From a virus (lineage: Duplodnaviria > Heunggongvirae > Uroviricota > Caudoviricetes), in the IMG/VR virus record IMGVR_UViG_3300033553_000816: DNA of 64,000 nt; one strand, given 5' to 3'. The translations under genes were made by a program, and so were the position numbers. Positions 1 through 64,000 of the stretch are shown here, piece after piece (within the stretch, counting starts at the first letter, position 1; every line of letters begins with the position of its first letter). The notes below the pieces were generated by a model that had not been told where the DNA came from, ran no database searches, and saw only the letters and a list, made by a program, of their open reading frames with translations.

Positions 1-1160
1 GTTTCATCATTTTCAACATCATCTATCCAAGAAGACATTATATCTTTCTCTTCTTCAGATAAAGTTTCACCCTCAGAGACCACATCAAAAGTGGTTTCAG
101 CTTCCTCATCCTCGACCATCAAATCATCACTCAGGTCATCCCACTGAAGCTCTTCTTCCTGAGGTGCTTCATCTTCATCTGAAATGAAAGCAGCATCCTC
201 TTCTTCCTCAGTTTGTTGATAGTAGTCATCCTCAGCGTATGGCTTCGCAGGTACAGTATCAACTTTGAAGAAATCAAAAACATCCTCCATTCCATTACCG
301 TTTTCGCTTTCAGTTACATCCAACTCTTCCTCAACACTATTACCATAATCTTCTAACTCTTCCTGGGGCTCATCAATGTCATCAGCTAAATCTTCCAAGC
401 CTTCCTCTAGGGGATAGTCATCGTCCTTGCCCTCATTGTCATTCGTAACTTCCTCTTTACTGTAGATACCGTGAAGAGCTTCCTCATCGTTATTCTCCTC
501 TGACAGTAAGTCCTCATCGCCTCTACCGAAGAAACCACCCTTACTACTTTTAGTGTCAGCGTTCTTGTTATCAATCTCTCTGTAGAAGAACTCCCAAGCA
601 TACACGTTCTGCTCTTCCTCAGGGGGACTATCAGAGGAACCTTCAGTCCCGTTATTATCCTCAACACCTATACTGTCAACACCTAAATCTTCAATGTCAG
701 TATCAACCCCATGGGTATCTTCAATCTCTAAAGGGAGGTCATCCAGGCTTTCCTCATTCTCAGGTAGCTCATCACTAGAGGGCGCTTCATCTTCATTATC
801 ATTCTTGTCATCCACCATGTAGGACGTGAACATACGCTCCCATTCGTCTATAGCTTCAGTACCCCTGGGAGGCCATACAACCACCCCTCCCGCATCTTCT
901 TGAAGTTCTGAGGTATCTACGGCCTGAGGCTCACCCACCTCGTTAGACGGCGATTGTTTCACGTGAAACTTTTTGTCCTCCTGGGTAAATTCGTCAATAG
1001 CGTCATAAGGCTCAGTGTCATTTTTCCCAGGTGTATTACCTGCGTTATTCTCTTCCACTTCAAACATGCCTGCCCTCTCATTGTCACCTATAGCGTCTAA
1101 CCAGCTTCCCAGGTAAGCGTCATCTTCCTGTCCGGAGGGAGGGCTTATATTATCAGTCAT
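1..1160 (-). CDS. Highly acidic protein (about 35% Asp/Glu), C-terminus beyond window
   Basis: ATG at 1160-1158 with AGGAG RBS 8 nt upstream (plus-strand actcct at 1171-1176). The frame reads open to position 1, checked by manual translation: MTDNISPPSGQEDDAYLGSWLDAIGDNERAGMFEVEENNAGNTPGKNDTEPYDAIDEF... and later EDDYYQQTEEEEDAAFISDEDEAPQEEELQWDDLSDDLMVEDEEAETT. Edge-truncated ORFs are not listed in the supplied track. Confidence 0.6.
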   Translation of the reverse strand, partial: MTDNISPPSGQEDDAYLGSWLDAIGDNERAGMFEVEENNAGNTPGKNDTEPYDAIDEFTQEDKKFHVKQSPSNEVGEPQAVDTSELQEDAGGVVVWPPRGTEAIDEWERMFTSYMVDDKNDNEDEAPSSDELPENEESLDDLPLEIEDTHGVDTDIEDLGVDSIGVEDNNGTEGSSDSPPEEEQNVYAWEFFYREIDNKNADTKSSKGGFFGRGDEDLLSEENNDEEALHGIYSKEEVTNDNEGKDDDYPLEEGLEDLADDIDEPQEELEDYGNSVEEELDVTESENGNGMEDVFDFFKVDTVPAKPYAEDDYYQQTEEEEDAAFISDEDEAPQEEELQWDDLSDDLMVEDEEAETTFDVVSEGETLSEEEKDIMSSWIDDVENDE

Positions 1161-1199
1161 GTTATCTTAAACTCCTAAGGGGTTCATCACATAAAACAA

Positions 1200-2100
1200 T
1201 ATCGGTTATATACGCTTAATATCTCATATATTCCCATCTCCATAACACCCCCATAAAATAACCTCCAACAACCCAAAACACAACGCACAGAATCTAGTCC
1301 CTTTAAGCACAGAAACCATTCAACCACCCCATCAAAACAAAACAAACCACTCGCCCCAATAAAACACCAGCTGCTACAAAACAGAAAATATGCCCACCTA
1401 AAAACCAAAAAACCATCACACACAAACAACAAGAACCTCCCCCGCTATTTATACAACCAACCAACAACCAAAACAGCCCTCCCCTCATACTACATACAAG
1501 GAACCTCTAAACACCCCTAAGACAAAAACCACTCACACAAACACAAAAACTCCAACAACAAGAAACTCTCCAATAACCCTATACACATATAAACAAACAA
1601 CCCCTATAACTATTACTAGAGAGACCAACACACACAGTTACCTATAAGCATCACCATAGGGGAGATACACCATAGAGACCACACACACTTAACCTCACAC
1701 TCACACTTGTACCTATACGTCTATAACCATTACCCTATACACATACGCCCTATAGACCCGTACCCATTAACCACTATACACACTAACCCTTACACTCCTA
1801 CCTATACGCTATTACCCTATGACCAAATACACTAACCCTTACACTCTTACCTGTACCTGTATACCTATTACTAATTAACCTATAAAGAAACCCTCAACAA
1901 ACAAACCAAAAACCCTTACCTTGAAAATCGTTACGAAACCCAACAACAACGACGCTTCCCGCGTCTTAACAACAACAATAAAGAAACCCAACTTTACACA
2001 ACAAACCCATGAACCTCAACTGATAACAGCTAACGAAACAATGACCCGAAAGAACCCCAGCCTGACACTGCGGGAAACCCCGAAGCCATTTCCCTTAAAC
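1200..2100. repeat. A/C-rich (top strand) low-complexity non-coding region with dispersed short motifs (CCTATAC, ACACTAACCCTTACACTC x2, CACACAC runs)
   Basis: No credible ORF on either strand; the only ORFs (1187..1432 -, 1303..1488 -) are Cys/Phe/Trp-rich compositional artefacts. Motif (t/c)(a/c)CCTATA recurs at about 1579, 1601, 1640, 1699, 1722, 1748, 1800 and 1815. TACACTAACCCTTACACTC occurs twice (about 1779-1797 and 1828-1846). Confidence 0.6.
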
Positions 2101-2144
2101 AAATAAACCCCAAACAACAACGACGCTTCCCGCGTCTTAACAAC
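1935..2144. repeat. Pair of about 38-bp direct repeats (1935-1973 and 2105-2144), each containing palindrome GACGC-ttccc-GCGTC
   Basis: AAACCC..AACAACAACGACGCTTCCCGCGTCTTAACAAC is present twice, 171 bp apart. The 32-nt cores at 1942-1973 and 2113-2144 are identical. Internal 5-bp inverted repeat at 1951-1965 and 2122-2136. Confidence 0.8.
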
Positions 2145-2179
2145 TGAAACACTTTAATTCTTTAGCGGAGCCGCCACGG

Positions 2180-2262
2180 TCTGTCTTCTCGACAGATCCC
2201 TTCTGGCTCCTTGAAAAGATTAACTGCTTAAAAGATTAACTGCTTTAAGGATGAACTGCTTA
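2180..2262. promoter_or_regulatory. Hairpin (TCTGTC-ttctc-GACAGA, 2180-2198) followed by three tandem 15-16-bp iteron-like units AAGATTAACTGCTT(A/T) / AAGGATGAACTGCTTA (2216-2262)
   Basis: Read directly from sequence. Lies at the junction between the A/C-rich and G/T-rich top-strand blocks and between divergent gene blocks. Confidence 0.7.
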
Positions 2263-2516
2263 CCTAGGGAACTGTTTGAGGGTAATACTTTATATGAGGT
2301 TGAGTGTCAAGTTGTGGTGTCGGATAGTTTCGGGTGTGGGGTCGGAGGGGCTGCTTGTGTGTCTTGGTGTGTTGCGCTTGCGCGCCAGTGGTTCATTCCT
2401 TTGGTACACGTTTTGTGTCCTGGGTTATTTAAGGGGTGTGGCGTTGACTTCCATTATAACCAGTGTTATCTGTACGATATTAGCATTAACATCATCATGT
2501 CAGGAGCGTCACCGTT

Positions 2517-2927
2517 ATGGTTTATATAGCTGACACCGCCACTGTATCTGAGCTACATAATGTCATAGATAACTCACGCATTGAAGGCACCGCTCATGTC
2601 GGTAGGAACGTCCTCACTTGTGGTGACGCTGAGGTTTACGGTAACGCTATAATTAAATCACGTAACGTTTTTAAGATAGCTATCTTCACCAACAACTGCC
2701 ATGTTTTCGGTAACGCTATCATAGACGTTTCACACTTCAAAGAAGGGATTAAATTCATCTTCGGAAGGGGCTGTAAAATAGGTGGTTGGTTTGACCTGAG
2801 AGAGTACCCCACCATAGATGACTTCGTAGAAAAATACAGTGAGAACTGTGAGCTGAGTTGGCTCTCGGAAGATGAATATTCAAGTAAGATGCGTTGTGTC
2901 AAAGTAACTGATGTTTGGTTGATGTAA
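2517..2927 (+). CDS. Family A beta-helix-repeat protein (short DNCHVFGNAIID subtype; ends VTDVWLM)
   Basis: ATG verified at 2517. N-terminus MVYIADTATV; C-terminal module GCKIGGWFD...DDFVEKY...VTDVWLM. Paralogous to A2, A3 and A31. Confidence 0.75.
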   Translation: MVYIADTATVSELHNVIDNSRIEGTAHVGRNVLTCGDAEVYGNAIIKSRNVFKIAIFTNNCHVFGNAIIDVSHFKEGIKFIFGRGCKIGGWFDLREYPTIDDFVEKYSENCELSWLSEDEYSSKMRCVKVTDVWLM

Positions 2928-3337
2928 TGGTATACATAGCCCCCACCGCATTCGTCACTAACATGCTCAACATTAAAGATGAAGCTAAAGTCCATGACTA
3001 CGCCACTGTTGACAAACATTCCATCCTGTTAAACGAATCACAAATTTACGGTACCGCGAAAATAGCATCCAACAGCACCATAAAAACTGTTATACTCATC
3101 GACAACTGTCATGTCTTCGGGAACGCTAACCTTGACATCTCGCACCTCCCCAGTGGTCTCAAAATCATCTTCGGAAAAGGATGTAAAATCGGAGGGCAGT
3201 TTGATATGCGACGGTTCATCAATGTTGAAAGTTTCATCTACGAATATAAAGACCGTAAAGAGTTGAGCTCCCATTATGACCGCAGAGGTTTCAACATACT
3301 CAGTGTCAAACTAACTGACGTTTGGGTGATGGGATAA
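2927..3337 (+). CDS. Family A beta-helix-repeat protein
   Basis: ATG at 2927 overlaps the upstream TAA (TAATG) and gives MVYIAPTAFV. The track starts at TTG 2915. Ends LTDVWVMG. Confidence 0.75.
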   Translation: MVYIAPTAFVTNMLNIKDEAKVHDYATVDKHSILLNESQIYGTAKIASNSTIKTVILIDNCHVFGNANLDISHLPSGLKIIFGKGCKIGGQFDMRRFINVESFIYEYKDRKELSSHYDRRGFNILSVKLTDVWVMG

Positions 3338-3341
3338 AATA

Positions 3342-3842
3342 ATGCCATACATAGCCCCTACCGCTCATGTGAGTTTTCATGATAATATTTATGATGACGC
3401 TAGGGTTGAGGACCGCGCTATAATCAACCATAACGGTATACTGTTAGACTCATCTAAAGCTTACTGTAACGCACAGGTCTTATCTAATGATATTCTCAAA
3501 ACCATCATACTCAAAGACAACTGTCATGTGTTCGGTAACGCCATCATAGACATCTCACATTTCACAGGGAACCTGAAACTTATTCTAGGTGAAGGCTGTA
3601 AAGTCGGTGGGCGTTTCGATATGCGGCAGTTCAAAACTGTTGAGGAGTTAGTGGCGGAATACCCTAATAACTCAGAACTAAAAACCATTGAGGAGAACCG
3701 GGATGAAGATCAGTTCGGGTTTATAGATTATGATGATGACCGTCATGGTTATGGTAGGGATATTAGAATAGATTATGATGGTGTGTTATCACCTTACCGG
3801 GTTCTTTCTGTTACGTTGACGAACATTTGGTTAATGGGATGA
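3342..3842 (+). CDS. Family A beta-helix-repeat protein with acidic C-terminal extension
   Basis: MPYIAPTAHV...DNCHVFGNAIIDISHF...GCKVGGRFD...LTNIWLMG. Confidence 0.75.
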   Translation: MPYIAPTAHVSFHDNIYDDARVEDRAIINHNGILLDSSKAYCNAQVLSNDILKTIILKDNCHVFGNAIIDISHFTGNLKLILGEGCKVGGRFDMRQFKTVEELVAEYPNNSELKTIEENRDEDQFGFIDYDDDRHGYGRDIRIDYDGVLSPYRVLSVTLTNIWLMG

Positions 3843-3985
3843 TCTTTCTTTAGAACGCGTTTTGTGTCTCGGAAGTATTAGGGTGTAGAATAAACCCCTC
3901 CCATTATTTTTAACATAATACCCTTTAGGGGACATAAAACTGTGAAGTATTTTTAGGACTGTTTGAGGGCTGCCGCCTTGTCACA

Positions 3986-4300
3986 TTGGGGGGGTGTTTC
4001 TGTTGGGGTTGTATGGAGTTTGGTAGCTGGTGCTGGAGGGCTGGGTGTACATTATTTTTAGCACTGTTGTTTCTTCTCCTCTCTGGTGTGTATCTCTGTT
4101 GGTTCTACTGGAGTTGGAGTACTGCTTGGTATCTCCCCTATGGTGTGTCCCTACTGGAGTTGGACGACTGTTGGTTATCTCTTGTTTGGAGCTGGAGGAC
4201 TGTTCGGTTATTTGCGGAGGTCCGGTTGGCTGTTTATGAGTCGAACTTACTGGGTTTGTGTTTTCCAATATATGCGTTTTGGTTTGGAGGTTAATGTTAT
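3986..4300. repeat. G/T-rich (top strand) region with about 2.5 tandem copies of a ~45-bp unit (TACTGGAGTTGGAGTACTGCTTGGTATCTC...)
   Basis: Units at about 4104-4149, 4150-4190 and 4191-4230. ORFs 3986..4294 (+), 4030..4239 (+) and 3981..4307 (-) are compositional artefacts (Cys/Trp/Phe/Leu-rich). Confidence 0.6.
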
Positions 4301-4847
4301 GGGCCATATCGATTACACTGCCAGTATTACGGCCACTGCTTCTGTTGATGGGTTATCTACGATATATGGATATCCGAGCATTGGGGGACAGTCGGTGGTT
4401 ATTGCATCAACTGTGGATGGTGAGGTTATTATCGAGGATAATGTTAGGCTGAAAGAATGTTAGGTTGAAGGTAGATGTAAGCTAAGTGGTAATTCTGAGC
4501 TGTATCGGTCTGGCGTTAAGGATGATGCTATAGTAGAAGGTAATGTTATTCTGGGAAGTTGTGATATAAGAGATTATGCTTGTATTTATGGAAATGTTAA
4601 ATTAGAAGGCATTTATGTGTCTGGGAATGGTTCTGTTTTTGGGGAAGCTTCATTGCAGGTCTCAGATATAAACGATATGGTTATTGTTCTCCAGGGTAAT
4701 TGTAAGTTTGGTGGGGCGTCTAGTTTTGATGGCTTAAAGACCCCAGTGGATTTCGTCAATAAGTATGGGAGATTCAACGTTGAGGTAAGGCTTAGTGAAA
4801 ATCAACGAACTGTTATTTTTCTAACTGATGTGTGGGATATGGGGTAG
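4299..4847 (+). pseudogene. Family A member disrupted by an in-frame TAG (4461-4463) and an apparent frameshift near 4560
   Basis: GGAGG RBS at 4286-4290, ATG at 4299 giving MGHIDYTASITATASVDG...EDNVRLKEC* . It then resumes with ...SGNGSVFGEASLQ...NCKFGGASSFDGLKTPVDFVNKYG...IFLTDVWDMG (track ORFs 4086..4463 and 4617..4847). The exact frame bookkeeping around 4560-4620 could not be resolved by eye. Confidence 0.5.
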
Positions 4848-4989
4848 GGCCGCTGGGTCGCTTATGGGCACCTGCGGACAGTGTTGTCTCATGGGGGGTT
4901 GCGCATGTTGTGTCTCTGGTTGGGGTTGGAGGGTTGTGTTATACTGGGGTAGAGTTGGTTTTGTTTTGTTGAAAGGTTGGAGGGTTTTT

Positions 4990-5355
4990 ATGGTTCAGTC
5001 TCGTTTTGTTACTGTGGAGTCTGGGGATGAGGTTATTGGTGGTTTGTATGCCGCTGCGTCTTCTGGGGGTTTGTTGGAGTTGAACCTTGTGGTGTTGGTG
5101 CCTGGTTTGGATGTGGTTTCTGAGGGTGTGTTTACTATTTTTGTTGAGAGGTTAGGCGCGGAGGGGCCTGTGTTTGTTCATCCTAATGGTGATGTTGTGT
5201 TGTTGTCTCGGGGTTTTGTTGAGGAGGGTGGTGAGTCTTTTGTGGTTTCTGTTTCTCCGCCTATTGGTGAGTCTCATATGGTGGGGGCTGTTGTTAGGGT
5301 TGGTTCGGAGTTTGAGGGTGTTGTTGGTAGGTTTTTACGGAAACGTTCGGGTTGA
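4990..5355 (+). CDS. Hypothetical protein (Gly/Val-rich) within G/T-rich block
   Basis: GGAGGG RBS then ATG giving MVQSRFVTVESGDEVIGG.... It is the 3' part of track ORF 4828..5355. Composition is strongly shaped by nucleotide bias. Confidence 0.35.
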   Translation: MVQSRFVTVESGDEVIGGLYAAASSGGLLELNLVVLVPGLDVVSEGVFTIFVERLGAEGPVFVHPNGDVVLLSRGFVEEGGESFVVSVSPPIGESHMVGAVVRVGSEFEGVVGRFLRKRSG

Positions 5356-5416
5356 GTTTGTGGTTGTTTGGGGAGGGGTGTAGAAGAAGTAATATGGTGT
5401 TGAAAATAATGGGGGC

Positions 5417-7417
5417 GTGTGTTGTGCGATATGGTTGTCAGGTTATTATGTTTGGAGTTTTGTTATGGTTGATGTTCAGGGAGAGTCTTCTGGGGGTAAT
5501 GAGCGTAGGTTCGTTATGTCACGTGGGTTGGGTCGGGGTGTTGATTTAGCTTCTGGTTTGGGTCGGTTTGCGTCTGAGGGGAGTGGGCGTGGGTTTGTTG
5601 TTTCACGTGGGGTGAAGCGTGGTCTTGCTTTTGTTACTGGTTTGAGTTGGTTTGCGTCTCCTGTTCTTTATTCTATGGGGGTTGTTGCGTTACTCGCTGG
5701 TTTGGGTCAGGCGGATGATAATACGGTTCGTGTGGTTTTGTTTTTTGTTTTTGGTTTAGGTTTACCTTTGTTGTTGACCTTAGCGGTTGTCTCTACTCGT
5801 CGGGTGGAGGAGTTGTTATCTGTGGGGCAGCAGTTTGATCGTGATGTGCGTGAAGCTCCGACTGTGCGTAAGTTGGTTTCTGTTCCTGATGAGTTGTGGA
5901 AAGTTGGGCCTTTGGCTGGTCTTGGTTCTGTTCGTTGTGTTTCAGCGGCGTCTTTCGGTAGTTGGGGTGTTCATGGTGTTCTTGTTTTGTTGGACGCGGA
6001 GTTCCCTGGTGAAGCCCAGGTTAGTTCTGTTCAGTTTGGTTTAGGGGTCACTGAGGGTGTGTTCGATGAGGAGGAGTTGACGCTGGTTGGTCCTGATGTT
6101 GATTTGGGGGTGTGGGATTTTGGGGATGATTTCATTGATTTACGCCCTTTTGGTGTGGTGGCACCGTGGCGGGCTTTCGCGTCGAGTGTTGAGGTTGTGG
6201 CGCGGGCTCTTAACTCTCGTGTGGTTGAGCGTCTTAACGGGGTTCTGAATGAGGGGGTTGTGGTTCACCGTCGTGAGGATCGTTTATTGGTGTGGCAGTC
6301 CCCTGGTGTGGATTTCAGTTTGTATGCGACGACTTCGGGTGTTGCGTCGTTCGCTAATGCGTGGAGTGTTTATCACGCTGAGGAGGGGGTTGCTGTTGAG
6401 GATGATAACACTGTAGCTCAGGAGGAGGGGAAGGTTGCTGGGGTGATGTTTGATTCTGGGATAGCTTCGGAGTTGGCGAGGACTTCGGGTGTTGCTGGGT
6501 TCGCTGACAGGTGGAGCGCTCCCGCTTATGGGTCTTCTGTCGCTGGTCAGCAGGAAGCGGTGGCGCTTGAAACTGCGTCTGTGGGGCGTGTTGTACCTTC
6601 GTCTCGTTTGGGTGTGATATTTGGTGTGGTGATGTTCTATTTTGGGCTTACTGCTGTATCTGCGGGGCTTGCGACTTATGGGCTGCTTAGTTCTGGTGAG
6701 GTTATGGTAGGTGGGGGTTTTAACCTTGTGGTGTCTGTTACGGTGACTGTGGTTAGCGCTGTCGCGGCTGGTTTGTTTTGGCGTTACCTTTCACGGGATG
6801 CTGATCGTAGGAAAGTCTTTGCGCTTGAGGTTCGGCGTTTCGCTAATACCCGGACATGGGATTATGTGATGAAAGATAAGGAGCTGGCTCGTGTGTGGTC
6901 TACTCTCCCTCTTAGTCGTGTTGCGAATTTGAGTATCGGTCCTGTGTCGCGAGGCGCGGGACGTTGGGGTGATGCGGGTGTGGCGCTTGCTATGGGCGAT
7001 TACACTGTTGCGGGTATCCCGGTGAGGACTTTCCTGTCGCGTATGGCGTGGGCTCATTTGGCGGAGGAATCCGCATCAGTTTCTTTTGTTCGTGAGGGTT
7101 TCTCGGAGCGGGCAGCTGGGCTGTTGGGTGGTAGTGATGTTGATGTGGAGTCCGCTGAGTTTAACCGTCGTTGGCGTGTGTTGTCTGATGATCATCGTGC
7201 GGCTCATGCTATGCTCACACCCACAATGATTCTTTTCTTAACTGATGTGGCTGATGAGGGTTTGGCTTTTCATGTTGATGGTGGCCGGGTGTTGTTGTGG
7301 GATGATGGGCGTCGAGTTGATGTTGATTTGACCCGTCGTATGGAGTTGTTGGAACGTTTTGTTGGGGAGTTACCATCATTTTTGCGTGTGAGTTACACTC
7401 CTTATTCTCAAGAGTGA
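5417..7417 (+). CDS. Large hypothetical protein (666 aa; G/V/L/S/R/F/W-rich), probably membrane-associated
   Basis: Long uninterrupted ORF. Internal ~25-aa tandem repeat (SRGLGRGVDLASGLGRFASEG / SRGVKRGLAFVTGLSWFASPV), hydrophobic segments, and a C-proximal motif ILFLTDVADEG resembling the family A terminus. The true start may be downstream, for example MVDVQG at 5465. Confidence 0.5.
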   Translation: MCCAIWLSGYYVWSFVMVDVQGESSGGNERRFVMSRGLGRGVDLASGLGRFASEGSGRGFVVSRGVKRGLAFVTGLSWFASPVLYSMGVVALLAGLGQADDNTVRVVLFFVFGLGLPLLLTLAVVSTRRVEELLSVGQQFDRDVREAPTVRKLVSVPDELWKVGPLAGLGSVRCVSAASFGSWGVHGVLVLLDAEFPGEAQVSSVQFGLGVTEGVFDEEELTLVGPDVDLGVWDFGDDFIDLRPFGVVAPWRAFASSVEVVARALNSRVVERLNGVLNEGVVVHRREDRLLVWQSPGVDFSLYATTSGVASFANAWSVYHAEEGVAVEDDNTVAQEEGKVAGVMFDSGIASELARTSGVAGFADRWSAPAYGSSVAGQQEAVALETASVGRVVPSSRLGVIFGVVMFYFGLTAVSAGLATYGLLSSGEVMVGGGFNLVVSVTVTVVSAVAAGLFWRYLSRDADRRKVFALEVRRFANTRTWDYVMKDKELARVWSTLPLSRVANLSIGPVSRGAGRWGDAGVALAMGDYTVAGIPVRTFLSRMAWAHLAEESASVSFVREGFSERAAGLLGGSDVDVESAEFNRRWRVLSDDHRAAHAMLTPTMILFLTDVADEGLAFHVDGGRVLLWDDGRRVDVDLTRRMELLERFVGELPSFLRVSYTPYSQE

Positions 7418-7463
7418 AAACCAACGCGGAGTACGTGCCCCTGGAATTGGAACTGTGAAGGGT

Positions 7464-7790
7464 TTAGTCTTCTACGTTCATTGCGATATCTTCTACTGAT
7501 GGGTCTAGGTCTGTTGTCCAGTCTTGTATGGTGTCGGGGTATTCTCCCATTATTAGTTGAACGTAGGAGCCTTTGGCTGTGTATAGTCGTAGTTCATCTA
7601 GGTTGTAAGCTTCTGTGAGTACATCATCGGCGTCTTCTACTTTTACGTATTCCCCTCCGTCATATATTTTGGTGACGGGTGTGCCGTGGGATGCCATGGA
7701 TTCTACTATGTCTCTGATGAGTTTTACTTCTCTTTTGTCGGCTTTGTTGATTTGGTTCGTTACGAACGGGATGCGGGGGATGATTGACAT
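7464..7790 (-). CDS. Hypothetical protein
   Basis: 108-aa ORF convergent with the 666-aa gene. Coding strand is A/C-rich, matching the local strand bias. Confidence 0.45.
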   Translation of the reverse strand: MSIIPRIPFVTNQINKADKREVKLIRDIVESMASHGTPVTKIYDGGEYVKVEDADDVLTEAYNLDELRLYTAKGSYVQLIMGEYPDTIQDWTTDLDPSVEDIAMNVED

Positions 7791-8113
7791 GTTGGTTGGT
7801 CCTTTTGTTGTGGTTGTTTTTATTCTATCGGGGTTGGGTTTTGGTTAAAATAACGGGGTTAGTTGAATAGTACCGTTAGTTGCTGTTCGCGTCGATTTGT
7901 GTTTTTGCGATAGCTAGCGTCCTGTTAGCCCAGGTGTCTGGAGTTTCGTCAGGATGTTGGGTGTCCCATGTGACCCGTCCGTTGTTTTGGGTGACTTTGA
8001 TGATGGGATGGTTTTTGTATACGGAGTGTGGGGTTCTAGTTTCGTTCATACTGCTTATTGTATCATGTGTTTATGGGCTGGTCAAGCAAGGGGGAAGTTA
8101 ACTTTGGGTGTGT

Positions 8114-10237
8114 TTACCCAAGGAGGTTGAGTAGTTGGTCTCGGTTGACTTTTTGTTGAACGGTTTTTGTGTTGTGTGCTTTAGCCCATAGTTGAGCTAG
8201 TTCTCCCATGGTGAGGCGTGGGCGTTCAATTTCGTCGTAGACGATTTCCCCTACTGTTGCGTCATCGTTTGATGAGATACCTGATGCTGTTGATCCGTTA
8301 CTGGAGTCTATCCATATCATTTTACCTGTTTCTAGGTTAATTGCGAATGGAACTGATTGTGTGGAAGGGGTGGTGGGTTTGAATGCGGTTGTGATGGTGC
8401 GCGGGTCGAAGGGGTCGCCTTTTTTGGCGTTACTTCTTAGCATAGCTCCGGCGATGAAGTCTACGTTTTTCATTGGCCATCCGGACCAGGATTGTACTGT
8501 CATTGCTACCCATTTCGCTTCGGGGTGGGTTGCGCGTAGTTTGTTCAGGTCAACGTCGATGTATTCGGCGGCGGAGTTTCCGGGTGCTACGTTACAATCA
8601 CCGCTGTAGGTTGCCCATTCACGTGAGTGGTGCCATGCGTTCCATGTGCATACGTCTAGTTTTTGGAATTTGTTGTCAAGGATGATAGCACCGATGTCCA
8701 TGTAGCCGTTTGTATCCTGGTTGTTGTTCCAGTGGCCGAAGATGCGGATTGTGTTTCCTTTTCCTACTGGGGTGAGTTCTTGACCTCGGTCTAATACTCT
8801 GTCCGTGGTTGCTGTGTCACGGCGCACAAGGGGGACAGGTTGCTCGGAGATAATAGCGACTGGTTCCTGTGGCGCTGGGGTGTTTTTGAGGGTTTCTTGG
8901 AGTGCGTCTTTGAGCGCTTGGGCGATAAGGGCAAGGTGGGCGGTTTTGATTTTTGTTGTTGCTTTACGGTCAACCATTGTGTTAGTTAGCCCTGCGACAC
9001 GAGTTACCCTTGTGTTATCGTCGTTTGCTGAGATGACACCGTTGTATGCGGAGATGATAGTTGTGGTTGTTGATTGTGGCCCTGTGTTGCGGATCGCTTC
9101 AGCTAGGGTGTTTACTTCTTGTTTGTTGGCGGTGAGGCGTAGGATAGCTACTGCGCGTCGGAGTAGGTTACCTGGTTGGTTTTCTGTTAGGAGTTTAATT
9201 GCTGTGGTTGCGTCACCTGTGTTCATTGCGGTTTCCACTAGGGAGTTGAGGGTGCGGTAGTTGATGTTGGTGTGGATGATATCTACGGCGCGTTTTTGTT
9301 CGGTGGTGAGTGTGAAATCGTAAGGGTGGACTGCTTTCATGATGGTGCGCCAAAGGTTTATACGGGTGATGAGGCTGTCTGCTTTGAAACCTTCGGTGAG
9401 TGCTCCAAGTTGGTTGATGATGACTTTTCGGGCGGGGCGGGAAATTTTGTTCATACGGACAGCGCGTGCGTGACGGTTCGCGAGGGTGTTGACAGTTAGG
9501 GTGTAGTTGTCGTTCCATTTTTCATTTGCGGGTGCTGTGGCTACTGTAAGAATTACTCGTAGGAGCTGGTCTGTGTTGTTACAGGTGAGTGCTGTTGCGA
9601 TGATGAGCTCGTTGGAGTTGAAGTCACAAATAGTGTGAACGGCTTTTATGAAGGATTGTAGGTTTTCACCGTTGCGGGAGTTTTTTGTGATCTCAACGAT
9701 TGTTTCAAGAGTAGGGTGTTGTAGTTCAATTGCGTTTGTGAGTAGGGTACGTTCGTCTTCAGAGAGAGCTATGGGGCGTGTGGTGAGGGCGCTTATGTAC
9801 TCGCGGGCGGTGTTTGCTGCTGTGAGCACTTTTACTTCGCGGGCGTTACGCATCATGTCTTCTAATGGTAGGCCTTCACGGGCGATGGTGGGGTAGTTGG
9901 GTAGGAACTCTCCGGCTGTCCAGTAGTGCAGGATTTGTTCAACTAGAAGAGTGAGTGTGTCTAGTTGTTCAACTTGTTCTGGGAACCCTGGGTAGATTGG
10001 GGTCATATCTCGGTCTGCGCCAACGATGGTGCGTGCGTCTTCAAGCATGTTAGTTAGAGCTTCAGTGCTCATGGTTCGGAGTTCGTTTACATCAACGATG
10101 AATCCTAAGTTAGCCATCTCTACCATTGCGGCGTTGGTGATTTCGGGAGGGGTGCTCTCAGGGTTGGTTTTGTTTGCGCGCACGACAATTCCGTTGCGGA
10201 GTGCGCTGACGCGGAATTCCTGAGTGATTTTAGCCAT
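8114..10237 (-). CDS. Large Thr/Ala/Asn-rich protein with TerD-like C-terminal domain
   Basis: 707-aa ORF. C-terminal ~200 aa (GNTIRIFGHW...DIGAIILDNKFQ...YSGDCNVAPGNSAAEYIDVDLNKL...KWVAMTVQSWSG...NVDFIAGAMLR) aligns by eye to the TerD family pattern (LGWD...DLDASAFLL..NGKV...HTGDNRTGEGDGDDE.IKIDL...KIIFVVTI...FGQV..AFIR). Confidence 0.6.
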   Translation of the reverse strand: MAKITQEFRVSALRNGIVVRANKTNPESTPPEITNAAMVEMANLGFIVDVNELRTMSTEALTNMLEDARTIVGADRDMTPIYPGFPEQVEQLDTLTLLVEQILHYWTAGEFLPNYPTIAREGLPLEDMMRNAREVKVLTAANTAREYISALTTRPIALSEDERTLLTNAIELQHPTLETIVEITKNSRNGENLQSFIKAVHTICDFNSNELIIATALTCNNTDQLLRVILTVATAPANEKWNDNYTLTVNTLANRHARAVRMNKISRPARKVIINQLGALTEGFKADSLITRINLWRTIMKAVHPYDFTLTTEQKRAVDIIHTNINYRTLNSLVETAMNTGDATTAIKLLTENQPGNLLRRAVAILRLTANKQEVNTLAEAIRNTGPQSTTTTIISAYNGVISANDDNTRVTRVAGLTNTMVDRKATTKIKTAHLALIAQALKDALQETLKNTPAPQEPVAIISEQPVPLVRRDTATTDRVLDRGQELTPVGKGNTIRIFGHWNNNQDTNGYMDIGAIILDNKFQKLDVCTWNAWHHSREWATYSGDCNVAPGNSAAEYIDVDLNKLRATHPEAKWVAMTVQSWSGWPMKNVDFIAGAMLRSNAKKGDPFDPRTITTAFKPTTPSTQSVPFAINLETGKMIWIDSSNGSTASGISSNDDATVGEIVYDEIERPRLTMGELAQLWAKAHNTKTVQQKVNRDQLLNLLG

Positions 10238-10311
10238 GAGATGTCTTCCCTTATTTTTGTTGCTGTTTTATTGTTTTTGATTTAGTTTTCTTAAAAACCC
10301 AGTGTTTCTAA

Positions 10312-10340
10312 ATGTACCATAGCTGTTTCATGTTGTCAAG
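10312..10340 (-). promoter_or_regulatory. Sigma70-like promoter for the 707-aa gene (TTGACA -17 nt- TACATT on minus strand)
   Basis: Reverse complement of 10335-10340 is TTGACA, a 17-nt spacer follows, and the reverse complement of 10312-10317 is TACATT. Confidence 0.35.
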
Positions 10341-10578
10341 TGATGGGTTATTTTGTTTTTGGGTGTATATAAGGGGCGTTTGAAAGTTTAAGTGTCAGGA
10401 AAAGCGAAACGGTGGTTCTATTATCAATTTATGTAGTAACCGCTCCAAGGAGCCTGACATTAAATATTGTAGCACATTTTTTTGAAAGGTCAAATTTATT
10501 TTATGTTTTTATAGAAAATTTTTCTATTTTGTATAGGGGCCGAGCGGGGCGATTGTTAAGGGAGGGCTTTAGGTTTTG

Positions 10579-11136
10579 TTATTTGTTGATTTCTATTTCT
10601 TGTAGGAGCCCAGCCCAGTCGGTTCTGTCTTCTTCTCGCCAGCCAGCTCCAACCATTGTTACTACCCACGTTTCACTGTTGGCTTCTACTTCAGCTAAGA
10701 AATTTTTGACTCTGATGGTGCTGTCTGTTTCGGCGTTAGGTTTTAGAGCGTAACCTTCTGCTCTTCCTAGTTTGACAGGTTCACCGGTTTTGAGGGGTTT
10801 TAGGTTCGGGTTTGAGTTTTTCAGTATCTCTACCTGTTTGCCATAGAAGTTGAACATGACACCTTCATGGTTTTTTAATATAGTCAGGTCACTGGCGCGG
10901 TTGATTTTCAGTTGGTTGTCCGCCATGAAGAACCTGGCTTGTTTTTCGCTGCTGGGTGCGTTTAACGCTATTTGTGTACCGGTCATTGCTATTCCTGTGA
11001 AAATTGACCAAAAAATTACGTAGAGGTTCAGGTCAGCCCGGAATAATGTGAGCATTGCGATTGTCAAAAAAAGCCCTGGTGTTACCCACAGGGCGATTGC
11101 TTTGTTGGATGTACCGTACGGTAAGTGTTTTCTCAT
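10579..11136 (-). CDS. Membrane protein (two N-terminal TM helices + soluble domain)
   Basis: 185-aa ORF. Hydrophobic N-terminus (IALWVTPGLFLTIAMLTLF... IFWSIFTGIAMTG). Confidence 0.55.
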   Translation of the reverse strand: MRKHLPYGTSNKAIALWVTPGLFLTIAMLTLFRADLNLYVIFWSIFTGIAMTGTQIALNAPSSEKQARFFMADNQLKINRASDLTILKNHEGVMFNFYGKQVEILKNSNPNLKPLKTGEPVKLGRAEGYALKPNAETDSTIRVKNFLAEVEANSETWVVTMVGAGWREEDRTDWAGLLQEIEINK

Positions 11137-11260
11137 AATATTTATTGTACACTATTTTTTGTGGTTAAAAAATAATGGGAGTTGCCTTATATCGGGGAGT
11201 ACTTGACTTTGGTTGGGTTTGGTTGTAGGATGGGTAGTGAGTCTACATGGAGGTTTGGTT

Positions 11261-11686
11261 ATGAGTTTTGTTGCTGATACTGCTTCTGTGAATTTTAGGT
11301 CCGTTGTTCTTGATGAAGGTCGGGTTGAAGGTCGGGCTGTTCTTAGAAGTGCTGTGGTGAGGGGTTTCGCAGTGGTTTGTGATGCGGCGGATGTGGCGTA
11401 TTCTTTTGTGAGTGGGCATGCGCGGATTTATGGTACTGCGGTTGTGAAGGACATGCGTGTTCTTAATAGTTCTTGTATTTTCGGTTCCGCACATCTGGTT
11501 GGTAATCGCGACGGTACTATTTATGGGGTTGAGTTACACGGTGATTGTAAGTTCGGCGGGACAGCTTCTTTTGAGGGGCTGAACACTGTACAGGATTTTG
11601 TTGACAGGTATGGGCAGGGTCATGTCAGGGTGGATGAGAATGCGCGTGGCACTGTTATGTTAACTGACGTTTGGGATATGGGTTAG
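11261..11686 (+). CDS. Family A beta-helix-repeat protein
   Basis: GGAGG RBS then ATG at 11261 giving MSFVADTASVNF...DCKFGGTASFEGLNTVQDFVDRYG...LTDVWDMG. The track starts at TTG 11213. Confidence 0.75.
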   Translation: MSFVADTASVNFRSVVLDEGRVEGRAVLRSAVVRGFAVVCDAADVAYSFVSGHARIYGTAVVKDMRVLNSSCIFGSAHLVGNRDGTIYGVELHGDCKFGGTASFEGLNTVQDFVDRYGQGHVRVDENARGTVMLTDVWDMG

Positions 11687-11831
11687 GGACGCAAAATAGG
11701 TTCTTCAACTGGGTTGCTAATATTATTCTCTTGTAGAGAAATGGTCTTTTTCCCTTGACTTCCACTAGGATTGGATGTAGTGTTGTTATAAGTTCACATG
11801 CGTGTGGGATGTAAAGTTAAAGGGGAGAATT

Positions 11832-12071
11832 ATGGTTCGTATTGGTGATGATACTGTGAAGCCTGAGCAGCTGGAGTGGGCTGAAGGCCTCCCTAATGAT
11901 GGGGAATATGAATATACGTCAACGGGACCATGTGATGGCTCCTATTCTATTCGACTTCGCCGCACCCCGCGAGCCCGGATTAAGGATGGCATGTGGGTAC
12001 ATACTCGTGAGTATGGTCAGTGGGAGAGCTCAACTGAGGAGCAGTACCAAGCCGCTTGTCTAGAGAAGTAG
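11832..12071 (+). CDS. Small hypothetical protein
   Basis: AGGGGAGA RBS then ATG at 11832 (MVRIGDDTVKPEQLEW...). Candidate promoter TTGACT-17-TAGTGT at about 11752-11780. Confidence 0.45.
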   Translation: MVRIGDDTVKPEQLEWAEGLPNDGEYEYTSTGPCDGSYSIRLRRTPRARIKDGMWVHTREYGQWESSTEEQYQAACLEK

Positions 12072-12216
12072 GGTAACTAGCTGTTTGAGGACCGCCAGTA
12101 AAAGCAAGTACTCTGGTTGTAACCACATCTAACTGACTAATGTTAGACATGGGGTTGTGCTGGTAACCCTAGCTGTGCTATTGTTCTTCTATAGCAACCC
12201 GATGAGAGGACCTTCG

Positions 12217-12633
12217 ATGAAGCGTTTTGGAACATTTTTTATGATTATGTCACTAGGTGTTGTATTCACGAGTGGTTGCACTGAGGTGGTTCACACTCAG
12301 TCGGACACGCCAGTTATTAAGTCTGAAGCTGGTTGGGATTATTTCTGGCTTCAGCTGAGCGATGACAGGGTTATTTATTGCTTGGATGATGACGCCGGGT
12401 TGCCTTATGGTTCACTTAGTTGTGACTGGTCGAAGTTTTACACTCTGTCTGATGTCCCTGAGGGCGAAAACCTACAGGAAGTGAAGAAGGTTTACGATGA
12501 GGCTATTACCATTAGGAATGGCTACACCGAAACGTTCGTGACTGATTCTCGTGGGATGACGGCACTGTGTGTCTCAAATTCCCTTGGTTTCGAGGATGGG
12601 GTGCTCTCCTGCGGTTGGGAAACTACTGACTGA
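12217..12633 (+). CDS. Putative lipoprotein
   Basis: MKRFGTFFMIMSLGVVFTSGC, a signal peptide with a lipobox Cys. ATG verified at 12217. Confidence 0.55.
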   Translation: MKRFGTFFMIMSLGVVFTSGCTEVVHTQSDTPVIKSEAGWDYFWLQLSDDRVIYCLDDDAGLPYGSLSCDWSKFYTLSDVPEGENLQEVKKVYDEAITIRNGYTETFVTDSRGMTALCVSNSLGFEDGVLSCGWETTD

Positions 12634-12657
12634 GTTGATTGATCCGGGGTGTAAATA

Positions 12658-13188
12658 ATGATTTATATAGATAGCACTGCTTTTGTGGACAAGGATTCTG
12701 AAATTGAGGATGATGCGCGTGTTGAGGGGCGCGTACAGGTTCGGGGTTCTACTGTTCGCGATACGGCTCGGGTTTCCGGACGGGCTACCATTAAGGAAAG
12801 TAATATTTTTGGTTCAGCTGAGGTCTATGGCGACGCTAGGCTGATGGGCTCTTCTATTCGCGGTGAAGCTAGAGTTGGGGGTTCAGCTGAGCTTCATTTC
12901 ACGCATGTTGGCGGTCGCGCTGAAATTTACGGTGACGCTAAGTTGTTTTCTGTTAGTGCCACTGATGACGCTACTGTTTTTGGTAATGCTGTTCTTGCTC
13001 CGGAGGAAGGTTTAGATGTTTCTTTAGGCCATGGGTGTAAGTTCGGTGGTTCCGCTAATTTTATGGGGCTGAAAACCCCTGAAGATTTCGTAGCTAAATA
13101 CGGGGCGCTTAGGGTTGAGGTCCGCAATCTTGACGATTCTAGCCTTTTTCAACTTATTGTGTTGACTGATGTTTGGGATATGGGGTAA
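12658..13188 (+). CDS. Family A beta-helix-repeat protein
   Basis: MIYIDSTAFV...GCKFGGSANFMGLKTPEDFVAKYG...LTDVWDMG. Confidence 0.8.
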   Translation: MIYIDSTAFVDKDSEIEDDARVEGRVQVRGSTVRDTARVSGRATIKESNIFGSAEVYGDARLMGSSIRGEARVGGSAELHFTHVGGRAEIYGDAKLFSVSATDDATVFGNAVLAPEEGLDVSLGHGCKFGGSANFMGLKTPEDFVAKYGALRVEVRNLDDSSLFQLIVLTDVWDMG

Positions 13189-13194
13189 AAAATA

Positions 13195-13689
13195 ATGGAA
13201 TATGTTGCGGATACAGTTCATGTGGATGGAGGTTCCAGAGTTAAGGGGGCCGCACGGGTTGAAGGTAACGTGGTTTTAGTCGACTCGCTCATTTATGGTT
13301 CAGCTGCTGTTTCGGGGAATGTTCGAGTTGAGGCTTCTCATGTGATGGGTGAAGCTGAGGTCAGTGGTTCAGCTGAGCTGCTGCATTCTGCTGTTGGTGG
13401 GGCGGGACGTGTTCACGGAAATGCTGTTCTGGAGAACATTCACGTGTTCGATACTTCTTGTGTTTATGGGGATGCGGTTCTTAAGAGTGAGCTGGGCGAT
13501 GGTTTCATTGTTGAGTTGCAGGGTGACTGTAAGTTCGGTGGGTCTGCAACTTTTAAGGGGCTGGAACTTATTGAAGATTTCATGGAGAAATACGGTGAGG
13601 ATAAAGTAACTTGGAAGAAGTCTAGAAATAAAGTTCGTGGCGAAAAAGGGGAAACTATTGTTCTAACCGATGTTGAAGACATGGGTTAA
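13195..13689 (+). CDS. Family A beta-helix-repeat protein
   Basis: MEYVADTVHV...DCKFGGSATFKGLELIEDFMEKYG...LTDVEDMG. Confidence 0.8.
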   Translation: MEYVADTVHVDGGSRVKGAARVEGNVVLVDSLIYGSAAVSGNVRVEASHVMGEAEVSGSAELLHSAVGGAGRVHGNAVLENIHVFDTSCVYGDAVLKSELGDGFIVELQGDCKFGGSATFKGLELIEDFMEKYGEDKVTWKKSRNKVRGEKGETIVLTDVEDMG

Positions 13690-13703
13690 GCAGAGAAAAC
13701 ATA

Positions 13704-14279
13704 ATGATAACAGGTTTCATTTCTGATAAAGCTAAAGTGGATGTTAACTCCTCCGTGCCTGAACATGCTCGCGTGGAGGATAACGCCGTTGTTACCTACA
13801 GTCACCTGTGGGGGTACTCTAAAATTTATGGTTCAGCCAACGTTGAATATTCTTCTCTACATGACGAATCTCAAATAGGCGGGGTGTCTAATGTTTCAGC
13901 ATGTACCCTCAGGCATAAAGCTAAAATATTGGGGAAAGTAACTGTCGGTTATGCTCAGCTGTATGACAAATCCTGGGTGGACGGTACAGGTGTTATCAGT
14001 AATTCTGTGTTAAGTAATTCCGCTAACGTCTATGGCGACGCTTATTTACGCGGTGTGGATTTGAAGGACAACGCTTCTGTTTTCGGGACGGCTTTTTTGG
14101 AGAATAATTTGAAGGAAACTTATAGGATTGTTCTCCGTGGTAATTGTAAATTCGGTGGTACTGTGAATTTCGACGGGCTGTTATTTCCTGAGAATTTCGT
14201 TAACAAATACGGGCCTGATAAAGTGAAAGTAAGAAAATCTGAAGTTATTTTAACTGATGTGTGGGACATGGGTAGTTAG
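13704..14279 (+). CDS. Family A beta-helix-repeat protein
   Basis: MITGFISDKAKV...NCKFGGTVNFDGL...NFVNKYG...LTDVWDMGS. Confidence 0.8.
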   Translation: MITGFISDKAKVDVNSSVPEHARVEDNAVVTYSHLWGYSKIYGSANVEYSSLHDESQIGGVSNVSACTLRHKAKILGKVTVGYAQLYDKSWVDGTGVISNSVLSNSANVYGDAYLRGVDLKDNASVFGTAFLENNLKETYRIVLRGNCKFGGTVNFDGLLFPENFVNKYGPDKVKVRKSEVILTDVWDMGS

Positions 14280-14345
14280 GTATACCTGTGCTTTTGATCC
14301 TTTATTTAGCCCCTCGTTAGGAATATAATAATCAGGGTATCTTTT

Positions 14346-15035
14346 ATGAAAACACCTTCTCAGGTTCATCCTAAAATAATACTCACAATATGGGATGGTG
14401 TAAAAATGGTTAATGCGTTAGGCTCTGCGGCTTCTACAACCAAAATAGATGGCAATACTTCGGTTAGTAAAGCCGCACGTGTTGAAGGCCACGCTGAAGT
14501 GATAGCTTCCACTTTGGCAGATCAAGCTAAGGTAAGCGATTCCTCCAAGGTGATGAACACTATTCTACATAAAAAATCGCGGGTGTATGGCTCAGCTAAA
14601 GTGTCATCTAGTTTTCTGTATGACAACGCTCAAGTTTATGGGAAAGCGAAATTAGATGTTGTGTCAGTCAGAGATAACGCTAAGGTTTATGGGCATTCAC
14701 GCCTTCTCGGTGGAGATGTAGGCGGTAAATCACAGGTCTATGGGTCTGTTCAAACAAAGTGGTTAGAAGCCGGTGATACAGCACGGATCTATGAGAATGC
14801 TAAAATTAATTCTGTTATAGTGAGAGGGCGCTCCCATGTGTTCGGTAATGCTAACTTGGATAATGATAAGAAAAATAATCTAGTTATTATACTCGAAGGC
14901 AACTGTAAGTTCGGCGGGAGCGCTACTTTTGTAGGGCTGAACACATCTGAAGATTTTGTTAGTAAGTATGGTAAAAATAAAGTTAAAGTAAAAGGCGGGG
15001 AGATTATTTTGACTGACATTTGGGACATGGGATAA
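14346..15035 (+). CDS. Family A beta-helix-repeat protein (long variant)
   Basis: ...NCKFGGSATFVGLNTSEDFVSKYG...LTDIWDMG. The start is uncertain: track ATG at 14346 or internal ATG at 14406. Confidence 0.7.
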   Translation: MKTPSQVHPKIILTIWDGVKMVNALGSAASTTKIDGNTSVSKAARVEGHAEVIASTLADQAKVSDSSKVMNTILHKKSRVYGSAKVSSSFLYDNAQVYGKAKLDVVSVRDNAKVYGHSRLLGGDVGGKSQVYGSVQTKWLEAGDTARIYENAKINSVIVRGRSHVFGNANLDNDKKNNLVIILEGNCKFGGSATFVGLNTSEDFVSKYGKNKVKVKGGEIILTDIWDMG

Positions 15036-15047
15036 GTCGATCATATT

Positions 15048-15572
15048 ATGGTCTATATTGCTGACACAGCTAGTGTCGATCTTAGTTCCAGTATTGTCTC
15101 TTCAGCCGTAATTACAGGTAAAGCAGTTGTTGTAGCAAGTGATGTCAGCGGTGAAGCTGTTATTGATGGAGATGCTAATGTTAGGGGCGCTGCCGTCAGT
15201 AATGACGCTCATATTGGGGGAACCGCCAAAGTCAAAGGAGGGTTCATTTATGGACATGCGCGAGTTGGTGGGCACGCCCATCTTATTGACACTGATGTCA
15301 GGGGGCGCGCTGAGGTGTACGGTAATGCGGAGTTGAAGAATATTGAAGTTAGAGGATCTTCGCATGTGTTTGGTAATGCAAAATTACTTTGGTTTAACGG
15401 GGCGCTCCCAAAAGTTGTTCTAGAGGGTAACTGTAAATTCGGCGGGGAAGCTACCTTCGTTAATATGTTCTTCACTGATGATTTTGTTGACAAATATGGC
15501 GCAGACAAAGTTACCTTAGACACTAACGGCACAATTCATTTAACTGATGTGTGGGACATGGGATTAGATTAG
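15048..15572 (+). CDS. Family A beta-helix-repeat protein
   Basis: MVYIADTASV...NCKFGGEATFVNMFFTDDFVDKYG...LTDVWDMGLD. Confidence 0.8.
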   Translation: MVYIADTASVDLSSSIVSSAVITGKAVVVASDVSGEAVIDGDANVRGAAVSNDAHIGGTAKVKGGFIYGHARVGGHAHLIDTDVRGRAEVYGNAELKNIEVRGSSHVFGNAKLLWFNGALPKVVLEGNCKFGGEATFVNMFFTDDFVDKYGADKVTLDTNGTIHLTDVWDMGLD

Positions 15573-15658
15573 GACTTCGTTGTTAGCGGTTTATGTGCTA
15601 TGCTATATGTTATGACTAAATTAATGTAAAAATAAGTTTAAGAAACAGGAGTTACAGT

Positions 15659-16171
15659 ATGGGGCAAATTTCTAAAACAGCTAAAGTAGATAAAAAATCT
15701 ATTGTTCACCCTAACGCGCGTGTTGAGGGTAATGCAGTTGTCGAACAATCTTGGCTTCAGGATTTGGCTGTTATTAAGGACAGCGCTGAAATGAAATCAA
15801 ATTCTGCAGCTGAAGGGTATTCCCAGATTAGCGGTAACGCAAAAGTTGTCAGCTCGTTCTTACAGGGCAACGCTAAGATCAGTGGTGAAGCTGAAATTCT
15901 TAGAACTTCTCTACTAGATAATGCGGACGTGTCCGGTCGCGCTAAACTAAGTAGCATCCAAGTTAAAGACAACTCTAAAGTTGATGGTAACGCATCACTA
16001 ATAAACCCTTTAGATAATTTTATTATTCTTGCTGGCGCTTGTCATTTCGGTGGGAACGTAACTTTCGAAGGGCTGAAAGACTATAGGGATTTCAAAGCGA
16101 AATATGGTGCAGATAAAGTTAAAGTTAAAGGCGGAGAGGTTACCTTAACTGATGTTGTGGACACGAGATAA
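15659..16171 (+). CDS. Family A beta-helix-repeat protein (divergent terminus LTDVVDTR)
   Basis: AGGAG RBS. MGQISKTAKV...ACHFGGNVTFEGLKDYRDFKAKYG. Confidence 0.75.
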   Translation: MGQISKTAKVDKKSIVHPNARVEGNAVVEQSWLQDLAVIKDSAEMKSNSAAEGYSQISGNAKVVSSFLQGNAKISGEAEILRTSLLDNADVSGRAKLSSIQVKDNSKVDGNASLINPLDNFIILAGACHFGGNVTFEGLKDYRDFKAKYGADKVKVKGGEVTLTDVVDTR

Positions 16172-16185
16172 CCGAGTAAACTAAC

Positions 16186-16680
16186 ATGTCATATATTGCT
16201 GATACTGCTTACATAGATGAGGAAACCCGTGTAGAGGATGCTGCTCGGGTTGAGGGGCACGCCATGGTTAGAGGAACCCACGTTGCCGGTAACGCTAAAA
16301 TTAGTGGCTCAGCTTATGTTTACAATTCTAAAATTTTCGGCAACTCACAGGTTGAAGACCAAGCGTTTGTAGATGGCTGCTGGGTTCAAGATAACGCACA
16401 TATTTACGGTGAAGCTAATGTTCTCACCGCCCTAATAGCGGACAACAGTTGTGTTTTCGGTAAAGCCAACCTAATAGGCGATCATTTTCATATGCCCGCT
16501 AATGACAGTAGCAGATCCAGAACTTTAACTGTAGTTCTACAAGGCAACTGTAAGTTCGGCGGTACAGCAACTTTTGAAGGGCTAAAAACGTTTGAAGATT
16601 TCGTTGAAAAATATGGTTCAGGGAAAGTATCATTAGATAGGACCATGATTGTGTTAACCGATGTGTGGGACATGGGGTAG
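16186..16680 (+). CDS. Family A beta-helix-repeat protein
   Basis: MSYIADTAYI...NCKFGGTATFEGLKTFEDFVEKYG...LTDVWDMG. Confidence 0.8.
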   Translation: MSYIADTAYIDEETRVEDAARVEGHAMVRGTHVAGNAKISGSAYVYNSKIFGNSQVEDQAFVDGCWVQDNAHIYGEANVLTALIADNSCVFGKANLIGDHFHMPANDSSRSRTLTVVLQGNCKFGGTATFEGLKTFEDFVEKYGSGKVSLDRTMIVLTDVWDMG

Positions 16681-16689
16681 GGGAGAAAA

Positions 16690-17277
16690 ATGTCGTATGT
16701 TGCTAATGGGGTTAAAATAGATGGGCACTCAGGGGTTAAAGACTCTGCGCGAGCGGAAGATAAAGTAACTTTACGTAAATCCTTCCTGTATGATCAGTCA
16801 GTCGCCAAAGACCGTGCCGTAATTGAAAACAGCACTTTGACTGGCAATACTTGTGTTAGCGACCTTGCTGATGTTTTATATTCTGAGCTTTCTGTTGAAG
16901 CTAAAGTCAGAGGTAACGCATTTGTTCAGAACTCTGATTTATTTGGCAACGTAACAGTTGAAGATAGCGCAGAAGTTGATAACTGTATAATGGGCGCTTT
17001 AGGTAGCTCCGGCCCAGTACGGGTTTACGGTAACGCTGTTGTTAAGAGCATAAAAGTATTAGGCCCTTGCGTGTTTTTCGGTAACGCTAAGATCAGCCCT
17101 CCGAGTACAAGGATGAAACTAATCTTAGATGACTGTAAGTTCGGGGGTAACGCTAGTTTAGATGCGTTGAAAACTCCCGAAGATATTAAAGATCGTTACG
17201 GCGAAAGTTATGTTAGACTTGAACGTAATGGTGAGGATGTAAATGTTTACTTAACAGGTGTTTGGGATATGGGATAG
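16690..17277 (+). CDS. Family A beta-helix-repeat protein
   Basis: MSYVANGVKI...DCKFGGNASLDALKTPEDIKDRYG...LTGVWDMG. Confidence 0.8.
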   Translation: MSYVANGVKIDGHSGVKDSARAEDKVTLRKSFLYDQSVAKDRAVIENSTLTGNTCVSDLADVLYSELSVEAKVRGNAFVQNSDLFGNVTVEDSAEVDNCIMGALGSSGPVRVYGNAVVKSIKVLGPCVFFGNAKISPPSTRMKLILDDCKFGGNASLDALKTPEDIKDRYGESYVRLERNGEDVNVYLTGVWDMG

Positions 17278-17288
17278 GAGGAGAGTAC

Positions 17289-17801
17289 ATGGTGTATGTA
17301 GCTGAAACTTCTAGTTTCGATAAGAGCTCTAATATTTTTGATAATGCCAGGGTTGAAGATTTTGCGGATGTTTTTGGCGCTCAAATAAAGAACAACGCCA
17401 TTGTTTCTGGTTACGCTCAAATTAACTATTCTGGGCTTAAGGATAACTCTAAAGCAAGTGGTTACGCCAGGGTTGACTATTCAGACCTTCTTGAAGATTC
17501 TCAAGTCAGTGACCATTCTAAGATTTGGGGAGCTACTTTAGGTGGGTCAGCAATAATCTACGGTAACGCTGTCATATCAGGAGTTAACGTAAGAGACACC
17601 TCTTGTGTTTTCGGTGACGCTTCCTTGGATGGAGGGCCCTGGGGTAATAACATATTTTTAGCTGGCAGCTGTAAGTTCGGCGGGAAAGCTAACTTCGACG
17701 GGTTAGTAACTTTTGAGGATTTTGTTGTGAAGTACGGTGCTGACAGGGTTAAGCAGTCGGGGGAAGATCTTGTCCTAACTGATGTGTGGGATATGGGATA
17801 G
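17289..17801 (+). CDS. Family A beta-helix-repeat protein
   Basis: GGAGGAG RBS then ATG at 17289 giving MVYVAETSSF...SCKFGGKANFDGLVTFEDFVVKYG...LTDVWDMG. Confidence 0.8.
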   Translation: MVYVAETSSFDKSSNIFDNARVEDFADVFGAQIKNNAIVSGYAQINYSGLKDNSKASGYARVDYSDLLEDSQVSDHSKIWGATLGGSAIIYGNAVISGVNVRDTSCVFGDASLDGGPWGNNIFLAGSCKFGGKANFDGLVTFEDFVVKYGADRVKQSGEDLVLTDVWDMG

Positions 17802-17933
17802 TAGTAGTTTCTCTTCACAGCTGGTTGTCCTCTATAATTTGCGAGCATCTTAATATTATGCTATGATTCTTATGGTAGTAATAAGAGCTTACTGCCATAA
17901 GTAAGTTTAATCTAACACAAAAAGGGACGTTTG

Positions 17934-18395
17934 ATGTTCACTATTATTTTAATAACTTCTTTTTTACTGTACACCCTTATTGATTTTACCCTAGGGGTGC
18001 GAGACAGGAAAACTAAGAGAGCGACAGCTCTTAAAGCAGGTGTGGAATATAAGGTTAATGGTGCACCTAGCTTCATGTATTTCGATTCGGGCTTTATGTA
18101 CACTCTTTTCATGTCACTCTTCGCCGTGGGAGGGTTCACCGTGATGCTGATGTTTATTTCCTTCACTAACGCGCGTGGAGACACCTACACTGTGATGGAG
18201 AATGACGGCACTAAGCTGTCCTGTCAGAAGGTCTTAACGGAAAGGGATTACAGTCCCCTATGGCCTGGTCTTACTAAAGAGAAATATGTCATCCCGGATG
18301 AAGCTAACTGTGTTGTTGTTGAGAAAGCCAGCAAATGCGAAATAGCTGATGACGGTACCGCTATTTGTCGTGCCGGAGCAGATGAGGGCTTCTAG
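17934..18395 (+). CDS. Small membrane protein (2 TM) with Cys-containing soluble domain
   Basis: MFTIILITSFLLYTLIDF... and a second hydrophobic stretch LFMSLFAVGGFTVMLMFISF. RBS AAGGGA. Confidence 0.5.
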   Translation: MFTIILITSFLLYTLIDFTLGVRDRKTKRATALKAGVEYKVNGAPSFMYFDSGFMYTLFMSLFAVGGFTVMLMFISFTNARGDTYTVMENDGTKLSCQKVLTERDYSPLWPGLTKEKYVIPDEANCVVVEKASKCEIADDGTAICRAGADEGF

Positions 18396-18454
18396 GTAAG
18401 TTTTACGTTATTAGAGAAATTTATCTATAGGACATAAACACGGGAGGTCAGTAT

Positions 18455-18976
18455 ATGGGTTTCATTGCTAAGACAGCTGAAGTTGATGATTTATCTGTAA
18501 TCAGTGGCCGCGCGCTCATTAATGAGAACGCCTCTGTAGTATCATCAAAAATAAGTGAAAACGCTGTTATTAGCGGTTCAGCTGTGATTGAAAGATCTGA
18601 TATTAGAGGAGCAGCGAAAGTATCCGGTTCCGCTTGGGTTGTTGATTCGGAAATAATTGATGACGCTATCATTGAAGGTAAAGTTATTATCACCGGATGT
18701 GTAATTTATGATGAAGCTCATATTTATGACGAAGCGCTCCTGTATCATATAACCGTGGAAGGGGCCAGTGTTTTCGGTAACGCAAAATTACGAAACAACA
18801 TGAACCGAAGTCAAACAGAAATAGTCATCTATGACAGCTGTAAGTTCGGTGGTGACGCTAACTTCAACGGTTTACATAACCTGAGAGACTTTGTTAACAA
18901 ATATGGTGAAGATAAAGCCAAAGGCGCGGATGGCGGAAAATACATCCATTTAAGTAACATCTGGGATATGGGTTAA
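18455..18976 (+). CDS. Family A beta-helix-repeat protein
   Basis: GGGAGG RBS. MGFIAKTAEV...SCKFGGDANFNGLHNLRDFVNKYG...LSNIWDMG. Confidence 0.8.
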   Translation: MGFIAKTAEVDDLSVISGRALINENASVVSSKISENAVISGSAVIERSDIRGAAKVSGSAWVVDSEIIDDAIIEGKVIITGCVIYDEAHIYDEALLYHITVEGASVFGNAKLRNNMNRSQTEIVIYDSCKFGGDANFNGLHNLRDFVNKYGEDKAKGADGGKYIHLSNIWDMG

Positions 18977-18980
18977 GACT

Positions 18981-19439
18981 ATGGCTGAAACCGCTTCGAT
19001 TAGAGACTCCTCAGTGGTTAGAGATTCTGGTCGAGTTGAAGGTAATGCAATAATCGCTAACGGTACTGTCGTTGGTGATCAAGCATCAGTAAGCGGGCAC
19101 GCTACTGTTAACTGGTCAGACATTATGGGGCAAACTAAAGTTAGTGGTAATTCGAAAATTACGAACTCTATTTTAACTGGGGCGTGCGAAGTTTACGGTA
19201 ACGCCCGTATGGATGATATCTTTGTTAGAGGAACTTCATGTATTTTCGGGAACGCTAATTTACGTAACCATTCCCGGTCGAGAATTGTGCTAGAAGGAGA
19301 ATGTAAGTTCGGTGGGCATGCTAATTTTGAGGGGTTAGAAAACTATGAAGATTTCGTTAAAAAATATGGTGAAGATAAAATTAAAAGAGTAAACCGGTAC
19401 GGGATTGTTTTAACCGATGTTTGGGATATGGGCGCATAG
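18981..19439 (+). CDS. Family A beta-helix-repeat protein (close paralog of 35270..35752)
   Basis: MAETASIRDS...ECKFGGHANFEGLENYEDFVKKYGEDKIKRVNRYGIVLTDVWDMGA. Confidence 0.8.
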   Translation: MAETASIRDSSVVRDSGRVEGNAIIANGTVVGDQASVSGHATVNWSDIMGQTKVSGNSKITNSILTGACEVYGNARMDDIFVRGTSCIFGNANLRNHSRSRIVLEGECKFGGHANFEGLENYEDFVKKYGEDKIKRVNRYGIVLTDVWDMGA

Positions 19440-19485
19440 CTAAGCGTCGCCTTATCTAAAATGAAAGAGTTGTATTTTCTTCTTA

Positions 19486-19698
19486 TTACCTTGCGGTAAC
19501 CATTCTATCTTCAATTTCATTTTCCTCCTGGAATTCGTTCCAGCCTTCAGCCATGAGTTCAGCTCGGATAAGATCCGGCTCATCCTGACACATCTGTTGG
19601 AAATGTGAGACTTTATGGTCAGCCAGAGCAAGAGCGTAACCGTATTCTCTCGGGTCAGATCTTCTAGCTTCAGGTACAGACATTCTATATTCACTCAT
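19486..19698 (-). CDS. Small acidic hypothetical protein
   Basis: 70-aa ORF. Its start overlaps the stop of the upstream minus-strand gene (ATGA). Confidence 0.4.
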   Translation of the reverse strand: MSEYRMSVPEARRSDPREYGYALALADHKVSHFQQMCQDEPDLIRAELMAEGWNEFQEENEIEDRMVTAR

Positions 19699-19970
19699 TT
19701 TGTTCCTCCGGAAAAAGTCAACTCAGTGGGGCAGGGCCAGGGTCGCTTACAGTCCCTACAGAGCTTAGCGTCGTTATCAGAAGGCCCGTGTCGCCCCCTA
19801 ACGGCTTTAAGGGCTATCTCAGAACGCGGGTAAGGGCTTTCATTATCGTGACGCTCGCGGGCTTCCTCATAGGTAAGCTCCATGTTACCGCTAAGCTGCC
19901 AGTCACAGCCCCTACAGAACCAACCGTCTGCATGCTGTTGACCATAAATACTAATCTCATGGGTTTTCAT
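19695..19970 (-). CDS. Small Cys-rich hypothetical protein (possible Zn-binding)
   Basis: 91-aa ORF with CRGCDW...CRDCKRPWPC. Confidence 0.45.
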   Translation of the reverse strand: MKTHEISIYGQQHADGWFCRGCDWQLSGNMELTYEEARERHDNESPYPRSEIALKAVRGRHGPSDNDAKLCRDCKRPWPCPTELTFSGGTK

Positions 19971-20049
19971 TTTAACCTCCGGGATAGGGGTGACTATTTA
20001 TTATGTATCATATCATGTCAGACAGCAGGTTGACAACTCTATTAGATAA

Positions 20050-20355
20050 CTAACTTCTGTGTTGTAGACGCGCGAGCTTCTGATCTATACGGTTTAGTTC
20101 CTCAGCGTGAACCATAATTGTGGTCCGGTATAGTGCTTTCTGGCGGTCCTCATACGCATCTTGTTTGCGGAGACCTTTGAAGCCGCCATTGGCGAAGAGC
20201 CAGAGGGCCCACAGCGCGCCGAAGCCAGCGGTGATTGTGGAACCAATGAGCAGACCAGATTCGGCGTTGCCGGTGAGGGTTAGTACCACTGAGAGAACGA
20301 GAACGATGCCGACTATGATTGAGAAAACTACGGTTATGGCCTTGAAATCTTTCAC
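20050..20355 (-). CDS. Small membrane protein
   Basis: 101-aa ORF with two hydrophobic helices (ITVVFSIIVGIVLVLSVVLTL ; GFGALWALWLFA). Confidence 0.45.
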   Translation of the reverse strand: MKDFKAITVVFSIIVGIVLVLSVVLTLTGNAESGLLIGSTITAGFGALWALWLFANGGFKGLRKQDAYEDRQKALYRTTIMVHAEELNRIDQKLARLQHRS

Positions 20356-20514
20356 GGGTTACATCCTTAACGGTTGTTTGGTTTGCCCTTATGAGAATAA
20401 GCTTACGGCATTATCCGCGTTTTAGCAACCCGTATGGCATAAATCGTCGTAACTGGATTTTTGTTACAAGTTTTAGGTTAAGAAAGATGCGGGGTCTTCA
20501 GCCGCGCATATGAA

Positions 20515-20919
20515 TTAACCCTGATTGCGAATATATTCGATCACATTCTTCTCGGAAACATCACCAATGGTTGAGCAGAAGTAGCCGTTAGTCCATAATA
20601 TTTGTTTGTTTTTCCAATAGAAGTTTTGTAGATGCGCCGCTTCACGTTCCCATATGTAATGTGTGGTGAGTTGCTTCATCCTACGTACTACTTGCTCAAT
20701 GGAGAGAGTAGGTTTGAATGTAATAAGTAAGTGGATGTGGTCTTTATCTGTGTTCATTTCAATTATTTTAAAATCAGATTTTCCTTCAGCGACTCTGAAA
20801 GCATCCAGAACAACCTGCTCAATACCTATGAGTGCTTTTTTGCGGTATTTCGTTGAGAAGATAATATGGTAACGTAAACTTGTTTTCGCATGGGCGATAG
20901 ATTTATATTCATGAGTCAT
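20515..20919 (-). CDS. tnpA: IS200/IS605 family transposase TnpA (Y1 HuH)
   Basis: 134 aa, MTHEYKSIAHAKTSLRYHIIFSTKYRKK...HIHLLI. The HuH motif and size are typical of IS200-like TnpA. Confidence 0.85.
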   Translation of the reverse strand: MTHEYKSIAHAKTSLRYHIIFSTKYRKKALIGIEQVVLDAFRVAEGKSDFKIIEMNTDKDHIHLLITFKPTLSIEQVVRRMKQLTTHYIWEREAAHLQNFYWKNKQILWTNGYFCSTIGDVSEKNVIEYIRNQG

Positions 20920-20973
20920 GTGTCATCACCGTTTTCTACCGATATAGTTAACTAGCATATCGGACAAGGGGCG

Positions 20974-22206
20974 GTGTTAACTATGGGTAATAAAAATGCT
21001 CGTATTGCTGCTACTATGCGCGCTACACAAGTGCGCCGCCAGTCCCAATCTTGTCGTGTTTTTCAATTAAAGATCCAATCGAACTCTTTGAATCAGCAAC
21101 AGCAAGTGGCGTTGAAAATGCTTTTTGTGGAAGCTAAATGGTTATATAATCATGCCCTATCCCAAGGTATCACTAAATATGTGCCTGGTAAAACCGTGGA
21201 AGTGAGAAATAAAGAAGGCAAGTTCGAGACCCGCGATCTTACTGTTATTGGTTCACAGATGAAGCAATCTGTCCTCGCAAACATGCATTCAAGTCTCCGT
21301 GGCCTCGCTTCACACAAAAAAGCTGGTAGGCGAGTTGGTTCGCTCAAATATATTTCCCAATACACTTCAGTTGATTTGAAACAATATGGGACCACATATC
21401 GCATCAACAAGAACCGTGTGCGTATCCAAAACATCCCAGGTTGGGTAAAAACACGTGGTTTACACCAATTAGAAGGTTGGGAACTCGCAAACGCTAAACT
21501 TATGAAGAAACCAGATGGTTACTATTTACATGTGACAGCTTTCAAAAACAAAAATGACATCCCAAATACTTTCATACCAGGTACAAAGATAGGGCTAGAT
21601 ATGGGATTAACTACTCACATCACATTGAGTGATGGGACAAAGATTTCCGCAACAGTTGGAGAAACTGACCGTTTAAAACGCTTACAGAAGAAACTCAGTA
21701 AGCAAATTAAAGGGTCAAACAATTATTTGCGGACGCGAACGCTACTACAGCGGGAGCAGCAGAAAAACACCAACCGAAGAAACGATAAAGCCAACAAGGT
21801 AGTGCATGACATCCTCTTAAACGAGCGAATATATATGCAAGATGAAAACCTTATCAGCTGGCGCAAAACCTTCGGCGGCACAAAACAACACGGGTCCATT
21901 CTTGGTCGTGTGAAAAACAAACTCATCAACCATGACAGAGTAACAGTGTTACGAAAAAACTCACCAACCACAAAAATGTGCGAGTGTGGACGTAAAAACA
22001 CTCATTCTTTAAAAGAACGCACCTACTCATGTGCTTGTGGTTATACATTAGACCGTGACATACATGCGGCTCGAAACATGGTGAGGTTATCAATACCTGT
22101 GGAACGCAGGGAATCAACGCTTGTGGAGAACGAGTCAGACTGGTTAGCGCTCAGCGCGAAACAGCGTCGTTCATTGAAACAAGAAGCGTCTAGTTCTTTA
22201 GACTAG
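20974..22206 (+). CDS. tnpB: TnpB (OrfB) RNA-guided endonuclease-family protein
   Basis: 410 aa. RuvC-I IGLDMGL, C-terminal zinc finger CECGRKNTHSLKERTYSCACGYTLDRDIHAARNM (CxxC...CxxC plus RuvC-III). Confidence 0.85.
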   Translation: MLTMGNKNARIAATMRATQVRRQSQSCRVFQLKIQSNSLNQQQQVALKMLFVEAKWLYNHALSQGITKYVPGKTVEVRNKEGKFETRDLTVIGSQMKQSVLANMHSSLRGLASHKKAGRRVGSLKYISQYTSVDLKQYGTTYRINKNRVRIQNIPGWVKTRGLHQLEGWELANAKLMKKPDGYYLHVTAFKNKNDIPNTFIPGTKIGLDMGLTTHITLSDGTKISATVGETDRLKRLQKKLSKQIKGSNNYLRTRTLLQREQQKNTNRRNDKANKVVHDILLNERIYMQDENLISWRKTFGGTKQHGSILGRVKNKLINHDRVTVLRKNSPTTKMCECGRKNTHSLKERTYSCACGYTLDRDIHAARNMVRLSIPVERRESTLVENESDWLALSAKQRRSLKQEASSSLD

Positions 22207-22265
22207 ACGTAGTTCACTGAACGTGCTATCATATATTGTAGGACTAGAGTGAGGTGAAACTGCTG

Positions 22266-22877
22266 ATGGTTTTTATAGCTAAGACCGCTGATGTGGATAG
22301 TCGCGCTCGCATAGAAGAAGATGCGCGAGTTGAGGGGTACGCTACTATTCTTGTCGGAACTGTTCTTGAGGGCTCAGCTGTTGTTAAAGATGACGCTGAG
22401 GTTAGTTGGGTTGCTATGTCTGGTTCAGCTAGAGTCGAAGGTTCCAGTAAAATAGATGGAGGGACTGTTGTGGGCTCCGCACGTGTGAGCGGCAGCGCAA
22501 TCGTTATTTACTCCGATTTACGAGACTCAATTATTATTGAAGGTAAAGCTTCAGCTATTACCTCTGAAATGAGTGGTAATGCGCGGGTTAGCGGTAACGC
22601 TCGAATTGAAAATACTTCTGTGAGAAATTCCTCTGAAATTTATGGTGACGCTGAGCTGAACAACATCGAAGTTAACGACAGCTCACGCATTTTCGGTAAC
22701 GCCCGACTGGTGAGCGTGGTGGACTATGTTTACCTTAAGGGTAATTGTAAGTTCGGCGGTAACGCTAATTTCGATAATCTATTTAATTTTGAGGATTTTG
22801 TAGCGAAGTATGGCGCAGATAAAGTTAGTCGTTACAAATATGGTTTCGTTCTTACTGATGTTTGGGATATGGGGTAA
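22266..22877 (+). CDS. Family A beta-helix-repeat protein
   Basis: GAGGTGA RBS then ATG at 22266 giving MVFIAKTADV...NCKFGGNANFDNLFNFEDFVAKYG...LTDVWDMG. Confidence 0.8.
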   Translation: MVFIAKTADVDSRARIEEDARVEGYATILVGTVLEGSAVVKDDAEVSWVAMSGSARVEGSSKIDGGTVVGSARVSGSAIVIYSDLRDSIIIEGKASAITSEMSGNARVSGNARIENTSVRNSSEIYGDAELNNIEVNDSSRIFGNARLVSVVDYVYLKGNCKFGGNANFDNLFNFEDFVAKYGADKVSRYKYGFVLTDVWDMG

Positions 22878-22881
22878 AGAT

Positions 22882-23452
22882 ATGGTTTCTGTTGCTGACA
22901 CAGCTACCGTGGATACCACAAGTGTATTGAGTGGTTTAGCGCGAGTTGAGGATTATGCTAAAGTCTCAGAAAGTCATGTGGTGCAATTCGCTGTTGCTCG
23001 CGGTTCAGCTTCAGTCAAAAACTCCTCCCTGCGAGGCCATGCTGTGGTCTCCGGCTCATGCTCCCTTGAAGGTTCATCCATCCGAGGGGGGAGCCACTGT
23101 TGAGGGCGCAGCTGTTCTTTATTATGTGATCATGACAGATGAAGCGTATGCTGGTGAAAAGTGTACTGTTCGTAAATCTACTTTAAGGGGTGAAGCTAGG
23201 GTGTATGGCCAGGCTTACATATCTGATATAAAAGTTTATAACAACTGTCATATTTTCGGTAAAGCAAACTTACGTAATCATTTAGTTTCTGGTTTTAATA
23301 TCTCCTTAAGGGGTGAATGTAAGTTCGGAGGGGCAGCTAACTTCGAAGGGTTGAAAACTTTTGGTGACTTCATAAAGAAGTACGGTTCAGATAAAGTGCA
23401 TGTCGTAGATACCCAGAGAGTTGTTTTGACTGACGTTTGGGATATGGGGTAA
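22882..23452 (+). pseudogene. Family A member split by a +1 frameshift in a G6 homopolymer (23086-23091)
   Basis: ATG at 22882 giving MVSVADTATV...EGSSIRGGSHC* (stop at 23103). The C-terminal part continues in the +1 frame (...GGATVEGAAV...ECKFGGAANFEGLKTFGDFIKKYG...LTDVWDMG). Removing one G restores a contiguous protein. Confidence 0.6.
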
Positions 23453-23454
23453 AA

Positions 23455-24207
23455 ATGGGTTACGGCGGTACGTTCGATAATGAAGGTAACTTATTTACTG
23501 ACAGTATCGTGAAAACAGCGCATGTTGATGATAGTTGTTTCATGTCGGACTCTAAAGTCCTGGATAACGCAACGGTTAAAGGTGCCGTAAGGGTGGAGAA
23601 GTCTAATTTACGAGATAACACTGTTGTTTCCGGCAGAGCCCTAATCAAAATTTCTACGCTAACCGGGGCCACTCAAGTCTCAGGTGATTGTTTAGTGGAA
23701 GAATCTTTCTTACGTAACTATTCGAAAGTTGAAGATAAAGCACAGGTCATTCAGTCTTCTTTGTTCAGCGATGTTTCTGTTTCCGGTAACTCTCAGGTAA
23801 CTAACTCTGAGCTGCTGGGTTCTAATGTATTCGTTAAAGATAACGCTAAAGTAATGATGAGTTCCTCATACGGGAATAACGTTTCCATTTCAGATTCCGC
23901 TGTAGTTTCCCAGTGTGTTATTAGCGAAAGTTATGTTAAAATTTATGGTTCAGCGGAGCTTCACAGAGTAAATGTTAAAGGGGTTTGTCATATTTTTGGT
24001 AACGCTGTGGTGTCGCTAAATATAGGTAAAGACACCTATATATCCTTAGTGGGTGACTGTAAGTTCGGTGGGGGCGCTCGGTTAGATTTATTCACCACTG
24101 TTGAAGAGATCATTGAACGTTACGGTAAAGAAAAAGTTAAAACGTCAGAAGAGGGTAGAAGTAAAACTTTGGTAGTGACTTTAACAGATGTTTGGGATAT
24201 GGGGTAA
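23455..24207 (+). CDS. Family A beta-helix-repeat protein (long variant)
   Basis: ATG at 23455 giving MGYGGTFDNEGNLFTDSIVKTAHV...DCKFGGGARLDLFTTVEEIIERYG...LTDVWDMG. Confidence 0.75.
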   Translation: MGYGGTFDNEGNLFTDSIVKTAHVDDSCFMSDSKVLDNATVKGAVRVEKSNLRDNTVVSGRALIKISTLTGATQVSGDCLVEESFLRNYSKVEDKAQVIQSSLFSDVSVSGNSQVTNSELLGSNVFVKDNAKVMMSSSYGNNVSISDSAVVSQCVISESYVKIYGSAELHRVNVKGVCHIFGNAVVSLNIGKDTYISLVGDCKFGGGARLDLFTTVEEIIERYGKEKVKTSEEGRSKTLVVTLTDVWDMG

Positions 24208-24209
24208 AC

Positions 24210-24851
24210 ATGGCTTACATAGCAGATACCGCTTGTGTTGATGATATGACAACTTTACATGGTGATAAAATTCGTGTTGAAGATTATGCGCGTTTAGAGA
24301 GCTGTAATGTAGAAGGTTCCGTAGTTGTTGAAGACCACGCTCATCTGGTTGGCGTTAAACTCCAGCAGCGCGCTTATGTCTCAGAGCGAACTACGGTTGT
24401 TCGGGGTGTGATATTAGGTGAAGCTAAGGTTCGTGGTTATTCTCGCATCAAGGACTGTATTATCGCAGATGAAGCTACAGTTGAAGGTAGCTCTGTTTTG
24501 GAGAACAGTAGCGTTGAGGGGTTTTCTCGCGTATCTGGTAATGCCAAAGTAACGGGTTCTACTGTTGACGGGAATGTACATATTTTTGAGAACGCTACAG
24601 TATTGAATATAAGTGTTTTTGGTGACGCACATATTTTCGGGAAAGCAAAATTAGAATGCCCTAAAATATTATTAGGTAGGTTCGATAGCCTACAGTTCCG
24701 GGTATCTATTAGAGGAGGTAAGTTCAGTGGTAACGCTAACTTTGATGGCCTCAAAACGCAAACAGATTTTGTTAACAAATACGGTAAAGATAAGGTAACT
24801 ATAAGCGATCAGGGTAACGTAACGTTAACTGACGTATGGGACATAGGATGA
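24210..24851 (+). CDS. Family A beta-helix-repeat protein
   Basis: ATG at 24210 giving MAYIADTACV...KFSGNANFDGLKTQTDFVNKYG...LTDVWDIG. Confidence 0.8.
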   Translation: MAYIADTACVDDMTTLHGDKIRVEDYARLESCNVEGSVVVEDHAHLVGVKLQQRAYVSERTTVVRGVILGEAKVRGYSRIKDCIIADEATVEGSSVLENSSVEGFSRVSGNAKVTGSTVDGNVHIFENATVLNISVFGDAHIFGKAKLECPKILLGRFDSLQFRVSIRGGKFSGNANFDGLKTQTDFVNKYGKDKVTISDQGNVTLTDVWDIG

Positions 24852-24933
24852 TGCTTTCAACCGGTTTAACTCACCGTAGTTCGTTAGAGCATACTATACC
24901 CTTATTACATAACACCAAGGAAGGTACAATGCA

Positions 24934-25620
24934 ATGGCTTTTGTAACCAGCTCCCCTCTAATCAACTCGGAATTCAAAGTTGAATTAGTTGAACATGGTA
25001 AGGAAACGTATGTAGGTCCCGACGCTAAGGTGGTTGGAACTAACTTATTCGGTAAAGCCCGCGTTGAGGACAGCGCTTGGGTTTTTGATTCAGAAATTTT
25101 CGATAATGCTGTTATCAAAGAAGACGCTGTTGCTGAAAAATCTATGCTTCACGACTCTGTTATCATTTCAGGGTGGGCCGAGTTATCTTTAGTCGAGGCG
25201 ACAGGGTTTGTAAAAGTTAACGGGAACGCTAAAATCATCAAATCCCATCTTTGGAATAACGCACAGGTAGAAGACTACGCTTTAGTTAAATCGTCTATCA
25301 TACAAGGCAACGCACATTTGAGTGGAAAATCAAAAATTATACACGGTGGGGTTAGTGGTAACGGGAGGATCTACGATCAAGGTACCGCGAATGCTGTGAT
25401 TGTTACTGATGACAGCTGTGTTTTCGGGCATGCTAATCTTGAAGGTAACATTATTGCCGGAAAACAAGTTGTTTTAACTGGTAACTGTAAGTTCGGCGGG
25501 ACAGCTTCTTTCGAGGGGATAGCGAACCTGGACGATTTTATCTACAAATACGGTAAAGATCATGTTGAGATGGTAAAGAACAATATTTTCCTCAAAGACG
25601 TGTGGGACATGGGCTCTTAA
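24934..25620 (+). CDS. Family A beta-helix-repeat protein
   Basis: MAFVTSSPLI...NCKFGGTASFEGIANLDDFIYKYG...LKDVWDMGS. Confidence 0.75.
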   Translation: MAFVTSSPLINSEFKVELVEHGKETYVGPDAKVVGTNLFGKARVEDSAWVFDSEIFDNAVIKEDAVAEKSMLHDSVIISGWAELSLVEATGFVKVNGNAKIIKSHLWNNAQVEDYALVKSSIIQGNAHLSGKSKIIHGGVSGNGRIYDQGTANAVIVTDDSCVFGHANLEGNIIAGKQVVLTGNCKFGGTASFEGIANLDDFIYKYGKDHVEMVKNNIFLKDVWDMGS

Positions 25621-25702
25621 CCAATAAAGGCCACCTTCAAAAGTTGCTTCTGCTTGAATGTCATGATATAATTATAAGATATATATTATTTTAGGAGTAA
25701 AC

Positions 25703-26041
25703 GTGACTGATAGTTCTGGATTACATAGGCAGCAAGCCCTGACGGAGATAAGTGAAGTGATTTATAATGCTTCAGATAACGACGAGGGGACTCACAACGT
25801 GAAGCTAAGCGAAGCTCGGGTATATGCTCACCATGTCCTTGATGCCGGTTACAGGAAACCCTCTCCTCATGTTGTTAACAGTATAGGTGAACTAAAAGAC
25901 TATATGACTATTCTCCCCCACGGTTCGATGCGGCCCCTCTGGTTTTATCGAGGTGAACTTTTTCTTCCCGGTGTGTATGAAGCTGTTCCCGCTGGTCGAA
26001 CAACTTTCCCAGCGACAGTTCTCACTGACGGTAGCCGTTAA
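25703..26041 (+). CDS. Hypothetical protein
   Basis: 112-aa ORF with a GTG start and a GGAG RBS just upstream. No family A/B motifs. Confidence 0.4.
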   Translation: MTDSSGLHRQQALTEISEVIYNASDNDEGTHNVKLSEARVYAHHVLDAGYRKPSPHVVNSIGELKDYMTILPHGSMRPLWFYRGELFLPGVYEAVPAGRTTFPATVLTDGSR

Positions 26042-26078
26042 GACCAGCTTCTATCTGAAAAACATGAGGTAGTTTCAT

Positions 26079-26552
26079 ATGGATTATTCAAAAGACCTTT
26101 CCGGTTCACCCCAGGGCGATAAAAACCAGATTATAGGTAAAGACGCTCAGGTTGAGTATTCCGCTAAGATTGAGAGATCCATAATAAGAGGGTGCGCTCA
26201 TATTGGAGGTAAAGCACAAATTGAATCTTCTTTAATCACCGATAACTGTTCTGTTCTGGATGCGGCTATTGTGATTGAATCTGAGTTGCGTGGCTTCTCA
26301 AAAGTTTATGATAAAGCTTTCATATATGGCATATGGATGGAAGATAACTCATGTGTTTTCGGGGATGCTTATTTGGTAGCTGCTTTCACCGATGAAATGT
26401 TCATTACGCTTAAAGGTGGTTGTAAGTTCGGCGGGTCAGCTACTTTCGAAGGGTTAAATACTTTTGATGACTTCGTTAGGAAGTATGGTGAAGATAAAGT
26501 TGCCCTAGTCGAAGGTGAAATTGTTTTAACTGATGTGTGGGATATGGGGTAA
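26079..26552 (+). CDS. Family A beta-helix-repeat protein
   Basis: GAGGT RBS. MDYSKDL...GCKFGGSATFEGLNTFDDFVRKYG...LTDVWDMG. Confidence 0.8.
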   Translation: MDYSKDLSGSPQGDKNQIIGKDAQVEYSAKIERSIIRGCAHIGGKAQIESSLITDNCSVLDAAIVIESELRGFSKVYDKAFIYGIWMEDNSCVFGDAYLVAAFTDEMFITLKGGCKFGGSATFEGLNTFDDFVRKYGEDKVALVEGEIVLTDVWDMG

Positions 26553-26560
26553 CTAGAAAT

Positions 26561-27157
26561 ATGGTAAATACATTATACACTCCCGCTGAATTTATAGCTG
26601 AAATAGAAGAGAAAACAGCTGACGGCGATATAGGCCATGAGGACCGCAAAATACTTCTACGAGACTTAAGTGAAATTGTAAGCAACATCAACGACAACCC
26701 GGACCCCGCATGTACCCCTCTGAAAATAAGAAACTACGGCTCTAATTTACTGATGACTAGCAGAAACTATGTAAGAGAGTACTCTATTGTAGGTGGCAGC
26801 ACCACGTTAAGGTATGAAACTTGGTATGATCAAGGTCTGTACCACAGGGGGAATGATAAGCCCGCTAAAATTGCTCGCAATGAGAATGGTGTCATCATAG
26901 AAGAAGAGTACTGGGTTCGAGGTAAATTACATCGTGATGGCGATAAACCAGCTCGGGTTGAATATTACAGCAGCAACAAAAACGTGAAGATGGAGTCGTG
27001 GTTCTTTACTGGTGCCCAACGAAGAGATGGTGACAAGCCTACTACTGTACATTATTATGAGGAAGGTAATATAGAAACCTTAAGATGGAATTACTATCGG
27101 GATGGTAAAAAACCACTCCGTTTAGATTATGACATGAATGGCAAGATCGTATCTTAA
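26561..27157 (+). CDS. Family B MORN-like repeat protein (only plus-strand copy)
   Basis: ATG at 26561 giving MVNTLYTPAEFIAEIEEKTADGDIGHEDRKILLRDLSEIVSNINDN, followed by repeats ...HRGNDKPAKIARNENG...EEEYWVRGKLHRDGDKPARVEYYSSN...RRDGDKPTTVHYYEEG.... Confidence 0.8.
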   Translation: MVNTLYTPAEFIAEIEEKTADGDIGHEDRKILLRDLSEIVSNINDNPDPACTPLKIRNYGSNLLMTSRNYVREYSIVGGSTTLRYETWYDQGLYHRGNDKPAKIARNENGVIIEEEYWVRGKLHRDGDKPARVEYYSSNKNVKMESWFFTGAQRRDGDKPTTVHYYEEGNIETLRWNYYRDGKKPLRLDYDMNGKIVS

Positions 27158-27282
27158 CTTATTTTTAAGACAGTCAGATGCTAAGAATTACTTAAATAAA
27201 TTTACCTTACCCAACGTCGATCTGTTTAAGTAATCTCTGTACGATATTCTTTGTGTATTTCAATACCAGGGATAAATAAACT

Positions 27283-27780
27283 ATGGCCAGGTTCACGGAG
27301 CATATCCTCATGGATGAGGGGGCTAGTTTATCTAACGACGCCCAAGTGTCCGCTATCTCCAGACTGCTTGACCATGCGCAGGTTAGTGGAACCGCTGTTA
27401 TTAAAGGGCTTTCCTGGTTAGAGGGAAGAGCCCATGTTTATGGAACGGCACTGCTTGATGGGGTTATTATGAGCGAGGATGCCACTATTGGGGATGATGC
27501 CTGTGTCACAGGGGGTAACTTTAGCGGTTACTCCCGCGTTTATGGGAACGCAACAACACAAAACGTCAGCGCTAAAGGTAACTCAAGTGTATTCGGTAAC
27601 GCTAGTTTATGTAGCGACTATATTAAAGTTCAGTTAGCTGGTGGCTGTAAATTCGGTGGTCACGCAACTTTTGATGACCTATTAGACATAGATGATTTCA
27701 TTAACAAATACGGCACAGGGAACATTGAGATTATAGGTCGTTCTTTAGTTATCTTAACTGACGTTTGGGACATGGGCTAA
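27283..27780 (+). CDS. Family A beta-helix-repeat protein
   Basis: MARFTEHILMDEGASL...GCKFGGHATFDDLLDIDDFINKYG...LTDVWDMG. Confidence 0.75.
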   Translation: MARFTEHILMDEGASLSNDAQVSAISRLLDHAQVSGTAVIKGLSWLEGRAHVYGTALLDGVIMSEDATIGDDACVTGGNFSGYSRVYGNATTQNVSAKGNSSVFGNASLCSDYIKVQLAGGCKFGGHATFDDLLDIDDFINKYGTGNIEIIGRSLVILTDVWDMG

Positions 27781-27781
27781 G

Positions 27782-28402
27782 ATGGCCAAAATCACGGGCG
27801 AGCACACCCCTAAAACTAACTTGGATATGTGGGCCATTTCACCTAACGCTAACGTTGATGTAGTAACGCGGCAGCATCTTAAAAATAAACAAGTATATAT
27901 TGGAGGTAACAGTCATTTAACTGTTGTTATGATAAATGGTGACGTGGAAATTGACGATGACGCTCGAATAAACGTTTCTTACCTTAACGATAACGTCAGA
28001 GTTAATGAGCAAGCAACTATTCACGGTTCTGTTTTATCGAACAGCTCGTATGTTCATGGTCAGGCAACTTTGTACAGTAGCCGCATCTGTGATTCTTCGG
28101 AAATTTTTGGTAACGCCATATTAAGAGACAGCGTAGTTACGGAAGAGGTTATCATCTACGGTAACGCTGACATAAGAAAAATCACCGTTTCAGGATGTTC
28201 GCATATTTTTGGGAAAGCTAAACTGATAAATATGTTATCCCGGAATTACAGTATAATCTTAGAGGGTAGTTGTAAATTTGGTGGCTGGGCAGACATAAGC
28301 ACTTTGACTACCTTTGAAAGCTTCGTTAAAAAATACGGTAAGGATAACGTTAGAGTAGAAACAAATAAAATTGTGTTAACTAATGTTTGGGATATGGGGT
28401 AA
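27782..28402 (+). CDS. Family A beta-helix-repeat protein
   Basis: MAKITGEHTPKTNL...SCKFGGWADISTLTTFESFVKKYG...LTNVWDMG. Confidence 0.75.
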   Translation: MAKITGEHTPKTNLDMWAISPNANVDVVTRQHLKNKQVYIGGNSHLTVVMINGDVEIDDDARINVSYLNDNVRVNEQATIHGSVLSNSSYVHGQATLYSSRICDSSEIFGNAILRDSVVTEEVIIYGNADIRKITVSGCSHIFGKAKLINMLSRNYSIILEGSCKFGGWADISTLTTFESFVKKYGKDNVRVETNKIVLTNVWDMG

Positions 28403-28450
28403 ACTGACAAAAGGGGCGCGCCCTTACTTCCACGACTGACATGTATTTAC

Positions 28451-28960
28451 TTATTGTTTTATAGGCCGGTAGTAGCTGTCCGGGAGTTTAGGGAAGTTCC
28501 CACCGCGAAGGTTACGTTCCGCGAACATTCTAATAACATCTGAACCCACTCCACGTTGGCCTTGGTTGATACGATTAGCGTCTCTTCTTATCAGCTCATC
28601 TATCTCCACTGGGAAGTCTTCGATACGGAGTTGTACTTTTCCTTTGAATTCTTTCGCTATGTCAACTAGCTGCTGTAGGGAATTTAGATTTAAGTTAGTG
28701 TCATCAACTACAACAGAAAACCCAGCCTTAAGAGCTTCGCGGATTTTCCCATGCTGTATTTTAGTTATGTTATCTTCCATTCGGGAAGCTTTGTCGCCAG
28801 TTCCAAACCAGTATGAGCCGTATGTTTCATATCGAAGGTTGTCTCTGTTGACTCGGGTTCGAGTTAAAGAGCTCTCAGATAGCCATTTCTTCGCCCAGGT
28901 GCTCTTACCGGACGCTGGAAGACCCCTAGTTAATACAAGAGTTTGTTGTTCGTTATTCAT
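28451..28960 (-). CDS. Polynucleotide 5'-kinase-like P-loop kinase (T4 Pnk kinase domain only, no phosphatase domain)
   Basis: LTRGLPASGKSTWAKKW (Walker A), NRDNLR, SVVVDDTNLN and RINQGQRGVGSDVIRMF match the T4 PseT/Pnk N-terminal kinase domain pattern (G.PGSGKSTWA; NRD..R; ISDTNLN; R.TKAVP.DVLR.M). Confidence 0.7.
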   Translation of the reverse strand: MNNEQQTLVLTRGLPASGKSTWAKKWLSESSLTRTRVNRDNLRYETYGSYWFGTGDKASRMEDNITKIQHGKIREALKAGFSVVVDDTNLNLNSLQQLVDIAKEFKGKVQLRIEDFPVEIDELIRRDANRINQGQRGVGSDVIRMFAERNLRGGNFPKLPDSYYRPIKQ

Positions 28961-29049
28961 ATTGCGTTACCTCACCGAGTTGTTTCCTACATGTTATATA
29001 AGTAATCCTAGCGGTTTCTATTTTTTTATGATACATTTAATCAGAAGAT

Positions 29050-29556
29050 ATGAGGTTTTATATGACATCGCCCGCAGGTAACCTTTTCCAAGACCGGTCT
29101 TATGCTGCGCCTGGAACTGAGATCTTCAACACCCAACTGTTCGTAGATGCACTTGTTAAAGACACGGCGAGCGTTTTTCGAAGTGAACTTTTCGGCGCTT
29201 GTGAAATTTCAGGTCATGCGCGGGTTGAGAATTCTTTCATCTCCGGTATAGCTAAAATCAAAGATGACGCTGAGATTTATGGTTGCGAAGTGGCTGAATG
29301 TGCCAAAATTTATGGTCAAGCTAAAGTCCGCGATATTAACGTTTCCGATAAAGTACATATTTTTGGAAGAGCTAAACTCTTCAACCGTTTACAGAAGAGC
29401 GCTATTTTCCTTAAAGGGGAATGTAAGTTCGGCGGGACCGTTAATTTCGATAATTTGTTAACCACTGAGGATTTTGTTGATAAATATGGAGCGGACAAAG
29501 CTATTTTAACTGCCGGGGGTATTGCCCTAACTGATGTTTGGGATATGGGAATTTGA
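29050..29556 (+). CDS. Family A beta-helix-repeat protein
   Basis: ECKFGGTVNFDNLLTTEDFVDKYG...LTDVWDMGI. An alternative start at ATG 29062 (MTSPAGN) is preceded by GAGGT. Confidence 0.75.
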   Translation: MRFYMTSPAGNLFQDRSYAAPGTEIFNTQLFVDALVKDTASVFRSELFGACEISGHARVENSFISGIAKIKDDAEIYGCEVAECAKIYGQAKVRDINVSDKVHIFGRAKLFNRLQKSAIFLKGECKFGGTVNFDNLLTTEDFVDKYGADKAILTAGGIALTDVWDMGI

Positions 29557-29570
29557 GGAGGGTTTAAATT

Positions 29571-30080
29571 ATGACAATATCTGATAGCGTAGAGATGGAC
29601 GGGATAAGTAGATGTGATGAAACGGCAACTGTTGATGGTAACGTTATTGTTGAAGCTAGCGATATCTTAGATAACGCACATGTTTATGGCAACGCTAAAC
29701 TCTCCGGTGCGTCCGTTAAAGGTAACGCACATGTTTGTGGGAATACTATTTTCACGTCAAGTAGAGCTGAAGATGACGCTCGCGTTTACGGCAACACAAA
29801 ATTAGTTGGTGTCGCAGTTTTAGAGAACGCACAAGTTTATGAAAACGCTGATTTGGTATCAATCATTATTGAAGGTAACTCACGGGTTTTCGGTAACGCA
29901 AAGTTAGAGAGTAAAAGTAGTAGTTTAATTATCGCGCTTAAAGGTTCCTGTAAGTTCGGCGGCACAGCCAGTTTCGACGGGTTGGACACGTATGATGATT
30001 TTGTTAATAAGTATGGGGAAGAGAACGTCCAAGAACGCTTCCGTGGCTTGAATCTGATTGACGTGTGGGATATGGGTTAA
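29571..30080 (+). CDS. Family A beta-helix-repeat protein
   Basis: MTISDSVEMD...SCKFGGTASFDGLDTYDDFVNKYG...LIDVWDMG. Confidence 0.8.
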   Translation: MTISDSVEMDGISRCDETATVDGNVIVEASDILDNAHVYGNAKLSGASVKGNAHVCGNTIFTSSRAEDDARVYGNTKLVGVAVLENAQVYENADLVSIIIEGNSRVFGNAKLESKSSSLIIALKGSCKFGGTASFDGLDTYDDFVNKYGEENVQERFRGLNLIDVWDMG

Positions 30081-30211
30081 TTGTACCGATAATATAGCAT
30101 ATGGGAAGTAATTATGAGAAAGTTACTTAACCACTACAACCTTTTTGGCTTCTCAGGTGTCTAACACTATGAAGGTAAAAATATCTCAATCAATAAAGTA
30201 GGTAATATATA

Positions 30212-30811
30212 ATGAATTTCTCTGATGGACTCAAGAACTTATCAAACAATGTAGCTGATGACTACTCAGCCAATGCGCCAGATAACTCCGCTAAACTTAT
30301 TAGTAAAGCACGTAGGAACCGCACAGTTTGGGGCTCCAAATTAGGGGCTGCCACTATAGCGGGAGTTGCTACATTAGCTTTCGGTGGACCGGCAATGGCG
30401 GCGGTTATTACGGGTGACACCCCGGCTGACACAGTAGTGGCGGCTACGACTACTACTAGCGAAGCGCCAGCTTCTTCTGACGCGGCTTCAACTGACCCGA
30501 CGAGCGAAGCACCAGCGGCAACAACTGAAACTCCAGACCCGACCACTCAGGCTCCTGTTCCAGCTGCTGACATCCCAGAGGCAACAACCGAAGCTCCGGC
30601 ACGTGTAGTACCGGCAACCCCAGCAACCCCAGCAAACCCAGCGGTACCTAACAGCGCAGGTGTTATTGACCTGACAGGTGGCGTCATAGGGGGTACCTAC
30701 GATGACGATGATGATGAGTACGAAGATCATGAAGACGCATATGACGACGATGATGAGTACGAAGATCATGAAGAAGACGAGTACGAAGATCATGACGAGT
30801 ACGACGACTAA
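30212..30811 (+). CDS. Low-complexity membrane-anchored protein: TM helix, Thr/Pro/Ala-rich linker, acidic C-terminal repeats
   Basis: WGSKLGAATIAGVATLAFGGPAMAAVI (TM), then TTTTSEAPASS...PATPATPANPAVP, then tandem YDDDDDEYEDHEDA / YDDDDEYEDHEEDEYEDHDEYDD at about 30700-30808. Confidence 0.5.
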   Translation: MNFSDGLKNLSNNVADDYSANAPDNSAKLISKARRNRTVWGSKLGAATIAGVATLAFGGPAMAAVITGDTPADTVVAATTTTSEAPASSDAASTDPTSEAPAATTETPDPTTQAPVPAADIPEATTEAPARVVPATPATPANPAVPNSAGVIDLTGGVIGGTYDDDDDEYEDHEDAYDDDDEYEDHEEDEYEDHDEYDD

Positions 30812-30884
30812 AATACAAATAAGCCCTCAGCTGTTATGCTATAGTTGTTTTTATCAAAAGACAACTAAGAACGGTTTTTAGCTT

Positions 30885-31289
30885 ATGAATAATTTAACTG
30901 CTTGTGTTAATTCCTTTACAGTTGGTCGCTCACCAGAGCCTATCCAAATTTTCGTTGTTGACTCTGACGGGGGTAATATCGAAGAGCTTTTAGGGTGGTG
31001 CGAAGGAACTTTGAGTGCCATTAGTATCGTCCCAGGTGGCAAACCTGGTTCTCGTGTATATGGTCCGGATATAAGTGTCTACTATCACGATCCTAGCCAT
31101 GAACGACGGGTTAAAAAAGTAGTTGGCCTATCAGCAGGCCCGCGAGGTAAAGACTGGTATTCGTTCCAGAAGGACTTCGGCGCAGAACCAACTGCTGTCC
31201 TAGTTAAAAGAGTGAACCGTAAAGAGAACACGGCTTCAGTCATCCCGGAGTACGTATCTGATTTACGTAGACAAGGCTATGATCTTTAG
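30885..31289 (+). CDS. Hypothetical protein
   Basis: 134-aa ORF with an ordinary amino-acid composition. Confidence 0.45.
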   Translation: MNNLTACVNSFTVGRSPEPIQIFVVDSDGGNIEELLGWCEGTLSAISIVPGGKPGSRVYGPDISVYYHDPSHERRVKKVVGLSAGPRGKDWYSFQKDFGAEPTAVLVKRVNRKENTASVIPEYVSDLRRQGYDL

Positions 31290-31435
31290 TAGTCACATTT
31301 GTGTGTCTTTTATATGAATTTGGCACAAAGTAACATCTGCGTGACTCTTGAAGCCTCTTTTGCCTCGCAGTTTAGTTGAAAATGAGTTCAAAGTATGCTA
31401 AGATAATTTCAAAATCCTAACAGAAAGATTAAAAT

Positions 31436-32572
31436 ATGCAATTCAGTATTGGGTTAACCCTACTTGTTCTCGCGGTTATTATCGCGATCCCGTCCTTCAT
31501 TGTTATGCGCAAGTCAGCTAAAGACTTAATGACCGCTACGGTTGAAGAGGCCAAGTTGTCCGAAGAGACTGCGCGTATTGAGGATGAACGCAACTCTCGT
31601 CAACGCAACTCTCGTGATAGCTATTCCAGTTATTCTACCTCTAACCCTAGTTCAAGTTCTTCGAAGAAGCGTAACTCGCCTACTACTATCCTAACTAACA
31701 CGCTGAAGGCTGCTAAGTTCGGCCTTCTGACAAGTGCCGCGCTCGGTTTTCTTAGTTTAGTTTTCATTCTCCCGGCGATGTTCTACACTCAGGATGTGGG
31801 AGAATCTAAGGTTCAGGTTTCGTGGACTGGTGACCTTATTGGTCAGACCACAGAGACGGGTCTTCACTTCAAAGCTCCTTGGGTTAATGTAAAGACGTTC
31901 GACATTCGTAACAACCTGGTCGCTTATGTCGCTGATGGAACTACTAACTATTCGGGTAATAAGACAACTGGACCGCAGGTTACTTTCCAGGACCGCGAGG
32001 GTGTGACTGGCAACATGGATATTACTTTGCGTTATTCGCTGGCACCTGACAGTGTTCTTGCTATTTACTCGGACTTCCGAACTCAGGATGCGTTTGTCAC
32101 TCGCGTTATCTCAGAGGGTATTCGCGCTGAAGCGCGTCTAGCTCCGTCCACTAAGAACACCATTGAGGTTTATAACGACCGTCAGGGTGTAGCGCAGGAC
32201 ATTTGGAATGGTCTTGAAACCCGATGGGGGGACCTTGGTATTATTATTGAGGATGTTGCTGTTCAGGAAATCCGTTACTCCCCTGAGGTTATTTCACGGT
32301 TCGATGACGCCCAGTCTGCCCGTATCGCTATTGATAAGGCTGAGGCTGACAAGGAAGCCGCTCTAGTTCAAGCAGACACAGCTGTCATCCAGGCTCAAGG
32401 CCGGGCTGACGCTCAGGTTGTTGAAGCGCAGGGGCAAGCAGAATCTAACGACATCCTCACGCAGAGCTTGTCAGAGGAAATTCTAACTCAGCGTTACATT
32501 GATGCGCTACAGACAGGCACAGTGTTTGTTGTTCCTGAGGGTTCAACCCCGTTCATCACAGCAAACAAGTAA
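31436..32572 (+). CDS. SPFH/band-7 (stomatin/prohibitin/HflK/C-like) membrane protein
   Basis: N-terminal TM helix (LTLLVLAVIIAIPSFIV), Ser-rich linker, then an SPFH-like core (VQVSWTGDLIGQTTETGLHFKAPW...ITLRYSL...VISEGIRAEARLA...IIIEDVAVQEIRYSPEV...AIDKAEADKEAALVQADTAVIQAQGRADAQ). Confidence 0.6.
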   Translation: MQFSIGLTLLVLAVIIAIPSFIVMRKSAKDLMTATVEEAKLSEETARIEDERNSRQRNSRDSYSSYSTSNPSSSSSKKRNSPTTILTNTLKAAKFGLLTSAALGFLSLVFILPAMFYTQDVGESKVQVSWTGDLIGQTTETGLHFKAPWVNVKTFDIRNNLVAYVADGTTNYSGNKTTGPQVTFQDREGVTGNMDITLRYSLAPDSVLAIYSDFRTQDAFVTRVISEGIRAEARLAPSTKNTIEVYNDRQGVAQDIWNGLETRWGDLGIIIEDVAVQEIRYSPEVISRFDDAQSARIAIDKAEADKEAALVQADTAVIQAQGRADAQVVEAQGQAESNDILTQSLSEEILTQRYIDALQTGTVFVVPEGSTPFITANK

Positions 32573-32687
32573 TAATGTTTTAAGGGCAGTAGCCCCTGGC
32601 TGGTTCATTCTAGCTGGGGGCTACTGCTTTGATATGAACATCTAACAAATATGCTACAATAAAAGCACCTAAGGAAAGGACATAGCA

Positions 32688-33032
32688 ATGGAGACACTCG
32701 CTGTAGCTCCACTTTTCCTGCTTATATTAGCTCATTACGTAGCTGATTTCGGGCTTCAAACAGAGTTCATGGCAACCATGAAAGGTAAAGTACACACCGA
32801 CCCTCATGGTATTCATTCTCTACTGGGGCATTCCGCTATACATGGCGCTATGACCGTTGCTGCTTTAACAGTAGTTGGACTACCGTGGTTCATTCCTGCT
32901 TTACTTATTATCCTCGCCCACGGAACCATTGATTATTTCAAAAGTAACCACAACTCTTTCGGGGTCCACGTGGACCAAGCCCTCCATATGACTAGTATTG
33001 TAATGGTGTGGATGGTGGCCTTGAATTTGTAA
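32688..33032 (+). CDS. Small His-rich polytopic membrane protein (possibly DUF3307-like)
   Basis: 114 aa with 3-4 hydrophobic helices and conserved-looking HYVADFGLQ ... LAHGTIDY ... DQALH motifs. Confidence 0.45.
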   Translation: METLAVAPLFLLILAHYVADFGLQTEFMATMKGKVHTDPHGIHSLLGHSAIHGAMTVAALTVVGLPWFIPALLIILAHGTIDYFKSNHNSFGVHVDQALHMTSIVMVWMVALNL

Positions 33033-33129
33033 ACTTAGCATCACAATAGCTCGTTTTGTAGCTATTTAGATGTGAGTTTATTAGAACCGATATGTATCTC
33101 AGAAAATAAAAATCATTAATCACTTAATT

Positions 33130-33545
33130 GTGTAGCAACTTATTCCGATATTCGTAGTATAAAATGAAAATAGTATGATAGGATACTAATGAGATTAAGT
33201 GAATACGCCACCAAACATGGTATACAGTACCGTACAGCGTGGAACCCTGCCTACACCTCACAAGAATGTAGCAAGTGCGGCTGGTTATCCGAAACAAACC
33301 GCAAAACACAAACAAATTTCCAATGCACAAAATGTGCTTGGACTGGTCACGCGGACGTTAACGCGGCACGAAACATTTTGGGACGTTCCCAGAATGGTGC
33401 CGCATGGTTATATGTTAAACGTGATATTATCCGCGAGCGCCTGCTCGTGCGATACTCTGAGAAAAACACTCAGAGAACGCCTTCAACAGTAAGGCTAGCT
33501 GATACTCCCCGCTCACGCGGGAAAGTAGCCAGCTTAACTTAATTC
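33130..33545 (+). mobile_element. Miniature internally deleted IS607-family element (left end + right end only)
   Basis: 33130-33245 is about 85% identical to the left end and tnpA 5' region of the IS607-like element at 62929-63045 (GTGTAGCAACTTA...GATAGGATAC.AATGAGATTAAGTGAATACGCC). The embedded ORF fuses the first 19 TnpA codons to the last ~98 TnpB codons. Confidence 0.65.
33189..33542 (+). pseudogene. tnpA(N-terminus 19 aa)::tnpB(C-terminal Zn-finger/RuvC-III) fusion remnant
   Basis: MRLSEYATKHGIQYRTAWN, identical to the start of TnpA 62988. It joins to PAYTSQECSKCGWLSETNRKTQTNFQCTKCAWTGHADVNAARNILGRSQ, the TnpB C-terminal signature. Confidence 0.7.
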
Positions 33546-33555
33546 ATGAAATACC

Positions 33556-33834
33556 ATGAAAAAGGATACTGTTATGATGAGGATATTACCGGAGGTATTG
33601 AATAAAATGACAGAACTTAGATTAGTAGCTGAAAGCGAAGAATATGAGATGGTTCATAATCTTCAGGAGTTAGAGCAATTAAATCCTAACACCCCTTTAC
33701 TTACGGCGGCGGATGGCCTTTGCCACGCAGCAGATATTACTTATGACTTACGTAGGTCTGCAGACACTTTCAACCTGAATGTCTTTCCAGCTACTATTTT
33801 AGTTAAAAAGATCAGAGAAACACCGTCTAACTGA
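33556..33834 (+). CDS. Hypothetical protein
   Basis: 92-aa ORF. The start may be the internal MMRILPEV. Confidence 0.35.
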   Translation: MKKDTVMMRILPEVLNKMTELRLVAESEEYEMVHNLQELEQLNPNTPLLTAADGLCHAADITYDLRRSADTFNLNVFPATILVKKIRETPSN

Positions 33835-33856
33835 AAAGGATGAGGAGCCCCCGTTT

Positions 33857-34195
33857 ATGTCCTCTAATCATCATGATGCAGATGAGCTTTACAGTTACCG
33901 TATGGCTTATCATCTACATGCTATTCAGCTATGGGTTAATTCCGGGTTTCCTGTAGTTAAATCTTTAAGACACTCTGATGGTGAGTTATGTTTCGGCGGG
34001 GATGTCTTTATTGTTTCAGCTGAACTCCCCACCGGGCAGGTAACTAATCACTACAAATTAAAGCACTGGGATATGTTTAGTGTCCCGGAAGTGGAATTAG
34101 CTCCTGAATATGATGGGCATACACCACAAGTTGCACTTAAAAGGTTACTCGATGCGGCTGATAGTTTCAGCACAACACAAAATATGGGAGAATGA
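33857..34195 (+). CDS. Hypothetical protein
   Basis: 112-aa ORF with an RBS-like GGATGAGGAG upstream. Confidence 0.4.
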   Translation: MSSNHHDADELYSYRMAYHLHAIQLWVNSGFPVVKSLRHSDGELCFGGDVFIVSAELPTGQVTNHYKLKHWDMFSVPEVELAPEYDGHTPQVALKRLLDAADSFSTTQNMGE

Positions 34196-34197
34196 AA

Positions 34198-34568
34198 TGG
34201 GTATCAACGACGAACTAAGAGAACTATGTGACCGACCTTTCCTTGACTTAACGAACCCTCTTTCCCGAGAGGACATGCTACGCATGGAAGGCGCTTCCCT
34301 TTTAGCTGATGAGGTAAGGGAAATACTCGATAAAGCAGTTGCAAAGCAAACTGTGGAAACTAAAGAGGAGTTAGATGCCTTGCCTCTTTGGACAATGATA
34401 GTGGATGATGATAATGATTTCATGGAGAAAGTCCAAAAAGTACAAAGACGCCGAGGGTTAGAGCCTCTCATAAGCGAACCGTTCTGGTCTTATGTTCGAG
34501 CTGATGAAACACACAAAGGGCCTGTGCTCCTACCAGCAAGAGTAGTTGCTTTAGGCGATGCTCGCTAA
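34198..34568 (+). CDS. Hypothetical protein
   Basis: ATG at 34198 giving MGINDELRELCDRPF.... Its start overlaps the upstream stop (ATGAAATGG). The track starts at 34110. Confidence 0.4.
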
Positions 34569-34651
34569 AATATAAACTAAAAAGCCAGCGGAACCTAAAT
34601 TCTTACTGATAGATAAAATATTACATTCAAAATGTTTATACGGGGTAGATA

Positions 34652-35263
34652 ATGGTTTACATTTCTGAGACGGCTTCTGTTGATACTTTCTCTACCCTAG
34701 AAGGAAAAGTAAAAGTTCTCGGTAAAGCTAAAATTATAAGCTCTATCTTAGAGGGGAACGTTCGCGTGACCCAGAATGCTTCAGTGAGAAGATCTAGCTT
34801 AACGGGTTCTTCTGTCGTGTCGGGTAACGCTAAAGTTGTTTCATCAGGCATCCACCATGAAGCTCAGGTTTCAGGTGACGCTGTTCTTGAAAGATCTTTT
34901 GTGGACGATAAAACTGTTGTTAAAGATAACGCCGTGGTCGCAGATTCTAATGTTGGAGAAGAAGCTCAGGTAAGAGGTCGAGCTAAAATTATGGACAGTA
35001 AAGTAGGTGGGATGGCGGACATATATGAAAACGCTGAGGTTACCGGAATTAATGTTCACGGGAAATCAAATATTTACGGTAATGCTCGTTTAATTTCCCC
35101 TTTAGCTTTTAAAATTATTTTAGCTGGGAGCTGTAAGTTCAGCGGGAAAGCGAACTTTGATGGTTTAACAACGCTTGAGGATTTTGTTGGTAAATACGGG
35201 GCAGATAAAGTTGATATGTACGATCATGTTATGACAATCACTGACGTTTGGGACATGGGGTAA
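34652..35263 (+). CDS. Family A beta-helix-repeat protein
   Basis: MVYISETASV...SCKFSGKANFDGLTTLEDFVGKYG...ITDVWDMG. Confidence 0.8.
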   Translation: MVYISETASVDTFSTLEGKVKVLGKAKIISSILEGNVRVTQNASVRRSSLTGSSVVSGNAKVVSSGIHHEAQVSGDAVLERSFVDDKTVVKDNAVVADSNVGEEAQVRGRAKIMDSKVGGMADIYENAEVTGINVHGKSNIYGNARLISPLAFKIILAGSCKFSGKANFDGLTTLEDFVGKYGADKVDMYDHVMTITDVWDMG

Positions 35264-35269
35264 GGGAAT

Positions 35270-35752
35270 ATGGCAGAAATAGCTGACACCGCTTTCGTGG
35301 CTGAAACCGCTTCGCTCAGAGATGAAGCTGTAGTCAGAGGCACCGCACGTGTTGAAGATAAAGCAATAATAATTAATGGCTCCGTTATTTGCGAGCAAGC
35401 GGTTATAAGTGGGAGCGCTACAGTCAGCTGGTCTGACATTATGGGGCAAGCTAAAGTTAGTGGGGACGCTAAAGTTTCGAGCTCTATCTTGAATGGGGCT
35501 TGTGAGATTTACGGGAACGCCAAATTAGATGGTCTTCATATTCGTGGCACGTCAAGTGTTTTTGGCGAAGCTAATTTACATAATTATACCCGCGCAAGAG
35601 TTGTTTTAGACGATAACTGTAAATTCGGTGGGACAGCTAATTTTGATGATCTAGAAACGTATGAGGATTTTGCTAAAAAATATGGTGAAAATAAAGTTGA
35701 AAGAGTGAGACAGTATGGTGTAATTTTAACTGACATTTGGGATATGGGATAA
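35270..35752 (+). CDS. Family A beta-helix-repeat protein (close paralog of 18981..19439)
   Basis: MAEIADTAFVAETASLRDEAVV...SWSDIMGQAKVSG...NCKFGGTANFDDLETYEDFAKKYGENKVERVRQYGVILTDIWDMG. Confidence 0.8.
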   Translation: MAEIADTAFVAETASLRDEAVVRGTARVEDKAIIINGSVICEQAVISGSATVSWSDIMGQAKVSGDAKVSSSILNGACEIYGNAKLDGLHIRGTSSVFGEANLHNYTRARVVLDDNCKFGGTANFDDLETYEDFAKKYGENKVERVRQYGVILTDIWDMG

Positions 35753-35762
35753 GGAGATAATT

Positions 35763-36128
35763 ATGGGCAAAATAGCTGACACGGCTAACTTCATTGGCTC
35801 TAAAATAGTTGGAGATAAAGTTAGTATTATGGATAACGCTGAAGTTTATTATTCTAAAATCTCTGAGAACGCTCAGATCTACGAGAGCGCTTACCTTTAT
35901 GAAGTTGATGTGAGAGGTGACGCACATGTTTTCGGTAAGGCTATGCTTGAAAACAATTTGATAACATCCCATAATGTTGTTATATCCGATGGATGTAAAA
36001 TCGGGGGTTTCGCAACTTTCACTAGTTTAGGCACCCCAGAAGATTTTGTTGCTAAATACGGTGAAGATAAAGTTGAGATTAGAGAGAAAGACATGGTTTT
36101 AACTAACGTGTGGGATATGGGTATTTAA
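35763..36128 (+). CDS. Family A beta-helix-repeat protein (shortest, 121 aa)
   Basis: MGKIADTANF...GCKIGGFATFTSLGTPEDFVAKYG...LTNVWDMGI. Confidence 0.8.
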   Translation: MGKIADTANFIGSKIVGDKVSIMDNAEVYYSKISENAQIYESAYLYEVDVRGDAHVFGKAMLENNLITSHNVVISDGCKIGGFATFTSLGTPEDFVAKYGEDKVEIREKDMVLTNVWDMGI

Positions 36129-36188
36129 CGGTTGTTTTCATTGACCGTGTTTCGTGATATAATTCTAATAATAAGATAAGGAACTCCC

Positions 36189-36371
36189 ATGAGAACATAT
36201 TTATGGTTAAGACAAGACGGCCATGATGAGCTTGCTACTGATACGGAAGCAACAGAACGTAAACTAGTTGGCCGGGGTTACGGTAAAGTCCGTGCGGTTT
36301 GGCCTCCGGCTTACCGGACACAGCGCCAAATAGTCAACTGGTGGCAGGATAACCGACCGGCTCTACGGTGA
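36189..36371 (+). CDS. Small hypothetical protein
   Basis: 60-aa ORF with an RBS-like AAGGAA upstream. Support is weak. Confidence 0.25.
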   Translation: MRTYLWLRQDGHDELATDTEATERKLVGRGYGKVRAVWPPAYRTQRQIVNWWQDNRPALR

Positions 36372-36442
36372 AGCACGAGTTTATGGGCTAGTGACGTTAG
36401 AGTATGGCTTAGTGGTGTTCTATAAAGTAAAGGATAACATAA

Positions 36443-37069
36443 ATGGATATCGAAATTATCACCGCTAAACCAGAGCAGCTCCCTGAAATACTCGAATTAG
36501 AGACGAAGTGCTTCCCAGTCGGAGACCCAATACGCATGCCAGCGGAACTTGGTGAACTCGCTGAGGATCTCGGAGCCGGAGAATTACTTATAGCGAGCCC
36601 ATCGCAGGCTAACAAATCAACTAAGATTCTTGGATGGTTGAATTTCCGGGGCCACCAACGACTACATCTTCCAGCTGAGCTACCTCAGATCTCATACATT
36701 TCTGCTATCGGCGTTACTTCAGAATCCCGCCGCCTTAGTGTCGCTCAACAACTTCTTCGTAACCTCCTGGCCCAGCATCCAGACGTAGCTCACTTTACAT
36801 CTGTACACCCTGAAAATACCGCAAGTATGAAACTCTTCCTGGCTTGTGGTTTTAACATTTCGGCTTACGTTCCTGACCTGTTCGGTCCCAAGATCGGCAG
36901 GAACCTCCTTATAAACACGCCAACTGTTGGGCAATGGCAAGGGCATTCCCTGGTCTTGGTTGACGAAGATAGGGTAGATGTAAATTCGGAGGGTTATGTT
37001 CGTAATTACTCTCCTGCTCTGCCACATGGGAACTTACGGTTAGCGACTGTAAAACTAAATGGAGAGTAA
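36443..37069 (+). CDS. GNAT-family N-acetyltransferase
   Basis: Motif-A-like ISAIGVTSESRRLSVAQQLLRNLL and motif-B-like ENTASMKLFLACGF. 208 aa. Confidence 0.55.
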   Translation: MDIEIITAKPEQLPEILELETKCFPVGDPIRMPAELGELAEDLGAGELLIASPSQANKSTKILGWLNFRGHQRLHLPAELPQISYISAIGVTSESRRLSVAQQLLRNLLAQHPDVAHFTSVHPENTASMKLFLACGFNISAYVPDLFGPKIGRNLLINTPTVGQWQGHSLVLVDEDRVDVNSEGYVRNYSPALPHGNLRLATVKLNGE

Positions 37070-37172
37070 TAGTAGAATAACTTGCCTACTCTACGCTAAA
37101 TAGAGTTGAATATTTTTGACTTCTGTTCAATTGCGTGCTAAAATAACTATCATACGTAGGAAGGCTTAGGAT

Positions 37173-37499
37173 ATGGTTTTTATCAGCAGTTTAGTTGTCG
37201 CAGCATCTATCGTTGGTTTTTGTGTCCACAAAGAGAGCAGATATTCGCATAGGGACTGGTATTTCCTTGCTACAATGGTTTCAATCGTAGAGGGCATTCT
37301 CATTCTCGTTCTTTTCGCCAGTACCAGTGACGGCGCTGATGAGGACTACACTACTGTCGTTAATGGCGATAAGTTTTATTGTGAGCGTGGGGTTTATACA
37401 TTCGATGCTTCTTATGTCTGGCCCGGATGGGTTGTAGAGCATCACTCTGATGATGATGCGGAAGCGGTATGCTATTTTGTTCGCACTATCGAGGATTAA
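37173..37499 (+). CDS. Small membrane protein (2 TM)
   Basis: 108 aa. Hydrophobic segments VFISSLVVAASIVGF and FLATMVSIVEGILILVLFA. Confidence 0.4.
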   Translation: MVFISSLVVAASIVGFCVHKESRYSHRDWYFLATMVSIVEGILILVLFASTSDGADEDYTTVVNGDKFYCERGVYTFDASYVWPGWVVEHHSDDDAEAVCYFVRTIED

Positions 37500-37551
37500 C
37501 GAGCAGTAGTTAATTTATAGATATTAGAGGACACAAAACAAGTAATAGGGA

Positions 37552-38133
37552 TTGGGCGAAGTTATGGGACATGTGGCTGAAACCGCTAGGTGCGATTCTC
37601 ATAGTTTCATTTCCGGTGAAGCTCGTTTAGAAGATGATGGGTTAGCTGTTGAAAGCACTATTGCCGACTTCTCAGTAGTTAAAGGCTCAGCGGTTATCTC
37701 ATCTTCACGCATACAGGAGAACGCGCTTGTTTACGGCAACAGTAAGGTCATATACTCCGGCGTTGCTGGGCATGGGCAGGTTTACGGTAAAGCTAGGGTG
37801 AGAGAAGGCAGTACTGTTGATAAAGACGGTCGGGTTCATGGGAACGCCAGGCTATCCAACTCACATATCACAGATCAGGCTGAAGTTTATGGTAACGCTG
37901 ACCTCAGGAATGTAGTGGTAAAAGGAACTTCCCATGTTTTTGGAGATGCTGCTATCAATCTAGGTCACGCAAAGCTCATAGTTTTAGAAGGTAATTGTAA
38001 GCTCGGAGGTAAAGTTAAATTCACTGAGAAAAATACGCTAGCTGACTTCGTTAAAAAGTACGGGGAGAATAATGTCAGGCTACAGGGGGAAGCTATTATT
38101 CTTACTGATGTGTGGGACTTAGGTGGCGCTTAA
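37552..38133 (+). CDS. Family A beta-helix-repeat protein (terminus LTDVWDLGGA)
   Basis: NCKLGGKVKFTEKNTLADFVKKYG.... The likely start is internal MGHVAETARC at about 37564. Confidence 0.75.
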   Translation: MGEVMGHVAETARCDSHSFISGEARLEDDGLAVESTIADFSVVKGSAVISSSRIQENALVYGNSKVIYSGVAGHGQVYGKARVREGSTVDKDGRVHGNARLSNSHITDQAEVYGNADLRNVVVKGTSHVFGDAAINLGHAKLIVLEGNCKLGGKVKFTEKNTLADFVKKYGENNVRLQGEAIILTDVWDLGGA

Positions 38134-38187
38134 AACCCCACAGGAGCCTCTGTGCGCCCGCTAGAGACGTTTAATAAGGAGAACGTA

Positions 38188-38421
38188 ATGAGCACACGCA
38201 AACCTAAAGATCTTGCCGCTATCAAGCGCGCAGAAGAATATGCTGATTTGCCTCACTTCCCTGGGGATTTTCGTTACCTACCGGGAGCTAGGGTTTATCG
38301 GATAGGATGTTGGGCTGAAGGTTGTGATTATTGGACAGACGGAACTAAAACAGCTGTAGCTAAAGCAGTTGTTAACCACTGTAACTCAGAGAATGCTAAA
38401 GAAGCAGCTAAAAGCAACTGA
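38188..38421 (+). CDS. Hypothetical protein
   Basis: AAGGAGAA RBS then ATG at 38188 (MSTRKPKDLAAIKRAEEY...). Confidence 0.4.
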   Translation: MSTRKPKDLAAIKRAEEYADLPHFPGDFRYLPGARVYRIGCWAEGCDYWTDGTKTAVAKAVVNHCNSENAKEAAKSN

Positions 38422-38472
38422 AACCGATAGTACAGTTATTATAAACCGTATAAAACAAAAGGATATAATATA

Positions 38473-38667
38473 ATGAGTCATCTTGACAAGAAGTACGTTC
38501 CAGTTATTGTTGTTTACCCATGGCATGAACGTGTACGCGGAGTAGCGCCCCTATATCACGCTACCTGTGAGGATCACCCTAATTTCACTCCGTGTGATAA
38601 GGGCACAAGTATTCTTGAGATAGTTGAGAACCATCTAATAGAAGATCACCCTGAAACTAAATTTTAG
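38473..38667 (+). CDS. Small hypothetical protein
   Basis: 64-aa ORF preceded by AAGGATA. Confidence 0.35.
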   Translation: MSHLDKKYVPVIVVYPWHERVRGVAPLYHATCEDHPNFTPCDKGTSILEIVENHLIEDHPETKF

Positions 38668-38748
38668 TAACTGATTACTGTTGCTTTGCGTGCCATAATA
38701 TGGTACTGTACCAATAACAGTTTATTGAATTAAGGACGGACAGAGAAT

Positions 38749-39177
38749 ATGGCACCTTCACCCTACCAAATGAAGTTGAAGAGTATGCTTACGGATGAGC
38801 GTATTTTCACTGGTCCGCTGAGGAAAGCCCTTGAGGATAATATTAAATTCAGTTATAAGAGCACATCACATATTCTGAGAGCTGAAGTTAGTATCACACA
38901 AGCAGCTAAGATCATTGTTTCAGCTGATTATGAGATGAGTGCCTCGGATAAGCTAACTATGTGGAGTTTACTTGGCTCATACTCCACCAACTACGACCTA
39001 GCTTATTTAGGCGAAGTGCTTGAGATTAACCTAAGCTATGTTGTCTTGACGCTCAGGAGAATTATTGCGGGGCTTAATGACAACGAATACGACGATAATG
39101 ACCTTAAGCTCGCCGCTGCCGCTCTAATTGAAGCTGGTAAGGAAATTAAAGCCTTCTCAGATTCCTTAACCCACTAA
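38749..39177 (+). CDS. Hypothetical protein
   Basis: 142-aa ORF preceded by AAGGACGGA. Confidence 0.45.
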   Translation: MAPSPYQMKLKSMLTDERIFTGPLRKALEDNIKFSYKSTSHILRAEVSITQAAKIIVSADYEMSASDKLTMWSLLGSYSTNYDLAYLGEVLEINLSYVVLTLRRIIAGLNDNEYDDNDLKLAAAALIEAGKEIKAFSDSLTH

Positions 39178-39214
39178 CTTGACTTTAATGTCATCACCAT
39201 GATAGGATACGAAT

Positions 39215-39919
39215 ATGAAAGGTACTAGCCACGCGATAACAGGAGCAGCAGCTTGGGTTGCTGTGTCCGTTCCGCTTGATTTAACTCCGGCAGCACGCCC
39301 GTTCGAGATTGTACTCGGTTGTTTTGTTGCTGGTGGAGCGGCGCTCGCCGCTGACTGGGACCATGCTGGTACTACTATCTCTAAGTCCTTAGGGTTCATT
39401 TCGCTGTTTATATCTAAAGTAATTAACGTTGTTTCAGGCGGACACCGAAAAGGTACTCACTCTATTCTTGGGACGTTAGCTTTCGCCCTTCTCATGTGGG
39501 GCTCAACTCAGCTTGTAACTAACGGCATGGTTATCGCTCCCGCTATAGTCGCTTTCTTCTTAGCTTCCTTGTTCTTCTCCATTACATCTGAAACTTTCCT
39601 AGGGAGAATCTCTAAGTTCGCCATTCTAGGTTCAGTTGCTACAGCTGTAGCTGTTTTCGTAATGACAGCTAGTGACACACAAATTCCCCTTGACCCCCGC
39701 GAAGGGCTAAACTGGTTCCTCGCGTCAGCGGTGATAGGTTACATCGCTCATATCATCGGGGATTTCATTACAACCGCTGGTGTGCCGCTACTCTACCCGT
39801 TCACTAACTTCCATTTCAAATTCCCAATCCTAGGTAACGCAGGTAGTTTCCGTGAGAAGCTCTTCGTTCCCGGTGTGACACTCGCTGTAGCTATCTGGAC
39901 TGTGATGTCTTTCCTTTAG
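39215..39919 (+). CDS. Membrane-bound metal-dependent hydrolase-like protein (DUF457/YdjM-like)
   Basis: MKGTSHAITGAAAW...DWDHAG...GGHRKGTHSILG... plus 5-6 hydrophobic helices, a pattern typical of DUF457. Confidence 0.5.
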   Translation: MKGTSHAITGAAAWVAVSVPLDLTPAARPFEIVLGCFVAGGAALAADWDHAGTTISKSLGFISLFISKVINVVSGGHRKGTHSILGTLAFALLMWGSTQLVTNGMVIAPAIVAFFLASLFFSITSETFLGRISKFAILGSVATAVAVFVMTASDTQIPLDPREGLNWFLASAVIGYIAHIIGDFITTAGVPLLYPFTNFHFKFPILGNAGSFREKLFVPGVTLAVAIWTVMSFL

Positions 39920-40458
39920 AAAAGGACATTCAGTTTAAGCCTGTAATACTTAACGAGTTTGAAAAGAACATCAACATCAATAGTTGAGTTCCCTTCCTCT
40001 ATTTCTTTAATCCGTATAGGCCTTATTTTTAAGCTAGAAGCAACTTGTTTCTGAGTTTGATTACGCTGCTCACGGACCCTCAAAAGAACTGTACCTAAAG
40101 TCTTAGCGTCACCTATGAGACGCGCTGATTCTGTGCCCGTGGCCCGGTTATGGCCTATGTGAAGGTAATGGCAGTGCGAGCATCGGTAAACGTTAGTGGC
40201 TGGTTCATCAAGAATTCGTTTAGGTATTTCATTCTCAGCTCTAAACTTCTTCTTCCATTCCCATTTGTTATCACGCTCAGTTTTACATTGCCTGGGAGCG
40301 TCATCCACTTTAGCGTAAGGCTGAGCGAAATTACCGCACCTGTAGGAGCAGAACATCCCCTCTAAAACAACTTCGTTCAGTTTTTTGTTACATTTCCTAC
40401 ATCTTTGACGCTCGGGGTATGTTTTCTCTGCCATGTTTTCAATATCGGCGGTTACCAT
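39916..40458 (-). CDS. Putative transcriptional regulator: N-terminal Cys-rich Zn-ribbon region + C-terminal HTH_XRE
   Basis: CRKCNKK...CSYRCG...CKTERD...CSHCHY, then LIGDAKTLGTVLLRVREQRNQTQKQVASSLKIRPIRIKEIEEG (helix-turn-helix). Confidence 0.5.
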   Translation of the reverse strand: MVTADIENMAEKTYPERQRCRKCNKKLNEVVLEGMFCSYRCGNFAQPYAKVDDAPRQCKTERDNKWEWKKKFRAENEIPKRILDEPATNVYRCSHCHYLHIGHNRATGTESARLIGDAKTLGTVLLRVREQRNQTQKQVASSLKIRPIRIKEIEEGNSTIDVDVLFKLVKYYRLKLNVLF

Positions 40459-40534
40459 AACTGATCCCCGTTAGACATTTCAACGTAATGCTGATATAAT
40501 AAAACCATCAACTGCGAAGGGTAGGCTTAGGGTT

Positions 40535-41008
40535 ATGTCAACTTTTGTAGCGTCGAGCGCTAAAGCAGATAGTAAAACCAAGCTAGTTGGTAACGCCAGT
40601 ATAGAAGAACACGCTGAAGTTTCGAATGCCATACTTTCCGGTGACGCTCGGGTTCATGGTTCAGCTACAGTGGAGAACGCCATCTTGCGGAATGATGTAC
40701 AAGTATATGATAAAGCAGAAGTGAAAGGGATACTCTTCCCCGATGAGGTGGCTGGGTTTATTATCATGTCAGACAACTGTCATATCTTCGGTAACGCTAA
40801 ACTGGTAAACAACATTGAAGGTCGTTTCGCTCTTATTCTAAAAGGGGAGTGTAAGTTCGGTGGTAACGCAACAACAGATGAGCTTGTCGATCCGCTTGAT
40901 TTCATAGAGAAATACGGTTCAAAGAAAGCTAAAATCCGTTATGACCGCGAGGATAGTATTATTTTAGGTTCAACCGTGACATTAACCGATGTGTGGGATA
41001 TGGGATAA
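40535..41008 (+). CDS. Family A beta-helix-repeat protein (DNCHIFGNAKL subtype, like A1-A3)
   Basis: MSTFVASSAKAD...SDNCHIFGNAKLVNN...ECKFGGNATTDELVDPLDFIEKYG...LTDVWDMG. Confidence 0.8.
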   Translation: MSTFVASSAKADSKTKLVGNASIEEHAEVSNAILSGDARVHGSATVENAILRNDVQVYDKAEVKGILFPDEVAGFIIMSDNCHIFGNAKLVNNIEGRFALILKGECKFGGNATTDELVDPLDFIEKYGSKKAKIRYDREDSIILGSTVTLTDVWDMG

Positions 41009-41111
41009 GATGTTTCTATTGTTGTATTTCTCTCGGTAATATGCTAAACTTAAAGCAACGTAAGAGGAGTAAGGCTATGTTTACCTCTCGGTTAGTAGAA
41101 AAGAGAAAAAT

Positions 41112-41396
41112 ATGAATCTCCGTATTGAGCTGGAAGCGTGGGTTGTTAAGCACGAAGCTAAAAACGGCCAACCTGATTGCGTCCAGGCGCGTGACATCCG
41201 CGCTATCCTCATTAACTCACAGGCACAGGTTGTGCCAGCCGAGCCTTCAGAGTTTAGATTCACTGATGAGGAGTGGCGTAAATATCAAGAAATGCCAGAC
41301 CAGGGTTATTCACATCGGCACCACCTCGAACACGTAGTCAACCGATGGCTTAAGACTCAGGCACAAGCCAGCCACCCATCAGAAGGAGTAAAATAA
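41112..41396 (+). CDS. Hypothetical protein
   Basis: 94-aa ORF. Confidence 0.4.
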   Translation: MNLRIELEAWVVKHEAKNGQPDCVQARDIRAILINSQAQVVPAEPSEFRFTDEEWRKYQEMPDQGYSHRHHLEHVVNRWLKTQAQASHPSEGVK

Positions 41397-41572
41397 TGGC
41401 TATTTCAGAAGAAGAAGTAGACGCAGCTATGAGGAAGCATGTAGATTCAATGCGCTCTGACGGGCAGTCCGCTCCGTCAGCAATAGCGGTTGATATGCTT
41501 CGAGGTTCGTCATTCGCGCTTGGTGCTTATTGGGCTCTCAACGCTGAGCGCCAAGCAAGGGAAGCCGAATAG
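41396..41572 (+). CDS. Small hypothetical protein (58 aa; not in track)
   Basis: ATG overlaps the upstream TAA (TAATG). MAISEEEVDAAMRKHVDSMRSDGQSAPSAIAVDMLRGSSFALGAYWALNAERQAREAE. Confidence 0.25.
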   Translation: MAISEEEVDAAMRKHVDSMRSDGQSAPSAIAVDMLRGSSFALGAYWALNAERQAREAE

Positions 41573-41634
41573 CTAGTAGTACCAACTGTTGGTTTAACTG
41601 TGATGTGTGGGGTGTAGGTTAACGTTGTTTTTAT

Positions 41635-41877
41635 TTAAGCTACTGTCACGTTCTTAACTACAACGAACTTACCTGATGCTATTTTAACAATCCATTCGTT
41701 ATTAGACGCTATAACTTGTTTACCGTTGGCATCTATGAAACGAAGGAAAAGTGGTAAACCATAATCGGTTCCAACATAAGCGTCACACCATTCAGATATC
41801 TCATAATAATCATTATCTGAGAGCCTGACAGCATCTAACGTTTCGTTCACGAGTTCAGCTTTGACTATTTTTAACAT
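41635..41877 (-). CDS. Hypothetical protein
   Basis: 80-aa ORF. Confidence 0.4.
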   Translation of the reverse strand: MLKIVKAELVNETLDAVRLSDNDYYEISEWCDAYVGTDYGLPLFLRFIDANGKQVIASNNEWIVKIASGKFVVVKNVTVA

Positions 41878-41956
41878 TCCTACTCTCCTTGAATTGTTTC
41901 TACATATCTAACAGAATTATTTTAAGATTAAGTGAAAACCATATTTGTGAGTCTTA

Positions 41957-42523
41957 TTAAGGCATGTCCATGGTTGAAGGAATTTCAAACAACCCGTCAA
42001 CACCATAAATCCTAGGTATCGCACAGATCTCATTCAAAGTTAAAGTTTTTGTTTTAGTGAAGAAACCTATGGGTCGGCTTTGTTTTTGAATTAACCGTGA
42101 ACTTACGAATTGTAAAGAGTCCGGGGCTGAGTTGCTGTTAAGAACAGTGATTTGGCTCCATTTCTTTTTTTTGAAATCTTCACCTTCGAGCTCACCAACA
42201 AGTACGCTGTCATGGTTAAGGTAATTCTCAGCTGCGTAAAGGCTTTGTTTTCTAGCTTCGAACGGCTTATTCCTCAACCAAGCTTCAGGGATATTAGGGG
42301 ATGAGCATGTTTTAATCTCAAACATCACAACTTCGTTAGAGGTGATGAGAAGACTGTCACACAGCTCATTCATATGTAAGTTCTCTTGAGGTGTGGCCCT
42401 CCAAGAAAACTGGGGGCTCTTAATAACCCTTACAGCACTATTGGAACTGAACATGTCCCTCAGCGTTGAGTATAGAAGATCTTCATCAACCCTGGAGAGC
42501 TTATCTGTTACGGTCTCGGACAT
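41957..42523 (-). CDS. Hypothetical protein
   Basis: 188-aa ORF with an ordinary composition. Confidence 0.45.
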   Translation of the reverse strand: MSETVTDKLSRVDEDLLYSTLRDMFSSNSAVRVIKSPQFSWRATPQENLHMNELCDSLLITSNEVVMFEIKTCSSPNIPEAWLRNKPFEARKQSLYAAENYLNHDSVLVGELEGEDFKKKKWSQITVLNSNSAPDSLQFVSSRLIQKQSRPIGFFTKTKTLTLNEICAIPRIYGVDGLFEIPSTMDMP

Positions 42524-42638
42524 ATTTCTCCTTTACCTATGATTAAATTATATCAGCTCCCCGCGAAGATGTCAAATCTGAAGTACGGAGATTAAGGCAC
42601 GTTAGAAAGAGATAGACAGTAAATACAAGGCGGAAAAT

Positions 42639-42812
42639 ATGGGTAAGAAAGAAGATCAGAAACCAGCTGAGCGTAAAGATAATGAAACGCATGCCCAGCT
42701 AGATTTTGAATCAATCAGAAAAGAACTCTTCTCAAAAGATTCTGAGGAACGCGAAAAAGCATACCGAGAGTATGATGCTAAACATTTGGGCTGGCCTTGG
42801 AACATAAAATAG
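42639..42812 (+). CDS. Small charged protein (57 aa; not in track), paralog of 42852..43004
   Basis: MGKKEDQKPAERKDNETHAQLDFESIRKELFSKDSEEREKAYREYDAKHLGWPWNIK. The competing minus-strand ORF 42656..42967 is Cys/Phe-rich junk. Confidence 0.3.
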   Translation: MGKKEDQKPAERKDNETHAQLDFESIRKELFSKDSEEREKAYREYDAKHLGWPWNIK

Positions 42813-42851
42813 AAACACAGATAACAGCACAACATATAAGGAGATACGACT

Positions 42852-43004
42852 ATGAACAAGCAGAAGCAAAAAGCTGTACGTGAAAGTGATGGCATCTCAT
42901 CAGATTTTCTTAAAGCCAGAGAAGAACTGTTCGCAAAAGATTTAGCTGCCCGCGCAGCAGAATACAAAGAATATAGTCAGCAACGCGCGCGGAAAAACAC
43001 ATAA
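42852..43004 (+). CDS. Small charged protein (50 aa; not in track), paralog of 42639..42812
   Basis: AAGGAG RBS. MNKQKQKAVRESDGISSDFLKAREELFAKDLAARAAEYKEYSQQRARKNT. Shares the DF..(I/A)R(K/E)ELF(S/A)KD...AY(R/K)EY core with its paralog. Confidence 0.3.
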   Translation: MNKQKQKAVRESDGISSDFLKAREELFAKDLAARAAEYKEYSQQRARKNT

Positions 43005-43018
43005 GGGGATGTGAAACA

Positions 43019-43342
43019 ATGCCTGTAAGAAAAATGATGGATAACAAAGGACGGGTCCGCTACAACCCGGTTAATGAGGAGGGGTTTGGTCTGTATGAAA
43101 TCTCTGACGGCTTCGGTAAAGGTAGCTACAGGCAAGCGTACGTGCGCGACGAACTAGCTAACCGACCTTTAACGGCAGAAGAAAAGATCATGGAAGTTAG
43201 CGTTGACCTGGTTTTGTATCGGAGTGAAGAAAGAGCGGAGAGGGCTTTCCAAGATAGGAAGCAATCACAACAGTCAGCAGCGGATAAAGCTGAAAGAGAT
43301 GCTCTTGAAGAAGACAGTAAGACCTTCCGAGAAGTCAAATAA
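43019..43342 (+). CDS. Hypothetical protein
   Basis: 107-aa ORF with an AAGGGGA RBS. Confidence 0.45.
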   Translation: MPVRKMMDNKGRVRYNPVNEEGFGLYEISDGFGKGSYRQAYVRDELANRPLTAEEKIMEVSVDLVLYRSEERAERAFQDRKQSQQSAADKAERDALEEDSKTFREVK

Positions 43343-43361
43343 CAACTTAGCTAACACAAAG

Positions 43362-43404
43362 AAAAACCCTCCTTCACTTAGGGGGTAAGTAGAGGAGGGT
43401 TTTT
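43362..43404. terminator. Bidirectional rho-independent terminator
   Basis: AAAAACCCTCCT-(17-nt loop)-AGGAGGGTTTTT: a 12-bp stem flanked by an A-run and a T-run, lying between convergent genes. Confidence 0.6.
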
Positions 43405-43420
43405 CTATAAAGATTAGATG

Positions 43421-43636
43421 TTACGTGAACATCTTGATGAGCTTACCAAGGGAGAAACCAACACTGGTCTTCCGGTAAACCTTGTTGTACACAGCGCGCT
43501 TAGGGTTCTTCACCCATCCGGCACCCTTATTACCGTAGAACGGAATAACAGAACTTTTGATTTGGCGCTTCAGGCGGCCAGTGGTGGCTGCCTTGAGGGA
43601 CTTCTGCGGGTTAATCTTACGGATACCGAACTTCAT
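43421..43636 (-). CDS. Small very basic protein (possible nucleic-acid binding)
   Basis: 71 aa, Lys/Arg-rich (MKFGIRKINPQKSLKAATTGRLKRQIKSS...). Confidence 0.4.
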   Translation of the reverse strand: MKFGIRKINPQKSLKAATTGRLKRQIKSSVIPFYGNKGAGWVKNPKRAVYNKVYRKTSVGFSLGKLIKMFT

Positions 43637-43752
43637 ATTTTTAACTCCTTAAATCAGCTTTTCTGCCGTTGCGTTGTTAACTACTCTAACTCAACGTTAG
43701 GGAAAAGTCAAATAAATTATCTAGCTGTCCGACCATCATCAAGGAGATCAAC

Positions 43753-44010
43753 ATGTCTAAAGATTTATGTTTCGTTATCAGAGGAAGAGAAACCAGAATT
43801 CCTTTCAAGGATCTTCGACACACAATTGTTGTAGGTGGACTGAACATGTCTTTACATCCCAGGGGACCTATGCTCACCGTGGAATGTGAAGAGTGCGGTT
43901 ATCTACGAAAAGCCAGGTTTCATGACAGCATAGCTAACTATGAAGGCAATCCTCTTTTCTGCTGCCAAGCTTGTGGTAAATATAACCTTATTGATCTTGT
44001 TATGAGTTGA
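43753..44010 (+). CDS. Small Cys-containing hypothetical protein (possible Zn-ribbon)
   Basis: CEECGYL...CCQACGKY. Confidence 0.4.
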   Translation: MSKDLCFVIRGRETRIPFKDLRHTIVVGGLNMSLHPRGPMLTVECEECGYLRKARFHDSIANYEGNPLFCCQACGKYNLIDLVMS

Positions 44011-44096
44011 TCAGCTTATAGCGATGCTATTTGACAAATCACTGAACCAATGCTACTTTTTCTTCATAAAGATTTCCAAACATGAAGGAGAATTAC

Positions 44097-44387
44097 ATGA
44101 AGGTTCGAAATAAGGTTTTTATGGTAGTCATGTCAACAGCAGTTGTTTTAGGGGTTTCTGCTTGTGGGCAGGCCCCGTGGGAAGATTCGATGAAAGACCT
44201 CGAAGGTGTTACTTTCCACAGCCCCACCCAAGTTAAAGCGTGGAACAACGTTGATGCACACCCGAACATCGTTGAATTATGCCTAGATGGTGTTGCTTTC
44301 GCGACTACCACTCGTGAATTTGAGAATGTTTTCCGAGTTCCTGAGTGGGATTACCTGTGCGATAAGCCCGAGGGGTGGACCGACTAA
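44097..44387 (+). CDS. Putative lipoprotein
   Basis: AAGGAG RBS then ATG at 44097 giving MKVRNKVFMVVMSTAVVLGVSAC (lipobox). The track starts at 44082. Confidence 0.5.
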   Translation: MKVRNKVFMVVMSTAVVLGVSACGQAPWEDSMKDLEGVTFHSPTQVKAWNNVDAHPNIVELCLDGVAFATTTREFENVFRVPEWDYLCDKPEGWTD

Positions 44388-44407
44388 ACGAAAAATACTT
44401 AGCGAAG

Positions 44408-44450
44408 GCGGCTGAACGCACACTCTAGACAACGCGTTCAGCTGCTTTTT
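44408..44450 (+). terminator. Rho-independent terminator
   Basis: GCGGCTGAACGC-(14-nt loop)-GCGTTCAGCTGC, a 12-bp stem with one G.U pair, followed by TTTTT. Confidence 0.55.
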
Positions 44451-44453
44451 GTC

Positions 44454-44482
44454 TTGACAAAAAATATTAGTTGAGGTATACT
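44454..44482 (+). promoter_or_regulatory. Near-consensus sigma70-type promoter (TTGACA -17 nt- TATACT)
   Basis: TTGACA at 44454-44459, a 17-nt spacer, TATACT at 44477-44482. AGGGAGA RBS and ATG at 44514 lie downstream. Confidence 0.5.
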
Positions 44483-44513
44483 TTACTTACTATATAAACT
44501 TTCAGGGAGAAAA

Positions 44514-44897
44514 ATGTTTAATTTTGGTGATGTTGCTCGAATCCGAGCTGAATGTACGCCCGAAGAGCGGCGCGAATATGCTTTTGATTTCTATGAGGAC
44601 GAAACGCGCTTAGAGAAACTACAGGGCATGTGGTTCTGGCTTTACGGCCCGTCTTACCTTATTGACTTCTATCGTGGAGCGCGAAGTTATGTTCGTAATC
44701 CTGTTGGTGAGTTCCGTGCGGCTCGCAATTGGGCGGCGCGCCCTAAGAAAGCCGGAGATAAAGTTTACTACCATGAGGAGGGTCCTTACGAAGTTCTCTT
44801 CATCGACCCTAACAACCCTGATGAGCTCACTATTGACATTGACGGTAACGAAGCAAAAGTTTCATATGAAGCGTGCTGTGAACCGTACAGAGGGTAA
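44514..44897 (+). CDS. Hypothetical protein
   Basis: 127-aa ORF preceded by a promoter and an RBS. Confidence 0.5.
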   Translation: MFNFGDVARIRAECTPEERREYAFDFYEDETRLEKLQGMWFWLYGPSYLIDFYRGARSYVRNPVGEFRAARNWAARPKKAGDKVYYHEEGPYEVLFIDPNNPDELTIDIDGNEAKVSYEACCEPYRG

Positions 44898-44914
44898 CTC
44901 TTTTACTTGAGCGG

Positions 44915-45595
44915 TTGCCAAAACAAGATTTTCGGTGTATGGTAAAAGCATATTCAATGGTAAACGGAGCGCTCTATATGACAAGCACGGTAAATAATCT
45001 AGTTAGCTTCATCAACGATGCCCCCGAGATGGCTAATTTTAAACAAACAGTGAAACGCGAAAGTAAAAACTTACTGACTTCTTTCGAAGATTTCACTGAC
45101 GCGCTGTTGAGAGACCCTAAATTCATCGTCTGGGCTTTGACCGGCAAAACGGCTTACACTGATAGCACAGTTGAAGCTTTCGGCACCCTAATGTCAGCAG
45201 TTAGGGAACATGTTATTTATGAACAGCTGGAAAACGTTTTTTACATTACAGCTGAAGTGAATTATCGTTCAGAATTCAACGATAAGAATGTAGCGGATAG
45301 CTTTAGTAGAAAAACCCTTGGGGTGCCGTTCATTGGTGTCGGTGATCCTAGCAACCTCACCATCTTGGATGTTGGTTTCATAGGTAAACGCCCCGGTTTG
45401 AGAGTTTATGATCAAAATATTATGAACAAAGAAATCGGTAAGCGAGTCAGGGACATTAAAGACGTTTCCTTCGGGTCTGTACAAGCTAAAGGTTGGGGTT
45501 TCGAAAAAATGAATTATCGGTTTTTCGTTAATAGCCTAAAAGGAAATAACCTTCCCATCTCCGAGGACTTTGTTAGGCCACCCATTCATTTCTAA
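44915..45595 (+). CDS. Hypothetical protein
   Basis: 226-aa ORF. The start may be an internal ATG (MVNGALYMTSTV). Confidence 0.45.
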   Translation: MPKQDFRCMVKAYSMVNGALYMTSTVNNLVSFINDAPEMANFKQTVKRESKNLLTSFEDFTDALLRDPKFIVWALTGKTAYTDSTVEAFGTLMSAVREHVIYEQLENVFYITAEVNYRSEFNDKNVADSFSRKTLGVPFIGVGDPSNLTILDVGFIGKRPGLRVYDQNIMNKEIGKRVRDIKDVSFGSVQAKGWGFEKMNYRFFVNSLKGNNLPISEDFVRPPIHF

Positions 45596-45609
45596 TTAGG
45601 TAAAAAATA

Positions 45610-46404
45610 TCAGCTTCCTTTAGTTATCCACGTTTCGTCTTTCCCCGCTATTATCCGTAACCTAGCTTCACCGCCGCCGAATACTCTGACTGGACCTTGG
45701 AAGCGGCATGACTCTACTGTTGCTTTATCATGTGCCATGAAGTTGCTTGAGAATTTAGATGCTTTAACATCTATCGGACCTCTAGTTGTTACTTTTCCTT
45801 CGAAAAGACAGTTGAAGATAGTACTATTCTCGCCTTCTAATATTTCTACATCATCTAAAAAGTCAGCATTTTCAATCTCAACTTTCTTTTTGCTTATAAT
45901 CTTTACGTTGTTAGTGAATTTAGCACTATGAGCTATCACGTTAACCAGCTCAGCTTCATGAACATTTCTGTTACGCCCCTCACCCATTCTGAAATGAACT
46001 AATTTACTGTCACGTATGTTGAGTTTATAATTGTCGAAGTAAGAAGCATCCAATGTCGTCGTGTTATGTATGACCCCGGAACATCTTTCGAAAACGGTGT
46101 CGTGAATCTCCGAATAATCTGATCCTGATATAGCCAAAGAGGAGTTCTCACTTATTCGTGCGCGGCTTAACTTCACGTTACCTTCGACCCTACTAGAACC
46201 TAATACTTTAGATTCTTTATCCACCCAACAGTCCCCCTCTTGTGAAAGGTTATGGTAGCCAGAAACTTCACCCCCGATATCTCCTTTTTTAACACCAGCT
46301 AGTGGGATGTTTCTGACTGCTTTGATGATACCGGAACTTCCTTTACCGCCTGAGGGTAATATAACATATTTTATTTTCTCAGCATAATCGTCTTCAGTTG
46401 TCAT
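45610..46404 (-). CDS. Hypothetical beta-strand-repeat protein (distinct from families A/B)
   Basis: 264 aa. The middle part has short repeats (SRVEGNVKLSRARISENSSLAISGSDYSEI...). It is the last gene of the minus-strand block. Confidence 0.5.
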   Translation of the reverse strand: MTTEDDYAEKIKYVILPSGGKGSSGIIKAVRNIPLAGVKKGDIGGEVSGYHNLSQEGDCWVDKESKVLGSSRVEGNVKLSRARISENSSLAISGSDYSEIHDTVFERCSGVIHNTTTLDASYFDNYKLNIRDSKLVHFRMGEGRNRNVHEAELVNVIAHSAKFTNNVKIISKKKVEIENADFLDDVEILEGENSTIFNCLFEGKVTTRGPIDVKASKFSSNFMAHDKATVESCRFQGPVRVFGGGEARLRIIAGKDETWITKGS

Positions 46405-46448
46405 ATTTTCCCCTTTGTAAACAAGTAGAGCGTTAAGTTGTTTCGCTA

Positions 46449-47066
46449 TTAGCCATAATATTCGCTAACGTTATTTCCGTTCTCATCATAAGATATAGCG
46501 GTGGGGCCTCCGTCTGTTCTTCCTGACCCACCTGTTTTGACAGCCCATTCCTCTAGCGTTTTGCGCCCTCTCTCATCATAATGGGTGTAAGCCGGTAGAT
46601 TGCCTGTACGATGTTTAACTCCGTCCTCCCGGAATTCTTCCACGGCGAGTTTACCGTTACGATGCCAAGCTCTTACAGTAGGGTTACCTCCAGCTCGATG
46701 TATTTTATTATCTTTATACCAGGTGTGAGCTTCGAGTGGCCCCTCATCGTAATAAGCAATCGAAGCTGGGTGATCTCCATAACTGTTTATCATTCCTTCT
46801 TTAAGCCATATTCTGACAAAAAGCATTCCGGCATAATTGTAATCTCGGGCGTAGTTACGGGTGGATATTTTTACGTGGTGTGTGTAAGGGTCTCTTTTAA
46901 TTTCCACGGGCCCGTTATCGAGGTCGCCAGCTATACTCATATCATCTAAAATTTCAGACATGTCTTTTAATAGTATCTGCCAATAGGTCTCTAAATTAGC
47001 ATCTTCTTGGATGGCTCGTTCTAAAGTCTCTATGAAACTTGCTGCGTTAATTCTGTTGTTAGACAT
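46449..47066 (-). CDS. Family B MORN-like repeat protein
   Basis: N-terminal domain ...AASFIETLERAIQEDANLETYWQILLKDMSEILDDM, then repeats ...HRAGGNPTVRAWHRNGKL..EE. Confidence 0.75.
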   Translation of the reverse strand: MSNNRINAASFIETLERAIQEDANLETYWQILLKDMSEILDDMSIAGDLDNGPVEIKRDPYTHHVKISTRNYARDYNYAGMLFVRIWLKEGMINSYGDHPASIAYYDEGPLEAHTWYKDNKIHRAGGNPTVRAWHRNGKLAVEEFREDGVKHRTGNLPAYTHYDERGRKTLEEWAVKTGGSGRTDGGPTAISYDENGNNVSEYYG

Positions 47067-47068
47067 CT

Positions 47069-47923
47069 TTATTCCCTGCTTCGATAATTATATGCTAACG
47101 GACCTTCAGGAATTGGATCTGTTGGTCGCCCGTTAACATGCCATTCTTCTTTAATTACTTTACCATGATCGTTATATTGTATGAGTGCTGGACCTCCATC
47201 ATCACGGTGAAGCTTCCCTCTCACTCGCCATTCTTCAGTGGCTTTTTTACCGCCAACACCGCTGTGGATTAGTGCTGGCAGGTTACCGTCACGATGAAGC
47301 TGCCCGTTGATATACCATTCCTCTACTGTTTTATACCCGTCATGACTGTACCAGTATGTGACTGCTGGCTTATCACCATCACGATGGAATTTACCTTTTA
47401 TGCGCCACTCTTCAATTATTTTACGCCCAGTTTCTTCATTATAGTATGTGAGTGCGGAGTTTCCTTGGCGGTGAAGGTCGCCGTTCTCTCGCCATTCTTC
47501 CCCAGCCACCCTACCGTCATTATAGTAAGTTCTTTTAGCTGGTTTACCTCCGTCACGGTGCAGCTTACCTTTCTTATACCATTCTTCGTATGATAATTGG
47601 CTACTATCAGTGTCATAGTATATTACCCCTGGATTATCCTTATAGCTATGGCTTGTGTTGCCTTCTCTGCTGAACCAACTTTTACTTGATACCTTCCCAG
47701 TTGAAATGTACTCCCGGAGATAACAACGTGTCGATACGGTGATAGACCCTATCGGGCTTATCCTTGTGATGTAGATATGCCCGGCGTCTGTGTCTGGCAG
47801 GTTTACTTCATCCAAGATGCTGGACATGTCCCGCAGTAACAAGCTCCTGTAGGGCTGTAAGGCAGAATCCTTGATTAGGGCTTCATCTAAAGCTTCTATG
47901 AAATTAACTGCGTTAAATGACAT
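47069..47923 (-). CDS. Family B MORN-like repeat protein (about 9 repeats)
   Basis: ...SLLLRDMSSILDEVN..., then repeats KKGKLHRDGGKPAKRTYYNDGRVAGEEWRENGDLHR.... Confidence 0.8.
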   Translation of the reverse strand: MSFNAVNFIEALDEALIKDSALQPYRSLLLRDMSSILDEVNLPDTDAGHIYITRISPIGSITVSTRCYLREYISTGKVSSKSWFSREGNTSHSYKDNPGVIYYDTDSSQLSYEEWYKKGKLHRDGGKPAKRTYYNDGRVAGEEWRENGDLHRQGNSALTYYNEETGRKIIEEWRIKGKFHRDGDKPAVTYWYSHDGYKTVEEWYINGQLHRDGNLPALIHSGVGGKKATEEWRVRGKLHRDDGGPALIQYNDHGKVIKEEWHVNGRPTDPIPEGPLAYNYRSRE

Positions 47924-47925
47924 TT

Positions 47926-48612
47926 TTATATCTCCTCTAAGATCTGGCCATTTTCACGGTAAATTATTGCGCGTGGCCCATGATAACCAGCGGGTCGGGT
48001 TTCGTCATAAAACAGCTCTGATTGGATTTGTCCGTTATGGAAGTACTCAATCTCAACCGGTTTACCTGGTTCTCTAGAGAGTTTACCTTCTAATCTCCAT
48101 TCCTCCTTACATACATTCCCGTTCTCATAGTAATATACTTCTGCTGGTTTATCACCCTCCCGGTGTGGTTTGTTACCTTCCTGGTACCAGGCTTCCGAGT
48201 CTACATTACCGTTCGCATGGTAGCTTACGAAAGTTGGTTTATCGCCCCCTCGAAACCAATCCCCTTCATTATGCCACGCTTCGGATGATTTGTAAGAACT
48301 TCCTTCATGGTAGGTAATAACAGCTGGCTTACCACCCTCACGGTGCTCTTTACCGTCCTTATACCAAGTCTCTGAGATTACATGGTTTTTGAAATAAAAC
48401 CTACGATATGATTTTGTTGATATCATAAAGTGTTGACCTATGGAAACAAAATTGAATGTTGCTGCAGTATCCCCGGCATTGTAAGCTTCGTTAAGCATGG
48501 TGGACATATCTTCCAAAGCTTTTTTACGATCAGACACGGTTACTTTACCTGAGTTGAACAGCTGCTCTAAAATATTTATGTAATCAGCTGCAGACATATT
48601 CTCATGAACCAT
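47926..48612 (-). CDS. Family B MORN-like repeat protein
   Basis: AADYINILEQLF...RKKALEDMSTMLNEA, then repeats ...HREGGKPAVITYHEG. Confidence 0.8.
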   Translation of the reverse strand: MVHENMSAADYINILEQLFNSGKVTVSDRKKALEDMSTMLNEAYNAGDTAATFNFVSIGQHFMISTKSYRRFYFKNHVISETWYKDGKEHREGGKPAVITYHEGSSYKSSEAWHNEGDWFRGGDKPTFVSYHANGNVDSEAWYQEGNKPHREGDKPAEVYYYENGNVCKEEWRLEGKLSREPGKPVEIEYFHNGQIQSELFYDETRPAGYHGPRAIIYRENGQILEEI

Positions 48613-49298
48613 TAGACGGCACCACCGTTTGTTTTCAGGATGAACAGCTGACCGTTCATGAAATATTTGTTCTCTAAAGCCATGCCGTTTTTAGAATATA
48701 TTACCTCTACAGGGTATGTTAGATCTTCCCTGAGATGCTCACCTTTGATACACCATTCCTCCATGTAGACCTTTCCGTTCTCATGGTAACGTATAAGAGC
48801 GGGTTTATCCCCACTGCGGTGCTTGTAACGACCTTCTAGCCAAACTTCAGCGGAGAGATTACCGTTCTCATGGAATGTTCTCATGGAGGGCTTATCCCCG
48901 TCCCTGTGGAGTTTACCTTCCCTCCACCATTGTTCAGATAGTATATTACCGCCATCTTCATAAAGCATGAAAGCTGGTTTATCACCCTCGCGGTGTTTAC
49001 GCCCGGCTTTGTTTGTGAATCTGCGGCTCTCTATTGTGCTTTCAGATGTATAAATCCTTTCGTAGCTGGGGCTACGTAAACATAAATTACCTTCTTCTTT
49101 TCGTATAGAGACAGTACTATCGGCGTCAGCCTGCTGGGTATTTTGAATAGGGTCATCGTTAAGGTCATCCAACAGTGAGTTCATATCTTTCAAGAGGACT
49201 GAGCGGTCCTTTTGGGTTATGCTACCGTCGTCCGTTGCGGTTTCTATTAGAGTGATAAGGGCAGCTGCTGTAATCAAAGGTTCGTTTTTTATCCCCAT
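48612..49298 (-). CDS. Family B MORN-like repeat protein
   Basis: ...DRSVLLKDMNSLLDDLND..., then repeats ...HREGDKPAFMLYEDGGNILSEQWWREGKLHRDGDKPS.... Confidence 0.8.
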   Translation of the reverse strand: MGIKNEPLITAAALITLIETATDDGSITQKDRSVLLKDMNSLLDDLNDDPIQNTQQADADSTVSIRKEEGNLCLRSPSYERIYTSESTIESRRFTNKAGRKHREGDKPAFMLYEDGGNILSEQWWREGKLHRDGDKPSMRTFHENGNLSAEVWLEGRYKHRSGDKPALIRYHENGKVYMEEWCIKGEHLREDLTYPVEVIYSKNGMALENKYFMNGQLFILKTNGGAV

Positions 49299-49300
49299 GA

Positions 49301-49693
49301 TCAGTATCCGTGTGCCTCTCTTATTTCTCTTTTACCTATCTTCCCATCATACCACGATTCTAGCCTAATAACAAGCTCGTCATCATCATAGACAATCACT
49401 GCTGGTTTATCCCCCTCGCGATGTAGTTTACCGCTCCTGACCCATATCTCTTGTGTTTTCTTCCCATACTTGGATAAAGACAGTTCATAGTTGCTACTTG
49501 ATAGTAATATCCCACTGTCATCTGCCCTTCGATATATTTTCAACTCTTCTTCCGTGCCGTCTTTACCATTAAGTTTACTAACTATAGCGGACACACCAAC
49601 TAATAAGGCTTTGCGTTGCTGCAAGTTAATGACCCCGTGTTTGAAGTTGACTTCAACTTCACCTATCAGATCAGCTGCCGTAATATTAACCAT
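49301..49693 (-). CDS. Family B MORN-like repeat protein (short)
   Basis: AADLIGEVEVNFKHGVINLQQRKALLVGVSAIVSKLN, then ...GKLHREGDKPAVIVYDDD. Confidence 0.75.
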   Translation of the reverse strand: MVNITAADLIGEVEVNFKHGVINLQQRKALLVGVSAIVSKLNGKDGTEEELKIYRRADDSGILLSSSNYELSLSKYGKKTQEIWVRSGKLHREGDKPAVIVYDDDELVIRLESWYDGKIGKREIREAHGY

Positions 49694-50276
49694 TATGTAC
49701 CGCGCGTTTCTTAAATTCCTCTTGCTTTATCAGAGCCCCATGACTGTAATGTGCCATATGGGTAACCTCGCCCGAGTTATCATATTTTATGACAGCCGGT
49801 TCATTGAGTTCGCTACCTAATTTACCTTTATCATCATACCATTGCTCTATGTGTTTGTTGCCGTTCTGGTGGTAAAAAATTAGGGACGGTTTACTGTCAG
49901 CACGATACCGGGTGTCGCTTCTGAAATACTCTTCGCTGAGTATCTCACCCGTGTCGTAATATGTTATGAAAGCTGGGGCATCATTATCGCGGTGCCGCCT
50001 GAATTCTTTCAACCATTTATCGTATTTCAAAGCGTCTTTAGTGTAGTACCTTTCATAGTTTCGGCCAGCTATCAACAGGGACCCGTCATTACCATCTTCA
50101 ATAACTAATGAGGTTAAAGAACTTTTACTTTCGTTAAGGTTGCGAACTGTTTCTTCTAAGTCGCCAACAGCTAATTCAAAGAGCTGGCGTGAGATTTTAT
50201 TTAATCTGTATTTGCTCTCTAGCTTTTTTATCAAATATTCAACAGAGAATACTTCCTCTAGTTCTGTATCTTCCAT
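49686..50276 (-). CDS. Family B MORN-like repeat protein
   Basis: Repeats ...HRDNDAPAFITYYDTGEILSEEYF...SKPSLIFYHQNGN.... Confidence 0.75.
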   Translation of the reverse strand: MEDTELEEVFSVEYLIKKLESKYRLNKISRQLFELAVGDLEETVRNLNESKSSLTSLVIEDGNDGSLLIAGRNYERYYTKDALKYDKWLKEFRRHRDNDAPAFITYYDTGEILSEEYFRSDTRYRADSKPSLIFYHQNGNKHIEQWYDDKGKLGSELNEPAVIKYDNSGEVTHMAHYSHGALIKQEEFKKRAVHNG

Positions 50277-50344
50277 TTTTATATTCTCCGTTGAATTGAA
50301 AAGCGTTATTGCTGTTATTCTTTCTCTAACTTATATTTCGGCTT

Positions 50345-50839
50345 TTAACCTAAAAAATTACCATTCTCGTCGTATTCGTTAAGCTTTTCTGGCTGCCCCG
50401 GTAGTTGAGGCCAGAATTTAGCGCTAATATTACCGTTAGTATGGTAAAAAATTTGGTCAGGTTTATTAGGCTCGTTCTCGCGCCGCTTTTCCGAAGACCA
50501 ATTTTCGCTTAACTTACTGCCATCAGGCCTGTATTTAACTAAGTCCGGTTTGTCATCTCCTCTATAAAGAATTCCGTGGCTGGACCACCCTTCGAAACTT
50601 TTAGTGCCGTTCGGGTTGTAAACCCTCCTGTATGTGTTCGTTTCAATAGAGTAATTACCGCCTTCGTTAAGTGTGTTAACGAAATCTATTTCATCACTGT
50701 TTTCGTTAATGTTTTCAACTATTTCAGACATGTCTCGCATGAATATTTTACGTTCAGCTTCTGAAATTTCTTTTTTGGCAACTGCTTTTTCTATTGCTTT
50801 TATGAAGTCAGCTGCGGTGAAAAATTCTCTATGTGTCAT
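50345..50839 (-). CDS. Family B MORN-like repeat protein
   Basis: Likely start MTHREFFTAADFIKAIEKA (the track starts earlier, at 50887, overlapping the neighbour). ...RKIFMRDMSEIVENINEN. Confidence 0.75.
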   Translation of the reverse strand: MTHREFFTAADFIKAIEKAVAKKEISEAERKIFMRDMSEIVENINENSDEIDFVNTLNEGGNYSIETNTYRRVYNPNGTKSFEGWSSHGILYRGDDKPDLVKYRPDGSKLSENWSSEKRRENEPNKPDQIFYHTNGNISAKFWPQLPGQPEKLNEYDENGNFLG

Positions 50840-51405
50840 CCGCGCCTCCGAATTTCTAATCCGCTTATTACCCTGCCGTTTTCCCATTTTTCTGTTAGGA
50901 TTACATTGTTGTTATGGTCGTAAGTGACTTTAGCTGGTTTACCGCCAAGCCTGTGAAGACGATCATTCACATACCAGGATTCTGTATCAACATTTCCGTT
51001 AGGGTGGTAACTTATTGTAGTGGGTAAATCATTTCCTCTTGAAAGCTTCCCATATTCCCACCATTGTTCAGATTTAGGGGAACCTTTAGCGTAATAAATT
51101 ATTCTAGCTGGTTTACCATTCAGCCTGTGTGGACGGTGCTGATAATCCAACCATGTTTCTTCTAAGGGTATGGTGCTTCCTTTCTCATAAAACCTGTTAT
51201 ACCATGAGGTGATGACGGATACTCTGTCGTGGTTGTTACTGAAAGAGATGTTCATAATTCCGTTAGTGTCGTTCTCATTGAAATTATCTACCAGCTCAGA
51301 CATGTCTTTAAGTAGTAGTTGTCTTTCCTTCTCGGTTATTTTACCTACTTTTAAACTTTCGTCAACGTCAGAAATGAAGTCCGCTGCTGTGTAGAAGTGT
51401 GACAT
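50836..51405 (-). CDS. Family B MORN-like repeat protein
   Basis: Likely start MSHFYTAADFISDVDESL at 51405 with AAAGGA upstream (the track start is 51462). ...QLLLKDMSELVDNFNEN. Confidence 0.75.
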   Translation of the reverse strand: MSHFYTAADFISDVDESLKVGKITEKERQLLLKDMSELVDNFNENDTNGIMNISFSNNHDRVSVITSWYNRFYEKGSTIPLEETWLDYQHRPHRLNGKPARIIYYAKGSPKSEQWWEYGKLSRGNDLPTTISYHPNGNVDTESWYVNDRLHRLGGKPAKVTYDHNNNVILTEKWENGRVISGLEIRRRG

Positions 51406-51448
51406 GATAAAGATTCCTTTGTTATGTTTAAGATCGGACTGATTGTTT

Positions 51449-52042
51449 TTAATGCCTGTCATAAGTTATTTTAGTTGGCTTCCCGCCACCTCTTGAATAC
51501 TCACCATTTATTAACCACTCTTCAGATTTTATTTTACCATTATCATAATAACGGATGGAAGCTGGTTTATCGCCTTTACGATGGCACTGGTCGTTTTCAT
51601 ACCACTCTTCAACTCCGAGTACCCCATTTTCGTGGCGTAGTAACAAAGCTGGTTTATCTGACCCTCGATGTAAACCGCCGTCTTTATGCCAGTATTGAGA
51701 AACTACTTGCCCGTCTTCTTGGTAACCTATTGAGCTTGGGGTATCTTTGTAGCTTTGTTTGTTGTTTCTGCTGTTATAATTTGTTTCTTTGTCTTTTATA
51801 CCATCTGTAGTGTACCGTCTAGCATAGTTTGGATTACTCACCTCAATATCACCCATGTACTCACCAATTCCTATTACATGGTTGAGCTCAGGGGAACTAT
51901 AATAATAGTTCATTTTATCTAAAATGTCAGACATGTCTCGTAACAAGAATTTCTTATATTTCTCAAAGTACTGTTTTCTGCTACAAATTTCATCTAAAAT
52001 AGCTATGAAATCAGCCGCACGGTAAGGACTGTTATTGCCCAT
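51449..52042 (-). CDS. Family B MORN-like repeat protein
   Basis: AADFIAILDEICS...KFLLRDMSDILDKMN, then repeats ...HRGSDKPALLLRHENG...HRKGDKPASIRYYDNG. Confidence 0.8.
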   Translation of the reverse strand: MGNNSPYRAADFIAILDEICSRKQYFEKYKKFLLRDMSDILDKMNYYYSSPELNHVIGIGEYMGDIEVSNPNYARRYTTDGIKDKETNYNSRNNKQSYKDTPSSIGYQEDGQVVSQYWHKDGGLHRGSDKPALLLRHENGVLGVEEWYENDQCHRKGDKPASIRYYDNGKIKSEEWLINGEYSRGGGKPTKITYDRH

Positions 52043-52059
52043 GTTAGGTTCCTCTCTTT

Positions 52060-52680
52060 TTAATATTTGAGCAGATATTCTTCTCTATCAACTGTGCCGT
52101 TTTCTTTATAAAACACTCTCGCTGGTTTAGTGAACTTTTCAACCTCTGTGAAGCCTTTTGTGTTGTGTTGAATGTATTTGAGATTACCGTTCTCATAATA
52201 TTCGAGACTCACGGGTCCGTTAGTCTCTCTGTGTATTTCCCCAAATATACGCCACTGCTTTAATTTTAGTTTACCGTTCAGGTAATATTCTAGGATAGCT
52301 GGCTCATCTCCGCTGCGGTTTATTCTGTTATGTGAGTACCATACTTCTTTTTCTATGTTTCTGTTCTTATGATAGGTTGTGATAGCTGGTTTGTCATTAT
52401 CGCGCCCCGGTTCGTTGGTTCCTTCTTCGAAATAGTTGTCGCTAACCAGATGACCTTCTTTGTATGTACGACGGTATATTCCGTTATAGACATAGAGGCT
52501 GCTGCTGAAAGGTTTCTCACCTCTTATAAGAACTTTCTTAGCGTTGGAATTTTCGTTCAGTTTTTCAACAATGTCGGAGATATCTCGGAGGAGGATTTTG
52601 CGTTCATCAGCTGAAATAGCGTTAATTCTGAAATTACTTTCAACTAAATATATGAAATCAGCTGCCTGGTATGACCCCAT
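52060..52680 (-). CDS. Family B MORN-like repeat protein
   Basis: AADFIYLVESNF...RKILLRDISDIVEKLNEN, then repeats. Confidence 0.8.
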   Translation of the reverse strand: MGSYQAADFIYLVESNFRINAISADERKILLRDISDIVEKLNENSNAKKVLIRGEKPFSSSLYVYNGIYRRTYKEGHLVSDNYFEEGTNEPGRDNDKPAITTYHKNRNIEKEVWYSHNRINRSGDEPAILEYYLNGKLKLKQWRIFGEIHRETNGPVSLEYYENGNLKYIQHNTKGFTEVEKFTKPARVFYKENGTVDREEYLLKY

Positions 52681-52682
52681 TA

Positions 52683-53330
52683 TTACGCGTCCTTCCTTTT
52701 CAAACCGTCAAGCCACCGTTCTTGATTTTTGATAGCTCCGTCCCGGAAATATTCAATAACAGCTGGTTTATCATTTTCACGACTCAGTAATCCCCTAACC
52801 ATCCACTCTTCTGACATTACTATCCCGCTCTCATAATACTCTATGAAAGCTGGTTCATCACCATCACGGTTTGTGTTACCTTCAGTTGCCCATTTTTTAT
52901 GTTTCACTTTACCATCAGTGTAATATGAGATTATAGCTGGTTTATCACCATCACGATGTAACATACCATTTGCGCGCCATATTTCTTTCTCTACATTACC
53001 GTTATTATAATAAAATTTCGCCACAGGTTTGTCACCATCGCGAGAGTACGCTGCGTATTCTCTTGAGAACCATTCCTCAGAAAGTAGTTTACCGTTCTCA
53101 TAGTTTCTTCTGTACCTCGGGCTGTGTAAAACTAGCCCTACGGGATGTATTGATTTTATTGTCATGGATTTTATTGTCATATCGCCAGGTGAGTTGTTGA
53201 CTTCGCGAAGCGTATCTAATATCCCAGCCATGTCGCGCAAAAGTAACTTACGTTGGGGTTCGCTTATTTCTTTTCTAATTAGACTATCCTCTATAATTGA
53301 AAGGAAATCCGCTGCGGATATATTTCCCAT
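52683..53330 (-). CDS. Family B MORN-like repeat protein
   Basis: AADFLSIIEDSL...RKLLLRDMAGILDTL, then repeats ...HRDGDKPAIISYYTDGKVKHKKW.... Confidence 0.8.
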   Translation of the reverse strand: MGNISAADFLSIIEDSLIRKEISEPQRKLLLRDMAGILDTLREVNNSPGDMTIKSMTIKSIHPVGLVLHSPRYRRNYENGKLLSEEWFSREYAAYSRDGDKPVAKFYYNNGNVEKEIWRANGMLHRDGDKPAIISYYTDGKVKHKKWATEGNTNRDGDEPAFIEYYESGIVMSEEWMVRGLLSRENDKPAVIEYFRDGAIKNQERWLDGLKRKDA

Positions 53331-54047
53331 TTACCCGTTCCCCTTAGAGAGTGTACTTGTTTGATTAGTATTGCCTTCCCGGTTATAATACTCAATAGTT
53401 GGTTTACCACCGGGGCGAATGGGAGCACCATTTACATACCATTCTTTTATAGCTAATATTCCATTCTCATAGTAGCTGATTACAGCTGGTTTACCATCTT
53501 CACGATGATTTTTGTTGTTTTTAATCCAGACTTCGCGCTCTAAGTTGCCGTTTTCATAGTAATGTACAAAAGCCGGTCTATCGCCATCACGATTCATTTT
53601 ATGGCCTTCTTTCCACATTAAAGTGGACTCTTTACCACTTCTGTAATATGAAACTGTGGTTGGTTTATCACCCCTACGAAAAGGCATTCCGTTTTGGTTC
53701 CAGTGGTTGAGTTCAACTTCACCGTTATCGCGGTATAATATATGTGAAGGTTCATCATTATAGTCCCTGTGGTTAAGACTACTATCGCCCTCTTTAACCC
53801 AACTTTCTGATGATATTATTCCGCTCTTGTTATAGGACCTTTGATACGTTTCGCTTCTGATGCCGGGTCGTAAAGTACTTAAACCGATTTCGACATTACC
53901 GGTACCTATTTTATTTAGAATGTCAGACATGTCTCTGATGATAGCTCGGCGGATGATCACACTTATTGTACCACCCTCATAGGCAGCCTCAATTAGAACT
54001 AACATATCCGAAGCGGTTGCAATATTTTCCATTAAACACATCCTCAA
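53331..54047 (-). CDS. Family B MORN-like repeat protein
   Basis: ...RRAIIRDMSDILNKI..., then repeats ...FRRGDKPTTVSYYRSG...NRDGDRPAFVHYYENG.... Confidence 0.8.
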   Translation of the reverse strand: MRMCLMENIATASDMLVLIEAAYEGGTISVIIRRAIIRDMSDILNKIGTGNVEIGLSTLRPGIRSETYQRSYNKSGIISSESWVKEGDSSLNHRDYNDEPSHILYRDNGEVELNHWNQNGMPFRRGDKPTTVSYYRSGKESTLMWKEGHKMNRDGDRPAFVHYYENGNLEREVWIKNNKNHREDGKPAVISYYENGILAIKEWYVNGAPIRPGGKPTIEYYNREGNTNQTSTLSKGNG

Positions 54048-54186
54048 GGAGCTTCACTACGGGGTTCCTAACAGCTAAGAAAACGAGTATAATAATTATA
54101 GGCAGAGTAGCTTCAAAAATAGCTCCCTTGTTTTTACGAAAACTAAACTCATTTAATAACAACATTATATCTAGCACACCCAACAC
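53989..54186 (-). CDS. Small membrane protein
   Basis: 65 aa with two hydrophobic segments, sitting in the gap between B sub-arrays. Overlaps the end of 53331..54047, so it is uncertain. Confidence 0.25.
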   Translation of the reverse strand: MLGVLDIMLLLNEFSFRKNKGAIFEATLPIIIILVFLAVRNPVVKLLEDVFNGKYCNRFGYVSSN

Positions 54187-54187
54187 G

Positions 54188-54376
54188 CTAACCTATCACG
54201 GCACGCTTTAGATTGTTATAAGTATAAATCACTAAAACATAAGGAAGTACTATCGGCCATACTGTGATTATGTATGGGCTGAGTTGGTCAACCCGATTAG
54301 GCTCTGTTCTGCTCAAAGCAAAGAACCCAGCTGCGTTCATAATGAGCACAAAAAATACGATAACTACTGTTAACAC
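54188..54376 (-). CDS. Small membrane protein (2 TM)
   Basis: MLTVVIVFFVLIMNAAGFFAL...ITVWPIVLPYVLVIYTY. Confidence 0.35.
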   Translation of the reverse strand: MLTVVIVFFVLIMNAAGFFALSRTEPNRVDQLSPYIITVWPIVLPYVLVIYTYNNLKRAVIG

Positions 54377-54491
54377 AATAGGCCACCAATCTGTTTATAT
54401 AATACTGAAATTATATCACAAATAGGCCAGCTGTTACGCTTTTAAGGGTTTCCGCGTTCTATATGCCATACGCTCCAACCTTCGATTATAT

Positions 54492-55094
54492 TTATATTAA
54501 TGTATGCCTAATAGAATTATCTTCGTTATAGTATATGACTTTTGGTTTACCGGATTCCCTGTAACCTTGGTTGTTTACCCACCATTCTTCCGCTAGGATT
54601 TTACCGCTCTCATAGTACGCTACTATAGCTGGCTTATCCCCATTGCGGTGCGTCCCGTTGTTCTGCCCCCAACGCGCGGAGCATATTCTACCGTTAGTAT
54701 GATACTCTATTACAGCTGGTTTATCCCCGCTGCGGGTCACTATTCCGTTTTCAGCCCATCGTTCAAAACTCACAGTGCCGTTACTATAGTAATGTATGGC
54801 TGCTGGTTTATCCCCTTCACGATGTGGCCTATCTAAACCGTCGTTCTCATGCCACTCTTCTGAGGATATTGTCCCACCAAAATATTTCCTAATATACCCT
54901 GAAGCTTTTAACTCTAGATGAACGTTAAAACTCCGTAAAGATATATTGTTTGTTACATCCCCGGAGTAGCTAATTGCGTCAAGTATTTCGGACATGTCTT
55001 TAAGAAAGATTTTACGATCCTGGGAGGTTATTTCCATATGTTCAACAGCCCTGTCTAGATGAGTTATGAAAGCAGCGGCAGTTATTTCATTCAT
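54492..55094 (-). CDS. Family B MORN-like repeat protein
   Basis: AAAFITHLDRAVE...RKIFLKDMSEILDAIS, then repeats ...HREGDKPAAIHYYSNG...RSGDKPAVIEYHTNG.... Confidence 0.8.
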   Translation of the reverse strand: MNEITAAAFITHLDRAVEHMEITSQDRKIFLKDMSEILDAISYSGDVTNNISLRSFNVHLELKASGYIRKYFGGTISSEEWHENDGLDRPHREGDKPAAIHYYSNGTVSFERWAENGIVTRSGDKPAVIEYHTNGRICSARWGQNNGTHRNGDKPAIVAYYESGKILAEEWWVNNQGYRESGKPKVIYYNEDNSIRHTLI

Positions 55095-55687
55095 AATATA
55101 ACCACTCCGTCTTCCCTGTAGTACACAGATTCTGGTTTATCAGATTCCCTGTACCGCTGGTTGTTTTTCCACCATTCTTCATAAGATATTCTACCGTTCT
55201 CATGATATCCTACGTTAGCTGGTTTATCGCCGTTCCTGTGTATTCCCCCTGATGACCACCATTGCTCATAAGCTTTTCCGCCATTCTCATAATAAAATAC
55301 TGCAGCTGGTTTATCGCCATTTCTGTGTATGCCTTTATCATAGTCTCTCCACTGTTCGGTTTTTTTATTTCCGTTATAATGGTACTCTATTAAAGAAGGT
55401 TTATCGTTAGGTCTACAGTTAACACCTTTCCATAACCATTGTTCTGACTGTAGCGTGTACTCATAGTAAATCCTCACATAAGTTGGTCCGTTAACGACAA
55501 CATACCCGTCTCGGCCAGAAGTTATCTTTACAGCAGTGGTTGAATCGGGTGTTTCATTTAAGGCATCCAGAATGTCAGACATGTCGCGTAACAGGATCAT
55601 GCGACCTTTGTTATCTAAGCCGTTGTTTGTAACAGCTTCATCTAACATGGTTAAGAAATCAGACGCTGTAATTTGTTTTTCGCTCAT
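55091..55687 (-). CDS. Family B MORN-like repeat protein
   Basis: ASDFLTMLDEAV...RMILLRDMSDILDALNE, then repeats. Confidence 0.8.
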   Translation of the reverse strand: MSEKQITASDFLTMLDEAVTNNGLDNKGRMILLRDMSDILDALNETPDSTTAVKITSGRDGYVVVNGPTYVRIYYEYTLQSEQWLWKGVNCRPNDKPSLIEYHYNGNKKTEQWRDYDKGIHRNGDKPAAVFYYENGGKAYEQWWSSGGIHRNGDKPANVGYHENGRISYEEWWKNNQRYRESDKPESVYYREDGVVIL

Positions 55688-56381
55688 CGTAAGAACCCCT
55701 TCCTCTTTCCGTATATGTCATAAGGTTTGGTTTACCTGCTTTGCGGAATATTTTCCCACTTCTTCTCCAACTTTCTTCGCTGACGTTACCGTTATCGTAA
55801 TACTTTATGATAGCTGGTTTATCATCATCACGGTGCCACAGCCCTTTAATGGACCACCCTTCGAATATTATTATGCCTTTCCGGTTGTAGTTAATTTCAG
55901 CTGGTTTGTCGCCATCACGATGTTTTGTATCATCAGTGAACCATTCTTCTGATAATTTCTCACCGCTTCTGTAATATTTTATGCGAGCTGGTTTATCGCC
56001 ATCATGATTTAATTTACCGTACTCTATCCAAGATTCTTCCACTACAGATCCTGTGTCTTCTCCATAAATTATTTTAGCTGGTTTACCTCCCAGCCGGTGT
56101 GTAAAAGTGTTCATATGCCATTTTTCAATCGACATTTTTTGGTTATGATAATTCCTCTGGTAGTTAGCGCTTATGAATTCTAAAAACCCATTCCCGTAAT
56201 GAGTTATTCTGATTTCCTTACTGCTGGTTTCGCTTTTGGAGAGATTAGGGGCAGGGGCGGCGGCATCAAGGATTGAAGGCATTTCTTTAAGTAGAAAAAT
56301 GCGCTCCTGGTTGGTTATTTTACCCAACTGAACATGGCTATCTAAGCTAGCTAAGAAATCAGCTGCGTTCATCTCTACCAT
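55659..56381 (-). CDS. Family B MORN-like repeat protein
   Basis: AADFLASLDSHV...RIFLLKEMPSILDAA, then repeats ...HRLGGKPAKIIYGED...HDGDKPARIKYYRSG.... Confidence 0.8.
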   Translation of the reverse strand: MVEMNAADFLASLDSHVQLGKITNQERIFLLKEMPSILDAAAPAPNLSKSETSSKEIRITHYGNGFLEFISANYQRNYHNQKMSIEKWHMNTFTHRLGGKPAKIIYGEDTGSVVEESWIEYGKLNHDGDKPARIKYYRSGEKLSEEWFTDDTKHRDGDKPAEINYNRKGIIIFEGWSIKGLWHRDDDKPAIIKYYDNGNVSEESWRRSGKIFRKAGKPNLMTYTERGRGSYDERKTNYSV

Positions 56382-56457
56382 ATGCGCGGCACTGCTCCTA
56401 CTCTGAAGGTATGCGCTTCAAGGTTAACTATGATAATATCTGTCGGGCATTTTAACA

Positions 56458-56718
56458 TTATATCTCCATAGAAGATATGCGGTTACAGCTCCGGCATATC
56501 CAATGTAAAGAATGGTCGTCATGTACATCTTCGTTATATAAGTTTATGGTGTACTCAATGTAATTAAAATCAGGGTCCTCAGCGATTTTTTCATCTATTT
56601 CAGCATCAGTTAGCACCGGGTAGTAAAGTTTACAGTCTATATCTGGGTTACCGCCGAACAGTCTTTCCTGCTCACCTATGGTACAGAGTTTCATAACAAC
56701 AGTTTTTTCTTCAGTCAT
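56458..56718 (-). CDS. Family C small zinc-ribbon protein (paralog of 62537..62782)
   Basis: MTEEKTVVMKLCTIGEQ...DCKLYYPVLTDAEIDEKIAEDPDFNYIEY...HWICRSCN. Shares the C..C ... YYPV.T..EIDE....PDFNYI......HWIC..CN core. Confidence 0.7.
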   Translation of the reverse strand: MTEEKTVVMKLCTIGEQERLFGGNPDIDCKLYYPVLTDAEIDEKIAEDPDFNYIEYTINLYNEDVHDDHSLHWICRSCNRISSMEI

Positions 56719-56818
56719 TTTGCCACGCCCTTAAATATTTTCCTCAATCGATAATATATACCTATCGAGCATACGTCTACAATAGATTATAGCACCTTAC
56801 GAAGTTAACTTCAACTGT

Positions 56819-57247
56819 TTAGTAAACATCTTCTTGAGTGTCCGCATCTGCGCTGTAGTTGATAACAGCTGGTTTGCCTCCGCTGCGCATTATCGCATTT
56901 CTTTTGAACCATGTAGCAACGCGCCTGCGCCCTTTCTTATCATATACTATGCGGGCAGGCATATCACCTTCACGATGGGTTTTATTCTCTAGGAGCCATT
57001 CTTCTGCGGCAATAATACCTTCGTCAGAATAATACCTTGTGTAAGTATCAGTTTCAATAGATAAGAAATATCCGGGTTTTCTCCCTATGAATATTTCTTG
57101 TGCAGGTCCGTTCTCTTTTGTTTTATTTAGCATGTCCGCCATGTCATGTAGAAGGATTTTACGCTCATCTTCGGATATTGTTTCAGTTTCGACTTTTGTC
57201 TCTAATTCAGCTAAGAAGTCAGACGCTGTTATATCATGATTAACCAT
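56819..57247 (-). CDS. Family B MORN-like repeat protein (short)
   Basis: ASDFLAELETKVE...RKILLHDMADMLNKTKEN, then ...HREGDMPARIVYDKKG.... Confidence 0.75.
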   Translation of the reverse strand: MVNHDITASDFLAELETKVETETISEDERKILLHDMADMLNKTKENGPAQEIFIGRKPGYFLSIETDTYTRYYSDEGIIAAEEWLLENKTHREGDMPARIVYDKKGRRRVATWFKRNAIMRSGGKPAVINYSADADTQEDVY

Positions 57248-57298
57248 CTTATGTTAACAGAGCTCCTGAAATGAATTGTTGCTGGCTTATATCGGAAA

Positions 57299-57742
57299 TT
57301 ACCAGTGGTGCCGTTCGGTTGTTCTTTCTTCACCGTTCTCATAGTAATGTACAACAGTTTCTTTATCTCCTTTACGGTAAGCTTCTCCGTGATGGAACCA
57401 ATGTTCCATTTTTTTGTTACCGTTCTCATAGTATCTGATGGACGCTGGTTTACCGCCGCCCCTGTGTTTCAGCTTCTCATACATCCAGAACTCACGCTCT
57501 GGCCTGCCGTTCCCACGATAAGTTACATCATAGTTGTTGCTACTAACATCAAGGTATCTTTCTGTTCCTATCCTGAAGGTTCGGATAGTTAAATATTCTA
57601 TAACCCCGTTCTCGCTGGCTTTATCTAAAATATCAAGCATATCTCTCAACAGAGTTTTTCGTTCACTGTCAGATATTAGCTTCTCAGTATGCGCTTTCTC
57701 TATTTCAGTTATGAAATATGTTGTCGTTATTTTATCCTTCAT
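57299..57742 (-). CDS. Family B MORN-like repeat protein
   Basis: Likely start MKDKITTTYFITEIEKA (the track start is 57769). ...RKTLLRDMLDILDKASEN. Confidence 0.75.
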   Translation of the reverse strand: MKDKITTTYFITEIEKAHTEKLISDSERKTLLRDMLDILDKASENGVIEYLTIRTFRIGTERYLDVSSNNYDVTYRGNGRPEREFWMYEKLKHRGGGKPASIRYYENGNKKMEHWFHHGEAYRKGDKETVVHYYENGEERTTERHHW

Positions 57743-58202
57743 CTGCGTATCCTTGCTGTATGCCATCAACCCAGTGCTCTTCTCTCATAACAGTTCCATC
57801 GGGTCGATAAAAAATTGCTGCCGGTAAACCATTATCACGATGTTCATCCCCGGAGGAGAACCACTCCTCAGATTTTATTTTACCGTTTGTATAGTAGTTT
57901 ATTACAGCTGGCTTATCTCCGCCTCTATTCTGAGCGCCTTCCTGGTCGTTCCATTCTTCGCTAGCTATAACCCCTGTTTTGTAGTACCCTCTGATGTAAC
58001 CAAAACTCACAACAAACGCGTTATGTTCAAGAAAAACTGTGTTAACTGACGAGTTTGCCATATAGTTCTCGTTTATTTTTTCAATAATGTCGGACATGTC
58101 GCGTAAAAATATTTTACGACCTTTTTCTGAAACCCTACCGTTTTTAACTGCTGTTTCAACACGGGAGATAAAATCAGCTGCGGTTATTTTATCTTTCATC
58201 AC
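57732..58202 (-). CDS. Family B MORN-like repeat protein
   Basis: MMKDKITAADFISRVETAV...RKIFLRDMSDIIEKINEN. Confidence 0.8.
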   Translation of the reverse strand: MMKDKITAADFISRVETAVKNGRVSEKGRKIFLRDMSDIIEKINENYMANSSVNTVFLEHNAFVVSFGYIRGYYKTGVIASEEWNDQEGAQNRGGDKPAVINYYTNGKIKSEEWFSSGDEHRDNGLPAAIFYRPDGTVMREEHWVDGIQQGYADEG

Positions 58203-58205
58203 TGG

Positions 58206-58667
58206 TTACCTATTCCGCCTGGAGCCGTTAACCCAGTACTGTTCGTTTATGATTAAACCATCATTATTGTAGGAAACTAATGCTGGTAGGTTATTCTCAC
58301 GGTGCTGGAGGCCATGTAAGTGCCATCCTTCACTTTGTATTTTACCGTTTTCATAATATTCAATTAGGGCAGGTTTATCATTACGCCTAGATAAGCCCTT
58401 TTCGTTAGTCCATTCTTCGATAGCTATAACTCCTGTAATATAATAAGTTCTCACGTATCCTGAGCTTATAATAGCTGTCCTATATTTGAAAAAATCTGGG
58501 AAATAGATATTTACAGGGCCGCCTATGTACTGCTCATTTATTTTATCAACAATGTCAGACATGTCCCGTAGAAGAACTTTTCGGCCCAGCTCTAAAACTT
58601 TATCTTCCATAATGGCTTCTTCAATACCGGATATGAAATCCGCTGTGGTGTATTCTGTGTGGCTCAT
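58206..58667 (-). CDS. Family B MORN-like repeat protein
   Basis: TADFISGIEEAIMEDKVLELGRKVLLRDMSDIVDKINEQ. Confidence 0.8.
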   Translation of the reverse strand: MSHTEYTTADFISGIEEAIMEDKVLELGRKVLLRDMSDIVDKINEQYIGGPVNIYFPDFFKYRTAIISSGYVRTYYITGVIAIEEWTNEKGLSRRNDKPALIEYYENGKIQSEGWHLHGLQHRENNLPALVSYNNDGLIINEQYWVNGSRRNR

Positions 58668-58686
58668 TACTTAGTCCTATCAGATT

Positions 58687-59331
58687 TTAATTCCGGCGTT
58701 GTACTCGGCTACCGGTGACCCAAAATTCTTCTTCCGCAATTTCACCCTGCTGGTCATAAATTATTCTAGCTGGTTTACCTCCGTCACGATGTATTTCACC
58801 TTTACGGTACCATTGCTCTAGATAAACTTTTCCGTTCTCATAATACTCTATGTAAGACGGCTTGTCACTGTTACGCTGCCGGATACCCCCTTGCGCCCAC
58901 TCTTCTATGTTAGGCTGATTATTATGACCATACATTATGTAAGACGGCTTGTCGTCCTCACGGTTGCGAACACCTTTGTATCTCCATTCTTCTATGTCTA
59001 GCTTGCCGTTCTCATCATATGATATGTAAGCTGGTTTGTCGCCCTCTCGATGTAACTCCTTGAAGTCGTTGTTCTTATACCAAACTTCTGTACTGAGCTT
59101 ATGGTTATAATATGTTCTGACATATCCGGGGAGTTTGAGTTCGAAGAAGTTACCAGCGCCCACCCCTGATCTTATGGATATTGTTTTTTCTGTTCTTCTC
59201 CCGTAATAGATTGAATCTAATATGGCAGGCATGTCTTTGAGTAAAAGTTTTCGCTCCTGGTTACCTATGATCCCTTGTTCAATAGCTTCATCCAGGTAAG
59301 CTAAAAAATCAGCTGCGTCCAGTCTGCTCAT
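58687..59331 (-). CDS. Family B MORN-like repeat protein
   Basis: AADFLAYLDEAIEQGIIGNQERKLLLKDMPAILDSI, then repeats ...HREGDKPAYISYDENG.... Confidence 0.8.
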   Translation of the reverse strand: MSRLDAADFLAYLDEAIEQGIIGNQERKLLLKDMPAILDSIYYGRRTEKTISIRSGVGAGNFFELKLPGYVRTYYNHKLSTEVWYKNNDFKELHREGDKPAYISYDENGKLDIEEWRYKGVRNREDDKPSYIMYGHNNQPNIEEWAQGGIRQRNSDKPSYIEYYENGKVYLEQWYRKGEIHRDGGKPARIIYDQQGEIAEEEFWVTGSRVQRRN

Positions 59332-59356
59332 AAATCTTACCTTCCTTAATGTTGTT

Positions 59357-60175
59357 CTAATATTTAACTTTAATGCCTAAGGTAATGCGGTGGTTCTTCC
59401 CTCCGAAAGTACTTCCGTTAACCCAAATCTCTTCTGTTGTTACATTACCCTGCTGATCGTAAACTATTTTAGCTGGTTTGTCATTATCCCTGTTTATTTT
59501 CCCATGAGTTTCGGTGAACCAAACTTCTCCCCATAGTTTACCGTCCTCATAATATTTTATGTGCGCAGGTTTATCATCAGCCCTGAATTTAAGACCTTCT
59601 TTAAGCCACTGCTGGTTCTTCACCTTACCGTTATTATAGTAATTTATGACAGCTGGTTCATCACCATCGCGATGTGTTTTACCTTCTTTAACCCATTCCT
59701 CTAAATAAGGTTTACCATTTTCGAAATACGCTATTTTAGCTGGCTTACCCCCGTCACGATGAAGTTCTTCATCCCTATACCAATGCTCTATGTGCACTTG
59801 GCCGTTTTCGTGATAGCTGATAGCTGCTGGTTTATCACCAGACCTGTTAAGCATCTCGTTGATACCCCTAAAAGTTTCGCGCTGAAGGCTGTAGTTAGCA
59901 GAATACACTCGTGTGTACATTTCACTTTCAACTTTCAACCTACCTTCATAGTTGTTATTGAAAATAATACGACGTGAAGGGGTGCCGTTCTCATGTGCTT
60001 TGTTGAGGATGTCTGACATGTCCCGTAACAGTATTTTGTAATCCTGAAGTGAGATGCGGTTGTTCTCTAAAGCTTCCTCAGCTTTGGTTATGAAATTAGC
60101 TGCGCTGCTGTCATTAGCCATATCTGGGTTTTTGGTTGACTTTATTGTGTAGTTGGGACTGAATGATATTTTCAT
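59357..60175 (-). CDS. Family B MORN-like repeat protein
   Basis: AANFITKAEEALENNRISLQDYKILLRDMSDILNKAHEN, then about 7 repeats. Confidence 0.8.
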   Translation of the reverse strand: MKISFSPNYTIKSTKNPDMANDSSAANFITKAEEALENNRISLQDYKILLRDMSDILNKAHENGTPSRRIIFNNNYEGRLKVESEMYTRVYSANYSLQRETFRGINEMLNRSGDKPAAISYHENGQVHIEHWYRDEELHRDGGKPAKIAYFENGKPYLEEWVKEGKTHRDGDEPAVINYYNNGKVKNQQWLKEGLKFRADDKPAHIKYYEDGKLWGEVWFTETHGKINRDNDKPAKIVYDQQGNVTTEEIWVNGSTFGGKNHRITLGIKVKY

Positions 60176-60181
60176 AGCGCT

Positions 60182-60853
60182 TCACCTCGTGACTGTACTC
60201 GGTTTGCCGTTAAGCCGCTGGTTGATACCGTTATGGTACCATATTTCTTTTGAGACACGGCCATCAGAGCTGTAACTAATATGCGCTGGTTTATCATCAT
60301 CGCGATGCCGCCTACCTTCCGAATGCCACTGTTCGAGTACTTTTGCGGTACCTTCATTATTATACATTATAAGTGACGGTTTGTCATCTTCTCGGTCATG
60401 TAAATTATTTTCAAACCATTGTTCAATGGAGACAGTGCTATTCTCATTGTAAAAAACCATAGCTGGTTTACCATCAGCTCTTACTAGAACATCTTCTTGG
60501 AACCATTCCTCAGAGATGATATTCCCTTTCGTGGTGTAAGCTATCCTCGCTGGTTTATTATCGTCACGGTGAAGTTCACCGGAGCTGTTATAAAAATGCT
60601 CTATTCTCAGTGTGTTCGGCGGGGCGTAATATGTTCTCTCGTAACGTGAGTTAGATATGGAGAGAACCTCTTCTTCTTGTTCTATTCTTAAATTCTCGTC
60701 GCTTTTACCTTCGTTGAACCTATCCAAAATGGTTGACAGGTCATCTAGCAGCATTTTCCGGCTGTCATTTGAAATGGTACCCTGCTCGAAGTGGGAATCT
60801 ATTTCTGATAGTAAGGTCGCGGCGTTATAGAAGATATCACTCATGTTAAACAC
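60182..60853 (-). CDS. Family B MORN-like repeat protein
   Basis: AATLLSEIDSHFEQGTISNDSRKMLLDDLSTILDRFNE, then repeats ...HRDDNKPARIAYTTKG.... Confidence 0.8.
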   Translation of the reverse strand: MFNMSDIFYNAATLLSEIDSHFEQGTISNDSRKMLLDDLSTILDRFNEGKSDENLRIEQEEEVLSISNSRYERTYYAPPNTLRIEHFYNSSGELHRDDNKPARIAYTTKGNIISEEWFQEDVLVRADGKPAMVFYNENSTVSIEQWFENNLHDREDDKPSLIMYNNEGTAKVLEQWHSEGRRHRDDDKPAHISYSSDGRVSKEIWYHNGINQRLNGKPSTVTR

Positions 60854-60883
60854 CCCTTGCTGAATCTAATATCGGAGATAAAC

Positions 60884-61585
60884 TTAATCATCATTTTTAA
60901 CAAAAGCTATCTGCTCACCGTACTCAAACCATTCTTTCGAAGTTACCTCACCGTTTTCGCGATATTCTATTACAGCTGGCCCACCGCTATCACGATGAGG
61001 AGCCCCTTCATCTTTCCATGCTTCTTTAGCTACCTGACCGTTATAATAATATTTTATATAAGCTGGTTTATCTCCGCCTCTAGACATGTTCCCTTGGGCA
61101 TACCACATTTCACAGTATATTTTTCCATCAGCAAAATACTCTACATAAGCTGGTTCATCCCCATTACGATGCCTCTTACCGTTTTCGAACCAATATTGTA
61201 ACTCTATTTCACCTTTTGTGTGATACCTAATATATCCGGGGTAATCTTCGAAGCTGTGACGATCTCCTCTTTTGTTAAAAGTTACTTCATCAGTCAGCAC
61301 CCATTCGGGACCATACATATCTGAGTAATGTATGGTGACATAATTGTTTTGGATTGTGAGTAGAGCCTCTTTAGAAAACACAAGTAAACCGCTGTGATGG
61401 CCTAATCCTGGTCTGTTTAATTTATCTAAAATTATTGACATGTCACGCAACATAATTTTACGTTGAGGTTCGGAAACTTTATCTTCTTTTACGCCAGAAT
61501 TTATGGCAGCAATAAGCTCAGCTGCGGAATGTAAGCTTCTGCCCATCGCCATAATCCTTTCGTATGGTTTAACTGTTACCGGCAA
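60884..61585 (-). CDS. Family B MORN-like repeat protein
   Basis: AAELIAAINSGVKEDKVSEPQRKIMLRDMSIILDKLNRP, then repeats. Confidence 0.8.
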   Translation of the reverse strand: MPVTVKPYERIMAMGRSLHSAAELIAAINSGVKEDKVSEPQRKIMLRDMSIILDKLNRPGLGHHSGLLVFSKEALLTIQNNYVTIHYSDMYGPEWVLTDEVTFNKRGDRHSFEDYPGYIRYHTKGEIELQYWFENGKRHRNGDEPAYVEYFADGKIYCEMWYAQGNMSRGGDKPAYIKYYYNGQVAKEAWKDEGAPHRDSGGPAVIEYRENGEVTSKEWFEYGEQIAFVKNDD

Positions 61586-61652
61586 TATCGCCTTACCTGC
61601 CTTGTTAAAAATATTCTACTGAAGTTCTCTCGCCTTTTGCGAACCACCCTTT

Positions 61653-62528
61653 CTAATACAGCTCACCGTTTTCACGATACATTACCATAGCAGGCATGCC
61701 ACCCTCTCGGTGAAATTCACCATGGACGAACCATTCTTCTTTAGCTACCTGACCGTTTTCATAGTATTCTATTGTAGCAGGCCTTTCATTATCGCGGTGG
61801 AATTCACCAAGGTTGAACCATTCTTCTGAAGCTACCTGACCGTTTTCGCTATATGTTATAGTAGCAGGCATGTCACCTTCTCGGCCAAGTTTACCATGGA
61901 TGAACCATTCTTCTGAAGCCACCTGGCTGTTTTTATAATATTTCACACAAGCTGGCTTATCGCCGTTACGGTAAAAAGATTCTTCAGTTTTCCATTCTTC
62001 TAAAGCAACCTGTCCGTCAGGGTAATATTCGATACGTGACGGTTTTCCGCTGATACATGCGGTACGCCCCCATTTCCACCATTCTTCTTTACGTACCTGG
62101 CCATTTGAATAATATTCAATATAAGCGGGCTGGTCGTTATCGCGATGCTGCGCGTGCTCGAAATGCCAGTACTGCTCTTCTGGTGTGCCGTCAGGGTAGT
62201 ATCTCGCATATGAAGGCTCACCCTGGAAACTATGGTAACCCTGCCCGCCTATGAGGGTTTCCTCTTCAACCACTCCCCAATCAGATCTTCCCTTATTTGA
62301 ATAGTAGATTCTAGTGATGGGGCTGCGCACTAAGAGTTTTCCCCCTTGATCGCTTATAACTATACTCCCGTAAGTAAGTATTTTGGGCCTATTGAATTTC
62401 TCTAGAAGAGAAGGGATATTACTTAACAACATTTTACGTTGAGGTTCAGAAATAATACCTTCCTCTATACTAGAGTTTATTGCGGTAAGCAGCTCAGCGG
62501 CTGAATAGAAACCTTTACGTGTTGACAT
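61653..62528 (-). CDS. Family B MORN-like repeat protein (about 10 repeats, longest)
   Basis: AAELLTAINSSIEEGIISEPQRKMLLSNIPSLLEKFNRP, then repeats ...HRDNDQPAYIEYYSNGQVRKEEWW.... Confidence 0.8.
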   Translation of the reverse strand: MSTRKGFYSAAELLTAINSSIEEGIISEPQRKMLLSNIPSLLEKFNRPKILTYGSIVISDQGGKLLVRSPITRIYYSNKGRSDWGVVEEETLIGGQGYHSFQGEPSYARYYPDGTPEEQYWHFEHAQHRDNDQPAYIEYYSNGQVRKEEWWKWGRTACISGKPSRIEYYPDGQVALEEWKTEESFYRNGDKPACVKYYKNSQVASEEWFIHGKLGREGDMPATITYSENGQVASEEWFNLGEFHRDNERPATIEYYENGQVAKEEWFVHGEFHREGGMPAMVMYRENGELY

Positions 62529-62536
62529 GGGAAACC

Positions 62537-62782
62537 CTACGCGTCGTCGTACTTTGCGTCATTGCAGTACTCACATATCCAATGTAAAGATTCGTCGCCG
62601 TGAACCTCATCCTCATAAGCGTCCCGACTAAAGGTTATGTAATTAAAATCAGGGTTCTCTTTGACCCGCTCATCTATCTCCTGCAGAGTGAACACAGGGT
62701 AATAGACTTTACAGCGTTTAGATCCTGAACCCTCAAGCCCGAGTTCACATACCTTAACTATGCGCGTGTCTTCTGTTGCCAT
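62537..62782 (-). CDS. Family C small zinc-ribbon protein (first gene of minus-strand array)
   Basis: MATEDTRIVKVCELGLEGSGSKRCKVYYPVFTLQEIDERVKENPDFNYITF...HWICEYCN. RBS AAGGGAAC. Confidence 0.7.
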   Translation of the reverse strand: MATEDTRIVKVCELGLEGSGSKRCKVYYPVFTLQEIDERVKENPDFNYITFSRDAYEDEVHGDESLHWICEYCNDAKYDDA

Positions 62783-62987
62783 TTCCAGTTCCCTTAGTTT
62801 CTTAAATAACTGCTGTTTATCTTAGCATAAAATTCTCTGATAAACAATAGCGGTCAATTTAACCTCTTTAGAACTTATTATTGTACCACTGGTCAAAGTG
62901 GTCTTTTTGGATTTTTATTAGTGGTTTAGTGTAGCAACTTATGCCGATATCCGTGGTATAATATGAAAATAATACGATAGGATACCA

Positions 62988-63560
62988 ATGAGATTAAGTG
63001 AATACGCCACAAAACATGGTATACAGTACCGCACTGCGTGGAATCGTTTCAAGGAGAATAAAATCCCTGGCGCTTATCAGGATGATGGTGGAAGGATTGT
63101 TGTTCCTGATCCTGATAAACCTAAAATGGATATTAAGAAAGTAGCTATATACGCTCGGGCGAGTAACACTCAACGGCGCGGTGATCTTGATGCTCAAGCG
63201 AAACGCCTAACGGATTGGGCTATTTCGAATGGTTTTGAGGTAACCCATATTGTTAAAGAAGTCGGGTCAGGGGTGAGCGATAAGCGAAAGAAACTACATG
63301 CGTTACTGGCTAAAGACGATTATGGCACTCTACTTGTTGAACATAAAGACAGGCTCACTCGTTTTGGCTTCGAATGGTTCGTTTCCCTGCTTGCTGCTCA
63401 GGGTAAAGAAATACAGGTGTTACGTCCACCTGAGAATGAGGAAGCTGATATCATTGCGGATCTCACAGCGATTGTTTATTCTTTCACCGCGAGGTTGTAC
63501 GGGCAGAGACGCGCTTCACGGGCCCAGGAAGCTGTCCAAGAGGTCTTAGATGGCAACTAG
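62988..63560 (+). CDS. tnpA: IS607-family serine recombinase transposase TnpA (MerR-like HTH + resolvase domain)
   Basis: MRLSEYATKHGIQYRTAWNRFKENKIPGAYQDDGGRIVVPD (HTH), then VAIYARASNTQRRGDLDAQ...GTLLVEHKDRLTRFGFEW (resolvase catalytic core). Confidence 0.8.
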   Translation: MRLSEYATKHGIQYRTAWNRFKENKIPGAYQDDGGRIVVPDPDKPKMDIKKVAIYARASNTQRRGDLDAQAKRLTDWAISNGFEVTHIVKEVGSGVSDKRKKLHALLAKDDYGTLLVEHKDRLTRFGFEWFVSLLAAQGKEIQVLRPPENEEADIIADLTAIVYSFTARLYGQRRASRAQEAVQEVLDGN

Positions 63561-64000
63561 AGCATACAAGGTTACTTCGTTAGCTAACTCAGGTAAGGAC
63601 GCGCAGGTTTTTGCGCTGCTTACCCCATGGAGAACAGCTTTGAATGAAGTGACAGACTACGCTTACCGCCATTTTACTTTACAAGGAAAACCAGTACCTA
63701 AGAGGTTTTCTTTACGCACAATGAACCTTGAAACACCTTTATCCGCTAGACAAATAAATTCTGTGTGGGTCCAAGCGTTCGGAGGTTTAAGTTCCTGGGA
63801 AACTCGTATACAAGCCCAATATAAAGCTTATGTGGCACACTCAAATTTGGATGAATTCACAAAAATCACTCTCTACAGAATAAACAAGTACCGCGCATGG
63901 TTCAACACTTCACTTGCCTTACCCATGTGGGCGGATGAGATTGGTGAGTTAACTCATGTGAAAGCCGGGGAGAAAATCGAGTGGGATGTGTCTGCTGACA
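63550..64000 (+). CDS. tnpB: TnpB (IS607-associated), N-terminal part; continues beyond window
   Basis: ATG at 63550 overlaps the tnpA 3' end. MATRAYKVTSLANSGKDAQVFALLTPWRTALNEVTDYAYRHF... is a typical TnpB N-terminus. Not in track because it is edge-truncated. Confidence 0.7.
   Translation, partial: MATRAYKVTSLANSGKDAQVFALLTPWRTALNEVTDYAYRHFTLQGKPVPKRFSLRTMNLETPLSARQINSVWVQAFGGLSSWETRIQAQYKAYVAHSNLDEFTKITLYRINKYRAWFNTSLALPMWADEIGELTHVKAGEKIEWDVSAD

What the first reader, a model, noticed from the sequence alone, without database searches (positions are those of the whole stretch)
46449..62782. Second tandem expansion: 24 MORN-like (GDKPA-repeat) genes in two sub-blocks, each headed by a small zinc-ribbon gene
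All minus-strand genes from 46.4 to 62.5 kb share a ~55-aa N-terminal domain (AADFI..IE.A......ERK.LLRDMSDILD.LNE). It is followed by 3-10 copies of a ~23-aa repeat, W..GKLHR.GDKPA.I.YY.NG....EEW, which resembles MORN / MORN-variant repeats. The array is modular. The family C zinc-ribbon gene 62537..62782 leads B24 to B16. Its paralog 56458..56718 leads B15 to B13. After a gap holding two small membrane ORFs come B12 to B1. Repeat number differs between neighbours, which points to unequal recombination within genes as well as between them. MORN repeats normally mediate membrane or lipid association. A phage-like element carrying two dozen of them with a private N-terminal domain is not something I can assign to a known system.
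Basis: partly seen in the sequence, partly recalled or inferred. Interest (0 to 1): 0.8.

Follow-up and report, generated by a model that had tools for sequence, protein, structure and literature searches.

The report
Phage-like array of MORN-like repeat genes
A probable large phage carries 25 diverged copies of one gene for a soluble beta-sheet repeat protein that has a private N-terminal domain. The family is real, under selection and almost unique to this lineage, but its function is unknown.

Summary
There are 24 minus-strand paralogs at 46449-62528. A 25th sits on the plus strand at 26561-27157. The array has three tightly packed blocks: C1 then B24-B16; C2 then B15-B13; two small membrane ORFs then B12-B1, ending in a beta-solenoid gene.

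An AlphaFold model (pLDDT 87.8) shows three helices capping a long single-layer beta-hairpin sheet. Its nearest folds are OspA, eukaryotic MORN proteins and giant-virus MORN or YwqK-like proteins. Sequence similarity to Pfam MORN_2 is weak, and canonical MORN does not match.

The N-terminal domain matches only 69 of 1.84 billion representative proteins, about 65 of them genuine and all with this same architecture. Its fold matches nothing diagnostic.

A related genome (NucS 94% identical) also carries tandem B arrays, with C genes inside and at the head. Its B repertoire is largely different. dN/dS is 0.1-0.2, so the genes are functional.

My best reading is a diversified set of cytoplasmic protein binders used in phage-host conflict. 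That function is inferred, not shown. I found no support for lipid binding.

The parts
62537..62782 (-). C1: 81-aa acidic protein with four conserved Cys, heading block 1 (8 nt before B24)
   Evidence: The ortholog in L005 (75% identical) is also followed directly by a B24-like gene.
61653..62528 (-). B24 (291 aa, 6-7 repeats). It contains an 87-nt tandem duplication at 61688-61942.
60884..61546 (-). B23 (about 220 aa from the corrected start; the ORF runs to 61585)
   Evidence: External relative P0043 is 76% identical.
60182..60844 (-). B22 (~220 aa, 5 repeats)
59357..60121 (-). B21 (254 aa from the corrected start; the ORF runs to 60175). This is the modelled member, with 5 repeats.
58687..59331 (-). 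B20 (214 aa, 4 repeats)
58206..58667 (-). B19 (153 aa, 2 repeats). It is 50% identical to B18, the closest pair in the array.
57732..58199 (-). B18 (155 aa, 2 repeats)
57299..57742 (-). B17 (147 aa from the corrected start, 2 repeats)
56819..57247 (-). B16 (142 aa, 2 repeats), last gene of block 1
   Evidence: The L006 relative is 60% identical.
56786..56814 (-). Sigma-70-like promoter with extended -10 (TTGAAG-17-TGcTATAAT), upstream of C2
   Evidence: The -10 region TGCTATA(A/G)T is conserved upstream of the C2 ortholog in L006. This is a consensus match only.
56458..56718 (-). C2: 86-aa paralog of C1 (46% identical), heading block 2
   Evidence: The L006 ortholog (58% identical) sits inside a B array.
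55659..56381 (-). B15 (237-240 aa, 5 repeats)
55091..55687 (-). B14 (198 aa, 4 repeats). It contains an 87-nt tandem duplication at 55169-55330.
54492..55094 (-). B13 (200 aa, 4 repeats), last gene of block 2
54410..54437 (-). Sigma-70-like promoter with extended -10 (GTAACA-16-TGaTATAAT), upstream of m1
   Evidence: This is a consensus match only.
54188..54376 (-). m1: 62-aa hydrophobic ORF (two predicted membrane helices, GTG start)
   Evidence: No family match.
53989..54186 (-). m2: 65-aa hydrophobic ORF (GTG start) that overlaps the start of B12 by 44 nt. Whether it is a real gene is uncertain.
53331..54032 (-). B12 (233 aa, 5 repeats), first B gene of block 3
52683..53330 (-). B11 (215 aa, 4 repeats)
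52060..52680 (-). B10 (206 aa, 4 repeats)
51449..52042 (-). B9 (197 aa, 3 repeats)
50836..51405 (-). B8 (189 aa from the corrected start, 3 repeats)
50345..50839 (-). B7 (164 aa from the corrected start; ATGA overlap with the B8 stop)
49686..50276 (-). B6 (196 aa, 3 repeats), the most divergent N-terminal domain
49301..49693 (-). B5 (130 aa, 1 repeat), the shortest member
48612..49298 (-). B4 (228 aa, 3 repeats)
47926..48612 (-). B3 (223-228 aa, 4 repeats; 1-nt overlap between its start codon and the B4 stop codon)
47069..47923 (-). B2 (284 aa, 5 repeats)
46449..47066 (-). B1 (205 aa, 4 repeats), last B gene
   Evidence: The L004 relative is 60.5% identical and is also the last gene called on that 2.2-kb contig.
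45610..46404 (-). YdcK-like beta-solenoid gene 44 nt downstream of B1 on the same strand. It probably ends the transcription unit.
   Evidence: It shares PHROG families 5070 and 7964 with family A.
26561..27157 (+). B25: 25th family member (198 aa, 3 repeats), embedded in the + strand beta-solenoid (family A) array
62988..63560 (+). IS607-family serine transposase, divergent from C1. It marks the upstream boundary of the array. In the related genome NucS lies here instead.

Best explanation
Family B is a lineage-restricted multigene family of soluble, cytoplasmic repeat proteins.

Architecture: each member has a constant ~72-aa N-terminal domain of three helices packed onto the first beta-hairpins. 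This is followed by 1-7 copies of a 29-aa unit with consensus W-x3-G-K-L-H-R-D-G-D-K-P-A-x-I-x-Y-Y-E-N-G-K-V-x2-E-E. Each unit forms one long hairpin, one mini-hairpin and the conserved HRDGDKPA loop. Together the units build an elongated single-layer antiparallel sheet of variable length.

Conserved and variable positions: the framework residues W1, G5, H8, R9, G11-A15, I17, Y19, N22, G23, V25 and E28 are conserved. The alternating strand positions 2-4, 6-7, 16, 18, 26 and 27 are hypervariable.

Proposed mechanism: each paralog presents a different binding surface on a common scaffold, as MORN and YwqK-type proteins do. The constant N-terminal domain supplies a shared function, such as docking to a common partner or oligomerisation.

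Expression: the 25 genes appear to be expressed as three translationally coupled polycistronic units from host-type promoters. The first two units are headed by the small Cys4 protein C and the third by two small membrane ORFs.

Proposed role: I think the array is a battery of protein binders that a large phage-like element uses against variable host (or competitor) proteins. Its content turns over between close relatives.

Shown: gene structure, fold class, repeat anatomy, absence of export or membrane signals, purifying selection, extreme lineage restriction, C-B linkage in a second genome, and repertoire turnover.

Inferred: protein binding, a role in conflict, the promoter and operon structure, and that the element is a phage.
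For: - Architecture and repeat anatomy.
- Structure: the AF2 model has pLDDT 87.8 and pTM 0.82, with three helices and regular hairpins.
- MORN_2 sequence signal.
- MORN repeats are documented protein-protein interaction modules (PMC7725318). YwqK-type proteins neutralise a toxin by binding (background named).
- Soluble and mostly acidic, with no hydrophobic stretch.
- Tight packing with Shine-Dalgarno-like motifs and stop/start overlaps.
- Extended -10 promoters upstream of C2 and m1. The C2 one is conserved in L006.
- Functional constraint: dN/dS is 0.11-0.21 for four B pairs between genomes. dS was saturated for a fifth pair.
- Lineage restriction: 69 hits to the N-terminal profile at E<=1e-3, all genuine ones with the same architecture. 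No hits in IMG/VR or JGI metagenomes.
- Turnover: the flanking NucS is 94% identical, yet only 6 of 45 external members are 50% or more identical to any window member. L006 keeps the outline order B19-like, B16-like, C2-like, but has unrelated B genes in between.
- Phage-like context: PHROG hits, homologs in large actinobacteriophages, and mostly ORFan genes.
- A second family (A) in the same window has the mirror architecture, and the two families are interleaved.
Against: - No experiment and no homolog of known function ties any B protein to a target.
- No match to anti-defence or defence profiles: PADLOC gave none and PHROGs gave none.
- Gene-wide dN/dS is low and gives no sign of positive selection. 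Site-wise tests were not possible with two genomes.
- The inner-array 'orthologs' have dS of 1.4-2.6, against 0.6 for the flanking genes. The apparent fast divergence may therefore reflect old paralogy or exchange rather than rapid evolution.
- The phage nature of the 202,758-bp contig is not demonstrated. No capsid, terminase or tail gene is in the 64-kb window or in L007. No match was found in IMG/VR or in the INPHARED phage records by DNA.
- The promoters are consensus matches only.
Confidence: 0.4

Rival explanations
1. YwqK-type immunity battery. The B proteins are immunity (antitoxin) proteins that each neutralise a different polymorphic toxin, such as an LXG, Rhs or deaminase toxin. The element would then protect its host or itself. 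This would be a homogeneous 'poly-immunity' locus.
For: The closest annotated sequence relative of the repeats is the MORN_2 / 'toxin-antitoxin system YwqK family antitoxin' class. Tandem arrays and presence/absence turnover are typical of immunity gene clusters (established knowledge of polymorphic toxin systems). An unrelated Anaerolineales MAG also carries a tandem array of related repeat genes.
Against: The NCBIfam search returned no match for any of the five B members tested at E<=0.01, so no YwqK-family model matched. No toxin gene (LXG, Rhs, deaminase or nuclease toxin) was found among the genes scanned in the window or in L003-L007. The conserved private N-terminal domain is not a YwqK feature. 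Known poly-immunity loci mix unrelated immunity families, whereas this one is homogeneous.
Confidence: 0.15
2. Virion-attached variable modules. The constant N-terminal domain anchors each B protein to the capsid, tail or fibres. The variable sheet binds cell-surface or environmental ligands, so the proteins act as decoration proteins or accessory adhesins.
For: 'Constant N-terminal anchor plus variable distal part' is the classic layout of phage receptor-binding and decoration proteins (established knowledge). The best structural match, OspA, is a surface protein with a single-layer sheet. Large phages can carry many such paralogs.
Against: No structural PHROG, Pfam or PDB match. The proteins are small (130-291 aa) and predicted to be monomeric, with no trimerisation motif. 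They lie among ORFan, IS-ridden, early-looking genes with host-type promoters, not in a morphogenesis module. Two membrane ORFs and a Cys4 protein head the blocks.
Confidence: 0.12
3. Membrane or lipid-associated MORN proteins. The repeats would tether the proteins, or cargo bound to the N-terminal domain, to the host membrane.
For: The historical annotation of MORN is 'membrane occupation and recognition nexus'. Two small membrane ORFs sit within the array. Fusobacterium MORN2 proteins are reported in outer-membrane vesicles (bioRxiv 10.1101/534297).
Against: The B proteins are acidic to neutral, with no basic or hydrophobic patch evident in the sequence. TbMORN1 showed no binding to membranes or vesicles, and MORN repeats were reinterpreted as protein-protein modules (PMC7725318). 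Most Fusobacterium MORN2 proteins have signal sequences, which B lacks. Canonical MORN does not match at all.
Confidence: 0.07
4. Chromosomal or plasmid island of a bacterium rather than a phage. The arrays would serve the cell, for example as a diversified cytoplasmic scaffold or an inter-bacterial conflict system. The phage-like genes would be incidental.
For: No hallmark phage gene was seen in 64 kb plus 10 kb of sequence. IS607/TnpB, GNAT, YdjM, SPFH, NucS and RecX are all common cellular genes. There is no hit in IMG/VR. The weak repeat hits in the plasmid collection fall on large Curtobacterium and other replicons.
Against: The 707-aa protein matches a phage-only family over its full length (phrog_33734, E 1e-59; 47% identical to Mycobacterium phage WXIN). 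The SPFH protein is closest to Arthrobacter phage proteins. A WDGH domain and many ORFans are present. There are no tRNA, rRNA or metabolic genes. The contig is 202,758 bp, in the size range of large phage genomes.
Confidence: 0.15
5. Decaying or selfish duplicates with no function.
For: Very high copy number. Some members are short (B5 has one repeat). There are possible B fragments upstream of C in L005.
Against: All 25 ORFs are intact and have ribosome-binding sites. dN/dS is 0.11-0.21. Framework residues are conserved across paralogs only 24-50% identical.
Confidence: 0.03

Closest known systems
Pfam MORN_2 (PF07661, 'MORN repeat variant') / YwqK-family antitoxins of LXG toxin systems
   Same: Beta-hairpin repeats rich in Y/W-x-N-G turns build an elongated sheet. 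There is weak but real profile similarity: 9 of 24 members at E<=0.01, and a consensus array at E 6e-27. The proteins are small and soluble. YwqK acts by binding and neutralising a protein.
   Different: The period is 29 aa with a conserved HRDGDKPA loop, against 22 aa. B24, the best scorer of the members whose scores I saw, reaches the Pfam cut-off. No NCBIfam model, YwqK or otherwise, matched the five B members tested. No adjacent toxin gene was found. The private 72-aa N-terminal domain is absent from YwqK proteins.
Eukaryotic MORN repeat proteins (PF02493: TbMORN1, junctophilins, MORN4, SET7/9 N-domain)
   Different: No sequence match to PF02493. Their period is 23 aa with a YxGxWxxGKxHGxG signature, against 29 aa with WxxxGKLHRDGDKPA. 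B is a prokaryotic or viral cytoplasmic protein.
Multigene families of repeat proteins in giant viruses (MORN-repeat paralogs of Orpheovirus, Hyperionvirus, megaviruses; ankyrin/F-box families of pandoraviruses and poxviruses)
   Same: A virus genome devotes many genes to diverged paralogs of one repeat scaffold. These are the best structural matches in the viral model library, including Powai lake megavirus, Orpheovirus and mimivirus R871. Some, such as the poxvirus Ank/PRANC proteins, combine a constant terminal adaptor domain with variable repeats (my own knowledge). Their function is mostly unknown, but is thought to be host interaction.
   Different: Those are eukaryotic viruses with 0.3-2.7 Mb genomes. 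Here the element is about 0.2 Mb and prokaryotic. The genes sit in strict head-to-tail operon-like blocks with translational coupling. The N-terminal domain is unrelated to F-box or PRANC.
MORN2-domain gene expansions in Fusobacterium (20 to more than 40 genes per genome) and Helicobacter bilis
   Same: A large lineage-specific expansion of MORN-variant proteins of unknown function in a prokaryotic genome, clustered with other conflict or adhesion genes (bioRxiv 10.1101/534297).
   Different: Most Fusobacterium proteins have signal sequences and are surface-associated or secreted. B proteins have none. The repeat period differs, and Fusobacterium proteins lack the shared N-terminal domain. The expansion is chromosomal, not phage-like.
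Tandem array of 23-aa 'HRLDGPA' repeat genes in an Anaerolineales MAG (L002, DAOTVW010000328.1), found here and, as far as I know, undescribed
   Same: At least 11 head-to-tail genes with stop/start overlaps. Each has constant terminal modules and a variable number (2-11) of W-x-x-N-G-K-x-H-R-x-D-G-P-A repeats that match the B repeat HMM.
   Different: The period is 23 aa. The terminal modules are different: an unrelated N-terminal segment plus a conserved C-terminal tail. There is no B-type N-terminal domain and no C gene. The context is bacterial.

Membership tests
Canonical MORN repeat (Pfam PF02493) | Sequence match to the 23-aa YxGxWxxGKxHGxG repeat profile | tested here: not met
   No PF02493 hit for any of the 24 members at E<=0.01 or for 4 members at E<=1. 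The period is 29 aa.
Canonical MORN repeat (Pfam PF02493) | Fold: single-layer antiparallel beta-sheet of hairpin repeats | tested here: met
MORN repeat variant (Pfam PF07661, MORN_2) | Whole-protein score at or above the gathering cut-off (29.6 bits) | tested here: inconclusive
   B24 scores 32.1 bits (pass), B21 28.1 and B13 17.3 (fail), and B2 has no hit. 9 of 24 members match at E<=0.01. A six-repeat consensus scores 90.9 bits.
MORN repeat variant (Pfam PF07661, MORN_2) | 22-residue repeat period | tested here: not met
   The period is 29 aa / 87 nt. Only 10-12 residues of each unit (the Y-Y-E-N-G-K-V turn region) align to the profile.
YwqK-family antitoxin (NCBIfam) / immunity protein of polymorphic toxin systems | Match to the NCBIfam YwqK family model | tested here: not met
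   The NCBIfam search returned no match at all for the five B proteins tested at E<=0.01.
YwqK-family antitoxin (NCBIfam) / immunity protein of polymorphic toxin systems | Adjacent cognate toxin gene (LXG, Rhs, deaminase and the like) | tested here: not met
   No such gene was found among the window genes scanned or in L003-L007. The neighbours are B, C, m1/m2, a beta-solenoid gene, IS607 and NucS.
Zinc ribbon (for family C) | Two CxxC-type knuckles, or a match to a zinc-ribbon profile | tested here: inconclusive
   Four conserved Cys are arranged C-x11/16-C ... C-x2-C, with conserved His61 and His67, across the four full-length homologs. Only C2 gives a sub-threshold hit to Zn_ribbon_LapB (E 0.08, 13.1 vs 25.7 bits). 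No structure was predicted.
Phage receptor-binding / tail-fibre proteins | Homology to known anchor or receptor-binding domains, and location in a tail module | tested here: not met
   No PHROG, Pfam or PDB sequence match. No tail or baseplate genes were identified nearby.
Known anti-phage defence systems (PADLOC) | Match to any defence-system protein model | tested here: not met
   0 families for B24, B21, B2, C1, C2 and five neighbouring proteins at E<=0.01.
Bacteriophage genome (context claim) | Hallmark genes (terminase, portal, major capsid, tail) on the same contig | not testable with these tools
   Only 64 kb of the 202,758-bp contig, plus an 11-kb related contig (L007), could be read. 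They hold phage-family genes but no hallmark gene. The single genome-contig scan did not return the source contig.

The most novel reading that the evidence does not exclude
Family B, and the mirror-image family A, may be a phage equivalent of the eukaryotic-virus 'adaptor plus repeat' families such as poxvirus Ank/PRANC and F-box proteins. On this reading the invariant N-terminal domain docks every paralog onto one common machine. That machine could be the co-transcribed Cys4 protein C, a host protease or chaperone, or a phage compartment. Each variable beta-sheet would capture a different host protein, for example a defence effector, for sequestration or destruction. The array would then be a combinatorial, rapidly reshuffled counter-defence repertoire making up about a quarter of a ~200-kb phage genome. 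As far as I know, this has not been described for bacteriophages.
Probability: 0.12. Interest if true: 0.85.

Novelty: new variant of a known kind. Interest (0 to 1): 0.55.

Why it matters
Large tandem families of repeat-scaffold proteins are a hallmark of giant eukaryotic viruses and of some bacteria. I know of no phage described with such an array. Here 25 B genes and 32 family A genes fill about 50 kb of a 202.8-kb, phage-like contig.

Both families follow the same 'constant end plus variable repeat surface' logic. Both are under purifying selection. The B repertoire differs strongly between two genomes whose flanking genes are about 90% identical.

If the proteins are binders aimed at host factors, the array offers a ready-made library of natural single-layer beta-sheet binders. 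It would also be a tractable system for studying how a phage diversifies a recognition repertoire.

The work also defines two things absent from Pfam, PHROGs and NCBIfam: a 29-aa HRDGDKPA repeat class and a ~72-aa N-terminal domain. Finally, it shows that related HRxDGPA repeat genes form tandem arrays in an unrelated bacterium, an Anaerolineales MAG.

Tried and rejected
- DNA searches of 16-kb pieces of the window against 50,697 phage records found no match.
- Alignment-based locus searches with A1 and A2 failed, because no stretch was conserved enough.
- The single genome-contig scan, run with a family consensus, used low-degeneracy peptides. It returned only an Anaerolineales repeat array, not the source genome, so the organism stays unidentified.
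- IMG/VR and JGI metagenome scans with B21, with the LLRDMSDI motif and with family C found no relatives.
- Cluster look-ups gave no accession or name. A literature search for the run accessions SRR13628065 and ERR10493341 found nothing.
- The AFDB Foldseek library was unavailable.
- A PDB sequence search with the family profile gave only chance-level hits (best E 0.085, peptide deformylase).
- Rfam found no RNA family in the window, and there are no tRNAs.
- The terminator scan was at background level (14 found against 14.6 expected).
- Recent unequal crossing-over was considered and rejected as the main explanation for the present array. No paralog pair exceeds 50% identity and no repeat pair exceeds 62%. 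Similarity does not depend on distance (rho -0.06).
- 'Fast evolution' of B orthologs was considered and then weakened. The pairs also have much higher dS than the flanking genes, so old paralogy or exchange is equally possible.

Full report
**1. What is there.**
Between 46449 and 62782 every substantial minus-strand ORF belongs to one of three sets.
- 24 paralogs (B1-B24) of 130-291 aa.
- Two small acidic paralogs, C1 (62537-62782) and C2 (56458-56718), 46% identical.
- Two short hydrophobic ORFs, m1 (54188-54376) and m2 (53989-54186).

An HMM of the shared N-terminal domain hits all 24 B genes at E 4e-14 to 8e-27. It hits exactly one further ORF in the whole window, at 26561-27157 on the + strand (B25).

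Several ORFs as listed mechanically carry spurious 5' extensions. With starts placed at the Met that precedes the conserved domain, the genes are separated by 0-25 nt or overlap by ATGA/TAATG. Most have Shine-Dalgarno-like motifs.

Longer gaps of 85-115 nt flank C2 and precede m1. The order is C1, B24-B16 | C2, B15-B13 | m1, m2, B12-B1. A YdcK-like beta-solenoid gene (45610-46404) follows 44 nt after B1 on the same strand.

Its repeat length (~23 aa) and copy number (3-10) are not.

**2. Anatomy of the protein.**
The K-P-A motif recurs every 29 residues. DNA repeat families recur every 87 nt.

A repeat HMM finds 88 units in 25 proteins, 1 to 6-7 per protein. The consensus is W-x-x-(N/E)-G-K-L-H-R-D-G-D-K-P-A-x-I-x-Y-Y-E-N-G-K-V-x-x-E-E.

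Positions 1, 5, 8, 9, 11-15, 17, 19, 22, 23, 25 and 28 are conserved. Positions 2-4, 6-7, 16, 18, 26 and 27 are close to random. Positions 9 and 14 were fixed by my seed pattern.

AlphaFold2 on the 24-paralog alignment gave a confident model of B21 (pLDDT 87.8, pTM 0.82). It has three short helices, then a regular succession of hairpins. Each 29-aa unit forms a long hairpin (positions 16-19 and 25-29), a mini-hairpin around W1-L7, and the HRDGDKPA loop.

The proteins have no hydrophobic segment (maximum 19-residue hydropathy <=1.34). 23 of the 25 have a pI below 7.5. I infer that they are soluble and cytoplasmic.

**3. What the fold and the sequence resemble.**

Foldseek against predicted viral structures gives 150 hits at E<=1e-3. 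They are led by uncharacterised megavirus proteins and mimivirus R871 at 22-26% identity. Many giant-virus 'MORN repeat' proteins follow. So do a 'MORN variant [uncultured Caudovirales phage]' and 'YwqK family antitoxin' models.

At sequence level canonical MORN does not match at all. MORN_2 matches 9 of 24 members at E<=0.01. B24, the best-scoring of the members whose scores I saw, passes the Pfam cut-off. A synthetic array of six consensus repeats reaches E 6e-27. Only the Y-Y-E-N-G-K-V turn aligns.

PHROGs, NCBIfam and PADLOC give nothing, and no solved structure matches by sequence.

The repeat is therefore a distinct, unannotated 29-aa relative of the MORN-variant class. Shorter-period relatives (22-24 aa, HRxDGPA or HRDxDKPA) are scattered in other metagenomic proteins.

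**4. The N-terminal domain is private.**
A profile of the ~72-aa domain was searched against 1.84 billion representative proteins. It found 69 at E<=1e-3.
- Four are low-complexity or repetitive false positives.
- 20 are window members.
- The remaining 45 all have the same architecture, the N-terminal domain followed by 29-aa repeats.

**5. Relatives elsewhere and the test of C-B linkage.**
The window's proteins occur in NCBI, IMG and Logan on a 202,758-bp contig. A Logan contig from SRR13628065 is 100% identical to 59163-62483.

The external members I could trace all come from one other run, ERR10493341. There every contig is again a head-to-tail B array: L003 has five B genes and L004 has four.
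- L006 reads B(B19-like, 60%)-B(B16-like, 60%)-B(no ortholog)-C(C2-like, 58%)-B(no ortholog).
- L005 reads NucS (opposite strand), an 85-aa gene, C (75% to C1), then at once a B gene whose first 52 residues are 81% identical to B24.

So C both heads and punctuates B arrays in a second genome.

A third, truncated C copy (62 aa, lacking the C-terminal CxxC) lies on the window's own contig. It sits next to NucS and abuts a 98-nt match (94% identical) to the window at 33481-33576, which overlaps the partial IS607 transposase copy (L007). In the window an IS607 transposase sits where NucS sits in L005. IS607 activity has probably rearranged the head of the array.

**6. Evolution.**
Paralogs in the window are 24-50% identical. 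B18/B19 is the closest pair. Similarity does not decline with distance (rho -0.06). Individual repeats are at most 62% identical.

Only 6 of 61 repeats have their nearest relative in the same protein, and these are in B24 and B14. Those are also the only genes with detectable 87-nt tandem DNA repeats, at 76-78% identity. The expansion is therefore old, and there is little evidence for current unequal exchange.

Between the two genomes, NucS is 94% identical (dN 0.03, dS 0.60) and its neighbour is 90% identical. The B24 N-terminus has dS 0.68 and dN/dS 0.14.

The inner 'orthologs' are only 48-60% identical, with dN 0.28-0.39 and dS 1.4 to saturation. dN/dS is 0.11-0.21. Only 6 of 45 external members are >=50% identical to any window member.

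Two conclusions are safe. The genes are constrained and hence functional. The repertoire differs far more than the surrounding genome.

I cannot tell whether that difference comes from fast divergence, differential loss of old paralogs, or exchange.

**7. Expression signals.**
The promoter scan is only modestly above its shuffled expectation (65 sites against 45.6 +/- 8.4). Two of its best minus-strand sites carry an extended -10 and lie in the long gaps: TTGAAG-17-TGcTATAAT before C2, and GTAACA-16-TGaTATAAT before m1. The -10 region before C2 is conserved upstream of its L006 ortholog.

Upstream of C1 there is a conserved hairpin (62885-62902), also present in L005, but no convincing promoter. 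Terminator-like sites are at background level.

Three host-RNA-polymerase-driven polycistronic units is a reasonable inference. It is not a demonstration.

**8. Context.**
The rest of the window is dominated by a second family, A. It has 32 + strand ORFs between 2.5 and 41 kb. They are beta-solenoid proteins (hexapeptide, YdcK or bactofilin-like) of variable length. They share a conserved C-terminal module, GNCKFGG...DFVxKYG...LTDVWDMG. This is the mirror image of B's design.

The two families are interleaved: B25 lies inside A, and a solenoid gene ends the B array.

Other genes in the window are listed below.
- IS607 transposase and TnpB.
- An SPFH protein, closest (41%) to Arthrobacter phage proteins.
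- A 707-aa protein of phage family phrog_33734, 47% identical to a Mycobacterium phage WXIN protein.
- A WDGH-domain protein.
- YdjM, a GNAT acetyltransferase and an HTH regulator.
- Many ORFans.

No tRNA or Rfam family is present. L007 adds NucS, RecX-like, radical-SAM and deoxyribosyltransferase genes among ORFans.

This looks like a large, possibly actinobacterial, phage. But I saw no hallmark gene, and the organism could not be identified.

**9. Interpretation.**
The data fit a family of soluble scaffold proteins. Conserved framework residues hold a single-layer sheet, and the exposed alternating positions differ from copy to copy. MORN-type sheets are established protein-protein interaction modules (PMC7725318). 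Their bacterial cousins of the YwqK type act by binding a toxin.

A constant terminal domain, a variable repeat surface, many tandem copies, turnover between close relatives and a mobile-element context is the signature of conflict-related recognition families. I therefore favour (0.4) a battery of cytoplasmic binders directed at variable host or competitor proteins, with the N-terminal domain providing a common coupling function.

The rivals I considered are as follows.
- A YwqK-like immunity battery (0.15). No toxin gene was found and no NCBIfam match.
- Virion-attached variable modules (0.12). There is no structural homology and the context looks early.
- A cellular rather than phage island (0.15). 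This affects context only.
- Membrane or lipid association (0.07). The sequence gives no support, and the MORN lipid paradigm has been weakened.
- Non-functional duplicates (0.03). This is contradicted by dN/dS and the intact ORFs.

**10. Novelty.**
Expansions of MORN-like proteins are known in giant viruses (PMC6418002) and in Fusobacterium. The kind is therefore known. What I take to be new:
- the 29-aa HRDGDKPA repeat class;
- the private N-terminal domain;
- the strict operon-like tandem organisation with a Cys4 leader gene;
- the occurrence in a phage-like prokaryotic element;
- the pairing with a second, mirror-image expanded family.

I rate it a new variant of a known kind, of moderate to good interest. 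It would be of high interest if the adaptor-plus-binder reading were verified.

Noticed in passing
window 2517-41008 (+), e.g. 12658-13188, 14346-15035, 24934-25620; also 45610-46404 (-): This is the 'first' tandem expansion, family A, with 32 paralogs. Each has a variable-length beta-solenoid (hexapeptide, YdcK or bactofilin-like) followed by a conserved ~55-aa C-terminal module, GNCKFGG.A.F.GL...DFV.KYG..KV....I.LTDVWDMG. The design is the mirror image of family B, and the two families are interleaved.
   Followed up: partly
L002 1-6024 (MAG TPA_asm Anaerolineales bacterium, DAOTVW010000328.1): At least 11 head-to-tail genes with stop/start overlaps. Each has a conserved N-terminal segment (M.IASLKFS...PSFYDVKIDD.GN..YYN), 2-11 copies of a 23-aa W.VNGK.HRLDGPA repeat, and a conserved C-terminal tail (IG.S..GFTDE.FE.WKKEHGL). 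This is an independent tandem array of the same repeat superfamily in a bacterium. Pfam recognises it only through an incidental DUF6745 hit.
   Followed up: partly
window 62988-63560 (+), 63550-64000 (+), 33189-33542 (+), 20974-22206 (+); L007 10001-10253: An IS607-family transposase, with a TnpB-like ORF starting at 63550, borders the array. A partial transposase copy lies at 33.2-33.5 kb, and a separate TnpB (OrfB_IS605/Cas12f-like) at 21-22 kb. A truncated third C gene on the same contig abuts a 98-nt match to this partial copy, next to NucS. IS activity seems to have rearranged the head of the B array.
   Followed up: partly
window 4000-12000: This region has a strong strand composition bias (GC skew +0.26 to +0.48, AT skew down to -0.42) and raised G+C (up to 0.51). 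It holds a V/G/R/A-rich 666-aa ORF (5417-7417, +) with predicted membrane segments and a weak DUF3137 hit. It also holds a well-supported 707-aa phage-family gene on the opposite strand (8114-10237, phrog_33734). The composition suggests foreign origin or an unusual gene, and the 666-aa ORF may be partly spurious.
   Followed up: no
window 31436-32572, 8114-10237; L005/L007 NucS genes: The closest phage homologs of the non-repeat genes are in actinobacteriophages: SPFH 41% to Arthrobacter phages, the 707-aa protein 47% to Mycobacterium phage WXIN and 28% to Rhodococcus phage Weasels2. NucS, typical of Actinobacteria and Archaea, flanks the array in related contigs. The window itself has only ~42% G+C. 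The host is unresolved.
   Followed up: partly
window 62885-62902: A hairpin (ACCACT-TTGACC-AGTGGT with an adjacent A/T run) in the C1 upstream region is conserved in the related contig L005. The scan called it a + strand terminator, but its role is unknown. It could be a terminator for the divergent transposase side, or an operator.
   Followed up: no
window 3-1166 (-) and 1170-2250: A very acidic (D/E-rich) ORF runs off the start of the window. It is followed by about 1 kb of C/A-rich, ORF-poor sequence (GC skew -0.44).
   Followed up: no
window 30707-30804: A 39-nt tandem repeat (2.4 copies, 83% matches) that encodes an acidic D/E/Y/H-rich peptide repeat inside ORF 30212-30811.
   Followed up: no
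L005 1277-1692: Two short ORF fragments with weak to moderate matches to the B N-terminal domain HMM (E 1e-4 and 7e-10) lie just upstream of, and overlap, the C gene in the related genome. They may be remnants of a decayed B gene.
   Followed up: no
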